Translations under genes and position numbers: made by a program
NCBI GenBank assembly: GCA_038496445.1
Contig: JALMLS010000404.1
Coordinates: 135,470 to 199,469, forward strand
Length of the DNA stretch: 64,000 bases
Direction: 5' to 3'
Source of the DNA: Trichosphaerium sp. ATCC 40318
Taxonomy: Eukaryota; Protista; Tubulinea
The notes under the pieces: model-generated
Told to the model about the DNA's origin: nothing
What the model saw: the letters and a program-made list of their open reading frames with translations, nothing else
Database searches by the model: none
Shown here: in pieces, positions 1 to 64,000 of the stretch
Numbering within the stretch: the first letter of the stretch is position 1
Layout: each line of letters starts with the position of its first letter

Positions 1-1466
1 TGACTTCATTTTGTGAATCTTCAACGTGTTTAAAACCCACGTGCCTGCTGCTAAAATAAGCGTGTTTATCAAAGAAACAGCAGCTACTACCAACTCCAAA
101 TCTAACAAGGTGTATTAGTTTGGACTAGTTGTATCGACATGAGGACGTACTTTCATTGTCAAGGGTAGCAACAAGGGACTTGAACTTATGAACTCTATTT
201 ACGTTTTCTAACCCTTGACGAACTATTTTGTATCCTTCCGCAGAGTACAAACAAAGCGCTGCTAGAAGGTATAGAAGTTGAGTACGCAATATAGTATTCG
301 GAGAGCGCATAGCAATAGGCGCAAGATCAGCTAATATCTAAAAAAAGAAACGAGCTTAGAGTTGGTGAATATCTTGTTTTCGCTTCTTTTGTACCTTTGC
401 GCCATTATCTACAATGATTTGAAGTGACTCTTTAGTATTCATCAAAGCTTTTATACAATTGATAAGTTTCAATTCGCTTGTTATCAACGTGAGAGAAGCA
501 GTTTTTTTAAGTTGTCTAAAGCAAGCATTAAAACAAACAAGACTAGCTCTTCAACAACAAAAAATAAAAAAATTCGATAACGTACTTCTCATATATCAAT
601 ATCGCTTGGTAGATAGCTTGAAGGCCTTCTTCATGTAGAAACTCTTTTAACCAATCTTCATCACCTAAAAATAAATATGTCACGTGTTCCACGCCGCTTC
701 GGTTTTTTTGTTTAAACTACGATAAAAAGTCTTTCTTTACCTCCATCTAAGTTCTTTTTTAACGCTGTAAGTTGATTCGTTGTAGGTAGTGTATCATTTC
801 TAAGCAATTCTATAAAGGCCTTGGGTGTCTCAGGAATATTTTCCTTTGGCTTTTCTTTCTGTGCACTCAACTACAAAGAAGTATCGTAAACACCAAGGAA
901 AAATATCCAAAAAATACAAAAACTCCGAATAAAATTGTGTACCTTTTTGAAAGCGCCAAGTCCACGCTTCCACTTTGCACTAGCGCCTAGCTTCTTTGCA
1001 GCTGATAACGAAGGTTTAGGACTATCATCTTTCTTTAAAACCGGTGTTTCTTCTTCACCCTTCCCTATGACGAGTTAAATCACGTGTACAATCACGTTTT
1101 ACGAACAAACATTCAAAAACAGAAACGACCATCTGATTGATGGTAAAAAAAAAACACTGTTTTTTACGATCGCGGTTAGTTTAACACGATCATATTTACA
1201 TACCTTCTGTAGTTGCTTGCTCTGACACTTTCTCGTTTTGTACGTCATCTGCCTTGATACACTTTCAGTAACAAGTTGACGCGTCGAAATCTTGTAAAAC
1301 TAAAGCATACCTCCTTTACCTCCTCTGATGGGGTGTTTTCTTCTTCACTCGGTTTCTCTGTCTCATCTAAATGTTTTAATAGCCTGAACGAGGTATAGTA
1401 TACCTGTATAATGTACTTACAAGAGAATTCTTCGTATCCAGGCAGCCTGAGCTGCACATTACCCAT
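1..1466 (-). CDS. Formin (Diaphanous-related), N-terminal GBD/FH3 region; 3' end lies outside the window
   Basis: Multi-exon model from ATG at 1466 (MGNVQLRLPG, possible N-myristoylation). Exons encode DWLKEFLHEEGLQAI, ELKLINCIKALMNTKESL and RTQLLYLLAALCLYSAEGYKIV, typical GBD/FH3 motifs. Confidence 0.8.
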
Positions 1467-2339
1467 CTTTGTCGTAAGACAATGTGACTTTGTTGGACCA
1501 GTGTGCAGCTCAGAAAAACAACTAATGTGGAACGCACGGTGCTCCATTTATTTGTTGAAGATTTAGATAATTACGGAGGCGTTGCAGTTACCGTGTCAAT
1601 TCGGTTTTTTAACTATTTTGCGTGTTTCTATCACAATACAAATGTACAGAATACAAAAGATCATATCGCGTCATCAAGTCTTTTACAAAAAGACAACTTT
1701 TACAAATATCTGTGTCACGTGATTAAATGTTTTAAATTTCAAATGAAATGCGCAAAAAAAGATCAAGGTATTATCTCTTATCGCTCACAATACTATCAAC
1801 GCGAAATAACCCAAAATTAGATGCATAAAATCAATCGTGAAGGTAAAATTTCTCCATCTCGAAGTTCCAACTTTGTGCATCTGGAACGCCCGAAAATAAA
1901 AATAAAAACAGATCTCCATGTGCTGTACTTTTAAATACATGTATTGATTAACAGGTGCGTGCGCCTACACTTGTTTTGCAAGTTCTGTTAACCAAATAAC
2001 GGTTTTTTTTAACACTGGTATTCAATTTGTAGTGCTCTACATTGCTACTTCGCCTGATACAGCACTTTGTTTGCATTGAGCAGTTCTAACTTACAAAAAT
2101 AACTAACACTAGGTGGATAATTAACTGACTGCTACGGATAATAGACAGGCAAAGACGCCAGTTCTAAAAATGTCTTATAAATAAATGTTGTACTATGGCA
2201 AATAACTATCTATATTTAATTACAACGCTTGGCTAGCTGTGCATTTGCGACAAAATTAAATAGTTTGGACAGTACATTGTGTAATATACTCTGAGCAAAG
2301 GGTATCAACGTGATAATAATCTATCATTGTATGTTATTT

Positions 2340-3007
2340 TTAATCTGTTTTTTTCAATACAACAGAAATGGAATCATTGTGCTGAAGAACCACTTCGTTT
2401 TCAGCATTAAGGTCATCATTTATAGACATTGTACCAAGAACAATCATCTTAGAATGAGGATGACGTTCTGTCAGTATTTTCTTGAACATAGCCAAGGTAG
2501 ACTACAAATTGCAAACAGGTTAAAAAGCAACACAACAAAATAAGGGATGGTTGTAGCTCGTACATTTACTGGTATCTCCACTGTTTTAGGTGAGGTTCCT
2601 AGTATACTCTCACAGTTCTTTGGGAATGAGAAAGATACACGAATCTTCTACATCAAAGGTTAACAGAGTACAATCTCTAAAAAAGAATGCAAGGTTCAAA
2701 GAAGCTTAAAAGGCTGTAATTATTTAGGTTTCAGGAAGTTTACTCTAACACGTGCGAGAAGAAACCCCTATAAGGAGCCTACTTGGTAAAAACATGCGAA
2801 AACACAATCATAAAGGAGCATATGTAACCAGCAAAGCAAGTAAACCTTACAATACAAAAAAGAAAAAAAACAATATTAAAGTTTTGTTTTGGCGGTTGTG
2901 GTAAATTAGGTAAAGCACAATAACAGATATCGTACAGAAGGTGGTAAATACGTATTGGTTTTATCTACATAATATGGTCCTGCCTTGCCAGACGTAAAGT
3001 GCAGCAT
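2340..3007 (-). CDS. Small 3-exon beta-grasp (MoaD/ThiS/MOCS2A-like) protein lacking the C-terminal GG
   Basis: Spliced in frame via GT-AG: MLHFTSGKAGPYYVDKTNTYLPPS|KIRVSFSFPKNCESILGTSPKTVEIPVN|STLAMFKKILTERHPHSKMIVLGTMSINDDLNAENEVVLQHNDSISVVLKKTD*. Absent from the ORF track. Confidence 0.5.
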
Positions 3008-3208
3008 AGTAGCCTAAACACAACATTAGCAAGTACAACAACCATAAAATCTTCACTACCATGTTAATAGCCGTAAGCTGAGTGTATCAGGTAGCCTCAA
3101 ATGTAAGTTCAAGCAAGGTAAAAGGTGAAGCATTTTTGTACAAATAGAGCTCAGTTACCTGAACGAGATTCAAAGATTTTTGTACACTTTATTTTTTGTT
3201 TGTTTAAG

Positions 3209-6200
3209 TTAGCTTTCAATTGTATCTAACGGTTCTTCACCTTCTCTCATATCATCATCACTAGTAGGTTCTTCACTACTACTTTCTTCAGCATCAGAAG
3301 TATCTGAATCTTCACTGTAATCACTACTTTCATCGTCTTCTTCGCTAGTCTCATCGTTTTCTTCGCTACTTTCTTCTTCGCTGCTTTCTTCACTGCTTTC
3401 TTCACTGCTCTCTTCTTCGCTGCTTTCTTCGCTGCTTTCTTCACTACTTTCTTCTTCACTACTGCTGCTTTCTTCACTAGTGTCCTTTGATATGGTTGGA
3501 GCAGGTTGAGGTGTTGAATAAATATCGCGGTCTGTATTAACAGAACCTGGCATTTTACCAGCAGCACGGAGAGGTGTTGAATTAACAGTTTTAGGCTGTT
3601 CTGATCTGAAAATAACAAAGTATGCAATTACAATAATGGCTACAAGTATAATAACTGTAACAACAACTAAAGAGCAAGTGAGAAAAAGAAGATGAATGTA
3701 AAAAAATCTTTACCAACTATAATGATAGGAATTGTATCATCACTTGTTGGCGATTCTGTGGATGTTGATGTTGAAGGAGTTTGAGTAGTTACAGGAGAAG
3801 CTGATACAGGTGAGGTTGTTGCAGGAGATGCAACAATAAGTGATGAAGGCTGCAATGCTGCTGGAGCAGTCTATTGAACAAAAAGTAAGAAGAAAATCCA
3901 TGATTTTATCACAAGAAAGAAACGTACAACAACGCTTTGTCCTGCATTTGTAACAATAGATGTTGTAGTTGCAAGTTTTGTAGGATCATTTAAGTAAGAT
4001 GACACTACACTAGCAATACTTCCAGAACCTATAACAATCACAATAAGCAAAAAAACAAGCAAGCCAAAAGGTTTTTTTTTTAAAAGATGTCTTCATACCA
4101 CTGTTACTGTTTATTGATACAACGACCGTTGTTTGTGCCTGACGCTTATTACTAGTACTAGATTTTTGTGCTATAGTACCATCAGAGCTATTAAGGCCCA
4201 TCCCTGTAAGTATAGCACCACCAACTGTGTTTACAACACTAGCAGGTGCAGGGAAGGGTTCAGCAATAACTAATCCGACTTCAATACCTGCACAAACAAA
4301 CTAAGTTAACATACAGTCACGTGTCGTCAATAAACGTTAACAAATGGGCAGCAAAAGAAAGCTCAAAACACATCAAACAAGCCCAAGAGAAACTTAAACC
4401 GTACCTGTCTCTGGGCATGCTGTTGCTGGGTTTCCAGATGAGAATGTTATAAAACCACGCTGTAAAAATCGTAAGGTGAGTATGTAATTAAGGTTAGATA
4501 CTTGGAACTAAGAAAAATGATCGTACACCAAGAGTCCAAGTTGTTACAGCACCTGAAAAAACAAAAGCAAAATTTATTGTAGGGTAGAAAGGTGCAGTGC
4601 CATTAAACACTGTAGGTTGTGTTGTACTACCAACAGGGGATATCATGTTATTATCACCAATAGGTACTGTGATTTCTTCGGTCTATAAGAGAAAGGTTTA
4701 AGACAAGTTAAAAAAATGAGTGTTCGAACATTGACGTACAGTCACCCATCCTAGATAAGCAGTAAATGTACCATCGTTATTATCTTGGATACAATCACCT
4801 CTAGGCTCAATCTAAAACATAACTTAATAAGTGTGTACAAGCATGGCTACTAGAATAGATTATTGAAGCACATACGTTTGGTAAAGAGCTAGGCACTTGA
4901 GTAGGAGCATCTGTTGTAGGTGTAAATACTGTTGGAGCTACTGTAGTTGGAGAAGCAGTTGTGGGTGGTACTATAGCCATAGATGGCGCATCAGTTGTTG
5001 GCATGACAGTAGGTGAAGGTGTCGTTGGTGCTTCGGTAGTTGGAGAGACAGTTGTTGGAGCTGTTGGTGGAGCTGTTGTCGGTACTGTTGGCGCTTCAGT
5101 TGTTGGAGGGACAGTCGTTGGAGGCAGTGTCGTTGAAGCGGTAGTTGTCGGAGGAACAGTTGTTGGTAATGTTGGTGCTCCCGTTGTTGGGGACACACTT
5201 GTTGGAGGAGCAGTAGTGGGTGGAACTGTTGTTGGTGGGACAGTTGTGGGTGGAACAGTTGTTGGAGGAAGTGTCGTTGGTAGTGTTTCTGGCAATGGAG
5301 GGATAGTTGTTGGAGGGACAGTTGTTGGAGGAACAGTCGTTGGTAGTGTTTCTGGCAATGGAGGGATAGTTGTTGGAGGAACAGTTGTGGGTGGAATAGT
5401 TGTTGGAGGGACAGTTGTTGGAGGAACAGTTGTGGGTGGAACAGTTGTTGGAGGGATAGTTGTTGGAGGAACAGTTGTGGGTGGAATAGTTGTTGGAGGA
5501 ACAGTTGTGGGTGGAACAGTTGTTGGAGGGATAGTTGTTGGAGGGACAGTCGTTGGAGGTAGTGTCGTTGGAGGTAGTGTTGTTGGAGGTATACTTGTGA
5601 TTGTGTAAATTGTTGTAAAAGAAGTAGGGACTCCTACGTCAGGTAGATCAACCCTATATCAAGTTTTAGTTTTGAGGATGTGCTAGAATAAAGTTTCCAA
5701 AAAAAGGTGGCTGTACATTATTGTTGAGTCAGTAAATGCTAGTACAGGATCACTCGCATATTCAGTAGATACAAGAACAACGTCTAAAGAGAATTAAAAA
5801 GATATGACAATAAAACAAGCGTAAAGGCGTTTAAACGGTTATAGGAAATAGGTGGACGCGTCAATAGCGATTTGATTGCGTATTGCAAGCCGTCAGAGCG
5901 TTTTCTGTCTTAAATCGTTATTTTGTTTTCTTACCTGCCACCTGCGGCGCATCAAAGTTTATTGTTATGTTTACTGCTTCGTCTAGCATAGTTGAAGTGA
6001 ATGTTAAAGAAGTTGAATCGATGTCAATTTTCAAGGTAACACCACCCATTCCAACTATATTATACTCTGGTATAGGAGTGTCTACGTCTGATACGCAAAA
6101 GAATGGAATTGTTTTACCAATTGGAACCTCTCCGACCGTTGCGATGACGTCAGTACCATCACCTACTATTGCTGTCGCGTTTCCTGTTGCTCCTACTACA

Positions 6201-6299
6201 AATAGCGTTAAATAGGCTTAAAAGTATATTTATTGGCCTACCAAGAGCGTTGACAGCTAATGCAAGTGCTACAATAATAGCAGCAAGTCTCAAAACCAT
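3209..6299 (-). CDS. Type I membrane mucin-like surface glycoprotein
   Basis: Signal peptide MVLRLAAIIVALALAVNAL, long (T/V/I)PPT(T) repeats, TM helix near 3630-3730, Ser/Glu-rich cytoplasmic tail, several GT-AG introns. Confidence 0.8.
3280..3478 (-). repeat. Coding SSEE(E) low-complexity repeat
   Basis: Tandem ctttcttc(a/g)ct units encoding the acidic tail. Confidence 0.85.
4900..5592 (-). repeat. 15-bp coding minisatellite (TVPPT/TIPPT/TLPPT)
   Basis: Tandem acagttgttggagg(a/g)-type units; the LPETLPTT block is duplicated. Confidence 0.9.
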
Positions 6300-6311
6300 T
6301 TTAGTGCTGTT

Positions 6312-6597
6312 TAGGCAAGTGGGTTTTTGCTAGTATGTTCGTTTTTGGCATGACACGACATTTCTTGACTTGCAGAAATGCTTGCAGTAAAGCACATTGT
6401 TTTAGCGCTAAGCCTGATTCCTTCGGGATAGTCTGTAAGTATAGGTAGCCTTGTGCAACTATGCAAGCTAAAACATTAGTGTATCTATGGGTACTTCACG
6501 TGAGCATAAAAGCAGAAAGTCACGTGGGTGCTACAAATCGGAGTGTCCTTTCAAAAGTAAACTCACCTCTACAATAAGTCAAATCCCATGATTTACT
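6312..6597. mobile_element. Degenerate copy of the MITE-like element at 30722-30958
   Basis: 6444-6597 aligns by eye with 30802-30958 (gagcataa..agaaagtcacgtg..tgctacaaa; gtcaaatcc..atttac). The left TIR is decayed. Confidence 0.55.
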
Positions 6598-6881
6598 TTG
6601 TAGCACATGCTACTGTCTCACTACCTTGACTCTAAATTGTTCACAATTGATTAAATAGGGGCAGCATCGCTTTGTACAATACTACCATTTGGCCAAGGGA
6701 ACTGGTTGCCTTTTGTTTAAAGGAGAAAATGAACATGTGCTGGCGTCCTATGCGCAAGCGAAAGAGTTTGCCTTGCTTGCTTAACAGTTTCAATGAATGA
6801 ACACACTTATGGAAAGAGTTTTGTAGTCAAAAAGAACATTATTTGCCAAACGTTACATTGCGTAGACGCTCTATTGAAGCC

Positions 6882-7529
6882 ATGAATAAACAACAACATA
6901 CTAGGGAATCTGTTGGTGGGAAAAAGGCTCCGCGGAGGTACAACCGTATACTAGACCTTCCATTGGAGTTACAGCTTGATATTATGGAAGAAGGTGAAAT
7001 AAATATGAAATGGCCTCTTTTTTCAAAGCAAGCAGCAACGACAACCAGGTTTGATAGTAATCTAAATAAACATGGTAAATGGGTTAAATACAAGACGGAC
7101 AAGAATAAAAATATGTATTTGGTGTCAAAGGAATACTGGAAACATGGAAAACGCAATGGAGATTCGCAAAAAATGAATAAAAATGGAACTATCAGGATAC
7201 ATTGTTCCTTTGTTGATAACAAGCTTGAGGGAGTTTACAAACATTGGCATGAAAATGGTATGGTTTGGGAGGATTCTAATTACATTAATGGTGTCCAAGA
7301 AGGCAAGTGCAGACTTTGGTTTAGTAATGGTTCAATACAACAAAAAAGTCACTATGTCAATGGCTTATTTAGCGGAGAATATAAGAGCTATTATCCAAAT
7401 GGTGTATTGAAAATACACTGTTTCTATAAGAAAGGAAAGGTATCTGGTGAATATAAACAATGGAGCAGACTTGGTGTTCTAAAGGAACACTGTTATAAAC
7501 ATGATGGTAAATCTTGGCGCATTAGTTAA
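6882..7529 (+). CDS. F-box-like + MORN-variant (MORN_2) repeat protein, intronless
   Basis: ILDLPLELQLDI...W.LFSK followed by ~23-aa repeats (GxxxxWHENG, YxNGxxxG). Confidence 0.85.
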   Translation: MNKQQHTRESVGGKKAPRRYNRILDLPLELQLDIMEEGEINMKWPLFSKQAATTTRFDSNLNKHGKWVKYKTDKNKNMYLVSKEYWKHGKRNGDSQKMNKNGTIRIHCSFVDNKLEGVYKHWHENGMVWEDSNYINGVQEGKCRLWFSNGSIQQKSHYVNGLFSGEYKSYYPNGVLKIHCFYKKGKVSGEYKQWSRLGVLKEHCYKHDGKSWRIS

Positions 7530-7769
7530 GTTCTTTCTATTAGATAAAACCACATGTTTTGGGAACTGTATATTGCGCCTCATTGTGTTTGTGTGCACAA
7601 ACAAATAAACCCTTTATTCACTCTGAGTTTTTATCCAGAGTTTGGATATGTCTTTCTTTTTATTCTTTGAAGTTGGTTTTGAGCAAATACAGTGCAAACA
7701 ACTTTGTCCTTCCAGCTAATGTTCCGCCCATTGCAATTAGATATGCATTAAACAAATGAGGCAACAGAT

Positions 7770-8734
7770 TTAAAACATAAAGCATAAAAGGGTGCTGATC
7801 ACAACGATCAAAAACCCAACCACTAGCAATACAATGCAAATACACAATATCCTATATTCGCTCATATCATTAAGTTTTGTACTGTAGTCTTCTGCAATTA
7901 GTTGTCCATTTAAATCCCATTCTTTACTCCATAGACGCACACCATACTTAAGCATAACTACACTCCTAAGTTTGCCATTAAAATACCACATCTTACGCTC
8001 TCCATGTTGTTTATTTTGGACACACTTGAACTTCTTTTCTAATTGGCCATTTCTATACCATGCTTTATACTCTCCTTCTATCTTCCCATCAACACAATAG
8101 TATTCACTGTGCAGCTGCCCATTATCATGCCACCCCTTGAACTCTCCTTCTTCTTTGCCTTTGATGTAATAACCGTGAATGATCATGTTGCCATTATCAT
8201 AAAAAGACTTGTATTCTCCTTCAAGAAAACCATCTATGTAGTAACAATGCTTCTTTAAACGTTTAAATCGATCCCACTCTTTGTACTCCCCATGAAGCTG
8301 GCCATGTCTAAAATTACACTCAGACTACCATAAATTAGTCACAAACAATAAACATCATGCGTATACACATGACCACGTGGAGTTGAAACTATTTTTCACA
8401 ACGAATTTAAATTAGTCTTGTAAATGTATCGTTGGTTGAGTGCACTCAACATCACTATATTGGTTTAGGTTGCTTTTTCTTGTTTGTTTACCTTACGGTG
8501 ATAGTGGATAGAGCGCTTATTTCGAGTATTAGGGTCGAAAAAATACTTAATTTTGCTTTTTATCCACTTTCCATGTTTTTTAAGTTCATCATCAAACCTT
8601 GTGGTTGTTGCCGTGTATTTTGATAGAAGAGGCCATTGTACATAGACTGCAAAGTCTACATCAATCATATCAAGCTGTAGCTCAAGCGGAAGGTTCAACA
8701 CGTGACAATATTCTGATTTCGAAGCACTCATCAT
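7770..8734 (-). CDS. F-box-like + MORN-variant protein with a C-terminal TM anchor; one intron (~8326-8491)
   Basis: CGT AAG|gtaaac...ggtag|TCT GAG joins ORFs 8465-8791 and 7770-8186 in frame. VLNLPLELQLDMI N-terminus; hydrophobic C-terminus ILCICIVLLVVGFLIVVISTLLCFMF. Confidence 0.8.
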
Positions 8735-9045
8735 GTATCTCTTCTCGTGTGATGTTATGCGTTTCAGATACTCTGAACTTAACAAGTGCACAACTTAATA
8801 GCACGAACACTAGAGAACAAGACGCTCAATACACGTGCTACGCTATGTGTATTGTAAATTAACATAACATTGCATTGAGTTTACAACTATGTATTGTAGC
8901 TTACACCTCAAAAAATTCTCTGCCTGGCAAGAGATCCAAAAAGCAAAGACCCACGTGGTAATTTGTTATTGTTTATTTTGTTCGTTGACATTGAAATGTG
9001 CAAGCAATCAAAATGCTGGCCACGAACGACATGACCATTTGACGA

Positions 9046-10045
9046 TCAATCTTCTGCGTTGTCCATTTTTTTTAATAACGGTGAGGTTTGTAGTATACTT
9101 GCTGCGTCACGAGGTTTATCATCGATTTTAGCTGCGAGTGGTTTATGTCTAAGCTTTCCAGATGTAGGATTCAACATTCGAAGCAAAGCACCCGGTGGTC
9201 GTATTACAGGCGTTGTATTCTTTGTTGAGCCTTGATTTTGCGTATTTGCGCCCTTATTGGTTGTATTGTTGGTTGACATTCGTTTTGCGCTGGGGAGAGG
9301 GTGCTAGGATGTAAATTCCAAACTATTGACATGCGCTAAGTCAGTGTATTGGTAAACGCTTTCTTAACTCAGTTTATCGTAAAGTTTTTCAACAAACGCT
9401 GTAAAAACTTGCAAGTAAAGAAATTCGCTGCATATAAAATAACAAGGTCATCGGTATTACTCACCAATCATTCGTCACGTGACTTAGATTTTCTTGGGTT
9501 TTTTTGGATTAGTGTCCCACATAATATCATAACAAGTGAGTCTGGTGGCGGAACAACAATATTAGCAGTGTGCAACATTTGGCGTGAGCTGACGGTGACA
9601 ACATTTCGTATGAAGAATTTACGTAGGTTTGCCAAGGTACTCATAGTGTATTGTGTCTTCTTCGTTCGATAGAGATGAGAAAAGAGCTGAACGGCGTACG
9701 GCTTCAGTATTTTTTTTTCTTACATATGTTTGTTTAATCTCCTGTGGAGTATTCACACGCACTGAAACTGCGTCAGAAGACAAAATAAAAATTATTTGAG
9801 CGCTTACGTGACTTTTATTCAAATGTCTCCCTCCGCTTCTCCTACACAAGCCTGTGACGCTATTGCTGGATGCTAGAGTATTTAAATACAAACACATAAA
9901 AAGCCTTTCGCGTACTTACATTTAGATCACGGTTTTATCACGTGTTGACTGTGGTAGGCGCACTACAAGTTTCTATTAGGTCTACCACACAAAATGCCAT
10001 CCTTTGACTGCTTGTGTTTGCGGTCTCTTCCAAACTGATAGCCAT
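9046..10045 (-). pseudogene. Uncharacterised spliced gene or relic
   Basis: Several gtaag/cag splice-like signals and a last-exon ORF (9046-9279), but the upstream exons contain stops and no domain is recognisable. Confidence 0.25.
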
Positions 10046-10108
10046 ACGTCTGTTGACGCTTGATTGTAGATTTAACCAAGTTTGACCATTTTTACTTAAA
10101 ATAAGATT

Positions 10109-13100
10109 ATGTTGGTATCACGTGCGTTTGTGGCTTGTATACTACTCGTAGTCTCTTCGAACTACGTATGTAGCCGTAGTACTGCGTCCACAACCGACTT
10201 GGAAATAGTAAAAGACAATTACAGGCAAACCGTTTACCACCGCTTCAAACGTTCTTATTTCTTGTACTAGGAGTATATTCCTTGCGTCAGCAAGTCATGA
10301 GCCTCAAGATGCGACTGTAAAGCAGTATATGGCCACACTTGAGAAGAATGGAACTTGGCCTGATATTGGCACGTGTTTTAAACCGATTTAACAGTGTCTT
10401 TTAGTTTCAAATCCAATTTTCTTTATGGTATTCTAACTTTGTTTTAGATTACAAAGATCAAGAACGCTCCGGGTGGAAGACTGTAGAGCATCTAAAGCGT
10501 GTTACTACAATGGTAGAAGTTTACAGTCTAAATGGTGGATCATTGTATCATGACAAAACGCTTTGGGAAACGGTAAACTAACAACTTCTTTCTTGATGAT
10601 TTTTTAACCTTCGAAAAGTTGAATCTCGCGTTTAATTTCTGGCTTGAGAAAGACTTCAAAAACCCGAACTGGTACTGTAAAGATACGACGATTATTTTAA
10701 TAATAACACAGGTGGTGGAATGAAATTGGTGTTCCATTGCAGATGGGAGAGATTGCAGTTTTAGTTGGATCAGAACTAAACAACAACCAAACTTCGAAGA
10801 TGGTTCAAATTATGGCAAGAGCTGATTGGAAAGGTTGGACTGGAGAGAACACTGTATGGATGGCTGTGATCCATACTTACAGTGCTTGTCTTACTGGAGA
10901 CGTCTCGTACATGTCAGAGGCGTTTGATAAGTGAGTTGTAGCTTACAGACTTATTCCTAACAAGTTTGTTTTACAACAGGATTTACTCAACTGTTGTTTT
11001 CACACCTGGTGAAGAAGATGGTATTAAAATAGATGGTTCATTCTTTCAACATGGTTCCAGAGTGAGATCGTGTCATTACGTTGTTTAACTGATACAGTGA
11101 ATAGCTGTATTCTGGTAGTTACGGCGCTTCATTTACAGCCGATTTAGTTCAAGTTATTTTCTCAACAAAGAATACTTCTTTTGAGATTCCTCAAAGTAAG
11201 CTATCAATACTTTCCAAAGACGTACTTGATGGTCAACAAGTAGGTTTATTTATTATCAAACTTACCTTACCAACACTACTTGTAGTGGCTAATGCGTGGT
11301 GGTTTGTGGGATATTTCATGCAAAGGTAAAGGCACATTTAGTTTCTTTTTTTACAGTAGTTGGTAGGACGTGCCATCACTAGGAACAATGGATTGAAAGT
11401 TGCTTGGAATGCCACAATGTTAGGTGACGTACCTGGATCGCGTCATAGCGAATATGAAGCGTATGCATCTCGTTTAAGTACGTTAGTTCTAAATAAAGCC
11501 CTGGTTTTAATAATGTTCTCAAACAGAAACTGGAAAACCGTTGAAACCAGAAGCAAATAGATTTTTTTGGATGGCTGATTTTATGACACATTATAGACAC
11601 GCATACACTGTATCAATTAAGAGTACGCAAACATGTTTCCTCATAAAACTATGAAAACAACACTAGTGACAAAGAACCGCAACTAATTTATTTTCTTGTA
11701 CAGTGTTTTCTAAAAGGACATACAATGCTGAATGTGTCAACACTGAAGGAAAGAAATCAGTTCATTTATCAGATGGAACCAATTACATTTACACAACAGG
11801 TATTCTTTTGGTTGTTCATTTTGCTTTTCAGAAGAATGTTTTCGCACGTGATTAACATTATTACTTGTTGCTCTAAACTGGTTTGACTTTTGTTTCAAGG
11901 CGCTGAATATGTGAATATATTTCCGACTTGGGACTGGGAGAAGATACCTGGTATTACATCAACAGAAGGTAAAAATAAAAAAAATGTGCTTTTAGTTTTG
12001 GTACGCTACTTACTGTTCCAAGGTGGTACATTCGATTGTGGCAAAACAAAAACGCTCGGCACAACAAGTTTCGTTGGTGGTGTATCAGATGGACTTTATG
12101 GTGTTGCTGCATATGATTTTAGAAGTCCGTTCAAGGGACCAATCTCTGCAAAGTGCGCTTTCTAATTCACTTTTTTATTCAAACTATTTCGTTAATATTT
12201 CGTGCTGCAGAAAGAGTTGGTTCTTTTATGATGATTTGGTTGTAGCACTTGGTAACTCTATAAATATATCAACAAACCAAAAAGTAACAACATCTATTAA
12301 TCAGGTACACACCACTTATGAGGATGTTTATTCCTTTTTATCTCTTTGCCAGTTTTTTTGCTGTTAGCAACTGTTTTTACTTGAACCATTGATTTACACG
12401 GTTGCCTAGTGCCTACTTGAAGGCGATGTATATACATCTGAATCATCTACACCATTGTCAAAAGGAAAGCATTCTTTATCTTCCCTGAAGTACGTTGAAT
12501 CTGAAATTGTTCTTATCGCTTTGTTGAATGTATTGAAACAGTTTAATTTAGGTGGGTTCATCATAACAATGTCGGATACCTTTTCCCATCACCAACATCT
12601 GTACAGCTGAATAACGATGTACAGAATGGAACTTGGTTTGAAATCGGTACAGGATCAGACAGTCCAATCTCAAGGTAAAAAAGTTGTCCAAATTGTATTT
12701 TGTTTAACATCAAAACATAGAAATGTTTTCAACATGTACCTTGACCATGGTGTTGGTGTACAACATGGTTCATACCAATACACTCTTGTACACACACTAT
12801 CAATTTAATGTAAGCATCTTCCTTACACAAATTAGGTACCTGGTGTGTCGTATTCAGACTTCAAGACAAACTTGATGAAATACACAAACCAATTCAAAAT
12901 AATAAAAAATGACGAATATCAAACATCTGTAGAAAACACAGGCAAGTCATTATACCCTCCTTGTCTTGTTCATGTATTAACACATATAGACTTATCAATC
13001 CTGAGTATTATATTTTGGTCTTCTGGATCAGTAAACGGAACAGAATGGTCTGTGACAGCATCACAACCTTCTGTTGTTCAAGTCAGAAAATCAACAAACA

Positions 13101-13407
13101 AAGGTATACATCAGCTTGCATTTCGTTGTTTGAGTTAACTTACCTTAAAATAATATCTAACATCTCATCAGTAAGCATCTCAGCATCAAACCCATCTAGA
13201 GATGAATCAGGAAATAAACTGGTTGTAACAATCAACCAGAAACTGTATGGAACAGGATGTACTGTTAGTGGAGATGATACAAAAGTTTCATTCAATTTCC
13301 CAACAGATGACCATGCTGGAGAGCCTATTGTACGTTAAGTTAAACAATACGGTCGCTATTTGCTTACGACTGCATTTTAGACAATCGCATGCTCAATTGA
13401 AGCTTGA
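10109..13407 (+). CDS. Secreted polysaccharide lyase family 8 (chondroitin AC/hyaluronate/xanthan lyase-like), copy 1, ~20 introns
   Basis: Signal peptide; motifs NWWWNEIGVP, DGIKIDGSFFQHG, LYSGSYG, GRAITR, ECVNTEGKK, WDWEKIPGIT, FVGGVSDG, KSWFFYDD, WVHHNNVGY. Confidence 0.92.
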
Positions 13408-13845
13408 AAGCTACATTCTAATAAAACACAATCAATATAACTGTGCACTTTCAGCTTTTACTTCTGCTTCAAAATAGTGTCACAAAACCACACCTTATTC
13501 ATTGTGAATGGCTTTGTTGGAGTACGTTGCAATCGTATGAAGATGTGTAGCGATTTAGACTTAAGTACAACGTTCACGGTTTTTGCTTCATCCAAAAAAT
13601 GAAATACTGAAGTTCTACAATACTATTTCTCAAATTGTTCTATTTCACTTTTAGGTTCTGAAGAAGCATCTGCGAATACCTCAGGCTATCTTATCACAGA
13701 GTTTAAAAATGGTAGTAGCTAAGTGTTTATTAAGATTCTATTGTTTGCACAAGAGAAGGATAGAAAGTAGTGTTCATTGCTATGTAATAATTGTTCTTGA
13801 ATTACTTGTTGGTTTTTTGCCAATAATTTACCTCGTTCTTGTAGG

Positions 13846-15494
13846 TTATACAACCCTGCGACGGCCCATTTTCCGTACTTTACTATTTGGTTGTTGAACA
13901 TAAAAAGAAACACAATGTCCACATTCAATATGGCTACATAGGTGTTTTAGTAAGAATAAAAAAAGGCACAAAGTTCTTTTGGTTTCACAAATTAGAAGAA
14001 ATACTTACAATTGAGCTGTATCTTCTGTAACTACATACACATGGGAGCTACACTTTTTACAAAAACGCTTATCGCCAGCGCTCATTGCACCTACGTGTCT
14101 TTTGTCATGTGGAACTTTTTGAAGATTCTCCCAGAGCATAGGACACTCGAAGTCCATTGCACAGTTCTCTAATTGAATCATAAGTACAAAAAAACAGACA
14201 AAAACGGACTTGATCACACTGCACCGCAATCATGTTGTAGGTTCAATAATTCCAAGTACAACGATGATTGTAGTACCAATTAGTGACTTTATAAACATAA
14301 GCAGCACTCTAAGTGCAAAGACAGCTGAGAGTTCTCGATTTTTTTAGAATGGTGTTCATGGATTTGTACCTATTGTTGATGATGGGAAACGTGATCTCTT
14401 GGCATGCTTTAACTTTTCTTTTCTGAACAACACCGTAAGTATTACTTCATAATAAAGATGGTAGGACATAGAAGAAGAAATACAAAAACTGTGGTTGGTA
14501 CCTTGCCAAGAACATTTTTTTCCATGACTTTACTTTCAAGTTCTTGTTTTGTTTGTCAAAAGAACGAAAGTAGAGTGGTTTCCATATTGAATTATCACTA
14601 CTTATTGACTTGAAAGATTTTGATACAAGTGCTAGATTACAAAGAAAGTATCCTTTTTCTGTTACAGTATGCTAAAAACCAGAAAAAAGTAAGATTTACA
14701 GAAACCAAAAAAATTAGAATTGTCGCACTTCAAAGATTTTTAATGTCAGCTCTTCTGCTAGTTTTCCGATGTGATTGATATCATCAGCAATAAGCTCAGG
14801 GCGCGTCTTTAGTGTATTGACATCGAATTTGAATGGTTTCGATCCAAAATTTGGCTTCATAGCATCAGGATGGGATCCAACTTAAACACATCAATACCAT
14901 CACGTTTGTTTGATTTTATAGTGACTTACCGACTCCGTATAGATCCATACCGCGTGGGATATCATAGAAAAAGATGCCAAGGTATTTTCCATTGCGTGTA
15001 GCAAACAAACAAGCCCTTCTGAAGGAGTCTACAATGAAACCAAAACCGATAATGTCACCCTTATTGAACGATTCTGTTTTGTCACCAACTTCTCCATTAT
15101 GCTTTGTGTTACCATCAGCGAAGTATCCATACGAACTACATAGCAATGTAAGCACAGACGAGAGAAATAAGACCTAAAAAGCATCGTGGTCGCAGGCACG
15201 TGACTAAAAAAATTCGGCATCAGTATAACTTGCATACTTTTGATAGTCCCCTGGCAGCGTTACAGTATCATTTTTGGACGATGAAGAGAAGCCAATGGCC
15301 ATACCGCACCTGTAGAAGACAAATAAGTTAAAGGTGGCCCGTATAAAGCAAAACAAACCTTTCGCCAACTATTTCCGCTTCAAAATATGGAACCTTGTCT
15401 CCATTTCTTTCGTAAGGCGTTTTAGAGAATACCTTGGGTTTGTAGTAAGCATTAAAACGAATTACTGTGTCACACAAAACCGCACATTAATCAT
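13846..15494 (-). CDS. SPRY + F-box + Cys-rich domain protein; possible 2-bp frameshift at the 5' end
   Basis: SPRY: YFEAEI, IGFS, LPG, SYGYFADG, GDIIGFG, FATRNGKYLG, NFGSKPFKFD. F-box: LAEELTLKIFE..LALVSKSFKSISSDNSIWK. C-terminus: CPMLWENL..RFCKKCSSHV..CGHCV. Confidence 0.75.
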
Positions 15495-15937
15495 TGTGAA
15501 TTGCTTGTTTTAACACGTTGCCTTTTATGGGGAGTGTTAAGATATTTGGTTAAGTCTAGGTAAGCAGGTTTTCGGTTTTTGGAACGCGGTTCATGGTTTA
15601 TAGCTTAGGGAACTGCTAATCTTGGTAGATGAACTGGTAATTGTGTAAGATCACAATTGTCACTGCTCCAAACTCATTGGATATCAGTCAACCTTGTTCT
15701 CAGCTGAAATGTAATATAACATTTTGGCGAGGAAAACACATGGCTTCAAGCGACTTATAGTTGTTGCGTACGAACCCACACCAAGGTCAAGACTAAAATT
15801 TGTAGTACCATGGCTTGGAGGAAGACTACAATATTATGTCCGTGGCTCGAACACAAACATGAGCTAAGTATCTACAATTCTTTCATTGGAATGTAAATCT
15901 AAATATATTGTTACATTCTGTTACTGGCAATGTAGCT

Positions 15938-18900
15938 TCAAGCTTTAATTGAGCATGTGATTGTCTAAAATTTAGTTGTAAGCAAATATAAACTGTATTG
16001 TTTGTAGGTAAGTGCGACTGTATTGTTTAAATTGACGTACAATAGGCTCTCCAGCATGATCATCTGTTGGGAAATTGAATGAAACTTTTGTATTATCGCC
16101 ACTAACAGTACATCCTGTTCCATACAGTTTCTGGTTGATTGTTACAACCAGTTTATTTCCTGATTCATCTCTAGATGGGTTTGATGCTGAGATGCTTACT
16201 GATAAGGTGTTAGATATTATTTTAAGGTAAGTTAACTCAAACAACGTAATACAAGCTGATGTACCTTTGTTTGTTGATTTTCTGACTTGAACAACAGAAG
16301 GTTGTGATGCTGTCACAGACCATTCTGTTCCGTTTACTGATCCAGAAGACCAAAATATAATACTCAGGATTGATAAGTCTATATGTGTTAATACATGAAC
16401 AAGACACGGAGGGTATAATGACTTGCCTGTGTTTTCTACAGATGTTTGATATTCGTCATTTTTTATTATTTTGAATTGGTTTGTGTATTTCATCAAGTTT
16501 GTCTTGAAGTCTGAATACGACACACCAGGTACCTTGTTTGTAAGGAAGATGCTTACATTAAATTGATATTGTGCATACAAGAGTGTATTGGTATGAACCA
16601 TGTTGTACACCAACACCATGGTCAAGGTACATGTTGAAAACATTTCTATGTTTTGATGTTAAGTGAGAAATACAATTTGGACAACTTTTTTACCTTGAGA
16701 TTGGACTGTCTGATCCTGTTCCGATTTCAAACCAAGTTCCATTCTGTACATCGTTATTCAGCTGTACAGATGTTGGTGATGGGAAAAGGTATCCGACATT
16801 GTTATGATGAACCCACCTAGTTTAAACTGTTTCAATACATTCAACAACAAAGCGAAAAGAACATTTCAGATAACGTACTTCAGGGAAGATAAAGAATGCT
16901 TTCCCTTTGACAAAGGTGTAGATGATGCAGATGTATATACGTCGCCTTCAAGTAGGCACTAGGAAAGCGTGTAAAGTACAATGTTTCAGATAAGTCAACA
17001 ACAAAAAGAAAGTGACAAAAGAGATAAAAAGGAATAAACATCCTCATAAGTGGTGTGTACCTGATTAATAGATGTTGTTACTTTTTGGTTTGTTGATATA
17101 TTTATAGAGTTACCAAGTGCTACAACCAAATCATCATAAAAGAACCAACTCTTTCTGTAACACGAAAGATTAACGAAAATAGTTTGAATTAGAAAGCGCA
17201 CTTTGCAGAGATTGGACCTTTGAACGGACTTCTAAAATCGTATGCAGCAACACCATAAAGTCCATCTGATACACCACCAACGAAACTTGTTGTACCAAGC
17301 GTTTTAGTCTTATCACAAGAGAATGTACCACCTTAGGATATTACGTAACACACCAAACCCACAGTGAAAACAATATTATTTTTACCTTCTGTTGATGTAA
17401 TACCAGGTATCTTCTCCCAGTCCCAAGTCGGAAATATATTCACATATTCAGCGCCTTGAAACAAAAAAGTCAAACCAGTTTAGAGCAACACGTGTAATAA
17501 TGTTAATCACGTGCGAAAACATTCTTCGGAAAAGCAAAATAAAACAACCAAAAGAATACCTGTTGTGTAAATGTAATTGGTTCCATCTGATAAATGAACT
17601 GATTTCTTTCCTTCAGTGTTGACACATTCAGCATTGTATGTCCTTTTAGAAAACACTGTATACAAGAAAATAAATGAGAAACAAAATAACATGCCGGATT
17701 CGTAGTTGTATGGCGAACAATTTTTTCGTACTTTTAATTGATACAGTGTATGCGTGTCTATAATGTGTCATAAAATCAGCCATCCAAAAAAATCTATTTG
17801 CTTCTGGTTTCAGCGGTTTTCCAGTTTCTGTGAGACCATTATTAAAACCATTCCTCCCGGGCTTTCAGAAGTAACGTACTTAAACGAGATGCATACGCTT
17901 CATATTCGCCTTGACGTGATCCAGGTACATCACCTAACATTGTTGCATTCCAAGCAACTTTCAATCCATTTACTCTTGTGATGGCACGTCCTAAAAACTC
18001 TTTAAAAAAACATAAATAGTTTGGTTACCTTTGGATGAAATATCCCATACATTACCGCGCATTAGCCACTAAATGTAGTGTGTTAGTGACTTAATTTATA
18101 TGCGATAAAAACATAACGTACCTGTTGACCATCAAGTACGTCTTTGGAAAGTATTGATAGCTTACTTTGAGGAATCTCAAAAGCAGTATTCTTTGTTGAG
18201 AAAATAACTTGAACTATATCAGCTGTATATTCAGCGCCATAACTACCAGAATACAACTATTCACTGTATCAGTTAAACAACAAAGTAACTACACGATCTC
18301 ACTCTGGAACCATGTTGAAAGAATGAACCATCTATTTTAATACCATCTTCTCCACCAGGTGTGAAAACAACAGTTGAGTAAATCCTGTTTAAAAAAACTT
18401 GTAAACAAAAAAGCCGGCCGTAAACAACTTACTTATCAAACGCCTCTGACATGTATGATACGTCTCCGTTAACACAAGCACTGTACGTATGTATCAAGCC
18501 CATCCCTATGGTATTATCTCCAGTTTCACCTTTCCAATCAGCTCTTGCCATAATTTGAACCATTTTCGAAGTTTGGTTGTTGTTTAGTTCTGATCCAACT
18601 AAAACTGCAATCTCTCCCATCTGCAATGGAACACCAATTTCATTCCACCACCTAATTTTGAATTAAATAAAATTCAACGTATCTGTACCATACCAGTTAG
18701 GATTTTTGAAGTCCTTCACAAGCCAGAAATTGAGTGCGAGATTCAGCTATTCGAGTGTTGGTAAACAAAAGGAACAAGCAATGGCTCACCGTTTCCCACA
18801 GCGTCTTGTCGTGATACAATGATCCACCATTTAGACTATAAACTTCTACCATTGCGGTAACACGATATACATGCTCTACAGTCTTCCACCCAGAGCGTTC

Positions 18901-19238
18901 TTGATCTTTGTAATCTACACCAAAGTTAGAAAACAAGCAAGAAGTTAGATTTAAATCAATAAACCGGTTTTAAAACACGTGCCAATATCAGGCCAAGTTC
19001 CATTCTTTTCAAGTGTGGCCATATACTGCTTTACACTCGCATCTTGAGACTTATGACTTGCTGACGCAAGGAATATACTCCTAGCCAATAAATAAGAACG
19101 TTTGAAGCGGTGGTAAACGGTTTGCCTGTAATTGTCTTTTACTATTTCCAAATCGGTTGTAGACGCTATGCTGGAACTGCATACATAGTTCGAAGTGACT
19201 ACGAGTATTAAATATACGACAAGCGCACGTGATACCAT
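15938..19238 (-). CDS. Secreted polysaccharide lyase family 8, copy 2
   Basis: Same exon structure and motifs as copy 1, on the opposite strand. Confidence 0.92.
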
Positions 19239-19493
19239 AATCGTCTTTGAAAGTAACGGTCAAACGTGGTTGAACTTCAACCAAAAGCCGACTTTCAAAA
19301 AACCGATAGTTAAGTGATAACTTTTGAAACGAACATATTTTCATTCTCCTAGTAGCTTAGTTTATGTCAAGATTTTTATTAAAAGGCGTTCTTGTATTCC
19401 TACGACATAAGATCTACAAAGAAAAATCAGAAGTTTCACTTAACCGTTTAAACACCTTAACAAGCCATTTAATCAAATAATTGGTCTGCGGGA

Positions 19494-22003
19494 ATGGAAC
19501 CCACGCATCCTTTTCATGTTGACGCTGTTTTAAGTGTATTGTTTGGACATGTAGAGTTGAAATGTTTACTTTCATGTCAAAGTGTCTGTAAGCGCTGGAA
19601 AAAGGTTGGCAGCTCAAATTGGTTGTGGAAAACGTACGTAACTACCGTTTATAGAAAAACTAAGTTATTTTACTCTTATTTATCCTCTTATCGCCCAGAC
19701 TAACACTTTATTAGTAAATGCAGCGGGTTTTGTTTCGAAACAATGGCTGAAAAGCAAAATTACCTTAAACCACCTCAAGGCTTTTCATACCAACAGTTAT
19801 ACAAGGCACATACACAAAGTACGTGATTAGAACCATAAATAGAGTAAAACCTCAGCCAGTTGTCATTTCTACAACTCGCCCGAACGAACGGAAAAACAAG
19901 TTTATGTCGTTGTTTAGGTGGACGTTGTAGACGCAATTATGTTGTTAAAAGTGAACCACACTTAAAGAAGATTTCTTTTGAAACACCCGAAGAAAGAGGA
20001 CAACCAAGAATGGTGTAAGTTTCACTAACCACGTGATAATCAATTAAAAAAACAAATTCTTCTTTTATTCTGAAAAAAAAAACTCACAAAGAATTCAGTA
20101 GGGGCTTGCGTGAAGAAGATAGATATACATCAATAAAGGTTGATGGCAAGAAATCAGTATATTTGGGATCTGGTTCGCAAACTGGAGCATTTTGGTGGTC
20201 ACATGTGGCTACAGCAGATGTTTCTGTTGAAAGTATTTCAAGTGCTTTAAATGCCAATCACGGAGATTGTTTTAGTCTGGAAGATGACAACCTACTCAGT
20301 ACCTTGAGTTCTATTTTCCCTGATGGATCGTAAGTTCATGATATACTCTTACAATTGATTGTACTTAAATACATTACTTTAGGTATGACGTTATGCAAAT
20401 TTTTGTTAGACCTGAGCTAGTCGAAAACAAATTAAAAACAATCGACAAAGAAGCAACTGATTTCGATGAAAAAGATTACTGGTCAAACGAATGGGCTAAA
20501 TATTGGGTACGTGGTTTTGATATTCTCCTTTCAGAAACCCTTTTTTTGCGACAAACAGTTTGTCAACAAAACCTGAACGGTTTGTATTTGAGTCGAAAAC
20601 GTTGTCAATGTCTGCTTGAGTGTTCACTTTAGAAATCGTCTAGATTCATATAAGGAACCAGGCTTTACCGCCTTTTAGCATATCTGTTAGCTAGACTTCT
20701 TTATATTGATAGTCAATACTGAGGGAAGCGTAGAGGATTCTGAAAGTGTAGACACCTTTACTTTTATTTTGTTTGGTTTTAATACATCTCAATGGGGTAC
20801 AGTGTACTCACTTTTCTTTCTAGGACTGGTGTGAGTTCTCTACAGAAGCAAAGAAAGAAATCAACATTGGTTGTCCTTCTTACTATCGTTGCTTTTATCA
20901 GCAAGACGAAAAAGAGTTTAGGGTTAACACAATCAATCCATTTCAAAAAATGTCATCTCTTGATGAATCACGTGTTAATTACTATGTTAATAAGCTTAAA
21001 AAAGGTGAAATACCTACAGCTATGTCCTTTGGTATGATTGATCGTCGTGGAACACCGTACCCAACAAAGAACTATTTGTTAAAGCAAAGCATACATACTG
21101 TTCTTTCAAATTTTCTGATTGATGGACATCACAAGATAGCAGCTGCAGCTAGATGTAACCTACCTTGTTCATTGCTTGTTTTCTTACCCAAACAACCTCT
21201 TATATACTTTCACCAAGACCCACTCCGTAATTATGACAGGGAAATATCATTCTTTACTGGCCAAGGATTTTCGAGAGGTACAACAGCAAAAAAAGCAAAA
21301 AACCCAAAAAAAAACTTCTTTTTTTCCTGCCCATAGAAAGACTTTGAGTTTTATTTCACTTATGAAACAATGGTTTCAAGGTGCAGTTGGGGGAACAAAC
21401 AATTTGAACTGTTCAAGTAAAAATATTGTTGTTTACGCTTGCAATCACACTTTCCCTCTTTTTTCTTATTGTTTTTTGTAGTTAAATGTCGTTCAAGGCA
21501 TGCTTTGCCGTACCCTTCAGATCCTCCATTTTTGATGATTCAGGACTTCTCTTCTTTATCATGGTATTTGACTCTTAAGAAAGAGGACATAGCTAATCTT
21601 TGGTGCTACATCTTTAAGGAGAACTATGATGGTGGAACCGAAACAAAGGTATGTTTCTTTTTTTTTTAAGTCTTTTTTTTAAATTCTTGTACCCACGTTC
21701 CTTGTGGCTACTGTTGGGGTTTTTTGCCATTAATATGGCTCTTTTTTAAAGCAAATATTGTTGATATACTTGTAACCATTGAGAAGAATGTTGACACGTT
21801 TAATTTAGTGGAATCCTGAGGAAGTTGTTAAGTCTGTTGTTTTTTCTAAAGATAAAAAACGATGTAAGGTAGAGTTTAGTAAATTACAATATCTTAAGGA
21901 TGCTGTATCTGTTAGCGGATATTGTTATAACTATGAAGGCAAGCTGGTAAAATTTTCAGGACACTACCTAGATGTTAAGCATTACATGAAAAAAAGTAAA
22001 TAA
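19494..22003 (+). CDS. Multi-exon F-box protein with a ParB/Srx-like motif
   Basis: F-box VLSVLFGHVELKCLLSCQSVCKRWKKVGSSNWLWK; later FLIDGHHKIAAA; stop TAA at 22001-22003. Confidence 0.8.
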
Positions 22004-22499
22004 AAAACAGCTAGCTGGTAAACAACATTCAGTTTGATTGATTTATCTATACATTAGTAGTACTACTGGAGGTAATTACATCATATTACCCGATCTAGCC
22101 ATGATTCGGAATCCTAGTTGGATGTAGCATCTGTTGTTTGGGCGTTAACGACAATTAGCAATAGATAGTAATTTACCTGCGAAATAGTCAACTTCGCCTT
22201 TCTTGTTTAATTAGACATTCATCAGTGATAAGTTTATAGATGGAGTTCCAAGATGTTTGTTTCACTGACGGGATATTAGAGCGAATACACGTATTTGTAG
22301 CGTTGATACCTTCAATTTAATGCGGTATCTAGGCGTTGTTTTGACATTAAATGTTGATAATGTGTTCGGTGGACGTTGGAGTATTCGAGGTAAAAGTATT
22401 AGTAAATTATTAAAGGAATATTCATCTAAAAAGAGTATTTTGTTCCAAATTTGAATTGAATTTCCTAACTCGACAAGTACAGTGAATTGTAGGTTTGTG

Positions 22500-22632
22500 A
22501 CACAAATAAAAAAGCCGCAAACTGTTTCATTTTAAGCAAATACAAAAGATGATGAGCAAGGTCCACCTTCTAAAAGGCTACAAAAAACAGTGTCGGTAAT
22601 ACCACCAACATCAACAACGACACAACTATACT
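22500..22632 (+). pseudogene. 5' fragment of the F-box gene at 47651-48418
   Basis: MMSKGPPSKRLQKTVSVIPPTSTTTQL matches the paralogue N-terminus; homology ends before the F-box. Confidence 0.75.
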
Positions 22633-22941
22633 TACAAGCCAGCTACTGTCTGTTTTTAGCCTTTTTTGTAGTATCAAGTAATGTGATTACATACTTTGAC
22701 ATGTGGCCTAATCAGCTTGTTTTATCACGTGATATAGCAACACGCTTTAACTAACGATAGTACTGAGAATTACACCCGAAATTTGCCTCCCTTCACCATC
22801 AATGTTCTTCCTAATTGCCCATTGTAATGCCACTTGTACTCCTCCATAATGTATGCTGTGTTCCTCAGTATTGTACAATGTGTATCACTATGAACCACTA
22901 TGTTACCCATCCTTTTTTCATTCACACCATTATCGCTCATA

Positions 22942-24841
22942 ATGAATACAACACATCATATTACTGTACTATTGCCTCTTTTAGTATTAATTTGGTTTCA
23001 AGGTACCTAATAGCTTCTTATGACACTCTAAAATAACATTAGCGTTCGCTTTGGAGTTGAACCTATGGAGCGATTTGCGTACCCTAGGTTTGGAACAAGT
23101 ACTGGAGAGTGCTAATGAAGAGGTTCGCGATCCTGTCATCGCTACCGGTACCATATCAGGCAAGGGAGATGTTATCTGTATAGCTGTTCGGATTTTTGGT
23201 ATTGTCGGCGGGTCGCTAAGAACGACTGGTTTCGCTCTTATGATGGGTACTATTGAAGGCAAGTCAAGTTTTCAATTATCACGTGCTGACTATTGACGTG
23301 TTCTTAGAAATTTCTGGAGGAACTGCAAGTGTCCATAGAGTCTCAGTACCAGTGGCTTACTTACAGATTGTATACGGAAATGATGAGTTTGCTGTGTTAA
23401 CTCGAGATACTGTTGGCCCTGCAAATATTACCTTGTACCTACGATTTTTTGGGTACAATGGAGGCGTACATACTATGTCAATGCTGTTGGTATCTAACAT
23501 TTATCCGTAGTTAACAGTTTCAGAGCCTCTCGAACTACTTACCAGTAGCACTAGTTTCGAAGCAGACCATGGTTTCGCCTTCGCTAGACGTACGTTATAA
23601 ACAAGCGTCATAATGAGATTATTAACCTACTGTTAGCTACAAATACATATATGATTGTTAGAAAAAAGTATCACCCTATCTTTGTGAACGAAGACAAGGA
23701 AGTTGACCTTAGTAATAGGCAATGTACATTACAATAGCACTTATTACAGTACAAACTAACCTTTTTTTAGTCCTTCTAGTCGAGGGCATAAGGCCTATAA
23801 GACATACAACAGCAGTTGCCATGGACGAATGCTTCCTTTTTTTATTTTCTAAAGAAGATGAAATCAACACACGGTCTATCACTTCTCCCTACACTGAGGT
23901 AAATTTAAAACAAATGCACAAATACTTCAAATGACATTTCTGATAGATGATGACACGTGTTGGCGAATATGGCACCACTTCACCTTTCCATAAGTCTGTA
24001 GCATATAATCCAGTATCCAAACGTGCAGCGGTGTTTTTATACACACATTTTAACTCCAATACCATTCTGAGAATTAAGCAGCTAGCCCTGGATTGTTCAG
24101 TTCCAGGGTTTATACCGAGAGAAACTGACTCCGATATTCTATCAAGCAACCATCCAATTGATTTCAATTCAAACAACGTGGTAATAGCTCCTTCTTCACA
24201 TGACAGCTATGCCTTCATTGCCTCTGTCATAAGAACAGAAGGTGGTAGAAAGACAGTCCTCTATACCATAACAAGTAAAAACAAAATAACTGAAACTGTT
24301 TTACCAAATGAACCGTATGAACCTGTAACTCAGGCTGTAGTATCAGTACCAAGTGCTGGAACAAGGTGTGTTATTGGTGTTGTACGTACTAATGGAATAA
24401 TAAACGCTTGTTTAACAAACATATAAGGTTGTGACACAAGGGCCAAAGACAGTTTCAATTTTTTTCGCAGATGAGAAATATTTATGTCCTCCTCCACCTA
24501 CTCGTTCTCCACCAACAGAGGCTCCTACAGAAACCCCTACAACGCCATCTCCAACAAGTTCACCTTTTGTACCTCCATCACGTGATTCAGCCCAAACACC
24601 TACGCCATCAGCTTCCCCGATTGATTCAATCGCTCCAAGTGAAGAAGAACCCACAACATCAGCTACAATACAACCAAATGCGATTTCCCCACCGATTGAC
24701 TCAAGTGCTCCAAGTCAAGAACCTACAACAAACCCAGATTTAACTCCAACTATGTCTAGCACAGCTATGTTGGAAGGCGATATAAGTTTGATTCTCCTCT
24801 CAGGATGCTCGATACTATGCCTTTTACTGTACACAGTGTAA
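22942..24841 (+). CDS. Secreted, membrane/GPI-anchored surface protein with a Pro/Thr/Ser stalk
   Basis: Signal peptide MNTTHHITVLLPLLVLIWFQAFA (spliced), beta-rich ectodomain exons, P/T/S stalk, hydrophobic C-terminus. Confidence 0.7.
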
Positions 24842-25099
24842 TCTGCATGTTACAAATCAACAATAAACTGTTTGTTCTTATTGTACGCCTCCAATTTTCT
24901 TCAGCCTATTGACCAGATATTATCTAGTGCTTTTTTTTTTTTTTAGTTTTATTACCTATGTTCTATATACAACGTTAATCCTCAGAACAGCAATACACTA
25001 TTATCAAAAAAGCAAAAGCACTTTGATTTGACTACGCAACATCTTTAAAAACAATTCAAATACAAGTGACCTAGTAATGTTGTTATTCTGCAATTACAC

Positions 25100-26447
25100 A
25101 AGGAGCAAATAAAATGACGGTACAAGCCAATGCTTTGTTACACTTAGGATTAATATAATGCCAAACGTTTATTTGAAATTGTTTGTATTGCCTACAACAC
25201 GTGTCTATTTTGAAACACAGAATCTCACCTGATTTTTTTATGCTTATTGGTATTGAAATAGTGCTGTTCATGCTTGTAATTTACCATCTGCCCATTATGG
25301 GTCTTCATTTAATTTACCATTGACATAATGTTGTTTAAGCTTGAAATGGCCATCTTCATGCCATTCTTTGTGCTCACCATGCTTTTCATTATTAACATAC
25401 ATTGTTGTCGATCGTAGTTGCCCATTTTCATACCATTTCAAGAGTTCACCTTGTGCCTGACCTTCAGTATATGTGCGCTGGTAGCTTAGTTGTCCGTTCA
25501 TGTACCATTCCTTATATTCTCCATGTAACTTATCATTAGCACACATACCTTTTGTGTGGAGTTGTCCACTCTCATACCACTCTCTGAACTCGCCATTTTC
25601 TTTCCCATTTACATAAATAGCTTGAGAAGCCAATATTCCATTATCATACCACTCTTTGGATTCGCCATGCTTAATACCTTCAACAAACACCTCAAGATCA
25701 CATATTTGTCCATTTTCATAATATCTTGTACAATCACCATCTTTCAAGCCGTTCTTGAACATTGATTGAAAAGCCAACTTTCCATTCTCGTACCATTCTT
25801 TCTGTTCACCATGCTTCTTATCATTCACATATGTTATCTTTAGTTCTAATTGCCCATTTTCATAATACTCGCGGTGCTCACCATTTTGTTTACCATCAAC
25901 ATAGAATGTATGTATCTTGATTTGTCCATTCAGATGCCATTGTTTGCCCTCTCCACTCTCTTTACCATCCTCAAAATTACATTGTGCATTGACTTGGCCT
26001 CCTTCATACCAACTCTTATACATACCATGCCTCTCGTCATCAACAAAATTTGTTTCAAACAAAAGTTGTCCATTCACGTGCCATTTTTTCTGTTTCCCAT
26101 TTCTTTTATCTTCAAGCATCATCGTTTGACTGCGTAAACATCCATTTGGATACCAACGTAACCAAAGGCCTTTTGTTTCAAGTTTTTCATCAAAATGGGT
26201 GTTGATTGCAGCTTTTTTAGAGAGTGTATGGAACTTTATGAATATTTCTTCATTGAAAGTGCATAAATACCTTTGAATATCATTTGGTAGGTCTAGTAGA
26301 TTACATACAGTAATACTAGGGCAATAATTCTTGCGGTATGATAGCGCATGTTTATACATTTCAAGAGACAAGGTATCTAAGTGCTAGAACCGAGGTTGTA
26401 CTGAATGGCAACTTAAACGTCTTTTTAAGCCTCAAGACACACGTGCG
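25100..26447. repeat. Segmental duplication arm B (inverted copy at ~44234-45555)
   Basis: The MORN gene and its flanks are reverse-complement homologues. Confidence 0.93.
25295..26359 (-). CDS. F-box-like + about 12 MORN-variant repeats, intronless
   Basis: LLDLPNDIQRYLCTF..LSKKAA then repeated GExKEWYENGQL units; first ATG at 26359. Confidence 0.9.
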   Translation of the reverse strand: MYKHALSYRKNYCPSITVCNLLDLPNDIQRYLCTFNEEIFIKFHTLSKKAAINTHFDEKLETKGLWLRWYPNGCLRSQTMMLEDKRNGKQKKWHVNGQLLFETNFVDDERHGMYKSWYEGGQVNAQCNFEDGKESGEGKQWHLNGQIKIHTFYVDGKQNGEHREYYENGQLELKITYVNDKKHGEQKEWYENGKLAFQSMFKNGLKDGDCTRYYENGQICDLEVFVEGIKHGESKEWYDNGILASQAIYVNGKENGEFREWYESGQLHTKGMCANDKLHGEYKEWYMNGQLSYQRTYTEGQAQGELLKWYENGQLRSTTMYVNNEKHGEHKEWHEDGHFKLKQHYVNGKLNEDP

Positions 26448-26470
26448 TTTTTCTTGTAATTTTTTCTTCA

Positions 26471-26839
26471 ATGTCTACGCTATCATTGACCACTATTTTC
26501 GTTGTAATAATGTTTGCAAGCTCAGGACATAACGAAGAGGAAGAAGCATGTATTGGTAAATGGTGCTCAAAACTCTACGAACATGCAGATGGTAAAGCTG
26601 GAACTTTTTGTGCTGATAAATGGGGATCATGCCCAGGTAACTACTATGACGATGTACGTACTTGTTCATCTCCAACGCGTTTCACTCAATGAAAAGCTTA
26701 GTATAACCGCATTCCAAACAAGAAAAACTGTGGTAAACGATGCAATAAGCGAACACCTAGCGCCGGAAGATGTAACCATAATCATGGCACTATGTGGTCC
26801 GCTGGCGCTCCTAGAGTTACCCGCTATGAATGCAAATAA
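26471..26839 (+). pseudogene. Small secreted Cys-rich protein with two in-frame stops
   Basis: Signal peptide and CSKLYEHADG motif. TGA at 26690 and TAG at 26699, then 45 more open Cys-rich codons to TAA at 26837. Confidence 0.5.
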
Positions 26840-27589
26840 GCGATATGCATTGGTATAGATGCAGGCCACGGTATTGGCACTCAGATCACTACAATAAAGT
26901 TTGATGTTATAAATTTGTCGTTTTGCTTCCAGAACTTCTAAATATTTATGTTATCCTCTAGTCTCGTTGGTTTTTTTCTTGCACCAGAAGGGTTATTGTA
27001 ACTATTACAACAGTTTGTATCCTTCGGTATCATGAGTGAGTACATTGCAAACTAAATTTTCCTACTTAAAAGATAGTCACGACGACCTTGTGCCACCTCA
27101 TGAGTTAAATGCATTGACCATAAGACAAATTAGTCACCTTGTAAACTTGTATGTCATGCCTTTTTCACAATAAATTTTGTGAGTCTTTTGTTTTTCGTTT
27201 CTTGTTTAGCATTGTACATGACGTGTAATTAAAATAACTATGTGAAGAGTGTATTTTCGAAGAGACTTTGGAAGCCAACTTACAGCATTACACTTCATCA
27301 TGACGTCAAGACTTTTATTTTTGTACTATACAATCACAGAGCTCTTTATAAAAAAAAACCGTGATGCACTTGAAGTATTAGAACAAGTGGCAGGACAAGG
27401 TCATGAATGTGTGCCTAGTTGATCAACACACACTTTAAAACAAAGAATAATTAGTTTATCTGCAATTTACACCCAAACGTTTCAGAACACGTGTTCCGTT
27501 ACAACGCACCTGAAAACATGGTATAAACAAATTACGAACAAGAAACAAAACGCAAGTTGCAACAACAGTAGTAACACTTTATCATCCAA

Positions 27590-27739
27590 AGCAAGTACTG
27601 TGATGATATTAAAAGAACAATGTTCATCTAGGAGAGGTATACAAGAGGGTGAATCTAAGGTATGGTATGAGAACAGTAAAAAATGTTCAAGAAGCCAACA
27701 TTTTGTCAATGGCGAAGTTGACCTTCCTTCTATCAACTA
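27590..27739 (+). pseudogene. Decayed MORN-variant fragment
   Basis: LKEQCSSRRGIQEGESKVWYENSKKCSRSQHFVNGEVDLPSIN*; no intact 5' part. Confidence 0.65.
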
Positions 27740-27912
27740 AACTGTAGACAATGTTGGAAGGAAGGCAAAAATTCTTGTGGCTCTAGCACAGTGTAGAGCT
27801 GTTATATATTATACCCAACTGAAGTTGTTACCCAAATAACGGAGTAAAACACGTGTAGCCAGTAAACAAATTACCAGAAGACACATAGCTAAACTGACAT
27901 TTCTGTTTATTG

Positions 27913-28854
27913 TTATTCACATACAATACCAGATGAGAAAAGGAACATATTTCCAATAAGTGCAACGCCATCCCCACGTTCGAAAGAACCACAATTAAGA
28001 AAGGCATTGAAACCAATAATCTTACCTCTCTGTGATGATGATTCAGAATCATTGATAACAACAATAAAAGGGTATTCATTACCTTTAACTTTAACACGTG
28101 CAATCTGCTTTGCTTTATCATTTACTGAACCAAGAGCTATATTATCAACATCACCATAACTTTTTACACCTTGTAGAATAAAGTGATCTGGGTCATCCTT
28201 CATAAAATCATATTCATAGCAGTCCATTTGTGTGCCATCAACATTGTTTTCATCTTTATTCGGTATGATAGGCATATAGCTTCTTGTCCATTCTCCACTT
28301 GGTGTCTCTACAAATGAACAACCTGTAAACACAGCTGATATTACACCTGATCCAGTGTCAACACTTCTACGAAGAAAGTCTCCAAGATACTTTCCTTCTT
28401 CTTCAGCAAACCCATAATTAGAGTCAACAAAAATAGCATCATATTTCTTGTCTAGTATTCCCTTGCCAACATCATTAATATCAAGGTAGTCGCAATTAAC
28501 GCCAAGATCGGCCATCTTGCTAACTATAAGATCTCCTGTATCTCGATTGTTAACGTACAAGTACTTGCCAACCTGTTTTCGTGGTTAGAACGATTGAACA
28601 TGACCTCTAAACAAGCCACGTACAACCAAGCGCTTACAAAGCGTATAATATGGACGTTTAAGACCTAGATCTCGTATACTTGACTCTGAAAACGTAACTG
28701 GGTAACGAGACGCCAGTACTTTTCTCCACAGGGTACGAGAGTGCTCTACAAGGTAATTAAAGAGCCATGATACTCTCTGTAATACAGTCAATTGAGAAGA
28801 GTCAGCATTATCAATAATACACTGCCATATCTCTGGCGGTACGCTGTTTGTCAT
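27913..28854 (-). CDS. F-box protein with a C-terminal alpha/beta (class I GATase/ThuA-like?) domain; one intron
   Basis: VPPEIWQCIID..LQRVSWLF..LWRK. TTG GTT|gtacgt...aacag|GTT GGC joins the two ORFs. The fold assignment is tentative (YDAIFVD, DHFILQGV). Confidence 0.8.
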
Positions 28855-28903
28855 ACTGACACCAATAAAACACAGTTTGATACCAAAGTTGACTTTTTCT
28901 GTT

Positions 28904-29006
28904 CAGTCACGTTAGTCAACAAGTTTTTTTCGTCATTTATTTTCTTGTCACATAGCTTCCAGAGTGAATAATAATTGGCGAAAGATCTAGTTGACTAACG
29001 AGACTG
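28904..29006. mobile_element. ~100-bp MITE-like inverted-repeat element
   Basis: cagtcacgttagtcaac / gttgactaacgagactg (16/17 inverted match); absent at the paralogous position (~45845-45893). Confidence 0.55.
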
Positions 29007-29034
29007 AGATGGAAATATTTTGTTTTTGATTGAT

Positions 29035-29052
29035 ATTAATCACGTGATTAAT
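29035..29052. promoter_or_regulatory. Perfect 18-bp palindrome ATTAATCACGTGATTAAT (extended E-box)
   Basis: Upstream of the F-box gene; identical at 45810-45827 although adjacent bases differ. Confidence 0.5.
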
Positions 29053-29067
29053 GCGATGCAGTCAATA

Positions 29068-29290
29068 TTTCTTTACTATTTGGTTCTTTATCAACAAAAT
29101 CCAGCAAAGTAGCTTTTGGTATTGATGTACCAAATGAAAATGAATACTTTTCAACAACTAATAAAGCCTTGCTTGTTGGGCTACTCACCGCATGTGCTGT
29201 ATTCCATTGTCATGAAAACACTTACAAATTTTGCTAACATCCAAGCAAAGAGAACAACATAAAAGTTGTCAAGAAAGAGAGGACAGTAGT
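29068..29290 (-). pseudogene. Duplicated, decayed 3' fragment of the glycoside hydrolase gene (arm D; source ~43400-43640)
   Basis: Reverse complement matches the AYVVWSPTSKALVVEKYSFSF exon and the preceding intron, with indels. Confidence 0.8.
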
Positions 29291-29464
29291 TTCTAAATTG
29301 TTGTGACCACCCTTTGAGTGATTTGACCCCTTTGTACAATGTCATTGACAGTTTGAAGAAAAGGGATCCCGCTAAAATTGCCACATATTTTAAGCTTACT
29401 TTATAAGACTTTAAATGGGCTGGTACCCTTAAACTTGGCGTATACAGACACAATTTTACATTTT

Positions 29465-30715
29465 TATATATCTTTACCTTCCATCATAAGGGTTAGAAGC
29501 TTAACTATCCTATTTGTTAGTTTGCCATTTGCATCCCATTGTTTGGATCCACCATGCTTTTCACCATCAACCCACATAAACTGATACTTTAGTTGTCCAT
29601 TCTCATGCCATCCTTTGTTTGTTACCATCAAATCACATGGACTGATACATCAGTTGCCCATTTTCATACCACCCTTTACATTGGCCTTGTCGCTTACCAT
29701 CAACCCACATGCACTGATACTTCAGTTGCCCATTTTCATACCATCCTTTACTTATACCATGTTCTTTATCCTCTTTCCACGAGCCCTGATATTGTATTTG
29801 CCCATCATTGTACCAACTTTTGGTTTCACCATGTTGTTTATCCTCAAACCACATTCCCAAAACTTTGAGTTGGCCATTATCATGCCATTCTCTACTTTCA
29901 CCATGTTGTTTACCATCAACCCATATGCCTTGGTCCTCAAATTGTCCATTCTCACGCCATTTGCTATGCTCACCATGCTGTTTACCCTCAACCCACATAC
30001 ACTGATACTTTAGTTGTCCATTCTCATGCCATCCTTTGTCTACACCTTGTTTGTTGCCATCAACCCACATGGACTGATACTTCAGTTGCCCATTTTCATA
30101 CCACCCTTTACATTGGCCTTGTCGCTTACCATCAACCCACATGCACTGACATCTTAGTTGACCATCATTATACCAAATTTTACTTTCACCATGTTGTTTA
30201 CCCTCAACCCACATGACTTGTTCCTCAAGTTGTCCATTCTCATACCAATTTCTGCATTCACCATGTTGTTTACCATCAACCCACATGTACTTATCCTCAA
30301 GTTGTCCATTCTCATACCATCCCTTATCTATACCATGCTTTTCACCATCAACCCACACGCACTGATACTTTAGTTGTCCATTCTCATGCCATCCTTTGTT
30401 TTCACCATGGGTTTTACCTTTAAATTTGCTGCACTGTTGCTGAAGCTTTCCATTTTTATACCATTGCATCCATAGTCCTTGTGGTTGCAACATTTCATCA
30501 AAGTGTGTATTAATTGCTGCTCTCTTTGATAGAGTGTGGAATTTTGTAAATACTTCTACATTGAAAGTACAAATGTACGTTTGAAGCTCACTTGGAATAT
30601 CCAATAATCTCAAAGAATCTGATTTACTGCCCAACTTTTGTTTACGTTTGGAAAGAGACTTTAAAAAGAAAAAAAGTGTTAGTACTACAAAAAGTACACA
30701 AGGTGATCGAAACAC
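29465..30715 (-). CDS. F-box-like + highly homogeneous MORN-variant repeat array; decayed 3' tail, start uncertain
   Basis: LLDIPSELQTYICTF then ~12 units of GxxKGW(Y/H)ENGQLxxQxMWV(D/E)GK. TGG>TGA at 29633 and frameshifted repeats to 29465. No ATG before the F-box; a splice acceptor sits near 30660. Confidence 0.8.
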
Positions 30716-30721
30716 TGGATA

Positions 30722-30958
30722 GTAGATGTTAGGATTTGACTTGAAATAACTTTATTTTGTCTTAGCACTAGGCATGATTTTTCTGGACAGTGTGAACATA
30801 TGTAGCCCTTTGCAACTCTGTGAGATAAACCATGAGTGTATATATCCTCATGCAGTACTTAATATGAGCATAAGAATAGAAAGTCACGTGCATGCTACAA
30901 AGTAGGCTTAATGCTAAAATAGAAATAGCATTATTTCAGGTCAAATCCTATCATTTAC
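30722..30958. mobile_element. MITE-like element with ~28-bp terminal inverted repeats
   Basis: gtagatgttaggatttgacttgaaataa versus ttatttcaggtcaaatcctatcatttac (25/28 inverted match); second copy at ~6.3-6.6 kb; no clear TSD. Confidence 0.65.
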
Positions 30959-32289
30959 AAACGATAGATTAGAGGTAAGTTTTTGAGCAACAATAGCTTC
31001 ATATACGGTAATTGTTATGTGTGAAGGCCAAAAGGGAAAGTAATGTAAAGAAAAACAAACTTTTGTTTTTTTCAACACAAAAAATAAGACTCGTTTTTGT
31101 AAACGCTGTTTGCTACAAAGAACCTTCAGCCTGTTTTTACTTTGTTTTTGTACGTACCATACTTTAATTAACTAATTAAACGGTAAAACTGCTTTTTATA
31201 TTAATAATAGGGCTTACGCTGCTATATACGACTCTTGGAGTACTTTTTGTTTCCGTGTTTTGAATATTTGCTATTCTGCTGACTTAATGACTTTTTTTTT
31301 TTAGTATTATTAAGTCAGTTTATTGACGGTACATTTCACACATGCCTAAATGGCTTTTTATGCTTCACACACCGTCGTTGACTTATGAAGCCGTTTTCAT
31401 TACCTCTAGTGCATCAATAGTGAAACATTACAAGGTAAAGAGTTGTAAGAAGTTGTGTAAAGTAAGCGACGAATTGTGTATTCTGTCCATCAAAAATATG
31501 GTTATCTAAAGAACAGTAGCATGTTCAATACCGTCTATCAACAATGCATATTTTGCACACCTGCCATTACCTTCATACCTTCTTCAATCACCTTTGTCAC
31601 TGTTAGATAAATAGTGTGAACATTTACTAATGCTTTGATGCAGTCCCTGACAATACCCTAACTGATATTAATCGGTGACTACTCGAGTCATTAACAATGT
31701 GCAATCATACAAGGACATAGTTGTATTTTGAAGCAAAGCACCTCCACAAACTAATGAAAACTCACGTTCGCTCTTAACTCTTGTAGATATGCAGGTTGAG
31801 ATTTGATAGAATTGATCTTCAAGGTTATCCAACACGTGACAGAACTGACGCGTTTGATAGGTAAAATCTTGCTTGACAGATATGACAGTCTTCTGTCAGA
31901 TTTGCAGGTAGTTATTTCCTACCTTACTGTGCCTTTAAAATGAATACCTTGGCAATATTTATTTAATGTTTGACTTGAAGGGTACGCACAATATTTAACG
32001 GAATGAATAATATCAGCCACCAAACAACGATTGAGCAACAGAGAATCTATCATTCACCGTATAATGTAGAATACATGAAATAATATAATATTGCTTGATT
32101 CTTGTTTTACGACGTGCACACCACTATTACAATAAACTCAAAGGGTAAATAGTAAGTAAACTTTTTTTTATTTGATTTTTTTTTTTGAATTATTCTTCGA
32201 AGCGGGTGCCAAATGGTTTGCGGTTTTTAATTGCCCAATCTCAGCGACATCTGGCTTTTTTTTTTTTCAATGTTATTTTTTTGACAAAA

Positions 32290-35200
32290 TCAGTAGCCTC
32301 TTGCGAAATTGATTTTGAAAATGTATCTCAACTTGGCTTGGCCTTCATTATATACCAAATACTCGGATTGAGTAAAGTATGAGGATTTGAATTTATTACG
32401 TTGTAAAGCTTTACCTAATTTAATGGTTAATCAAAATAAAAAAAATCAGAAAAAAGTCAGAACGTTTGAACACCGGCATGTGCACTTGAGAGTTTGGTGT
32501 ATTTAGAAAAATGTTGAACAATAATATTTCGAATTACAAAAAGCGTACCGATTGGTAGAGTTACCTTCTTGCCGTCAAATTCCCTAATTAATTAAAGTTA
32601 ACAGGAGTAGCTTCAAAAAAAAAAACGAAAACAAAAAAAATAACACGTACCATTCAACATCTGCAGATGAATCTGGTTCTGTTCTACCTTGAGCCAATAC
32701 ACTATCGTAACCTGTTGGTGCCTTTCTCAATGAAGAATCATCACGTGTAATCTCGTGAGGTTTACCCAAAGCGACTTCAGTCAAAAACATGAAACCCTAA
32801 TGGCCTGTTAGACTCTTGAACAAAATATAATGAGAGTGAGATATACGTACAATGTTGTTAGCGCATCGGACATAACCAGCTGATTTAGAGTTTTCTGATG
32901 CAAAGTACACTAGCGCGTAAAAGTGAGTTGACAATTAAAGGCAGGTACGGAAGCAGAAAAAAAAAATTATTGCAAATACAAGAAAACGTACAACCGCGAC
33001 CAACACGACCACCAGCGTGCGGCATAATACGTAGACCAGAAGACATAATAGCGACAACAACAGCAACGTTAGTACCGTGCCACAAGAGCTTGCGATTCTC
33101 GAGATTATCGAATTTTTCAAAGCGAGTGCTAGAGCCTTTACGGTCCATCTAAACATCGTTTAGAACAACTTAAAAGAGAAAACGTTGGTTTTATACCTTC
33201 CAGATGTCCAAAACGTTCAAATCGCTTCTAGTAGCATGAACGTATTTGTTGAGGGTATTCCATTCCTTGGAGGCCTTCTTTACTTCAATCAACTCAGTAT
33301 TGAGAGAGTTGTATTTGACATCCAATGGATGAGGCACCTTAAACACAAACCAGTTAAGCCACAGAACTTTACGCGCTTTTGGCTTTTTACCTCCTTGACA
33401 TCTGTATCATCAGCCTCTTTATTGAGTCCCTTGAGCTTCTGGACAGCCATAGCGATATCACCAAGAGTAGACAATAAATCATACTTTCCTTGGAGGGTTT
33501 CAAGGTCAGAAATAGGTGGAGGGCGTTTCTAAAGGTAAGATTAGCGGATTTTAAACTATTTTACTAGAGTTTGTAGTTCAAGTAGAAGTAAGTGGCTCTA
33601 CGCGTAAAATCAAAAATTGTAGAACAACGTACACGGCCGAATGCATGAGGCACATTAGTGTAGAACTCGCTAGTGAGTTCGTTAAGCGTAGCTCTATCGC
33701 CACCGCTCTTGATCTCGTCTTCGATATCTTCCAAAACAGCGAAACCTTTGTCTAATTGAGCCTTTGATATCTTACCGAGAGGCATCTTCTTGATATCGAT
33801 GTTGAAGCTTTTCAACTACAAGATACTTTAGAAGGTCTTCAAAAAAAAAAAAGGTTGTCCAAACTGTCTAGTAGCGTAAAACACAAGCGTACAGCAGTTT
33901 TAAACATATCATTATCGAAGATAAGCTTCATAAAATCTTGTGTTGGCTTTGACAATGTGCATTCAGCGACCTTTACTTTGCCCTTGTGTTCCTTTGCCAA
34001 TTTTTGAAGCTAAATATTTTGTCAGTGAGCGTTTGGTCAGAGTTTTTCAAAGAAGAAGTCAAACGACTCAGAAAACAGTCAAAAAAAAAAAAATTTCAAA
34101 TCTGGTCGAATTTTGACACATGTGTCATGGCAACTCCATTCGAGATTAAAGAGCAACAATAGTTGGTATCTAATAGTAACAATAAAATATAAAACTCACC
34201 TCAGCAAGCTCTTCCTCATCGTCATCACCATACTCCATCTCAAGAAGAGTATACTTTCCAGCAACAGGAGTAAAGTCACCTCTATCATCCCAGCTGTTCT
34301 TAGTCTTACTTCTGAACTGTGATTTGAACTTCGAGATAGCTTTAGCCTTTGGCATACTAACCATCTTCTTTTGGCCATCCTCACCAACTAAAGAAAGAAA
34401 AATATTAATAAGTGAAATAAATCTCAAAAATGATTAAGTTCAGCTTTTAGAGTCAAGTCATGAATTAAAATGTTAATCATACCTCTACCCCATCTCGTAA
34501 AGTAATAGTAGTTTCCACCATCATTGATGACTTGAATAACGTAAAACTTGTTGTTATTGTTGGCAATGTTAGTCTAACAATTCAATTTAGCACATTAGAG
34601 GTATGACCTTGACTGAAGTTCTAAAACAAACGAAAAAAAAACCACAGTGAAACATTGATGTTTATTTTGTTGAACGCGCGCCAAAATGCTTACCTGATTA
34701 AGCATGCACGCGTATTCTCCTTCTACTTCAGCCTATAATAACGTAAATAGCTTTATAAGGATATTAAGCGTACATCGCTAGCAACACCAGCTCTTAAAGC
34801 TAGTGGATCAACCTTTGCCTTACCAGATTTCTTTTGACGCTTCTTAGCTGCTCGGAGTGTTTAGCAAGACAATCACGCGATAAAAAAGAAGCGTTTTGTT
34901 TAAACTGGGTTTTTTTAGGGATTTCTCTTTGCGTACGTGGTTCTTCGTCTGATTCAGATTCCTCATCTTATTACAATTGTTAGATTGAGTTTAAAGCTTT
35001 TTTTTGAGGAAAAGTTTTTGTAAAATGTTAGGTTTAAATTCTATCTTGTAGCGGGATTTACCTTCTTCTGATTCGGGTTCTGGCTCAGGTTTGCGTTTAC
35101 GACCACGTTTGGTGGTAGTTTTCTTTTTAGGAACTAGATTGATGCGTTAGTGGACCTGAGAGCGATTGTGGAAGCTAAAGTACCTTCTTCCTCGCTTTCT

Positions 35201-35398
35201 TCTTCCAAAGCTTCGGTTAAACGTTGCACTAGCACGGCTTTAAGGCCCTGTATCATATTTTAGCGTAAACGGTTTACCAGTTTAAAAACCTGTAGAAAGT
35301 TTTACAGGAAAACCCTCACGAACCTTGGTATCGAGGCCTCGTTCCTTTAGCTCTGCTCTTAGCTCAGTAACTTTCAGTTTCTTTGGATCTACAGACAT
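32290..35398 (-). CDS. PARP3-like ADP-ribosyltransferase with an N-terminal SAP domain (SAP-WGR-regulatory-catalytic)
   Basis: SAP: LKVTELRAELKERGLDTKGLKAVLVQRL. WGR: NNNKFYVIQ..TRWGRVGE. KMPLGKISK; LLWHGTNVAVVVAIMSSGLRIMPHAGGRVGRGLYFASENSKSAGY; QSEYLVY (H-Y-E triad). Confidence 0.93.
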
Positions 35399-35754
35399 TG
35401 CGATATGTAACAAATTGACGAAATTATGTCACAAACTTAACGAAAAAGCTCTAAAACCGTCAACGCTGACTTAAAATCCCACTAAAGAAAAAAGATTCTT
35501 CATTCCCTATCACAACCTAACTTTCGCTAAAGATCATGCTAAGGAAGAAAAGACAAAAAAAGTATTTAATGCTCGGAATTAGTCGAAGTTCAAGAAAAAT
35601 AAAAACTGTTTATAAAACCCAACGCCTATTATTAATATTCAAGCGAATAAATTCAGTACATGATACAAGTCGTTAGTGATATTTTTTTTTCTTGAAATTT
35701 CTTCATGATCACGTCTTCTAATAAGGGGGGTATGGGTGCTCTTCTTTTTCCAAA

Positions 35755-36308
35755 CTACAAAATAATACACGGACAGGCTTTAGTGTCTTTGTCTTGATCG
35801 TTAGTCGACGATTGGGTAGGTTTATTCTTGTCCTTGAATTCTACGTGTTCGCACTCTTGTAATTGTGGGTAGTCCGATATAGGTGTATCAAATTCAAGCC
35901 ATACATTTTCTTCAGGCATGAAAAGGCCATGAGTGTCCTAAAACGATTTTAAAACTCCCATTTTCGCTTTCATAAAAACGATCGTAAAGGAAAAACAAAG
36001 ACTGTGCGATTTTTTCGCTTCAAAACGAGAAAGAAAAACGCTTAAAAACAAAAAAGTAGTCGATTTAGGTTAGTTGATGTCTGTTTGCAAAACTACTTGT
36101 CGTGGATGTCGCCTCACGTGCGCTCACTACCGTGTGTAGTACGCAAAGGCTAAAAAAGTAGTACCTCTAATAATTGAGAGCAATTTACAGTTTCTGCGAT
36201 ATGCGCTATCGCGTCTTTTGTTGACATGGAGTCCTCGATACGGAGGGTTTTATAAATAAGAGGCCATGTCTCCGGAAATTTGATTCGCAAAACCACAACA
36301 GAACTCAT
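35755..36308 (-). CDS. 108-aa talin-F0/ubiquitin-like protein with a C-terminal CaaX box
   Basis: Two exons (36165-36308, 35755-35937): MSSVVVLRIKFPETWPLIYKTLRIEDSMSTKDAIAHIAETV..|DTHGLFMPEENVWLEFDTPISDY..KACPCIIL*. Missed by the ORF track. Confidence 0.75.
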
Positions 36309-36413
36309 TGTTTACAATTTTGTTGGGAAGTGCGTTGCAATACACACTTGTGAATTTGGTATTGGTGCGGTTTTGGAGAGGGAGTTGTTTATACGCCCTA
36401 CAGATATTTTTAG

Positions 36414-37790
36414 CCTAATTGCAATTAATTCGTTTCTACTCGAGCAAAGTGATAATAATAAGAGTTTCTACGGGATCGCTACCAAAACCACGAGAGTTAT
36501 TTAATTTATGAAAAATTTGAGCTGGTTGCGGCTCGTATTTAATTTGTAATTATAAAAGGGAGTTTTTTAGTGTATCTTAGGCGATTTCTACAAGTGTCTC
36601 CACCAAAAGCCAAAGAGTTGTATTATAGCTAGCGGTAAATGCGTTTATATTTTGCAATAGTTTTCGGCTTATTTAAACAGCGTTGGGGTATTGCGAAAGG
36701 ATTGTTCGCAAATCTGCATACAATCCATACGCAACCGTTTATTATTAGTATTAGTACGAACCTGAGTGCGAGAGGCTAGGCAAGGGATTTTTGAGTTGCC
36801 TCAGATAGTGAAACAAAACAAGACGAAAGGTTTTTGAAGGTCAAATACGATCTCGAAGTGGCTTAAAAAAAACAGTTACGTGCGTGAACGACATGACATT
36901 GCTTAAATATTAGTATCAATTATGCGCAAGGAGCGGAGTGAAGCCGAAACTTTGATAAAAAAAAACCAAACTTGTTTTGACGTTTTTTGCGTACAACAGT
37001 ACTTTATTTTCTATTTTTTGAGCTCTGTGAGTTGCTCTCCTATACTCTCAAACTCCTTATCGACAGTTTCCTTCATACTTTGCACCTAAAGAAATAAAAA
37101 ACAGTTACACTCCGAAATAGGAATCTACGCTATGCGTTGCGCGTGTGATGGTTTGTATACGCACTTGAGAAAGAAATTCTTGAGCTGGCGATAAAGGCGT
37201 TTGGGAACGTTTGCTCTTATTTCTTGGCTCACGCATTCGCTTGTTGAGTTGCACAGGCTGAGCGTTAACAACGTCAGACATGTATAGGCCTTGAGAGGCA
37301 CCTAATATGGTATTAGACCTGTTGGCGGTTTTCTGAAGCAAAAGAAAAATGTCACCACTGCAGAAACTATCTATTTACGGTATTTGGTCATAATTTTAGC
37401 GCGTCACGCATAAAACGGACAGCCTGGTTACCTTTGGGCGGTTGGTCCTCAAGCCAATCTAGTATGAACGGTTGCACCTCAACAGGCTCGCCAGACACGT
37501 CTATACATTTGTTAACGAGAAACTGGCGACAAATAAGCTATTTTGATCCAAACAAACAGTAATTTGTTTTGTTGTTTACTTCAGCGCTTTAAATACACCA
37601 CCAGCATACCTTGAGTATTCTCCGACGTTTTTAAAGGTTTATTGTACCACTGCGCAGTCCCAGCCACACGCAAGGTTTAAATTAATTGACTCTAGTTATT
37701 TCTATAGAGTCTAAATGCGTGAAGGAGCTAGATAAAAAAACAGTAATATCACGTGCGTGGCTTAATACATTGGTTGTGATTTGCTGACAT
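36414..37790 (-). pseudogene. Decayed multi-exon gene, weakly RhoGAP-like
   Basis: Recognisable splice sites. LFHYLRQLKNPLP and YNTTLWLLVETLVEIA*DTLKN resemble RhoGAP helices, but there are at least five in-frame stops. Confidence 0.35.
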
Positions 37791-38209
37791 TGCTCTAGCA
37801 ATCGTTGTTTTTACAGCCGTAGCAGATATTGTAAGCGCAGGTAGTAGCACCCACAAACAAGTTGGGATAGTTGCTCAAGATTACGTAGTTGTACGGAATA
37901 AATGAATCACTTACCAAGTGTTTTTGTGTTACTGAACAACCTCAAAAGTAGCTATGGCGATTGCAAGCCCATTTAATTAGTAAGTAGTTATTGCAACCAC
38001 GTGCCCTAGTAACTTAATTTTCGGGTCGTCCAGTAGTTACTTTGTGGATCGAACTGCTACAACATGGTTATTACATTACCCTAAATGTAGCTTTCAACGA
38101 TATTGCGTTATGTTAGCATTTCAGAACGTAAACAACACGTTATGGTTTGTTGAACCGAAAGAATTCAAGTCAACGCCGTTTTTACTCATTACACACAAAA
38201 AAAACCAAC

Positions 38210-40016
38210 ATGGAACCTCAAACACAACAACCAGCACAGGTACGATCCGTACTAGTGTTTCTTAGCGCTAAGTGTATTTGTAGGAAACCGGATACAACGT
38301 CTACGTTACCAACATATCCCCTAAAGCAACAGAAACTACCGTCACAGATTTTTTCAGCTTCTGTGGTAAAATTACAAAGATAGTGTTGTCCAAGTACGTT
38401 ATACTGCGCGAGCGCATGCAATCATGCCTTTCTATAACTCCAAATTACCCGACGGTTTAAGAAATCGGGTAAAACTACCCAAATATACCTACTGGTATCC
38501 CAGGACAAACTATGAGGGTTTTAACCCAACCACAATGCTTTTCCTAAATGTGGCCCTTGAAATTGCCCAAAACCGCGTGAAATGTCTATTTAATCATGTA
38601 TAGGAATGGCGACGAACTACAAAGCGCTGTTGTGACCTTTCAAACTGAAGAAGCTTCTAAAACAGCTCTATTACTTACAAACGCGTTGATAGTTGATCGT
38701 CCAATCACTGTATCCAGTGAAGCTTCAGCAGGTACCGAAAAACAAAAAAAACACATTAAAAAACCTCCAACTAAACAAACGCCCTTAGCGCCAGTCGAAA
38801 CTGAGAAAACAGTCAAAATTGAAGTCATTGGTGATGACATTCAACAAAAAAATTACGACGCTCCTGCTGATCAACGTGTACGCCATTGCGAATTAAATTA
38901 GAGCGCATTGACGCACATTTTAACAAGAAAAAGAAAATTTTTTGTTTTGGCTTTTTTGGGCTTTGTTGGGCTTTTGAGTTCTAACTCCGGTACACAGACA
39001 AAGACGTCTGTTATTGCGTCACTGATAGCTGCTGGGTATAAGCTTGGTAATGACGTCATCGCTAAAGCCAAAAAAACTGATGGTATGAATATCTTGGCTG
39101 TTTACTGTTCATTTCTGATTTTTTTTTGATAGAGGAGTACAGTATCTCTGCTCGCCTTCAACAGGGTGCAGATTCCATAAAAGCAAAGGCAGCTGAAGTT
39201 GATGAAAAACTTGGCGTATCAGCAACTGCTGCCACTTTGGGTAATGCTGTTGTATCCACAGCTCAAGAACTTGATCAGAGATACAAAGTATCTGAGAATG
39301 TAGCGTACGTGTTTTAAAACTCCTTTTTTATTTACCACTGCTACTCGCGTAGTAGGTAACTCTTACATTCGTTGAATGTTGGCGGGCTTTTTCAAATAAA
39401 TTGTTTCTTATATTTTCACTGTAGTGCTACAACTGAGAGTGCCAGACAAGCTGTTTATGCAGGAGCTGCTACTGTTGCAGCACAACCAGGAGTACAAAGT
39501 GGAATTGATACACTTCGCGCTCTTGGTGCAATTGGTTATAGCAAACTGAGCGAGGGTATCAACACAGTAAAAGGTATGAAGAAATTGACGTCTACAAAAC
39601 TTAAATACTGATTTACGTATTAGCCACCGCAGGATTTGACGTAACACCACCTGCACCTCAAGAGGTTCATGACATGGCACCTGCAGACGAGGTAAATTAG
39701 ATAATTTAAAGTTTAAGACACGTAGAGGAAAACTGTCTACATGTTGTTTTTTATTTTTTTCCTCTGTACTGATTGTGCTTACTCAATTTAGGCTGATAAA
39801 GCTGCACCTGTCACACAAGTGAGCGCACCAACTGGTGAAGATGATAAAGCTGCAGCACCTGTTGCAGATGTTGCAGCACCTGCTCAGGTACATGCAGACT
39901 CAGCTGTACCAGCTCAAGCACCAGCACAAGATGTTGCTCCTGTTTCAGCACCTGTAGAAGCAAAGCCTGCTGTCGAAGCTGAGAAAGCCCCAGCTACTGA
40001 TGAACCAAAAGCATAG
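38210..40016 (+). CDS. RRM protein, Vip1/BPA1-like
   Basis: VYVTNISPKATETTVTDFFSFCGKI; AVVTFQTEEASKTALLLTNALIVDRPI; ASLIAAGYKLGNDVIAKAKKTDEEYSIS; Ala/Pro-rich tail. Confidence 0.85.
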
Positions 40017-40253
40017 GACTTTAGTATTTGTAAAAAGAAAATAAACAGATTATGTAAAGCATTTGTTCAAATTACTGAGCGTGTGGCTCAGAAAGGCCTA
40101 GTAAGTACGCTATTGCTGTATTGGAAACTAAGCACTGCGAGTAGTAGATTACTGTGATTTAGCTGCCTACTGGAATAAGACTCAATTTAAATACAAAAAA
40201 GTCAAGAAAAAGTCTTCGAAAGTTTTTTTTACCTTTATTTTCAGTCTACAGAA

Positions 40254-43200
40254 ATGGCTTCAAAAGTTGTTGTATTTCTTTTGATACTGGGGTTTACTTC
40301 TTTTTGTTTTGCTGCGCAGAATAAGATAAAATTGGGGCCAGAAAACGTTAACCAACTTTTTTTGTTCGTTATTAATTTTAACGAATTGTTAGGTCATAGA
40401 TGGCTGGGCAGCGTACCCACAAGCGGGAAACTTAGGACCAGCGCAAAACTTATTAGATGAACAAGGTATGGTTAACATCCTGACGCCTTGAACGTCCAAA
40501 TCTAGGCCCCTTTGAAAGTTTGACAAATAGTTCGCCAAAAAACAGTTTTACCAAAGCGCACGTGCATTGAAATTTATTTTTTCTTTCAAAAAGTTATTGC
40601 TGGTGATCCGGCAAATGGATCTGGTGGCAAACCCAAAACAGAGTATTTCCCTGGTTGGACAAAATGGTACGGAACGTTTTACAACGACACGAAAGATACA
40701 TGTTGCAGCCTTTTGCGCCATGGTGCTGCTGAGGTGATACTATCAACAATTGCTGTTTCATTATTCTTTAGGTATTACCCAAACGCGTTTGCACTTATTG
40801 ATTTGGGTCAGATGTACAGATTGTCTTCTATATGGGCGTTTCACGGTTATGGTATGAGTTTGGTTTTCGAAGCTGTTTTTTTTCCTTACTTTTAGGTGAG
40901 TTGGAGGCTAACATGTATTAGGGAGCTACAATATAGAATTTTCAGTTGGTGTTCATCCATTTCAGTGGGCTGAAACGTTCAATGATAGTGTCCATGGCAC
41001 GTATCAGGTGAGTTGTAAAAGATTCTTGTTTTATTCTGCTTTTTGTATGTTAAGTTCTCGCTAACACAAGTCGAGTGGGATAGCAACAATATTACTACAT
41101 CTGCTCCTGTGCAATGGATTAAAGTGAGGTTAATTGAACCACCAAAACTATTAGAAATAGTAGTATACGGTGAACCAGTCGGTGAGAAAAGATTTGTCAC
41201 GAACACAAAATTGTCTCACTACAACTACAGGAAATCCTACTCCTCCGCCACCTCCTAAGCCTCGTCAGTTACCTCTATTCAAAGACTTTATTGGTACAAA
41301 TGGATTCAATGATGACGATCCAAATAAACTGGCTGCTGTGGGAGTCGTCAGAGAGTATCAAACGGTGAGAACATGATTTTTTAGAAGATCTCATGTTTGA
41401 ACTTTTCTTTTACTTTGTTTGTAGTGGGGTTGGTCAGAAGGTAACGGACAACCTGGATATGTTGGATATCCGCACTCAAAGAATGAGTTTGATCCAGATG
41501 GATACGCAGGACCGCCTTTTAGGTTTGATACTTTCTACCGTGCTTGCAAAAACGTTAGTGTAAAAGTACATCAATGTAAGTAACTGCAAACATCTTCGCT
41601 TTACAGAAAACCACTTGAGGCCAACATACTAATTGAGCATCCAAGGTATGATGCGTACTGCTCCTTATATCCACAAAAACACACCGGTACTTTCTTTGCT
41701 GGGGAAGGCTGTTAAGTTAGTGTTTAGAATGAAGAAGATTGGAAACCGTTAACAGTTGAACAGATGAATACTCCTGGCGTTTCTACGAATCCTCTTGTAT
41801 GCGCTCATCTGGAAGTGAAAGAGATTTAGGCTAATTGGGATTTAGAGTTATGCACCACATGGTGATCATGCATGGCAGCTAGCAGCGAGATATGGAAGGA
41901 CTAGAGTAGATGTAGGACTTTTAAAACTTGGTGATAATCAAAACAAGACAACTGGCGCTGGTATGTTCACAAACCTTTATCTCACTTTTTTCTTACCTCT
42001 TTGTAACACTATACAGATTTATTGGAGTATATTGAGTTCTGGAACGAGCAAGATAAATGGTGGTTAGGTAGAGAAGCTTACTTTTCTCCATACGAATACG
42101 CAGCAATGTTATCAGCAGGTATAGTAATTTATTTCCATCAAGATTTAGTGTATTGTTTTGACTAACCTACTCTTTCTTTGAGATTATGATGGTCATGCTG
42201 GAATTATGGGTAACACGATTGGTGTTAAAAACGCAGATCCAACAATGAAGGTAAGACATGTAAAAATCTTTGAGAGAAAATGTTACTTGTATCTTATTGC
42301 GAGCTCAATTTCTCGGAATCTTTGCTAACTTTTTGTTTTATGTTAGGTTGTTATGGGCGGTATTGCTCAACTCAACTTGGACTGGGTCAAATCATTACGT
42401 ATTTGGAGCTTATATAATAGAAAAGACGGTAAATTTCCTGCAGAAGCAATAAACTTTCATCATTACTCCAATGATGTCGGTGGACAAGTATGCAAAAAAA
42501 AGTCATTCTTGTATCTCAAACTTTGCCTTTTAGGGTGGCACTGCAACTACTGGGATAAGGTATTGTTGTTAGTCTGTTTGATATATGTTAAAGTCTCTGC
42601 AGTCCTGAGGATGACCATCTTAAAGAGCGTGTTCAGGCGATAGTCCAATGGAGAAATATTTATCTACCTGGTGTTGAAGTTTGGTTTTCAGGTTTGTTCT
42701 TTAGTATGAATGAACCGTCATGTGGCTGACCTGTACTTTCTCTACCTTAAGAGTTTGGGTATGATACTAACCAAGCTTCTCCTCAAAAATCACCAGCTAT
42801 TGGCCCTAATTCAGGAGAGATAGTACAAGGTACGTGGATAGTAAGATACCATCGTTCAGCTATATGAGAAGCTTGCAATTGTATTAACACATCTTCTCTT
42901 TTATAGGTCAGTGGATAATAAGAAGCTTTTTGGCTTTAGCCGCGGCTGGTGTTGATAGGGCGCATCAGTTCATGTTAAGAAATGTTGCAGACTACAGCGG
43001 AGGAAAATTCCAGACTTCAGGCACGTTACTCTCTTATTTTTTTGAATTGAAAGTTGCCTCGTTCAAAGAAATACTTACAAGCCTCCTCAAATAAAAACAT
43101 TGGTTGGACAATTTGGGAGTATTTGAAGTAATGTAAATTAGGTTTGACAACAACGAAAGCCTCTGGATGGTACTGAATATGATGCTTTTTTGTGGGATTT

Positions 43201-43831
43201 TGATGCACGTGTTTTATATTTTTAAGTTAGTTTTTAGGAAACCAAAGCCTTCATGGTATTTTGTAAGTACTATCACAAAAAGATTAGGAAACATGCGTTT
43301 TATATCAGATAAGCATGATACTGTCAAAAACGTGACAAGCGTCAAATTAAGGTATAAAAACCAACTTCCGCTGAAACTTTTTTTTATACTTTCTTCTTTC
43401 TCTGCTTCTTGACAACTTTTATGTTGTTCTCTTTGCTTAGATGTCTTTAAAAGCTCAACATCAAGCGTATGTGTTTTTAAATGTATTTTAGTGATGGTAA
43501 TGGGAATACAGCATATGTGGTGTGGAGTCCAACAAGCAAGGCATTAGTTGTTGAAAAGTATTCATTTTCATTTGATACATCAGTAACAAAAGCTACTTTG
43601 GTGGAGCTTGTTGACCAAGAACCAAATGGTAAAGAAACACCACTAATAGTAAACGGAAAGTACGTCATTTAGAAAGGTGGAACAAAAAAAAACTCAATCA
43701 CAAAAAAGGCACTTCATGTTTTAGTTGCCTTGTAGATTTATCGCTCTTGAAGTACCCTAATACTTTGTTTTAATCATAGGAGTGTTCAATTGGATGTCAC
43801 TGAGACACCTTTAATTGTTTTAACTCAATAA
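40254..43831 (+). CDS. Secreted bacterial-type clan GH-A (TIM-barrel) glycoside hydrolase with an N-terminal discoidin-like domain; many introns
   Basis: Signal peptide; IDLGQMYRLSSI; EFWNEQDKWW (acid/base); KNADPTMKVVMGG; AINFHHY; VWFSEFGYD (nucleophile); RSFLALAAAGVDR; KPKPSWY. Confidence 0.8.
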
Positions 43832-44069
43832 ACGTTGGACACAGTCAATTTCATTAAATAAGCTCAATGTTGTAGTAAATTGTTATTGTGTCCTTTTTTG
43901 AAAAAAACAAAACGTTGCTGTTTGGATATCACTCTGTTGGACAATGCATTTGTACATGGTGATAACAGCAACTGTCCTGTTATTATTTTACGCAGAACTT
44001 GCACTGCATTTGAACTCCACAACCTATCGCTGGATACAAGCTTGTCATAGTATTTGTTCCAATCAATGC

Positions 44070-44195
44070 GCCTTGGGTATACCTACCATCAATCCACAGG
44101 AGCTGGGTTCTCTAGCTGTCCATGCTCACACCAGCATTTGCTGTCACCCGCCTTTATCATTGACATACATGCACTGCTTTTCCATTTATCCAAGG
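44070..44195 (-). pseudogene. Decayed MORN-variant fragment
   Basis: Minus strand reads QCMYVNDK/GDSKCWCEHGQLE/LLWIDGR with frameshifts. Confidence 0.55.
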
Positions 44196-44329
44196 AATTC
44201 ACAAAGTATAAATTACAAGAAATATGGCTTTTCACGCACGTGCGTCTTGAGGCTTAATAAGACGGTTAAGTTGTTATTTAAAGGAGGAAGCTAGTTGGTG
44301 GAGCAAATACCTAAATAATAGTGAGACAG

Positions 44330-45385
44330 ATGTTATTGTCTCGCCGCAAGAATTATTACCCTAGTATTACTGTATGTAATCTACTAGACCTACCAAATGA
44401 TATTCAAAGGTATTTATGCACTTTCAATAAAGAAATATTCATAAAGTTCCATACACTCTCTAAAAAAGCTGCAATCAACACCCATTTTGATGAAAAACTT
44501 GAAACAAAAGGTCTTTGGTTACGTTGGTATCCAAATGGATGTTTACAGAGTCAAACGATGATGCTTGAAGGTAAGAAAAATGGGAAACAGAAAAAATGGC
44601 ACGTGAATGGACAACTTTTGTTTGAAACAAATTATGTTGATGATAAGAGACATGGTATGTATAAGAGTTGGCATGAAGGAGGTCAAGTCAATGCACAATG
44701 TAATTTTGAGGATGGTAAAGAGAGTGGAGAGGGCAAACAATGGCATCCGAATGGTCAAATCAAGATACATACATTCTATGTTGATGGTAAACAAAATGGT
44801 GAGCACTGTGAGTATTATGAAAATGGGCAATTAGAACTAAAGATAACATATGTGAATGATAAGAAGCATGGTGAACAGAAAGAATGGTACAAGAATGGAG
44901 AGTTGGTTTTTCAATCAATGTTCAAGAATGGCTTGAAAGATGGTGATTGTACAAGATATTATGAAAATGGACAAATAGGCGAGTTTGAGGTGTTTGTTGA
45001 AGGTATTAAGCATGGTGAATCCAAAGAGTGGTACGAGAATGGAATATTGGCTTCTCAAGCTATTTATGTAAATGGAGAAAAAAATGGCGAGTTCAGAGGG
45101 TGGTATGAGGGTGGACAACTCCACATGAAATGCATGTGTGTTAATGACAAGTTACATGGAGAATTTAAGGAATGGTACATGAACGGACAACTAGGGTACC
45201 AGTGCACATATATTGAAGGTCAGGCACAAGGTGAACGCCTGAAATGGTATGATAATGGGCAACTACGATCGACAACAATGTATGTTAATAATGAAAAGCA
45301 TGGTGAGCACAAAGAATGGCATGAAGATGGACATTTCAAGCTTCAACAACATTATGTCCATGGTACATTAAAGGAAGACCCATAA
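44330..45385 (+). CDS. F-box-like + MORN-variant repeat protein (paralogue of 25295-26359)
   Basis: Collinear with the arm-B gene, roughly 90% identical by eye; first ATG at 44330. Confidence 0.9.
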   Translation: MLLSRRKNYYPSITVCNLLDLPNDIQRYLCTFNKEIFIKFHTLSKKAAINTHFDEKLETKGLWLRWYPNGCLQSQTMMLEGKKNGKQKKWHVNGQLLFETNYVDDKRHGMYKSWHEGGQVNAQCNFEDGKESGEGKQWHPNGQIKIHTFYVDGKQNGEHCEYYENGQLELKITYVNDKKHGEQKEWYKNGELVFQSMFKNGLKDGDCTRYYENGQIGEFEVFVEGIKHGESKEWYENGILASQAIYVNGEKNGEFRGWYEGGQLHMKCMCVNDKLHGEFKEWYMNGQLGYQCTYIEGQAQGERLKWYDNGQLRSTTMYVNNEKHGEHKEWHEDGHFKLQQHYVHGTLKEDP

Positions 45386-45879
45386 TGGGAGGATGAGTAA
45401 ATTACAAAGCATGAACAGCACTATTTCAGTACAAGATTAGCTTAATCAAATCAGATGAGATTCTGCGCATCAAAAATAACACGTGTTGTAGGCAACTAAA
45501 ACAATTTTTCAAATAAACGTTTGCCACAATAGATCAAAAGCATTAGCTTGTCTCCACTTGCATAATCCAACAAAGTCATTGTGAGGTTAGTTGTATTAGA
45601 GCGAATTGTTGTTACTCAAGATGTAGCTTTGTCAAAACAAAGTGCAATAAAATAGTACCGCTATTTGGGTTGAACTGTTCTTGAGGATGATTGTTGTACT
45701 TAGGAAAATGATGTTAGAAAAAAATTGTTTGTTTGAGTATTGGAGACTTCTCAGAGTAATTCCTTTCTTTTTTTCTAGCGCGAATACACTTGCAATATTG
45801 ACTCATCACATTAATCACGTGATTAATATCAATCAAGAACGAATTAAAGAAGGATTATGGAAAGTACGGCCGTTGATGT

Positions 45880-46884
45880 TTGATCCTTCTTTCAGTCAAA
45901 CATGGTATCAAACTGTGTTTTATTGGCGTCAGTATTACAAACAGCGTACCGCCAGAGATATGGCAGTGTATTATTGATAATGCTGACTCTTCTCAATTGA
46001 CTGTATTACAGAGAGTATCATGGCTCTTTAATTACCTTGTAGAGCACTCTCATACCCTGTGGAGAAAAGTACTGGCGTCTCGTTACCCAGTTACGTTTTC
46101 AGAGTCAAGTATACGAGATCTAGGTCTTAAACGTCCATATTATACGCTTTGTAAGCGCTTGGTTGTACGTGGCTTGTTTAGAGGTCATGTTTAATCGTTC
46201 TAACCACGAAAACAGGTTGGCAAGTACTTGTACGTTAACAATCGTGAGCGGGGAGATCGAGTGGTTGACAGGATGACTGAGCTTGGCTTTAATTGTGAGT
46301 ATCTTGATATTACTGGTGTTGGCAAGGGAATATTAGACAAGTATGATGCTATTGTTGTTGAGTCTAATTATGGGTTTGCTGAAGAAGGAAAGTATCTTGG
46401 AGACTTTCTTCGTAGAAGTGTTGACACTGGATCAGGTGTAATATCAGCTGTGTTTACAGGTTGTTCATTTGTAGAGACACCAAGTGGAGAATGGACAAGA
46501 AGGCATATGCCTATCATACCTAATAAAGATGAAAATAACAAGGATGGAACACAATTATACTGCTTTGAATATGATTTTATTAAGGATGACCCAGATCACT
46601 TTATTCTACAAGGTGTAAAGAGTTTTGGTGATATTGAGTTCATTGCTCTTGGTTCAGTAAATGATAGAGCAAAGCAGATTGCACGTGTTAAAGTTGAAGG
46701 TAATGAATACCCTTTTATTGTTGTTATCAATGATTCTGAATCATCATCCACTTCATTGCCTTCACATAGAGGTAAAATTGTTGGCTTAAATGCGTTTCTT
46801 TCAAATTATTTTTTCAGTCGTGGGAATGGTGCTGCACTTATTGGAAATATGTTTCTTTTCTCATCTGGTATTGTATGTGAATAA
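45880..46884 (+). CDS. F-box + alpha/beta domain protein (paralogue of 27913-28854); start uncertain
   Basis: Near-identical F-box exon and the same intron. The paralogue's ATG is ATT here, so the start may be a short upstream exon (ATG near 45857). Confidence 0.75.
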
Positions 46885-47650
46885 CAATAAACAGAAATGT
46901 CAGTTTACTTTGTTCATCGTCACAGTAATTGGTTTTAGCACTTGAAGAAATAGCAACTCAGGTAGTGATCCAAACAATGGTCAACAAATAAGAATGGTAT
47001 TGATCAAAATACCATTGAGTCTCATTCTGTCTTTTGTTCTTGTGCTAGTATCTCAATATGGTTGATTACTGGTCAAATGTAATTATGAAATTATATGTAA
47101 GAGTGAACTCATCGTAACCATAAGAACATAGCCATGGGTACTATCTCTATCCAGCAAGGACTTTGTATGTTATTTGTTTTGAAAAAGTGCATTCTTACTA
47201 TGCTTGACTTCTGTTTTAAGCTCTACGCTAAGTCTACCATGTTCACCTGAAAACCTAGCCAATCGTTACCCTAGAAACTTGAAGATGACTTGAGACAGGT
47301 GATCTAACGTGGATGTGTTTGGCCTAGATTGGTACACCAAGAAGGACCAGAGCCAGACTATCTACCCCAAGAACTAAGAGAAGGAGATGGGGAGCGAAGC
47401 GGGGTGGTGGGCTATTCGGTATGACTGGTTTATTGGTTTGGTTTTGTCGGATAGTACACAAGAGTTGTGTACAATGTTGACGAAAACGAAAGTGACTGAT
47501 CGGTCCACTCTTATCTTTTCACCCGAAATAAACGCGAAACATTTATTTCGCCGCTTAATACACATAGTAACAAATCAAGTGATTTAAATAAACACAACAG
47601 AAGACAAGTATTCTCAGTTTTTATTATTGTGTTGTTTACATAGTGACACT

Positions 47651-48418
47651 TTAATCAAATAAAAAATGGCGATATGTTGGTTTTGGAAGGCTTATTGGTA
47701 GTAAGCTTTTGTGAACACCAGAACAAGGATGAATATCTGGAATATCTGCTTGATATATGCTGATTTCAGTCTTATAATCACTGTTGTAACCACCCAAGCA
47801 TGCCCTCATTAGCCTTTGTTCCCAGTCTGCTCTTTCATACATCTTTGTAGGTGTTCTCTTCTTCAAAATAAATACGTCATGTAACATTTTTATTTGAGAT
47901 GTAGTTCGGACATTTGTGAACTGGAGAGGAGCATCACTGTTATAGCGTAATTCTTCATCGCTGTCACTGAAGTCACTGTCATTATAATCAGCACAGCCTT
48001 CATCTTGCTTTGCAGTGGCACATAGTTCTTTACAGTTGAGTATGATGGTATAGGCAACGTGGTTTGTGCTGAATCCCCAAAAGTAAGCTTTGTATCCTTC
48101 AACATTTTTCTTTTGGTAGTAGCCTAGTTCCCTTGGTTCATCGTATCCGTCTTTTGCATAGAAACCTTCAGGTACATTATGGTGAACCTCGTATTTCCTT
48201 AAATGACGTTTCCAAAGCGACTTTATGGCTACGAGCTGTTGTTGCCAGTCCTTACAAACCATTGTTGGTATTACAAGTGATTTAGCATCAAAGTCACCGA
48301 AGAACATCTCTAGAATCTCTGTAGGTATGAACGGCCATAGTTGTGTTGCCGTTGATGTTGGTGGTATTACCGACACTGTTTTTTGTAGCCTTTTAGAAGG
48401 CGGAACCTTGCTCATCAT
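47651..48418 (-). CDS. Intronless F-box protein
   Basis: IPTEILEMFFGDFDAKSLVIPTMVCKDWQQ..LWKRH; C-terminal domain unrecognised. Confidence 0.8.
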   Translation of the reverse strand: MMSKVPPSKRLQKTVSVIPPTSTATQLWPFIPTEILEMFFGDFDAKSLVIPTMVCKDWQQQLVAIKSLWKRHLRKYEVHHNVPEGFYAKDGYDEPRELGYYQKKNVEGYKAYFWGFSTNHVAYTIILNCKELCATAKQDEGCADYNDSDFSDSDEELRYNSDAPLQFTNVRTTSQIKMLHDVFILKKRTPTKMYERADWEQRLMRACLGGYNSDYKTEISIYQADIPDIHPCSGVHKSLLPISLPKPTYRHFLFD

Positions 48419-48676
48419 CGTTTGGTATTTGCTTAAAATGAAACAGTTTGCCGCTTTTTTATTTGTGTCACACAAACCTACAATTCACTGCACTGGTCGA
48501 CTTAGGAAATTCGGTCCGAATTTGGAACAAATACCCTTTTTTAGATGAATATTCCTTTTACAATTTACTAATACTTTTACCTCGAAACTTCCAACGTACA
48601 CCGAACACACTATCAACATTTTAATGTCAAAACAACGCCTAGATACCGCATATTGGAGGTATCCACACTACAAATA

Positions 48677-51461
48677 GGGTTATACTAAAATGTAGAATTT
48701 GCATGTCAAATGAATGTAGAATTTGTGTAGAAAAACCATATTTGACACCCAAATTTCTACTTTTCAAACACGATGGCTGATCAAAAGCTCCCCAGTCCAA
48801 AACACTGGGCTATACCCTCCATAGGTAATGTACACCTAGTGGAGTGGGTACCTGGCGATCGTTTGATCTTTTATATCAACTCAGGTACTACATGAGCTCA
48901 CCAAAACCTTGATTAACTATTTTATAGCAAAACAATATGGCTATCAATTTCATATTGATAGCAAGGCGTTTACATCAAAAGGAACGAGCCACTATTTTAA
49001 GTGTGCTCAGCAGTCGTTGTGTGGAGCTCGTGTTATCCTCACCGAGGATAAAGAACGCCATGGTATAATTAAAAACCTTCAGCAAACAAAAGGTACTTTT
49101 TTTTTTCTCAATTTCCTTTACAGTAATTTATGGCCTTAGATCACCACTATAATTGTATGCCTACCATGGCATCTCAATTTCACGTATCGAACAGCGTTAA
49201 AAAACGCGTTGAGGAAGATTTAAGAAATGGGGTACCATCACGTTTAGTGGTAAGTATTTCTCTTTTTTTTTGCTTTTACTGTACTAACTACTCTTCTAGC
49301 GAAGAAATTTGCTTCTTCAACCAAAAGTAAATGTCTTAAATCGTGCTCAAACACCTGATGCACGCCAATTGGAATATATTTCACGCTTGGTTCGTAGTGA
49401 GGAGAGCTTGAATGTGGAGGTACATTGGACTCTAAACAGCATTTTTTTTTTATTTTTTCGTAGGTTTTAACAAACCTAATTATGACTTTGGGGGATCAAG
49501 TCCGTGTTCAACTATCGCCTCTGGTGGTTTCTTTTGTTCCATCCAATATACAGCGCTTCTTAAAGGAGTTTGACGCCCGTACCATTTATGTAGATGGTAC
49601 TCATGTGATGGGAGATATTCGAGCTCAGGTACAGATTTTTTTATTACTGTTTTGTAGTAACTTATTTTTTGTAAGCTATTGCTGTTTTGGGTGAAGGCTG
49701 TCGGACCAACCAACTCAAAGGGTACTTGTATTTCTTGGGCTCTGTGCGAAGGTAAAAAACTGGAGCAATATGAGTACGCCTTTGGTCACCTTGGTCGCTC
49801 CATTGGCACTGTAGTGTTTAGAAGACTCATGGTTGATTGCGAATTAAATCTCGCTTACGGCACGTATTTGATAAATCCTTCTTTGTTTTTTTATCTTACC
49901 ACACTTCATTTTGATTCTCTTAATGATAGTGTGAGGCATTCCTTGGATACTAAGGAGAGCATAAACTCTTTTTTTTTGATACTCTTTTTGTAAAACTATC
50001 TGCTTACTTATTATTAAGCTGCATTGAATGAATGGCCTTTAATCCAAGTTCATCACTGTTTCTTCCATGTAATGGACGCTTTCCGCAAATGGAGAACAAA
50101 GAACCTTTCTGGAGATTCAAAGACAGCCATCTACCAATGGTGCAAAGCGTTCACTGATGGTATAGCGAAGGCTGAAACTCCAGATGAGTTTTATCGTATA
50201 TTTTTGACGTTTTATGATGTAAGTTTTTCTCTTTATTAGTACACACTTACTTTGATTTAGGAAGCTCTTAGTAGTACTAATGTACACAAGCGATCATATG
50301 CTAAGTATGTCAATAAGAACTATGTGGGCTATGACTTGGACTCAGCAAGGTACATTTTTTGGCTATTACAATTTTGGGGTTTACTTAACATTTTTGTCAG
50401 GTACGAGCCTACAACATGGGCTAAAGCCTTTATTGCTCTTGAGTTCCGCGAGGATATGACGAACAATATCAGTGAGTCCAACAATCGAGATCTGAAGCGT
50501 TGCTTAAAGGCAACACAGACACAGAAATCTCGTTTGGACATTCTTGCCAATCAATTGGCAATGTTTGTTGAAGAAAACTTGATTATTGGCCTAAGAATTG
50601 TTCATGGCATGTGTGCAGGGACTCGCATACGTCAGGGAGAGGCTAGTGTTGTTGGAAGTGATTTGGTTCAAGGTGCGAATCAACAATGTTTCTTGTTTAT
50701 TTTCCTTACAATTTGTTTTTATAGAAACAGACATCAATGATATGACACCTGCTCTCAGAGCTGATGTTGCCTCTGATGTTCTCTTTCCAAGTGATGCTAT
50801 TGGCGATCACCTTGTCTCCACTATTGATGATGTACCTGCTGAACATGAGATGCTACTAGGCATTGATATTGATGGAGAAGCCATCCCGGTCTTGGACTAC
50901 AGTGGTGATGGTGATGCTGCAGATGCAATACCTGTATCTTTGGAAGGTGGGATAGTTTCTCAAGATGCCCAAGAAATCTCTATACCACATTTAGCTAAAC
51001 GTGAGTTAATTTTTTTTTTGGTTGTTTAATTTTTTTTTTTTCCAGGTGGAACAAACCTACCTCGGTTACTACGCCGAATGCGGTTAGATGCTAAACGTAA
51101 AAAAGAAACAGAAGAGGAAGAAACCGAAAAAGAGAAGGTACCTCAAGCCAGAAATGCTAACATGGAGCCTGCATTTGTAGGTGACGAGATTGAAGGCATT
51201 GGTAAGGATGGTACTCCTGTTTTTAAACAACGTCTTCGCCCTCGTAACCGAAAGCGCCAAACTGTACTCCCTAAACGCTATCGCAATAAATAAATATGTT
51301 TGTCTGTGTCTTTTTTTATTGTCGTACCTGCACTACGTTGTTCCTGTTCTTCGTCAATGCTGTATATACAATGGTGAACAAAATTTGACTTTGACTTTTT
51401 AGGCACTTGTTCGGCATTTTTTAGGCAAAAAGTTTTTTTTTTTGACATTTTAGGGTCACCG
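48677..51461 (+). mobile_element. Autonomous-looking Mutator-like (MULE) DNA transposon with an 8-bp TSD (TACAAATA)
   Basis: TSD at 48669-48676 and 51462-51469; single copy (tatttgta, 22292-22299) at the empty paralogous site. Termini GGGTTATACTAAAATGT / CGGTGACCCTAAAATGT (13/17). Confidence 0.93.
48773..51293 (+). CDS. MULE DDE transposase, 11 exons, reading frame intact after splicing
   Basis: N-terminal FLYWCH/WRKY-like finger (YFKC..CGARV..HHYNC); YVDGTH (D1), LMVDCE (D2), CFFH, TNNISESNN (E); basic C-terminus. Confidence 0.9.
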
Positions 51462-51773
51462 TACAAATACGTTTATTCTCTCTTATATCCCGCCCGTCAG
51501 TGAAACAAACATCTTAGAAGTCCATCTGTAAACTTATCACTGATGAATGTCTAATTAAACAAGAAGGGCGAAGTTGATTATTTCCCAGGTAAATTACTAT
51601 CTATTGCTAATTGTCGTTAACGCCCAACAAAAGATGCTACAACCAACTAAGACTCCGGCTCATGGCCAGATCGGGCTATTTGAGGTCATTGTCTCCAGTA
51701 GCACTATTAATGTAAAGACAATAAATCAAACTGAATGTTGTTTAGCAGATAGCTGTTTTTTATTTACTTTTTT

Positions 51774-54271
51774 TCACGTTTTCGTGTAATGCTTAACATC
51801 TAGGTAGTGTCCTGAAAATTTTACCAGCTTGCCTTCATAGTTATAACCATATCTGTTAACAGATACAGCATCCTTAAGATATTGTAATTTACCAAACTCT
51901 ACCTTACATTGTTTTTTATCTTTAGAAAAAACAACAGACTTAACAACTTCCTCAGGATTCCACTAAATTAAACGTGTCAACAATCTTCTCAATGGTTACA
52001 AGTATATAACAACAATATTTGCTTTAAAAAAGAGCCATATTAATGGCAAAAAACCCAAAAGTAGCCACAAGGAACGTGGGTCCAAGAATTTAAAAAAAAG
52101 ACTTAAAAAAAAAAGAAACATACTGTTGTTTTGGTTTCACCGTAATCTTTCTTCTTAAATATGTAGCACCAAAGGTTAGCTATGTCCTCTTTCTTAAGAG
52201 TCAAATACCATGATAAAGAAGAGAAGTCCTGAATCATCAAAAATGGAGGATCTGAAGGGTACGGCAAAGCATGCCTTGAACGACATTTAACTACAAAAAA
52301 CATAAGAAAAAGAAGGGAAAGTGTGATTGCAAGCGTAAACAACAATATTTTTACTTGAACAGTTCAAATTCTTTGTTTCCCCAACTGCACCTTGAAAATA
52401 TTGTTTCATAAGTGAAATAAAACTCAAGGTCTTTTTATGGGCAGGAAAAAAAGAAGTTTTTTTTTGGGTTTTTTGCTGTTGTACCTCTCGAAAATCCTTG
52501 GCCAGTAAAGAATGATATTTCCCTGTCATAATTACGGAGTGGGTCTTGGTGAAAGTATATAAGAGGTTTTTTGGGTAAGAAAACAAGCAATGAACAAGGT
52601 AGGTTACATCTAGCTGCAGCTGCTATCTTGTGATGTCCATCAATCAGAAAATTTGAAAGAACAGTATGTATGCTTTGCTTTAACAAATAGTTCTTTGTTG
52701 GGTACGGTGTTCCACGACGATCAATCATACCAAAGGACATAGCTGTAGGTATTTCACCTTTTTTAAGCTTATTAACATAGTAATTAACACGTGATTCATC
52801 AAGAGATGACATTTTTTGAAATGGATTGATTGTGTTAACCCTAAACTCTTTTTCGTCTTGTTGATAAAAGCAACGATAGTAAGAAGGACAACCAATGCTG
52901 ATTTCTTTCTTTGATTCTGTAGAGAACTCACACCAGTCCTAGAAAGAAAAGTGAGTACACTACACCCTGTTGAGATGTATTAAAACCAAACAAAATAAAA
53001 GTAAAGGTGTCAACACTTCCAGAAGCCTCTACGCCTCCCTCAGTATTGATTATCAAATAAGAAGTCTAGCTAGCAGATATGCTAGCTTAAAGCTATACTT
53101 CAAGGTAGTAAAGACTGCTTCTTTACATGAATCTAGCTAGGCGATTTCTAAAGTCACTCAAATAACGTTTTCGACTCAATTACAAAGTTCAAGTATTGTT
53201 GAACTGTTTGTCGGCAAAAAAAGGTTGTTGAAAGGAGAATATCAACCCACGTACCCAATATTTAGCCCATTCGTTTGACCAGTAATCTTTTTCATCGAAA
53301 TCAGTCGCTTCTTTGTCGATTGTTTTTAATTTGTTTTCTACTAACTCAGGTCTAACAAAAATTTGCATAACGTCATACCTAAAGCAACATATTTGAGTAC
53401 AATCAATTGTAAGAGTATATCATGAACTTACGATCCATCAGGAAAAATAGCACTCAAAGTACTGAGTAGGTTGTCATCTTCCAGACTAAAACAATCTCCG
53501 TGATTGGCATTTAAAGCACTTGAAATACTTTCAACAGAAACATCTGCTGTAGCCACATGTGACCACCAAAATGCTCCAGTTTGAGAATTGGATCCCAAAT
53601 AGACTGTTTTCTTGCCATCAACCTTTATTGATGTATATCTATCTTCTTCACGCAAGCCCCTACTGAATTCTTTGTGAGTTTTTTTTTTTCAGAATAAAAG
53701 AAGAATTTGTTTTTTTCATTTTGATATCACGTGGTTGTAGTAAAACTTACACCATTCTTGGTTGTCCTCTTTCTTCGGGTGTTTCAAAAGAAATCTTTTT
53801 TAAGTGTGGTTCACTTTTAACAATATAATTGCGTCTGCAGCGTCCACCTAAACAACGACATAAACTTGTTTTTCCGTTCATTCGGGCGAGTTGTAGAAAT
53901 GACAACTGGCTGAGGTTTTTGTCTATTTATGGTTCTAATCGCGTACTTTGTGTATGTGTCTTGTATAAATGTTGGTATGAAAAGCCTTGAGGTGGTTTAA
54001 GGTATTTTTGCTTTTCAGCTATTGTTTCAAAACAAAACCCGCTGCATTTACTAATAAAGTGTTAGTCTGGGCGATAAGAGGATAAATAAGAGTAAAATAA
54101 CTTAGTTTTTCTATAAATGGTAGTTACGTACGTTTTCCACAACCAATTTGAGCTACCAACCTTTTTCCAGCGCTTACAGACACTTTGACATGAAAGTAAA
54201 CATTTCAACTCTACATGTCCAAACAATACACTTAAAACAGCGTCAACATGAAAAGGATGCGTGGGTTCCAT
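51774..54271 (-). CDS. F-box + ParB/Srx-like motif protein (paralogue of 19494-22003)
   Basis: Near-identical exons; slightly different C-terminus. Confidence 0.8.
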
Positions 54272-54457
54272 TCCCACAGACCAATTATTTGATTAAATGG
54301 CTTGTTAAGGTGTTTAAACGGTTAAGTGAAACTTCTGATTTTTCTTTGTAGATCTTATGTCGTAGGAATGCAAGATCACAAAGTAAACCTTGAAATACAA
54401 GTACTCCGCGTTTGAGAGTAGAAAGTTCAAGACCAAAATAAAATAGCTGTCACATTG

Positions 54458-55393
54458 ATGGCAACGAAACGTATCACGTGCGTTGATACATTAAACACAG
54501 AAGTCACAGACTTGTTTTCACTTCCAATCGAGATACTTTTAAATATTATCATTAGCAACGACCTAACATGGCAAGATTTGGCGTCGTTACAACAATCAAA
54601 CCATCATCTATGTCAAATAATACGAAATGAGTCAGCTTACATTTATCGACATTTGTACCATCAGAAATGGGGTCTTGATGGTGCAAAACTAGAGTCTACT
54701 ATCCATAAACGTATCGCAGGTCATTTAACACAACAACAGTTGACTGGGCACATAAAGGAGATAAAGACTTTGTATAACCTCGATGCAGTCACGTGGAAAG
54801 AAAAATACCTCAACAAACTTGTTCCAAACATCATCTTGGAGTTGAGTTGTAACAAAAAGAATGTTCACAAAGGACAAACAGTAACATTCACACTTACACT
54901 CAAGAATATTGGTAAAACGCCTGAGACAGTTTGCCTTGGTTGTGGATCTAGTCCTAATATATCTAGTGATATTGAAAGTGGTAGGTCTATTTATATTTGG
55001 AAGCCTCTTGTACAGGATCTCGGTGGCTTTCTGAACAATTCCATAAACAAACTTCATGTATCTAGCGAGTGGAATGTACATGACTATAACCTCATAGTGG
55101 AACCAGGAGATAGACATTCATTCAAAATTCCATTACTGTTAGACGCATTAAAGCCAGTACTATGGTTTGGAAGAAGAATGCCTCTACTACCTTCTGATAG
55201 GTTGTCTCTTCAGGGCAGCGTCTACCAAGTAATTGTTTGTGATGAAACACCAAATGTATTTCCTCTTCAAGTATTTGTCACGATCAATACTCTCAAGGAA
55301 TCATGTGAAGGTCTTTTAAATATTATACATGGACATTGTTCAACTGTTACAAGCAATATTGTAGATCTTACAATGTACAGGACACCTCAGTAA
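54458..55393 (+). CDS. Intronless F-box protein with an Ig-like beta-sandwich C-terminal domain, tandem copy 1
   Basis: LFSLPIEILLNII..LTWQDLASLQQSN; KGQTVTFTLTLKNIG and VEPGD motifs. Confidence 0.85.
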   Translation: MATKRITCVDTLNTEVTDLFSLPIEILLNIIISNDLTWQDLASLQQSNHHLCQIIRNESAYIYRHLYHQKWGLDGAKLESTIHKRIAGHLTQQQLTGHIKEIKTLYNLDAVTWKEKYLNKLVPNIILELSCNKKNVHKGQTVTFTLTLKNIGKTPETVCLGCGSSPNISSDIESGRSIYIWKPLVQDLGGFLNNSINKLHVSSEWNVHDYNLIVEPGDRHSFKIPLLLDALKPVLWFGRRMPLLPSDRLSLQGSVYQVIVCDETPNVFPLQVFVTINTLKESCEGLLNIIHGHCSTVTSNIVDLTMYRTPQ

Positions 55394-56050
55394 AGCTCTT
55401 ATAATTATAGAATTAGTACTTGAAAAGAAAAACAAAAAACCTTTTGATTGTTGCTTTTGCTGCAAGCATGACAACATGTTCACTTGTTTTCTTTCCAAAA
55501 AATCGACTACCAAAACGCCATGTATGATTTAACATTGGTGGATACAATCACAACATTGGCAACACAATTTGTTAGCAATAAGAATAAAAAATGAATACCA
55601 AATGTCAATGTTTAACATTGAATTACAATTCATGTTTTTGGCTATACGTACTTTCACTTCTTGTTCCTCTCCACGGCAACGCTCTAGTATCTACCTCTGT
55701 TTTAAGTTCACAAAGTATGTATTGGGTTTTCAAATCTGGTTGAAATACGACAACTATTGTACAATGATCATTATTTCTTTTGGCGATTTTCTGGCCAAAT
55801 AATCATTTGGGTGTTTTGAAACAAATTGTGCCCTACCTGAGGCTACCCAGTTACTTACATTAGCATTGATGTATTTTGAATAAAAAACTACACGTCTGTG
55901 TTGTGGGAACTTCTTTCTTCGAATTTTCTGATTGTATTTTCTTCTAATCAAAGGAGACGAAGTAGAAAAGCTACGAACCCAACATAATGAGAATAAGTAC
56001 GCGTTCTTGTGTAAACAAATTGACCAAAATAATGTACCACAAGTCCCATA

Positions 56051-56947
56051 ATGACAGCGAAACGTATCACGTGCGTCGATATATTAAGCACAGAAGTCAC
56101 AGACTTGTTTTCACTTCCAATCGAGATACTTTTAAATATTATCATTAGCAACGACCTAACATGGCAAGATTTGGCGTCGTTACAACAATCAAACCATCAT
56201 CTGTGTCAAATAATACGAAATGAGTCAGATTACATTTATCGACATTTGTACCATCAGAAATGGGGTCCTGATGGTGAAGAACTAGAGTCTGCTATCCATA
56301 AATGTATCACTAAAGAATTAAAACGTCTTAGTCAATTAGGTGTTTTAATACGTACTGCGACTGAGTATAATCTTGATGCAGTCACGTGGAAAGAAAAGTA
56401 TCTCAACAAACTTGTTCCAAACATCATCTTGGAGTTGAGTTGTGACAAGAAACATGTTCACAAAGGACAGACAGTAACATTTACAGTAACACTTCAAAAC
56501 ATTGGTAAAACAGAAGAGAGATTATACCTCGGTACTGGACCAAATAAATATAGCATTGAAGGGGGTAAGGCTATCTATGTTTGGAAACCTTGTATGTACA
56601 TGGAGTCTGGATACCTCAACAATTTCAAGGAAAGATACGATTATTCATACCCGCGGGAGAGAAAAGTTAATATTACAGTGAATCCAGGAGATAGGCATAC
56701 ATATAAGCTGACGTTACTTTTTGACATTAACAGACGACACGTTCCTCGTTATCTATCTCTTCAAGGTAGAAAATATCTAGTGTTTGTTGCCTGTGATGAA
56801 TCACCAAATGTGTTTCCTCTTCAAGTATTCGTCAAACTCAATACTAATAAGGAGGTATATGATACTCCTCTTACAAGTGTTCGTGGACAATGTTCAGTTG
56901 CCACAAGCAATATTGTAAATCTTACAATGTACAAGACACCTCAATAA
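56051..56947 (+). CDS. Intronless F-box protein with an Ig-like domain, tandem copy 2
   Basis: First ~75 aa almost identical to copy 1; same framework motifs. Confidence 0.85.
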   Translation: MTAKRITCVDILSTEVTDLFSLPIEILLNIIISNDLTWQDLASLQQSNHHLCQIIRNESDYIYRHLYHQKWGPDGEELESAIHKCITKELKRLSQLGVLIRTATEYNLDAVTWKEKYLNKLVPNIILELSCDKKHVHKGQTVTFTVTLQNIGKTEERLYLGTGPNKYSIEGGKAIYVWKPCMYMESGYLNNFKERYDYSYPRERKVNITVNPGDRHTYKLTLLFDINRRHVPRYLSLQGRKYLVFVACDESPNVFPLQVFVKLNTNKEVYDTPLTSVRGQCSVATSNIVNLTMYKTPQ

Positions 56948-57222
56948 ATCTCCTATAATCTTCACTTACAAGAAACAAGTAAAATCAATTTGATAAAAAA
57001 CCCAATGTGCCGTCTGATAGAGATTTGGCATCCATATCACAAACTTGAGCTACACAAGTGACTTCATACTGCTGACAACAGACGTCTGGAATAAATTGCT
57101 AATGATCAGAAGGGAGATTCGTGAAAACAACAAATTACCCATCAACAGCCTATAACAGGGAACGGCCGTTCTAAGTAATAAAACACTGCAGCTGCAAAAT
57201 TTTGTCTTTTGATTCAAATAAT

Positions 57223-60200
57223 TTATTGTCCAAGAAGAAAGCGTATTGAACTTTCAAGCAATGGTACTAATATAGGTGCTTGTGAGCGTGTACATAATTT
57301 ACAAACATTTGTCTTTGGTGTAAATGCTATTTCAATAAGGAATACCAAGTTATTATGTGTAGCAGCAGAGAAGTAAAGAACGACCTTTCAAAAAAAACAC
57401 AATTAGTATTATTCAAAGAAATATGTCAAAAAAAACCATGGTTGAGTTGATTCACATGTGTTGATAACATGGATTTGATATATTTAAAAAATAACAAAGG
57501 TATTTCAATTTTAGAATTTTTTTGTTGTGAACGTGGAGAAAAAGGAAGAAAAAATCGAGAAAAAAAAAGTTAAACCAAAAGAAACCAAAAAATCATCTCT
57601 AATGAGGGTGTGATCCCAGAAACAATCATATAATTTGCTGGTAATAATGTGTTCTTTGAAATGGTTTATAAATTTTTAATGTAACACGCAAAGTGGTGTT
57701 ATTATGAAACGATTTTTGAGAAGGAGTAAAAATATGAAAAAATAAAAAGCATACCTGGCCTTCTTTTTTACTTGATGCCACAAAGAACATGTTATGCGAA
57801 TTCATTCTGTTTTTAATAGCATCTTTATTAGAAGCTATTATCAAAGGAATATCAGCATACTTTTCCTCTCCACTAACTTGCCACAACTCGCGATAAGCCT
57901 ATTAAAAATAATTAGCAAGACAAGGACAAAAAATAGGCTACACTGTCAGCATAAGAAACACCTCGACATTCAAAATAACCCCAAAAGTTTGAGGTTAATT
58001 AGTCTACTTTAGATGTATTGTACACAAAAGCGTTGATACCAACAATGTAAAAAGTTTTGGCTACCAATCACGATCGTTTATGTTTCATTGAAAAAGAAAA
58101 AACCAAAAGGTATTGACGTACTTGTTTAGTAAGACCTCTCCCTTCTACAAACAAAACATGGATTGGAACAGGTGCCTTGAAGTAATAAAGACCAGTATTA
58201 TTCCTTATAGCTATCTCAACAACGTTTGAAACACCATCAGTTGCCTGTCCATCAAGCGTAATAGGAAGTGAAACAACCATAGTTTGGCCAGGCATTATTT
58301 GAACGACTTGCATAGGCGCACCAGGTACCATAGCGAATCTACACATAAAATAAGTCATACAACGCTCAGGTACATAATAAAAGAACGCTATGAAAGTAAT
58401 ATTATACGCACGTGTTTTTGTTGAACTGAATTTGAAATTCACGAAGTGGTTGTTGTGATTTATTTGTAAGCCTCATATCAAAGAAGATACGTTCTCTTCG
58501 ATTAAAAGATGCCAGGACTTCTAAGCCACCTCCAGATTCAGGTTTGAGTACATTTATAGGTGGGCATGTTATAACATCTCTAGAAGAAACAGTAGGAGAA
58601 TTTGGAGCACTTGCTGATGATCTATTCGACCTCGCTGAAGATCTGTTCGATTTTGACCTTTTCGGACTTGAAGGCGTCTTCTTTCCGCTTGAACGTGCAG
58701 AGAGTAATACAGAAGCACGTTTCTTTAATGGTGCATGACCTGTATGTTCCACAAAAGCCTCTGGTGGTTTGTGATAGATACTAGCTAATGTACCAATCTC
58801 AGAAATGAGTTCTTCTAGAACAGATTCTTCAATACGAGTTGAAGCATCAGAAATTAATGGTTTCTTCGAAAGAACGATTGCTTTCGCACGTTCTGGGTCT
58901 AAACAATATCATTAATATATGTACATAGCCTTGGGACATATTATGGTTCTCAAAGAGACAAGAAGATCAACACATACCTTTAGAGAGAAGTCTCCAATAA
59001 ATAAAACCTCGATCGCGAAGATCTGGGTCTTGAGAGACTGTAGCGGCATTGAGTACTTCTTGTACGAGTTTAGCATGTTCTGGTTTACGCAAGAATAACT
59101 TAACGATGCTTGTGAGTAGTTGAAGCTGTACTATAGAAGCAGCTTCAGTGAATCCTTCAAAAAATACTTCAAGTAATTCTCCTGCATTATCAATACGTTC
59201 TCCATACTCTCCAATGATCCAGATCATAGCTGCTTTTGCTTCTGGTTCATCCAATGCTTCTAGGTTATCGCATAGAACGGTGACTATACTCTCATACTTG
59301 TTAGGATACTTACGGAAGATATCCTAAGGCAAAACGTCAGATCTTCACAAAAAAATTTGATGTATGAACTTCGAGTCGCTTTTACACTAGCTGTATGCTT
59401 GCGTTTGACTCTTTCTTAGTTTTTTAAATTGTGTACGTACCTTAATGACAATAATGGATTCTTGAACAACGTATGATATCTTAGTTTTGATGAGATCAAG
59501 TAAAACATGAACCGATTTTTCAGCAGCAGATTTTAACTTGATAGCACAGCGACCAATAGCACGAACAGCCTTGCGAGCAAACTGAGCATCTATTTCTAAA
59601 GCATACTTCTTAAGTTCCACAAGAACCTAATAAAGACCATGAGTGCATACAACATCACCAACGCAGCAAAATCCGAGAAAAGCGAAAACAAAAAAAAAGC
59701 ACAAAAGCGCTTTCAATCATCGCAAGTCGGCAAAGGTTTAAGCTTTCAGCTTCTACCCTGTAGCTTTGGATTTGAAGCACAACAGAAATGTATTAAACTG
59801 AATGTTAGACGTACTTGATCAATATTATGAGGAGTAACAAGCATTATAATTAACTCTAGTTTTTCCATCTTAACATAAACTGGATCATTGTATTTACAAT
59901 AAAACACTTTAACGTCATCATGTCCTTGTAATAGCTTTGGTGTCTTTTGTAGAATTAAATTAACATTACGTAGAGCAACATATTGAAGCTCAGGATGCTT
60001 TGAGTTTAGAAGAGTGACTACAATGGAAGAAATGTTAGAAAGTCAAAAAAAAAAGAAACTTTTTTCTTGGAATGGGTTTTTTTTTTTGAGGTTTCTGCGA
60101 CTTACCAAGAGGTGGTGCTACTTTCTTTAGTAGTTTTTCAGATTGTTCTTTGTCAAATAGAACAATATATCTCATAACAATCTTAACAGTTGCAAGAACA

Positions 60201-61726
60201 ACTGAAGAATTAGTATGCTTTAAACGTGGCAAAACACGTTCGATTATACTCATTGCTTTTTTTGGGTCCTACAACAAATTGTGAGTTGATTATTCTTGCA
60301 TTTTAGTATAGGCAAAGTATATGCCAGTGCCTGGAAAGGAGCAATATTTATAACTGATGGACCAAGACTTTGAAAAGCAACAAACAATAAACGGGAAAAA
60401 AAAAAAAAAAGGGTAAAACAAAAGTTTGTTTGGAATTTTGCTTGATTGTGTGAGCTGTTCTATGCTTTAAACAGCAGATATGTACCTTTGGTAAATACTC
60501 AGCAAGTGCAGAAAGAAGGAAAAGTTGTCCCCATTCTGTACACTCTTCAAGAGCTGTCAAAAGCTTATTTTTGTTTTCTGATGTAATCTTAAAAATTGGT
60601 GTAGGAGACATTTGCTCGATTTCGCTTAATGCAGCGACTGTATTTGCTACTACCATCTAGAAACATATACTATCAGTACTGAAAAATGATAAATGCAACA
60701 CAATATAACAACACAGAGAGGAACTCGCAATTGTCAGATAAAAAAAATAGCGCAAAAAAAAAGTTGAATGAAAAATGTTTTCGAAAAGAAAACGGGTTGT
60801 ACAGGGTTTGAATCGTTTAATAAACCTGTTAACAGCTCAATACATCCCTAATATAATTAATACAACCATTATATCACACTTTAAAGATGATAAGCAGCCG
60901 ACAAATGACAAAAACCGCCAAACAATAACTTAAAAAAAATTTCCACGTTTTTTTTGCCTCCAAAAATAAAAAATGTCTCATTTGACGTTTGAATAATTAC
61001 CTCTGTTGTAACTTTGGTTGGTTGCAATCTGTATAATTTTGAAACACACGCAGCTGCAGTTTTAAGAACATACGCTTCTCTGTCCTAGATATTCTGTTAA
61101 CGGACCTAATAACGCAAATGGAGCAACATGGCGACATGTCTGCCAGAAAAAAGCATTTACCTTCAATGCTGTCTTTAAAGCCTTGAAAACATCATTTTGA
61201 TGAGCTGAACTTGTAACACAGCTTAAACAGCGTAACGAGAAGGCACGTATAACTGGATTTGGGTCATGTAGATCCTAAATGATTTAATACGCGTCAATGA
61301 GATTTATGTACCTCCTGGAAGTGTTTTGCGCCATCATTGAAACGGTCTGGGTAGATTTTGGAGTAATTAATGGCATACAAGTACACAAGTTTTTTAACTT
61401 CAACGCTCGTTGTTTGTCGCTTGCAATTAATAACGTCTTCGAACCTGTAAGGGAGATTTGTATTAAAAATCGGCAAAATAAAAAATATGAAGCGCTTACA
61501 CTGCTGAGACGTCTTTACCTACTGTTAAGTAGTGTATGGCCCTTTTTATAGCTACTTTTCGTCTATCATCTTTAGGATTGCGAAGTTCTTCTAGCAAGTC
61601 CGGTATATCACCTACAATACTAATAAACTCTCAATACAAACCGTTTTAGCGTTAATTCACACCTCGCTTAGTATTTTGGAAATACACTCGGGGAATGGAT
61701 TGGCTAGCCTTGCTTATGGCCTTCAT
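57223..61726 (-). CDS. AP-1/AP-2 complex beta subunit (beta-adaptin), divergent
   Basis: [104 protein letters not shown] ear domain. Confidence 0.92.
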
Positions 61727-62507
61727 CCTTTTTTTGACGCAATAGCAAAAGTCAGGCTGTTGGAATTTGCCTGTCAAATGTTTTAATTAGATTCGACCAA
61801 ATCAAGGTTTGATGGCGATGTTTTTGTGATAACGGGACGCCTAGTTTTTAGAGATGGATTGTTTAATATTTATCAACCAAGAATTGTTGTGAATTCGTAA
61901 TAGCAATGCGCACGTGATTATAAATACCGTAGCTGTCATTATTTTTAGTGCTTTTTTATTTACAGGAGCGCTTATCTCTGAACTTGTAGTGAAAAGAAAG
62001 GCTGGCTTGAAGGAACTATATCAACATGAAACGGATGCAAATTCTCAAGCTGTAGCGTGTGAAAGAACTAAGTGCAAAAGAGCAACATTGAGATGCGTCA
62101 CTAAAGGAGTCAAATATATGAACCACAAAATATGAGGCGAAAAGGCAAGAACAAGCTCTCCTCCATATGAAAGAATATAGGCTGAAGAAAAGCTTAATCA
62201 TTCCATAGGCACAGAGGTAAAGAAGAATCCGCCAGAGTTGAAAAGGAAGAAAAGTAACCAACGTAGTGGTCGCCCATGTCTATCTCGACGAGACTTAATG
62301 TGATAATGAAGCTACCCTACCCAATCAGCGAAACATTGCGTTTGTTCTTGTAGACCTAAATATAAATCATAAACGGTTTCTAAAGTTGCTGGATACAGCC
62401 AACACTGAAACTGAAGCCTAAATGAAAACAAAAACGAACAGTTTAGGTGAACTTTTTTTTTATTATTAATACACTTAGTTTTTATGGTCTTCTCCTTTGA
62501 GCTTCTC

Positions 62508-64000
62508 TTAAAATTCAGAGAGGACAGACTCTATTTCGCTACCAGCTACTGATATATTATCTCCTCCAAGGTACATACTCGTCAGTTCGCTTAAGTCGCA
62601 AGTTGAAAGAGATTTTTTGTGACCACTCCATGATACAACGTGATGTTGATTTGCAAAGTTTAAAGCATCGTCTTGTATTATCATTTTCAATGCATTTTGT
62701 GTTGCTCTCATTACTTTAGAGTGATCTTTATGTAATGCATCAATAACTACTTCTCTCCTCGCATTCTTAAATCCGAGAACTTCTGCAAAGAAACCTATGA
62801 AAATTATGCGAAATGTATCTTACAGTTTTGAACGTTGAACTTTAGCTCAAAAGCACTTTGGGAATCTTGGTTATGCGGAAATGTTTTTTTAACAATGTAA
62901 GAAACCTGATTAATCAAAATAGTGATGGTGTGCATAATTTTAGTTGAGGATTTGTTGTTGGAATCCCGTTCAAAAAACTTGATTTTGTGTTGACTTACCA
63001 ATTCTTGTGTCAAATTTCGAAAGGGGATCTAGCTGTCCTGCCGCAATTACAAGTAATAAAACTGAATCATATATAGATCTTAACTTTGATAACCAAGCAG
63101 CAACACTTAATCGACCAACAACAAATTTCGCTAATGAACCACCAACGGAAGGGTAACCTGTTTAAAAAATATAAGTAAACAATGCTAAGAAATCGTTCGT
63201 TTCTCTTCCGTACCATGCATTGACACACCTTCTTTGACTGATGGCATAATACGATCAAGAATAAGACCACATATCTTTTGATTCTTACAAGCAGCTTTAT
63301 ACGCTGTAAAAGAAGCCACAGGACCACCAAGAGAGTAACCGTGTATGATTATATCTTTTGGTTTAAAAAACAAACTCTTGTTTCCTTTCTTTTTTTTCAC
63401 AGTGTTAAGAGCACAGTTGTACATTGCAATACCATCAGAAAGTAAATTATTCTCTTTAAGCTTAGATATACCTATAACAATAAATAAGTCAATATGTAAC
63501 AAAAACCATGACAGAAGAGCTCTCATTACCTGATTCGTATTTTTTAGATTTTTTGGTGTAAACATACGAAGCAGATGTACTAGCTCCGAACCCTTGATAA
63601 TCTAAGGCTAAACACTGAATAAAATCGCGTTAGTGTATGCTAATTTATTTATGTTAATCACGTGTAAGTCACGTGTAAAATTAAATGTAAGTCAACTAGT
63701 TTGTGTTTAAAGTAAGTACCTTACACCCCATGATATATTTATTCTACTGCCATAGCAAGACAATACGATTCAGCTGTAGCACCAGACCCCGAATATAGTA
63801 CAACAAGCTTTCCATTAAACGTTGATACGTCTCTAGGCGAATACAAGCGGCCACGAAGAACACGATCACGTGCTGGCCATTCTACAACATGTACTGAAAC
63901 TGATATTTCTGGTACACAAGTATCCTGAAGGAGAAGGTAAGCATGAAACGCAAACAATGATTATTGAACAAAAAAGACTAGTTAAACTAAATTAAACCAC
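62508..64000 (-). CDS. Alpha/beta hydrolase resembling the MARTX-toxin ABH domain; 5' end lies outside the window
   Basis: KLVVLYSGSGATAE, CLALDYQGFGAS, IIIHGYSLGGPVA (GxSxG), GLILDRIMPS; spliced. Confidence 0.75.

Follow-up and report, generated by a model that had tools for sequence, protein, structure and literature searches.

Unstable F-box genes of Caenorhabditis form clustered paralogs in which a conserved N-terminal F-box is joined to a divergent C-terminus, with an overall dN/dS below 1; in C. elegans, C-terminal peaks above 1.5 were found in 73 of 95 paralog pairs (PMC8665587). Lineage-specific FBX genes of plants show relaxed purifying selection, duplication, pseudogenes and genomic drift, with no demonstrated pathogen link (PMC3030570), and the same drift pattern has been proposed for chlamydial F-box genes (PMC4209131). 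On the parasite side, the F-box and MORN families of Orpheovirus (PMC5786535) and the F-box effector expansions of Parachlamydiaceae (PMC4209131) evolve by birth and death. For the amoeba Trichosphaerium sp. ATCC 40318, F-box and MORN were reported as the commonest domains in virus-like genes, and its gene table holds at least 51 YwqK and at least 18 MORN entries, some best matching Pacmanvirus and some lying in adjacent pairs. Such genes were read there as lateral transfers with a part in the cell cycle; that report contains no cluster, architecture or selection analysis and does not appear to mention an F-box-like N-terminus on the MORN genes (PMC10521059).

We analysed a 64,000-nucleotide stretch of this genome (the window); its positions 6882 to 56947 hold 13 genes that carry F-box or F-box-like motifs. 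The window has 37% GC and short introns, like the genome as a whole (37.7%; PMC10521059). We interpret it, with a probability of about 0.58, as a rearrangement-prone region in which a lineage-specific birth-and-death pool of SCF (Skp1-Cul1-Rbx1) adaptors, partly of giant-virus type, is locally concentrated. It shares the clustering, conserved N-terminal F-box and divergent C-termini of the nematode genes and the duplication, pseudogenes and drift of the plant genes, and birth-and-death evolution with the viral and chlamydial families. Unlike those in nematodes and plants, its binding domains are of other kinds: six types occur together in one region, some of them bacterial or giant-virus in type. 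Unlike the parasite families, its genes sit on a eukaryotic chromosome amid intron-rich housekeeping genes. The 13 genes are as follows.

6882..7529, plus strand: M1, degenerate F-box-like N-terminus and MORN_2 repeats, 215 aa, intronless
7770..8734, minus strand: M2, member of the M1 family with a hydrophobic C-terminal tail (exons 8734-8492 and 8324-7770)
13880..15690, minus strand (outer ends approximate): SPRY gene, with SPRY, internal F-box and Zn-ribbon-like segments
19494..21336, plus strand: PB1, F-box and bacterial ParB-like C-terminal domain with an LIDGHHK motif, 7 exons, 418 aa
25295..26359, minus strand: M3, F-box-like N-terminus and about 12 MORN_2 repeats, intronless
27913..28854, minus strand: AB1, F-box and alpha/beta-looking domain (exons 28854-28624 and 28572-27913)
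29467..30751, minus strand (start codon approximate): M4, F-box-like N-terminus and recently duplicated MORN_2 repeats
44330..45385, plus strand: M5, inverted duplicate of M3 (DNA identity 93-95%)
45934..46884, plus strand: AB2, inverted duplicate of AB1
47651..48418, minus strand: U, F-box and a domain of unknown type, intronless
52435..54271, minus strand: PB2, inverted duplicate of PB1
54458..55393, plus strand: Ig1, F-box and DUF11/Ig-like domain (TIGR01451, E 0.003), intronless
56051..56947, plus strand: Ig2, tandem duplicate of Ig1

A preliminary description of this DNA had counted about 13 F-box or F-box-like genes, with the F-box at the N-terminus of every fusion and about six C-terminal domain types, and had taken them for candidate SCF adaptors. 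Profile searches and reading of the sequence bear out six architectures: MORN_2 (five genes), ParB-like, alpha/beta and DUF11-like Ig-like (two each), unknown and SPRY (one each). The general picture of variable C-termini behind a conserved N-terminus also stands. The SPRY gene is an exception, as its F-box is internal. A six-frame HMM rescan of the window revealed no further full copies. Searches with spliced genes used their single exons. Exon chains of PB1, AB1, M2 and the SPRY gene are open in frame, and a non-standard genetic code was rejected given the clean frames under the standard code. The total of 13 holds as a count, but merging recent duplicates leaves about nine independent units, because the PB, AB and M3/M5 pairs stem from one inverted duplication and Ig1/Ig2 is a tandem pair. 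In addition, an F-box is detectable with Pfam in only eight genes (PB1, PB2, AB1, AB2, U, Ig1, Ig2 and the SPRY gene); for these the predicted adaptor identity is supported, whereas the five MORN genes match no F-box profile.

Among the eight, PB1 (29.6 bits), PB2, the SPRY gene (27 bits) and AB2 (24.4 bits) pass the Pfam F-box-like gathering cut-off of 24.3 bits, which AB1 (24.2 bits) misses by 0.1 bit. F-box-like E-values were 2e-4 for U and about 0.005-0.006 for Ig1 and Ig2. A joint profile of the N-terminal F-boxes of PB1, AB1, U and Ig1 retrieved Skp2, beta-TrCP, FBXO44 and others from the PDB, with a best E-value of 2e-6 for Skp2. In the SPRY gene (SPRY E 0.026) the F-box is interrupted by an intron at 14728-14672 within the in-frame exon chain 15134-14500. 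AB2 has ATT where AB1 has ATG; its frame is open further upstream and its start is approximate.

The C-terminal domains are less readily named. The domain first called ParB/Srx-like matched nothing in Pfam or the PDB, and we retain the label ParB-like because of the LIDGHHK motif and hypothetical bacterial homologs. By sequence similarity, the last exon of PB1 has relatives among hypothetical proteins of Tsukamurella (E 4e-14) and Nostoc (E 2e-11); metagenome scans gave none. The alpha/beta label was given by eye, and searches of Pfam, NCBIfam, the PDB and plasmids matched nothing to the C-terminal domain of AB1. U had no IMG/VR relatives, and its domain had no family, structure or plasmid match.

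The N-terminus of the five MORN genes required separate consideration. These genes fall in a family of some 50 divergent proteins, most of those traced being MMETSP protist transcripts. Their N-termini are strongly conserved, in part through ascertainment, around L-L-x-L-P-x-E-L-x3-I and L-(S/C)-K. Pfam F-box and F-box-like profiles matched none of 46 family members at E<=1, a PDB search returned no F-box chain, hhalign gave a probability of 4%, and searching for homologs of the M5 N-terminus yielded nothing. Compared with Skp2, the motif is shorter by one residue and has no Trp in helix 3. The N-terminal profile gave z 3.6-3.7 against the Ig-type F-box and was not significant against three other F-boxes. 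The AF2 model of M1 (pLDDT 93; MORN_2 E 3e-14, F-box unmatched in Pfam) has N-terminal helices at 23-25, 28-35, 38-46 and 49-55, and the predicted placing of the last three after the LP motif would fit the F-box helix layout. Foldseek with the MORN model returned repeat matches only, and a single-sequence fold of M5 reached pLDDT 40. Failure of an F-box profile is not decisive here, because many Skp1 interactors in Dictyostelium have degenerate F-boxes (PMC9485057). We lean, narrowly, towards regarding this N-terminus as an F-box. Its failure in the F-box sequence tests counts against the adaptor reading, in which the adaptor role is a prediction from sequence.

Individual MORN genes differ in their state of preservation. 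M2 was considered as a pseudogene, a reading rejected on finding that its exons join in frame via a GT..AG intron; most MORN genes of the window are intronless, M2 being the one with an intron. M1 and M2 lie in inverted orientation, with N-terminal DNA 71% identical and a dN/dS of 0.21. M4 carries an in-frame TGA at 29635-29633, directly followed by a frameshift.

Established F-box biology would place these proteins as follows: the F-box would dock on Skp1, the C-terminal domain would bind a cytosolic protein, and the ligase would polyubiquitinate that protein for destruction by the proteasome. The pool would offer varied C-terminal domains, some common to bacteria or giant viruses. New copies would enter it by the segmental inverted and tandem duplication observed here, conversion or exchange would homogenise F-box-coding segments among copies, as synonymous sites suggest, and binding domains would drift under the relaxed purifying selection we observe while some copies decay. 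Such a pool would be a reservoir of specificities for mostly own-cell or incidental proteins, not a dedicated immune locus.

The structure of the region was examined by self-BLAST and family HMMs, with the following results.

19390..29281: large inverted segmental duplication with rearrangements, left arm
43400..54375: right arm, partner of 19390..29281
22550..22629, plus strand: truncated, frameshifted 5' stub of U, stopping ahead of the F-box
22773..22955, minus strand: weak MORN_2-like fragment, seen by eye (family HMM E 0.23)
27423..27737, plus strand: MORN_2 pseudogene fragment (family HMM E 6e-4)
48677..51461, plus strand: MULE-like DNA transposon within the right arm, with an 8-bp target-site duplication TACAAATA and short terminal inverted repeats
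10060-13417, plus strand, and 19284-15929, minus strand: inverted pair of PL8 (polysaccharide lyase family 8) genes, 88% identical, a non-F-box control

The inverted duplications, truncated copy and pseudogene fragments noticed earlier are real, and tandem duplication occurs as well. Of the several transposons claimed only the MULE-like element was found (FLYWCH E 3e-4; a YVDGTH motif was read in its sequence). The large inverted duplication, with arms 76-93% identical by self-BLAST and internally rearranged, gave rise to the PB, AB and M3/M5 pairs. A large inverted repeat at 88-97% identity, in the draft assembly of an amoeba that is multinucleate and may be polyploid (PMC10521059), could also arise from fold-back long reads or merged haplotypes, which would inflate the count and leave no cluster. 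We consider such an artefact very improbable: differences between the arms are codon-aware, with dN<dS and intact frames, unlike read errors; the arms are rearranged internally and one carries a transposon with its target-site duplication; and nine distinct units survive the merging of duplicates.

Duplication in the window is not specific to F-box genes. The PL8 pair, with Lyase_8 and Lyase_8_C matches, encloses the SPRY gene and represents a separate duplication, and a small gene at about 21.4-22.0 kb was copied with the large inverted one. The housekeeping neighbours had been described as single-copy; this is true of PARP, RRM and beta-adaptin, which lie between or outside the duplication arms and are single-copy for that reason.

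The birth-and-death behaviour proposed earlier is supported by duplicates of recent date, copies in decay and paralogs restricted to the lineage. The three informative duplicate pairs gave dN/dS values of 0.39 (M3/M5, p 0.002), 0.50 (p 3e-5) and 0.54 (p 0.02), and the duplicates are under relaxed purifying selection (dN/dS about 0.4-0.5). Sliding windows of 45 codons over the duplicates revealed none with dN significantly above dS, unlike the C-terminal peaks in most Caenorhabditis pairs (PMC8665587). Arms-race selection on the binding domains thus did not appear in these pairwise and sliding-window tests, which cover three pairs, have low power and are blind to site-specific or episodic positive selection. 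F-box-coding segments of the Ig (p 4e-8) and AB (p 4e-4) genes are homogenised at synonymous sites too, pointing to gene conversion or module exchange and not protein-level selection alone. The cluster has the look of an ordinary gene family with fast turnover. Counting against a drift pool, the retention of some 50 MORN paralogs that are transcribed, deeply diverged and conserved in an N-terminal motif is a great deal to ask of pure drift.

These data bear on the proposal that the locus is an undescribed intracellular defence arsenal, whose adaptors recognise giant-virus or intracellular-bacterial proteins and send them to the proteasome while their variable C-termini track pathogen antigens. 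'Undescribed' holds only in part: giant-virus-like F-box/MORN enrichment was already reported for this amoeba, though not in terms of a defence locus (PMC10521059). Conserved F-boxes, swappable binding domains, clustering and decay recall the nematode unstable F-box genes proposed as foreign-protein recognisers (PMC8665587). The MORN family has many members and is transcribed, its MORN_2 repeats vary at defined positions, and the lineage trades genes heavily with giant viruses (PMC10521059). However, dN exceeds dS neither overall nor in windows, and the repeats of M4, compared among themselves, have pN 0.23 against pS 0.50. Duplication geometry accounts for the single-copy neighbours, and the lyase gene is duplicated equally. 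Lineage-specific F-boxes of Arabidopsis were not linked to pathogen response (PMC3030570), and PADLOC gave no match, a result that carries little weight in a eukaryote. Neither selection nor anything else testable in the window supports the defence inference, which we regard as doubtful. If true, it would mean a ubiquitin-based immune repertoire in protists and would make the unproven idea of F-boxes as foreign-protein receptors testable in a cultivable amoeba by giant-virus and bacterial challenge. The adaptor-pool reading itself adds a Pfam-invisible protist family of F-box-like N-termini with MORN_2 repeats, about 50 divergent members strong and probably listed in other annotations under 'YwqK antitoxin' or 'MORN protein', and a small case of F-box modules homogenised between paralogs while binding domains diverge.

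MORN_2 repeats are of a giant-virus and bacterial type, and the MORN genes share repeat type and fold with amoebal giant viruses. Their best structural matches are MORN proteins of Nucleocytoviricota (Orpheovirus, Pithovirus LCPAC, Hyperionvirus) at E ~1e-15, against 1e-6 for cellular MORN proteins. An intronless, virus-like contig of 28% GC (L093) carries ten half-F-box-MORN_2 genes in tandem, and family members P0034 and P0054 sit on two intronless AT-rich contigs. The window does not look like an endogenous giant-virus insertion: intron-rich PARP, RRM and adaptin genes lie among the F-box and MORN genes, there is no composition break, and IMG/VR scans with near-exact short words gave no close relatives. 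The five MORN genes may instead be captured giant-virus effectors, viral SCF hijackers amplified by the host and perhaps past Skp1 binding as decoys, repeat scaffolds or near-neutral passengers, leaving only the other eight genes as true adaptors. The structural matches, the contigs, the mostly intronless genes, the 55 MORN and 81 F-box paralogs of Orpheovirus (PMC5786535) and the zero of 46 Pfam F-box matches would fit this. We nevertheless hold it to be unlikely. MORN_2 is as common in bacteria (YwqK-like), the three contigs are virus-like only, and the N-terminus is conserved and, by the M1/M2 dN/dS, under purifying selection. IMG/VR and GTDB pattern scans, which require near-exact 7-8-residue words and miss distant kin, found no relative of the N-terminal domain; L093 lacks the KWPLL(S/C)K...RFD signature of the window MORN genes, and the IMG/VR scans did not find it either. 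The family tree (53 columns) is mostly without resolution. It is rather unlikely, too, that the amoeba adopted the anti-SCF degenerate F-box-MORN_2 design of giant viruses, expanded it into a set of transcribed variants numbering dozens or hundreds, and joins F-boxes by shuffling to captured bacterial or viral binding domains, as a proteasome-based intracellular immune repertoire. Beyond the MORN family, Ig2 had a single full-length MMETSP homolog, P0061 (42%), and in metagenome scans the best relatives of the beta-adaptin stood at 72%.

The F-box genes of the window are best read as a birth-and-death reservoir of predicted SCF adaptors, at a probability of about 0.58. By established F-box biology, their products would recruit substrates to SCF, with proteasomal degradation following. 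A reservoir of this type has been described for plant F-boxes (PMC3030570) and proposed for those of amoeba-infecting chlamydiae (PMC4209131). Thirteen genes were confirmed:

6882..7529 (+), 7770..8734 (-), 25295..26359 (-), 29467..30751 (-), 44330..45385 (+): M1 to M5, MORN_2 genes with an F-box-like N-terminus
19494..21336 (+), 52435..54271 (-): PB1 and PB2, ParB-like
27913..28854 (-), 45934..46884 (+): AB1 and AB2, alpha/beta
54458..55393 (+), 56051..56947 (+): Ig1 and Ig2, Ig-like
47651..48418 (-): U, domain unknown
13880..15690 (-): SPRY gene

This bears out the preliminary description's count of about 13 F-box(-like) genes with about six C-terminal types. F-box identity is supported for the eight genes with Pfam F-box(-like) matches, four exceeding the curated cut-off; the N-terminus of M1-M5 has no Pfam F-box match. 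The four non-MORN N-terminal types, combined into one profile, found Skp2, beta-TrCP and further F-boxes of solved structure (best E 2e-6). The F-box placed at the N-terminus of the SPRY gene proved to be internal and interrupted by an intron. Spliced genes were searched one exon at a time; in PB1 (418 aa), AB1, M2 and the stretch running from SPRY to F-box, the exons could be followed without a break in the reading frame. M4 has a frameshift and an in-frame stop within its last repeats, and AB2 has ATT at the position of the AB1 ATG, its upstream frame being open. The truncated copies and pseudogene fragments described earlier are present as a stub of U and two decayed MORN fragments.

The last PB exon has its matches in hypothetical proteins of actinobacteria and cyanobacteria that carry the motif LLDGHHK (36%, E 4e-14). 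The Ig-like genes gave a weak DUF11-type match and a single full-length MMETSP homolog (42%), and searches with the AB and U C-terminal domains returned no match. The SPRY gene ends in a Zn-ribbon-like module, CP..W..L...CxxC (14011-14178, -; Zn_ribbon_11, E 0.04), which we take to be mostly bacterial. The hydrophobic stretch at the M2 C-terminus (7773-7850, -) may serve as a membrane anchor, or a last intron may have been missed there.

Self-comparison recovered the inverted duplications that had been proposed, as one large rearranged unit (about 19.4-29.3 kb against 43.4-54.4 kb) explaining PB1/2, AB1/2, M3/M5 and the U stub. Ig1/Ig2 form a further tandem pair and M1/M2 an old inverted one, leaving about nine independent units once duplicates are accounted for. 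The inverted duplication might instead be an assembly artefact, but inter-arm differences respect codons, which argues against this. Housekeeping neighbours had been called single-copy; this holds for PARP (WGR and PARP domains), an RRM-type gene recognised by eye and beta-adaptin (nearest metagenome relative 72% identical), whose positions between the arms or beyond them account for it. Duplication also extends past the F-box genes, to one gene copied within the large inverted duplication and to a separately duplicated lyase gene of a presumably mainly bacterial family; a transposon sits in one arm:

10060-13417 (+) and 15929-19284 (-): polysaccharide lyase family 8 genes, inverted intron-rich pair (self-comparison)
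48677-51461: MULE-like transposon within one duplication arm, FLYWCH match, 8-bp target-site duplication

The MULE-like element carries a FLYWCH/DDE-type transposase with an intron and short terminal inverted repeats. A 145-bp direct repeat (73% identical; 6397-6537 and 30757-30901), upstream of the oppositely oriented M1 and M4, could represent a small mobile element, or a piece of promoter common to both genes.

The duplicates are under relaxed purifying selection. Pairwise dN/dS was 0.39 (p 0.002) in M3/M5, 0.50 (p 3e-5) in Ig1/2 and 0.54 (p 0.02) in the C-terminal AB exon, and the N-termini of M1/M2 gave 0.21; among M4 internal repeats, pN was 0.23 against a pS of 0.50. In sliding windows over duplicate pairs, dN significantly exceeded dS in no 45-codon window, whereas 73 of 95 C. 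elegans F-box pairs, at the same window size, reach dN/dS values above 1.5 in peaks towards the C-terminus (PMC8665587). The proposal that these genes form an intracellular defence repertoire is unlikely, but keeps some probability because such negative pairwise tests carry little power and the MORN family, the relatives of M1-M5 by N-terminus, is large. The F-box pool of this kind described in plants has lineage-specific members that showed no link to pathogen response (PMC3030570). Among titles and abstract openings, the literature search brought up no publication dedicated to F-box defence in amoebae.

Within duplicate pairs, the 5' segments are homogenised. Comparing synonymous sites of the F-box-coding segment with the remainder gave differences of 2/45 against 68/148 for the Ig pair (p 4e-8), 0/54 against 23/140 for AB (p 4e-4) and, for the F-box-like segment of M3/M5, 0/28 against 17.5/154 (p 0.08). 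Such near-identity suggests that genes were converted or modules exchanged. Patchiness is seen in the lyase pair too, which diverges by about 10-25% at the 5' end and down to 0-5% at the 3' end, so F-boxes are not alone in having tracts of this sort.

A profile of the five M1-M5 N-termini without repeats retrieved 54 representatives among 1.84 billion proteins, the window's own genes not being among the matches. Sources were checked for 20: 14 MMETSP clusters, five JGI-only and one ENA. Four JGI proteins were traced to one sample (3300016894), on transcript-like contigs of 0.9-2.7 kb and 35-37% GC, and further members lie on eukaryote-looking contigs from ENA ERZ25072490 and a second JGI sample. 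From this count and these sources, the family is large and of narrow distribution, and it is apparently transcribed. Its N-terminus conserves L-L-x-L-P-x-E-L-x3-I and L-(S/C)-K, matched Pfam in 0 of 46 members and gave no match in a PDB profile search; profile comparisons with F-boxes were weak or mixed. In the AlphaFold2 model (pLDDT 93), three helices and a short turn occupy F-box positions; compared with Skp2, the N-terminal motif is one residue shorter and lacks the helix-3 tryptophan. On balance we lean slightly towards predicted Skp1 binding. The F-box-like MORN family is the most novel element here, and titles and abstract openings contained no description of it.

The best Foldseek matches of a MORN protein were giant-virus MORN proteins (E about 1e-15, against 1e-6 for cellular MORNs), driven mainly by the repeats. 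Three contigs look like giant-virus DNA:

L093 (JGI 3300037810), 266-8765: ten tandem half-F-box and MORN_2 genes, intronless, 28% GC
L089, 2097-2561: family member P0034, AT-rich intronless ORFan contig, 32% GC
L090, 62-499: family member P0054, AT-rich intronless ORFan contig, 23% GC

L093, reached via one weak match, also carries GIY-YIG genes and is probably giant-virus DNA; seven of eight of its genes tested matched Pfam F-box at E 0.004-0.04. P0034 and P0054 may be viral homologs of the amoeba MORN family. No hallmark gene was found on the three contigs, nor relatives of them in IMG/VR scans. Together, the MORN matches and virus-like contigs suggest that the F-box-like and MORN_2 design is probably common to amoeba family and giant viruses; transfer could have gone in either direction. 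Captured viral genes without adaptor function are a doubtful account of the locus, a shade less probable than defence, and may describe the MORN subset. In the Trichosphaerium sp. genome (PMC10521059), F-box and MORN are the most frequent domains among giant-virus-like genes, and its gene table has at least 51 'YwqK' and at least 18 'MORN' entries.

The Trichosphaerium sp. genome has a GC content of 37.7%, and its introns average 75 bp (PMC10521059). AT-rich eukaryotic DNA (GC 0.37) makes up the window, which has no compositional break and uses the standard genetic code and mostly short GT-AG introns. A gene at 3200-6300 (-) encodes a membrane protein that combines a long mucin-like repeat, PPTT(V/I), with parts that look Ig-like, a transmembrane segment and a tail that is acidic (Ser/Glu). 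A multi-exon secreted protein (40250-43830, +) resembles by eye a glycoside hydrolase of bacterial type that has a carbohydrate-binding module at its N-terminus; its exons, searched singly, had no Pfam match. A small Cys-rich ORF with a signal peptide (26470-26860, +), followed beyond a stop by a similar second unit, is not present in the other duplication arm. CACGTG occurs 59 times in window 1-64000, often directly upstream of genes; base composition would predict about 7 occurrences and a Markov model 31. It is enriched also in eukaryote-looking contigs with MORN family members (L086, L087, L004), and so may be a lineage promoter motif.

Follow-up and report, generated by a model that had tools for sequence, protein, structure and literature searches.

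Two neighbouring genes in the 64,000-nucleotide stretch of DNA analysed here (the window) belong to a lineage-specific gene family in which a framework under purifying selection carries loops evolving at omega >1, and the identical 5' end of this particular pair is a gene-conversion tract. Both genes lie on the forward strand and are intronless in the ORF list: gene A (54458..55393, with the ATG at 54458 and the stop codon ending at 55393) encodes 311 amino acids plus stop, and gene B (56051..56947, ATG at 56051, stop at 56947) encodes 298 amino acids plus stop. Each protein consists of an N-terminal three-helix module that is probably an F-box, a variable helical linker and a C-terminal Ig-like sandwich of the E-set, DUF11/CARDB-like kind. 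The best reading of these data, in our opinion somewhat better than an even bet, is that diversifying selection acts on an expanded set of SCF-type substrate receptors. Their conserved N-terminus would be the part that docks on Skp1, and a few sandwich loops, perhaps together with the linker, would form a target-binding surface under recurrent diversifying selection. The family members would most likely be interchangeable receptors of an SCF-type ubiquitin ligase and may track fast-changing targets, for example proteins of viruses, bacteria or other amoebae.

A and B are tandem paralogues with 63% protein identity and 15 gap positions (BLASTP); the indels and the majority of the replacements fall between the framework blocks, in agreement with the first-pass annotation, which had described these segments as variable and indel-bearing. 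The three framework blocks that it quoted are conserved in both proteins and largely so over 40 paralogues, among which W113, K114, N150, G152, P252, V254, F255 and S286 are invariant or nearly so. The nearly identical 5' end was also read correctly: the coding sequences differ at 12 positions in the first 255 nt, with just 6 of these differences within nt 33-240. The flanks of the two genes, both upstream and downstream, do not align with each other.

What, then, has kept the 5' ends alike? They are a gene-conversion tract and not the product of constraint alone. The tract comprises nt 33-240 of each coding sequence (54490..54697 in A and 56083..56290 in B, both on the forward strand), spans the F-box-like region and was delimited in both genes from a silent-site count and from a four-way comparison with the copies present in a second A/B locus on contig C215. 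Of 43 synonymous sites in codons 12-80, 1 differs, compared with 65 of 142 in the remainder of the gene (Fisher p=1e-8), and dS between A and B is 0.03 in the F-box region versus 0.6-0.7 elsewhere, a contrast that holds in both copies of the locus. Within nt 33-240, grouping by locus is seen at four sites and grouping by gene at none; beyond the tract, by contrast, grouping by gene is seen at 53 sites upstream and 26 downstream. Since the synonymous sites are identical too and four sites group by locus, the 5' identity is mainly due to conversion, and the check for gene conversion that had been proposed at the outset is positive.

Two other causes of the 5' identity were considered and ruled out. 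Codon-level constraint does not fit a pS that is at least 0.20 (the minimum) when the tract of A and B is compared with the 38 other paralogues; family-wide homogenisation of the F-box region is at odds with a median dS of 0.96 there (861 pairs). The F-box that had been called invariant is thus identical within the pair, mainly as a conversion tract of ~208 nt, and is not silent-invariant across the family. A silent-site-identical F-box region joined to a diverged C-terminal domain was found only when A and B were paired within and between the two loci (four pairings) and in L017/L023, another mosaic pair of the family. With its ~208 bp ending at the border of the presumed docking module, the tract would be a clean case of mosaic concerted evolution, with the interface homogenised and held identical and the recognition domain free to diversify.

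The family itself was collected from the genome as 85 matches, which include 45 distinct intact ORFs; this size is a lower bound (at least 45 intact copies), and 40 paralogues were used for the site tests. Thirteen matches are located on contig C115 alone, and further clusters occur on C215, C40, C87 and C18. This is a large lineage-specific expansion with tandem clusters, known only from one marine amoeba. When 5.8 billion proteins were searched by word and 1.84 billion representatives by profile, a sole full-length relative outside the genome emerged, P0001, an MMETSP transcript of the same species. It is 100% identical to paralogue L032, so at least one family member is transcribed without introns; it is also the one member found in the public transcriptome.

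The same searches bear on the possibility that the family came from a giant virus or another foreign source, or is a selfish element, and subverts host ubiquitination rather than serving host recognition. No relative was found in the IMG/VR viral contigs, the only full-length relative in the 1.84 billion representatives is the amoeba's own transcript, and the GC content of A and B resembles that of the surrounding DNA, all of which makes such an origin very unlikely. It would nevertheless fit the lack of introns in an otherwise intron-rich genome (the adjoining adaptin gene is split into many exons), the multicopy and clustered state of the family, the sequence likeness of the sandwich to prokaryotic DUF11/CARDB repeats only, and the genome paper, in which F-box and MORN are the most frequent domains among putative giant-virus transfers (PMC10521059).

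A key question for the substrate-receptor reading is whether the N-terminal module is an F-box. The F-box-like three-helix region occupies residues 19-72 in both proteins (54512..54673 in A and 56105..56266 in B, forward strand), with helices predicted at 24-34, 38-57 and 59-71. In A, PF12937 is matched at 17 bits (E 0.005) over profile positions 3-45 of 47; the best match of the pair, at 17 bits against a cut-off of 24.3 (E 0.005), reaches positions 3-46 and remains below threshold. Of the 40 members, 18 have a PF12937 match at E<=0.01 that extends across nearly the whole profile (best E 5e-4), and none reaches the Pfam F-box gathering score. The module begins with the core motif L-F-S-L-P-I-E-I-L-L, stands in the N-terminal position and is followed by a separate sandwich; among the 40 members P23 and E25 do not vary at all, and I30, L41 and L44 hardly do. 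In the ESM Atlas, the ten best family-bearing hits of the region in B are all F-box clusters (top score 0.92), which we treat as a lead only. The genome as a whole has a very large F-box complement, with 147 hits at E<=1e-5, all above the cut-off, from 1809 first-look candidates.

These features point to an F-box assignment that is weakly supported, and the module may instead be another helical partner-binding domain, in which case the proteins would be cytosolic Ig-like binders with no link to ubiquitination. Such an interpretation, which we consider unlikely, gains from the sub-threshold score of every Pfam F-box match, from the Q-Q-S-N-H that stands in place of the usual V-C/S-K-x-W, and from three structure- or profile-based tests that gave no F-box: a profile search found no F-box protein among PDB sequences, and the N-terminal model (pLDDT 77) gave no Foldseek hit at E<=0.001 and a best VIA Z of 4.4, to a homeodomain, with no F-box, in a class of small helical domains that such searches resolve poorly. 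In addition, hhalign found no match to one canonical F-box from the window. The non-F-box interpretation loses from the fact that isolated F-boxes often model poorly without Skp1, from matches that start at the canonical L-P-x-E-I-L with its invariant P23 and E25 and cover almost all 47 profile positions, from the uniformly F-box Atlas hits, and from a three-helix layout and position that fit an F-box.

The C-terminal domain is better defined. AlphaFold2 with the family alignment predicts a beta-sandwich at residues 122-298 of B (56414..56944, forward strand; counterpart in A, 54821-55390), with a mean pLDDT of 83, values mostly of 87-98 in the sandwich blocks and a pTM of 0.77 (model m6d962e4fb6e9). 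Foldseek returned 45 hits for the sandwich at E<=1e-3. In VIA the matches reach Z 9.2 (5cl2, 2x3a), with many at Z 6.5-8.3 to MG, transglutaminase, arrestin-like and CARDB domains; the best of them (Z 6.6-9.2) are E-set/Ig-like, namely Spo0M/arrestin-like, transglutaminase C-terminal, macroglobulin MG and CARDB domains, the last represented by 3idu at Z 6.6. The predicted fold is thus a two-sheet Ig-like/E-set sandwich with significant structural matches, and the original label of Ig-like is a fair one. At the sequence level every remote hit of the profile search is to a DUF11/CARDB repeat protein; PF01345 (DUF11) scores 14-15 bits over profile positions 5-32 only, below its cut-off of 24.6, TIGR01451 scores 17.5-17.9 bits against 24, and NCBIfam gave nothing beyond a weak DUF11 repeat match.

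Another important question is whether the segments between the framework blocks are under positive selection or merely free to change. The A-B pair alone cannot show selection, because saturation extends to the silent sites of its variable segments (pS 0.80). Examined by segment, the pair has the profile of an old duplication (dS 0.6-0.7), and residues 154-298 have an omega of 0.65. For these two genes alone, this is the outcome that the first-pass annotation had named as speaking against its reading. The framework of the same two genes gives dS 0.59, dN 0.036 and omega 0.06; the framework block of B, residues 106-153 (56366..56509, forward strand; counterpart in A, 54773-54916), contains a helix and the first strands with the DUF11/CARDB-like motif.

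At the family level, the framework is under purifying selection and omega exceeds 1 in the loops. For 40 paralogues, the comparison of M2a with M1a gave an LRT of 238.9, with ~14% of sites at omega ~2.8, M8 versus M7 gave 211.9 and M8 versus M8a 152.9; these values come from our own implementation of the codon models, in which topologies were fixed and branch lengths scaled by one global factor, and site-model tests of this kind can be inflated by gene conversion between paralogues and by multi-nucleotide changes. Between 53 and 57% of the sites have an omega of ~0.17-0.20, and together with the framework omega this means that the genes are functional and not decaying. The omega of the F-box region is 0.26. 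Purifying selection on the presumed docking domain combined with omega >1 at sites of the recognition domain is the pattern of Thomas 2006. The framework/hypervariable-loop pattern that the first-pass annotation saw in A and B is therefore borne out for the family, by clustered sites with omega >1 and by close pairs left out of the site calling, and not for the two genes taken by themselves.

This signal has to be weighed against a neutral account, in which A and B are an old tandem duplication with 5' conversion, the loops drift, and omega >1 arises from alignment error, recombination or multi-nucleotide mutation. The age and saturation of the pair, together with its omega of 0.65 over residues 154-298, agree with this account, as do the richness of the variable segments in indels, the mosaic histories within the family and the 2-3 adjacent nucleotide differences that separate each of codons 181-186 of B from the C215 copy. 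In close pairs, moreover, the pooled sandwich loops have an omega of 1.21 (CI 0.88-1.71) versus 0.57 for the strands, a loop value not significantly above 1. However, restricting the analysis to gap-free columns still gives an LRT of 112.7, trees specific to each segment give 27.9 and 149.4, and four null simulations produced LRTs of 0.2-4.4. In unambiguously aligned close pairs that took no part in the site calling (leave-pair-out), the called sites have an omega of 2.43 (CI 1.35-6.5, binomial p=0.013), against 0.83 and 0.37 in the other site classes at similar dS; dS at the called sites is 0.081, not above the rest. Neutral drift is on this evidence rather improbable, and diversifying selection on the receptors is preferred.

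The sites with omega >1 are concentrated in a few segments: in B, they cluster at 185-187, 194-204, 227-230 plus an insertion, 266 and 271. By the predicted secondary structure, 11 of the 13 called sites that could be placed on the B model lie in loops (Fisher p=0.008). Four hypervariable segments were delimited, all on the forward strand. The first (residues 181-187, 56591..56611; counterpart in A, 55007-55027) contains residue 186 at P>0.95 and 185 and 187 at P>0.8. The second (192-204, 56624..56662; A, 55040-55081) contains 194, 197-200 and 203-204 at P>0.95, which a segment-specific tree recovers. The third (226-234, 56726..56752; A, 55145-55201) is a length-variable loop in which 227, 229, 230 and insertion columns have P>0.95 and residues 227-230 are recovered on gap-free columns. 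The fourth (266-278, 56846..56884; A, 55292-55330) contains 266 and 271 at P>0.95, and replacements in close pairs cluster in it. The second of these corresponds to the second variable segment singled out in the first-pass annotation; the first one named there, B 157-172, proved to be only unconstrained and not positively selected. The variable helical linker (B residues 73-105, 56267..56365; A, 54674-54772) has an omega of 1.03 in close pairs, and its sites 85-100 reach P>0.95 in the N-terminal analysis (LRT 44.7).

Among animals, FBXO2/FBXO6 (Fbs) and FBXO3 are F-box proteins with beta-sandwich substrate domains (FBA and ApaG, respectively), each encoded by a conserved single-copy gene rather than by a hypervariable multigene family. 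The amoeba proteins are similar in the succession of a probable F-box, a linker and a single sandwich that would bind the substrate, and ApaG is among the structural matches of the sandwich (Z 6.7); they differ in that the sequences are not homologous, and many unrelated sandwiches match the structure equally well or better. With the bacterial and archaeal DUF11/CARDB/DUF7507 Ig-like repeats, the first two strands share the motif G-x-T-V-T-F-T-L-T-L-x-N-x-G. The remote hits to these repeats cover only about profile positions 18-60, whereas P0001 matches 1-209 of 211, and the DUF11/CARDB surface proteins are secreted arrays of many repeats, in contrast to the one cytosolic copy fused to an F-box-like module in the amoeba.

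A closer parallel in evolutionary behaviour is provided by the Caenorhabditis FTH/FBA2 and plant F-box families (Thomas 2006, summarised in PMC8120010). These families are likewise large and lineage-specific, having grown through tandem and inverted duplications; their N-terminal F-box is conserved by purifying selection, in C. elegans together with positive selection on the substrate domain, and they have been proposed to keep track of foreign or rapidly evolving proteins (PMC8120010). The amoeba family differs in its amoebozoan host, in an F-box too divergent for the Pfam threshold, in a DUF11/CARDB-like sandwich as recognition domain, for which homology to FTH, FBA, Kelch or LRR could not be detected, and, in the A/B pair, in a docking module held identical by gene conversion. 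The diversified-adaptor pattern is thus already known in nematode and plant ubiquitin ligases, and the amoeba family adds a case on a previously unassigned Ig-like domain. In nematodes and plants, enlarged F-box families whose recognition domains are positively selected have been interpreted as a possible defence repertoire inside the cell, and an independent amoebozoan case on a different recognition domain suggests that the strategy arose repeatedly. With ~300 amino acids, no introns and a few defined hypervariable loops, the amoeba genes offer a compact system in which target specificity could be mapped.

One additional observation concerns B and its counterpart on contig C215 (B2). They are mutual closest relatives (84% nt identity) and differ at 60 of 298 residues, with an omega of ~1.8 in the loops. 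Conversion from an assembled paralogue as the source of this divergence peak was not supported, with donor-like runs of at most 8 sites, which carry family-consensus states. The ends of the two contigs overlap in a dovetail at ~96% identity, which is the ground for a tentative and rather doubtful proposal: B and B2 could be alleles of one hyperpolymorphic recognition locus kept by balancing selection, as part of an intracellular ligase-based immune or self/non-self repertoire. In that case C215:67165-90060 would be the other haplotype of positions 38605-64000 of the window, this multinucleate amoeba would have in B a gene with an unusual degree of polymorphism, and conversion would keep the module that docks on the ligase constant. 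Around it, the flanks of the two locus copies are 96-100% identical, and the sandwich of the neighbouring gene is unchanged between them.

The window forms the terminal 64 kb of contig C115 (assembly of 70.3 Mb in 642 contigs, ~36% GC), where two tandem paralogues on the forward strand are each an uninterrupted ORF: gene A (311 aa) has its ATG at 54458 and its stop codon ending at 55393, and gene B (298 aa; residue numbers are mostly those of B) spans 56051-56947. They are spaced 657 bp apart, share 63% identity with 15 gap positions, and lie among intron-rich genes. A canonical F-box exon 180 bp upstream of A on the opposite strand (54062-54277, reverse; PF12937, E 3.6e-7, above threshold) belongs to a separate, apparently multi-exon F-box gene.

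The ends of C115 and a second contig, C215, form a dovetail overlap. The C215 segment 67165-90060 (inverted; L052-L055) is colinear with window positions 64000-38605 at ~96% identity and includes another copy of the A-B pair, here A2 and B2. Over 10.8 kb aligned, identity is mostly 96-100%, with stretches of 100% (e.g., 57535-58734) and two ~300-bp indels (~55400-55757 and 62155-62452). Such a dovetail is the pattern that uncollapsed haplotypes give, so B and B2 may be alleles; the segment is probably an uncollapsed second haplotype, the alternative being a recent inverted duplication. Two adaptin exons on the reverse strand (58970-59254 and 59390-59620; Adaptin_N, E 1e-21 and 6e-11), in the short-intron layout typical of ordinary genes here, are 100% identical between the contigs.

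The near-identity of the first ~225 nt of A and B, noted in the first-pass annotation, is real, but its cause is gene conversion, not constraint alone. Nei-Gojobori estimates between A and B gave a dS of 0.03 in the F-box (codons 19-72; dN 0.008, omega 0.25), 0.60 in the linker (codons 73-105; dN 0.63, omega 1.05), 0.59 in the framework (codons 106-153; dN 0.036, omega 0.06) and 0.70 in the rest (codons 154-298; dN 0.45, omega 0.65). The test for conversion was positive: codons 12-80 hold a single synonymous difference over 43.3 sites, compared with 64.9 over 142 sites in the remaining codons (Fisher p=1e-8). When this tract is compared with 38 other paralogues, pS never falls below 0.20 (median 0.43), which rules out codon constraint as the explanation. 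In the four-way alignment with A2 and B2, sites grouping by gene (A=A2, B=B2) numbered 53 in the upstream 120 nt and 26 in CDS nt 256-420, while CDS nt 33-240 contained none, and 4 sites there grouped by locus (A=B, A2=B2), which indicates that conversion between the neighbours postdates the split of the locus copies or recurred. The tract (forward strand; 54490-54697 for A, 56083-56290 for B) ends ~8 codons beyond the F-box-like helices (residues 19-72), where the variable linker starts. Across the family as a whole, the F-box region has not been homogenised (median dS 0.96). One other linked pair, L017 (C21:390415-391332) and L023 (C21:372146-373054), has a similar mosaic; dS between the two is low across the F-box region (0.07) and the framework block (0.03) but higher across the linker (0.67) and the remaining sandwich (0.31), which suggests two distinct conversion tracts.

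Hypervariable segments had also been proposed in the Ig-like domain, here the C-terminal beta-sandwich. A and B alone are uninformative on selection, since silent and replacement changes alike have reached saturation (pS 0.80, pN 0.63) at the sites that the family analysis picked out as selected, and the family was used instead; there, sites with omega above 1 were recovered, mostly in loops. Across 10 phylogenetically independent close pairs, partitioned by modelled secondary structure, omega was 1.21 in sandwich loops (95% CI 0.88-1.71), 0.57 in strands (0.39-0.86), 0.26 in the F-box (0.13-0.53) and 1.03 in the linker (0.64-1.79). Codon site models (our own implementation: GY94, F3x4, pruning likelihood, fixed topology, iqtree codon branch lengths with one scale factor, and no explicit recombination model) were fitted to 194 codons of the C-terminal part in 40 sequences. 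M0 omega was 0.47; the likelihood-ratio statistic (LRT) was 238.9 for M2a against M1a (14% of sites at omega 2.8), 211.9 for M8 against M7 and 152.9 for M8 against M8a. It was 112.7 on gap-free columns only and, with separate trees, 27.9 for residues 106-190 and 149.4 for residues 191-298; four M1a simulations on the same tree gave 1.3, 0.2, 4.4 and 0.3. The N-terminal part has a positively selected class too (LRT 44.7), sited in the linker at residues 85-100. Posteriors exceeded 0.95 at B residues 186, 194, 197-200, 203-204, 227, 229, 230, 266 and 271 and in 7 columns of an insertion that B lacks, and loops hold 11 of the 13 called sites placeable on the model of B (Fisher p=0.008). The second proposed segment (B 192-204) proved the strongest, while the site model assigns the first (B 157-172) to its neutral class.

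The variable segments could instead reflect neutral loop drift plus artefacts, an explanation we regard as unlikely and, among the three rivals considered, the one most directly contradicted, by a leave-pair-out test. Each of 9 close pairs was dropped from the tree, posteriors were recomputed, and within-pair substitutions were then measured. Called sites had an omega of 2.43 (CI 1.35-6.5; dS 0.081; 74 replacement and 9 silent changes, binomial p=0.013), neutral sites 0.83 (dS 0.114) and purifying sites 0.37 (dS 0.067). Because dS is not raised at called sites, tracts imported from distant paralogues are an unlikely source of the excess. At the B locus itself, identity between C115 and C215 falls to 83-90% in the sandwich-coding part (56508-56948), the most divergent windows of the region. 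Between B and B2 there are 92 nucleotide and 60 residue differences (loop omega 1.77, dS 0.126), with an excess of replacements in this stretch and 2-3 nucleotide changes in each of codons 181-186, and A and A2 have no replacements past ~residue 140 (dS 0.03). Neither a closer relative of B or B2 nor a donor paralogue for the divergent stretch was found in the assembly.

The AlphaFold2 model, based on the alignment of 40 paralogues (mean pLDDT 83, pTM 0.77), opens with a disordered tail (residues 1-15), followed by three helices (24-34, 38-57 and 59-71), a long helix (75-95) followed by a loop, a short helix (113-121) and the beta-sandwich (125-294). In fold searches the sandwich resembles many E-set/Ig-like domains with no single standout: Spo0M (Z 9.2) and the AsaP1 N-terminal domain (Z 9.1) lead, followed by transglutaminase, macroglobulin, arrestin-like, ApaG and CARDB domains (Z 6.6-8.3).

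The N-terminal module is F-box-like, and its sequence makes F-box membership probable. PF12937 matches A and B over profile positions 3-46/47 with 17 bits (E 0.005), below the 24.3-bit cut-off, and 18 of 40 members at E<=0.01; the L-P-x-E-I-L core is conserved across the 40, with P23 and E25 invariant. In a language-model feature search, F-box clusters were all 10 of the best family-bearing matches (top score 0.92). That the module is something other than an F-box seems quite unlikely, although no link to F-box proteins emerged from profile searching of the PDB, from running an N-terminal model (pLDDT 77) through Foldseek and VIA, or from an hhalign comparison with one canonical F-box.

A six-frame search gave 85 family matches, 13 of them on C115, and 45 distinct intact ORFs were recovered from 50 loci (42 of at least 275 aa). 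Tandem or inverted pairs also occur on C20, C18, C19, C40 and C87. Several matches have stops or are fragmentary; therefore, some copies are decaying. At least one member is transcribed as a complete ORF without introns, as the MMETSP transcript P0001 is identical over 333 aa to the paralogue at C7:627435-628421. Word searching across 5.8 billion proteins matched P0001 alone, with nothing full-length outside the species. The C-terminal profile matched it at E 4e-86 among 1.84 billion representatives; the other matches were giant prokaryotic repeat proteins covering only ~profile positions 18-60, and those scanned were DUF11/CARDB/DUF7507/DUF7927 proteins. The family might be of foreign or selfish origin, which we consider improbable; relatives were not found in IMG/VR viral contigs.

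The best-supported reading is that the family consists of putative species-restricted SCF-type substrate receptors, in which a conserved, putative docking module is homogenised locally by conversion while the proposed Ig-like recognition domain diversifies at a small number of loops. PMC8120010, citing Thomas 2006, describes this evolutionary logic for F-box and BTB adaptors of nematodes and plants. The amoeba family shares this logic but differs in recognition domain and host lineage; these and the sharply bounded conversion tract are new here.

Two nearly identical members on separate contigs, L006 (C76:18430-19359) and L007 (C343:16034-16963), each with one in-frame TAG in the genome match, are probably another uncollapsed haplotype pair. 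Screening the genome with PF12937 yielded 1809 first-look candidates; of the 150 that were scored, 147 had E<=1e-5, all above the curated cut-off, and by this sequence measure the F-box complement is very large. Within the window, an inverted pair of ~355-aa ORFs (29633-30715, reverse; 44321-45385, forward) has an N-terminal F-box-looking motif (LLD-I/L-P-x-x-x-Q) and, after it, MORN-like repeats. Beside each lies one of two paralogous ~215-aa ORFs (27913-28560 and 46228-46884), and the whole arrangement is an inverted segmental duplication.
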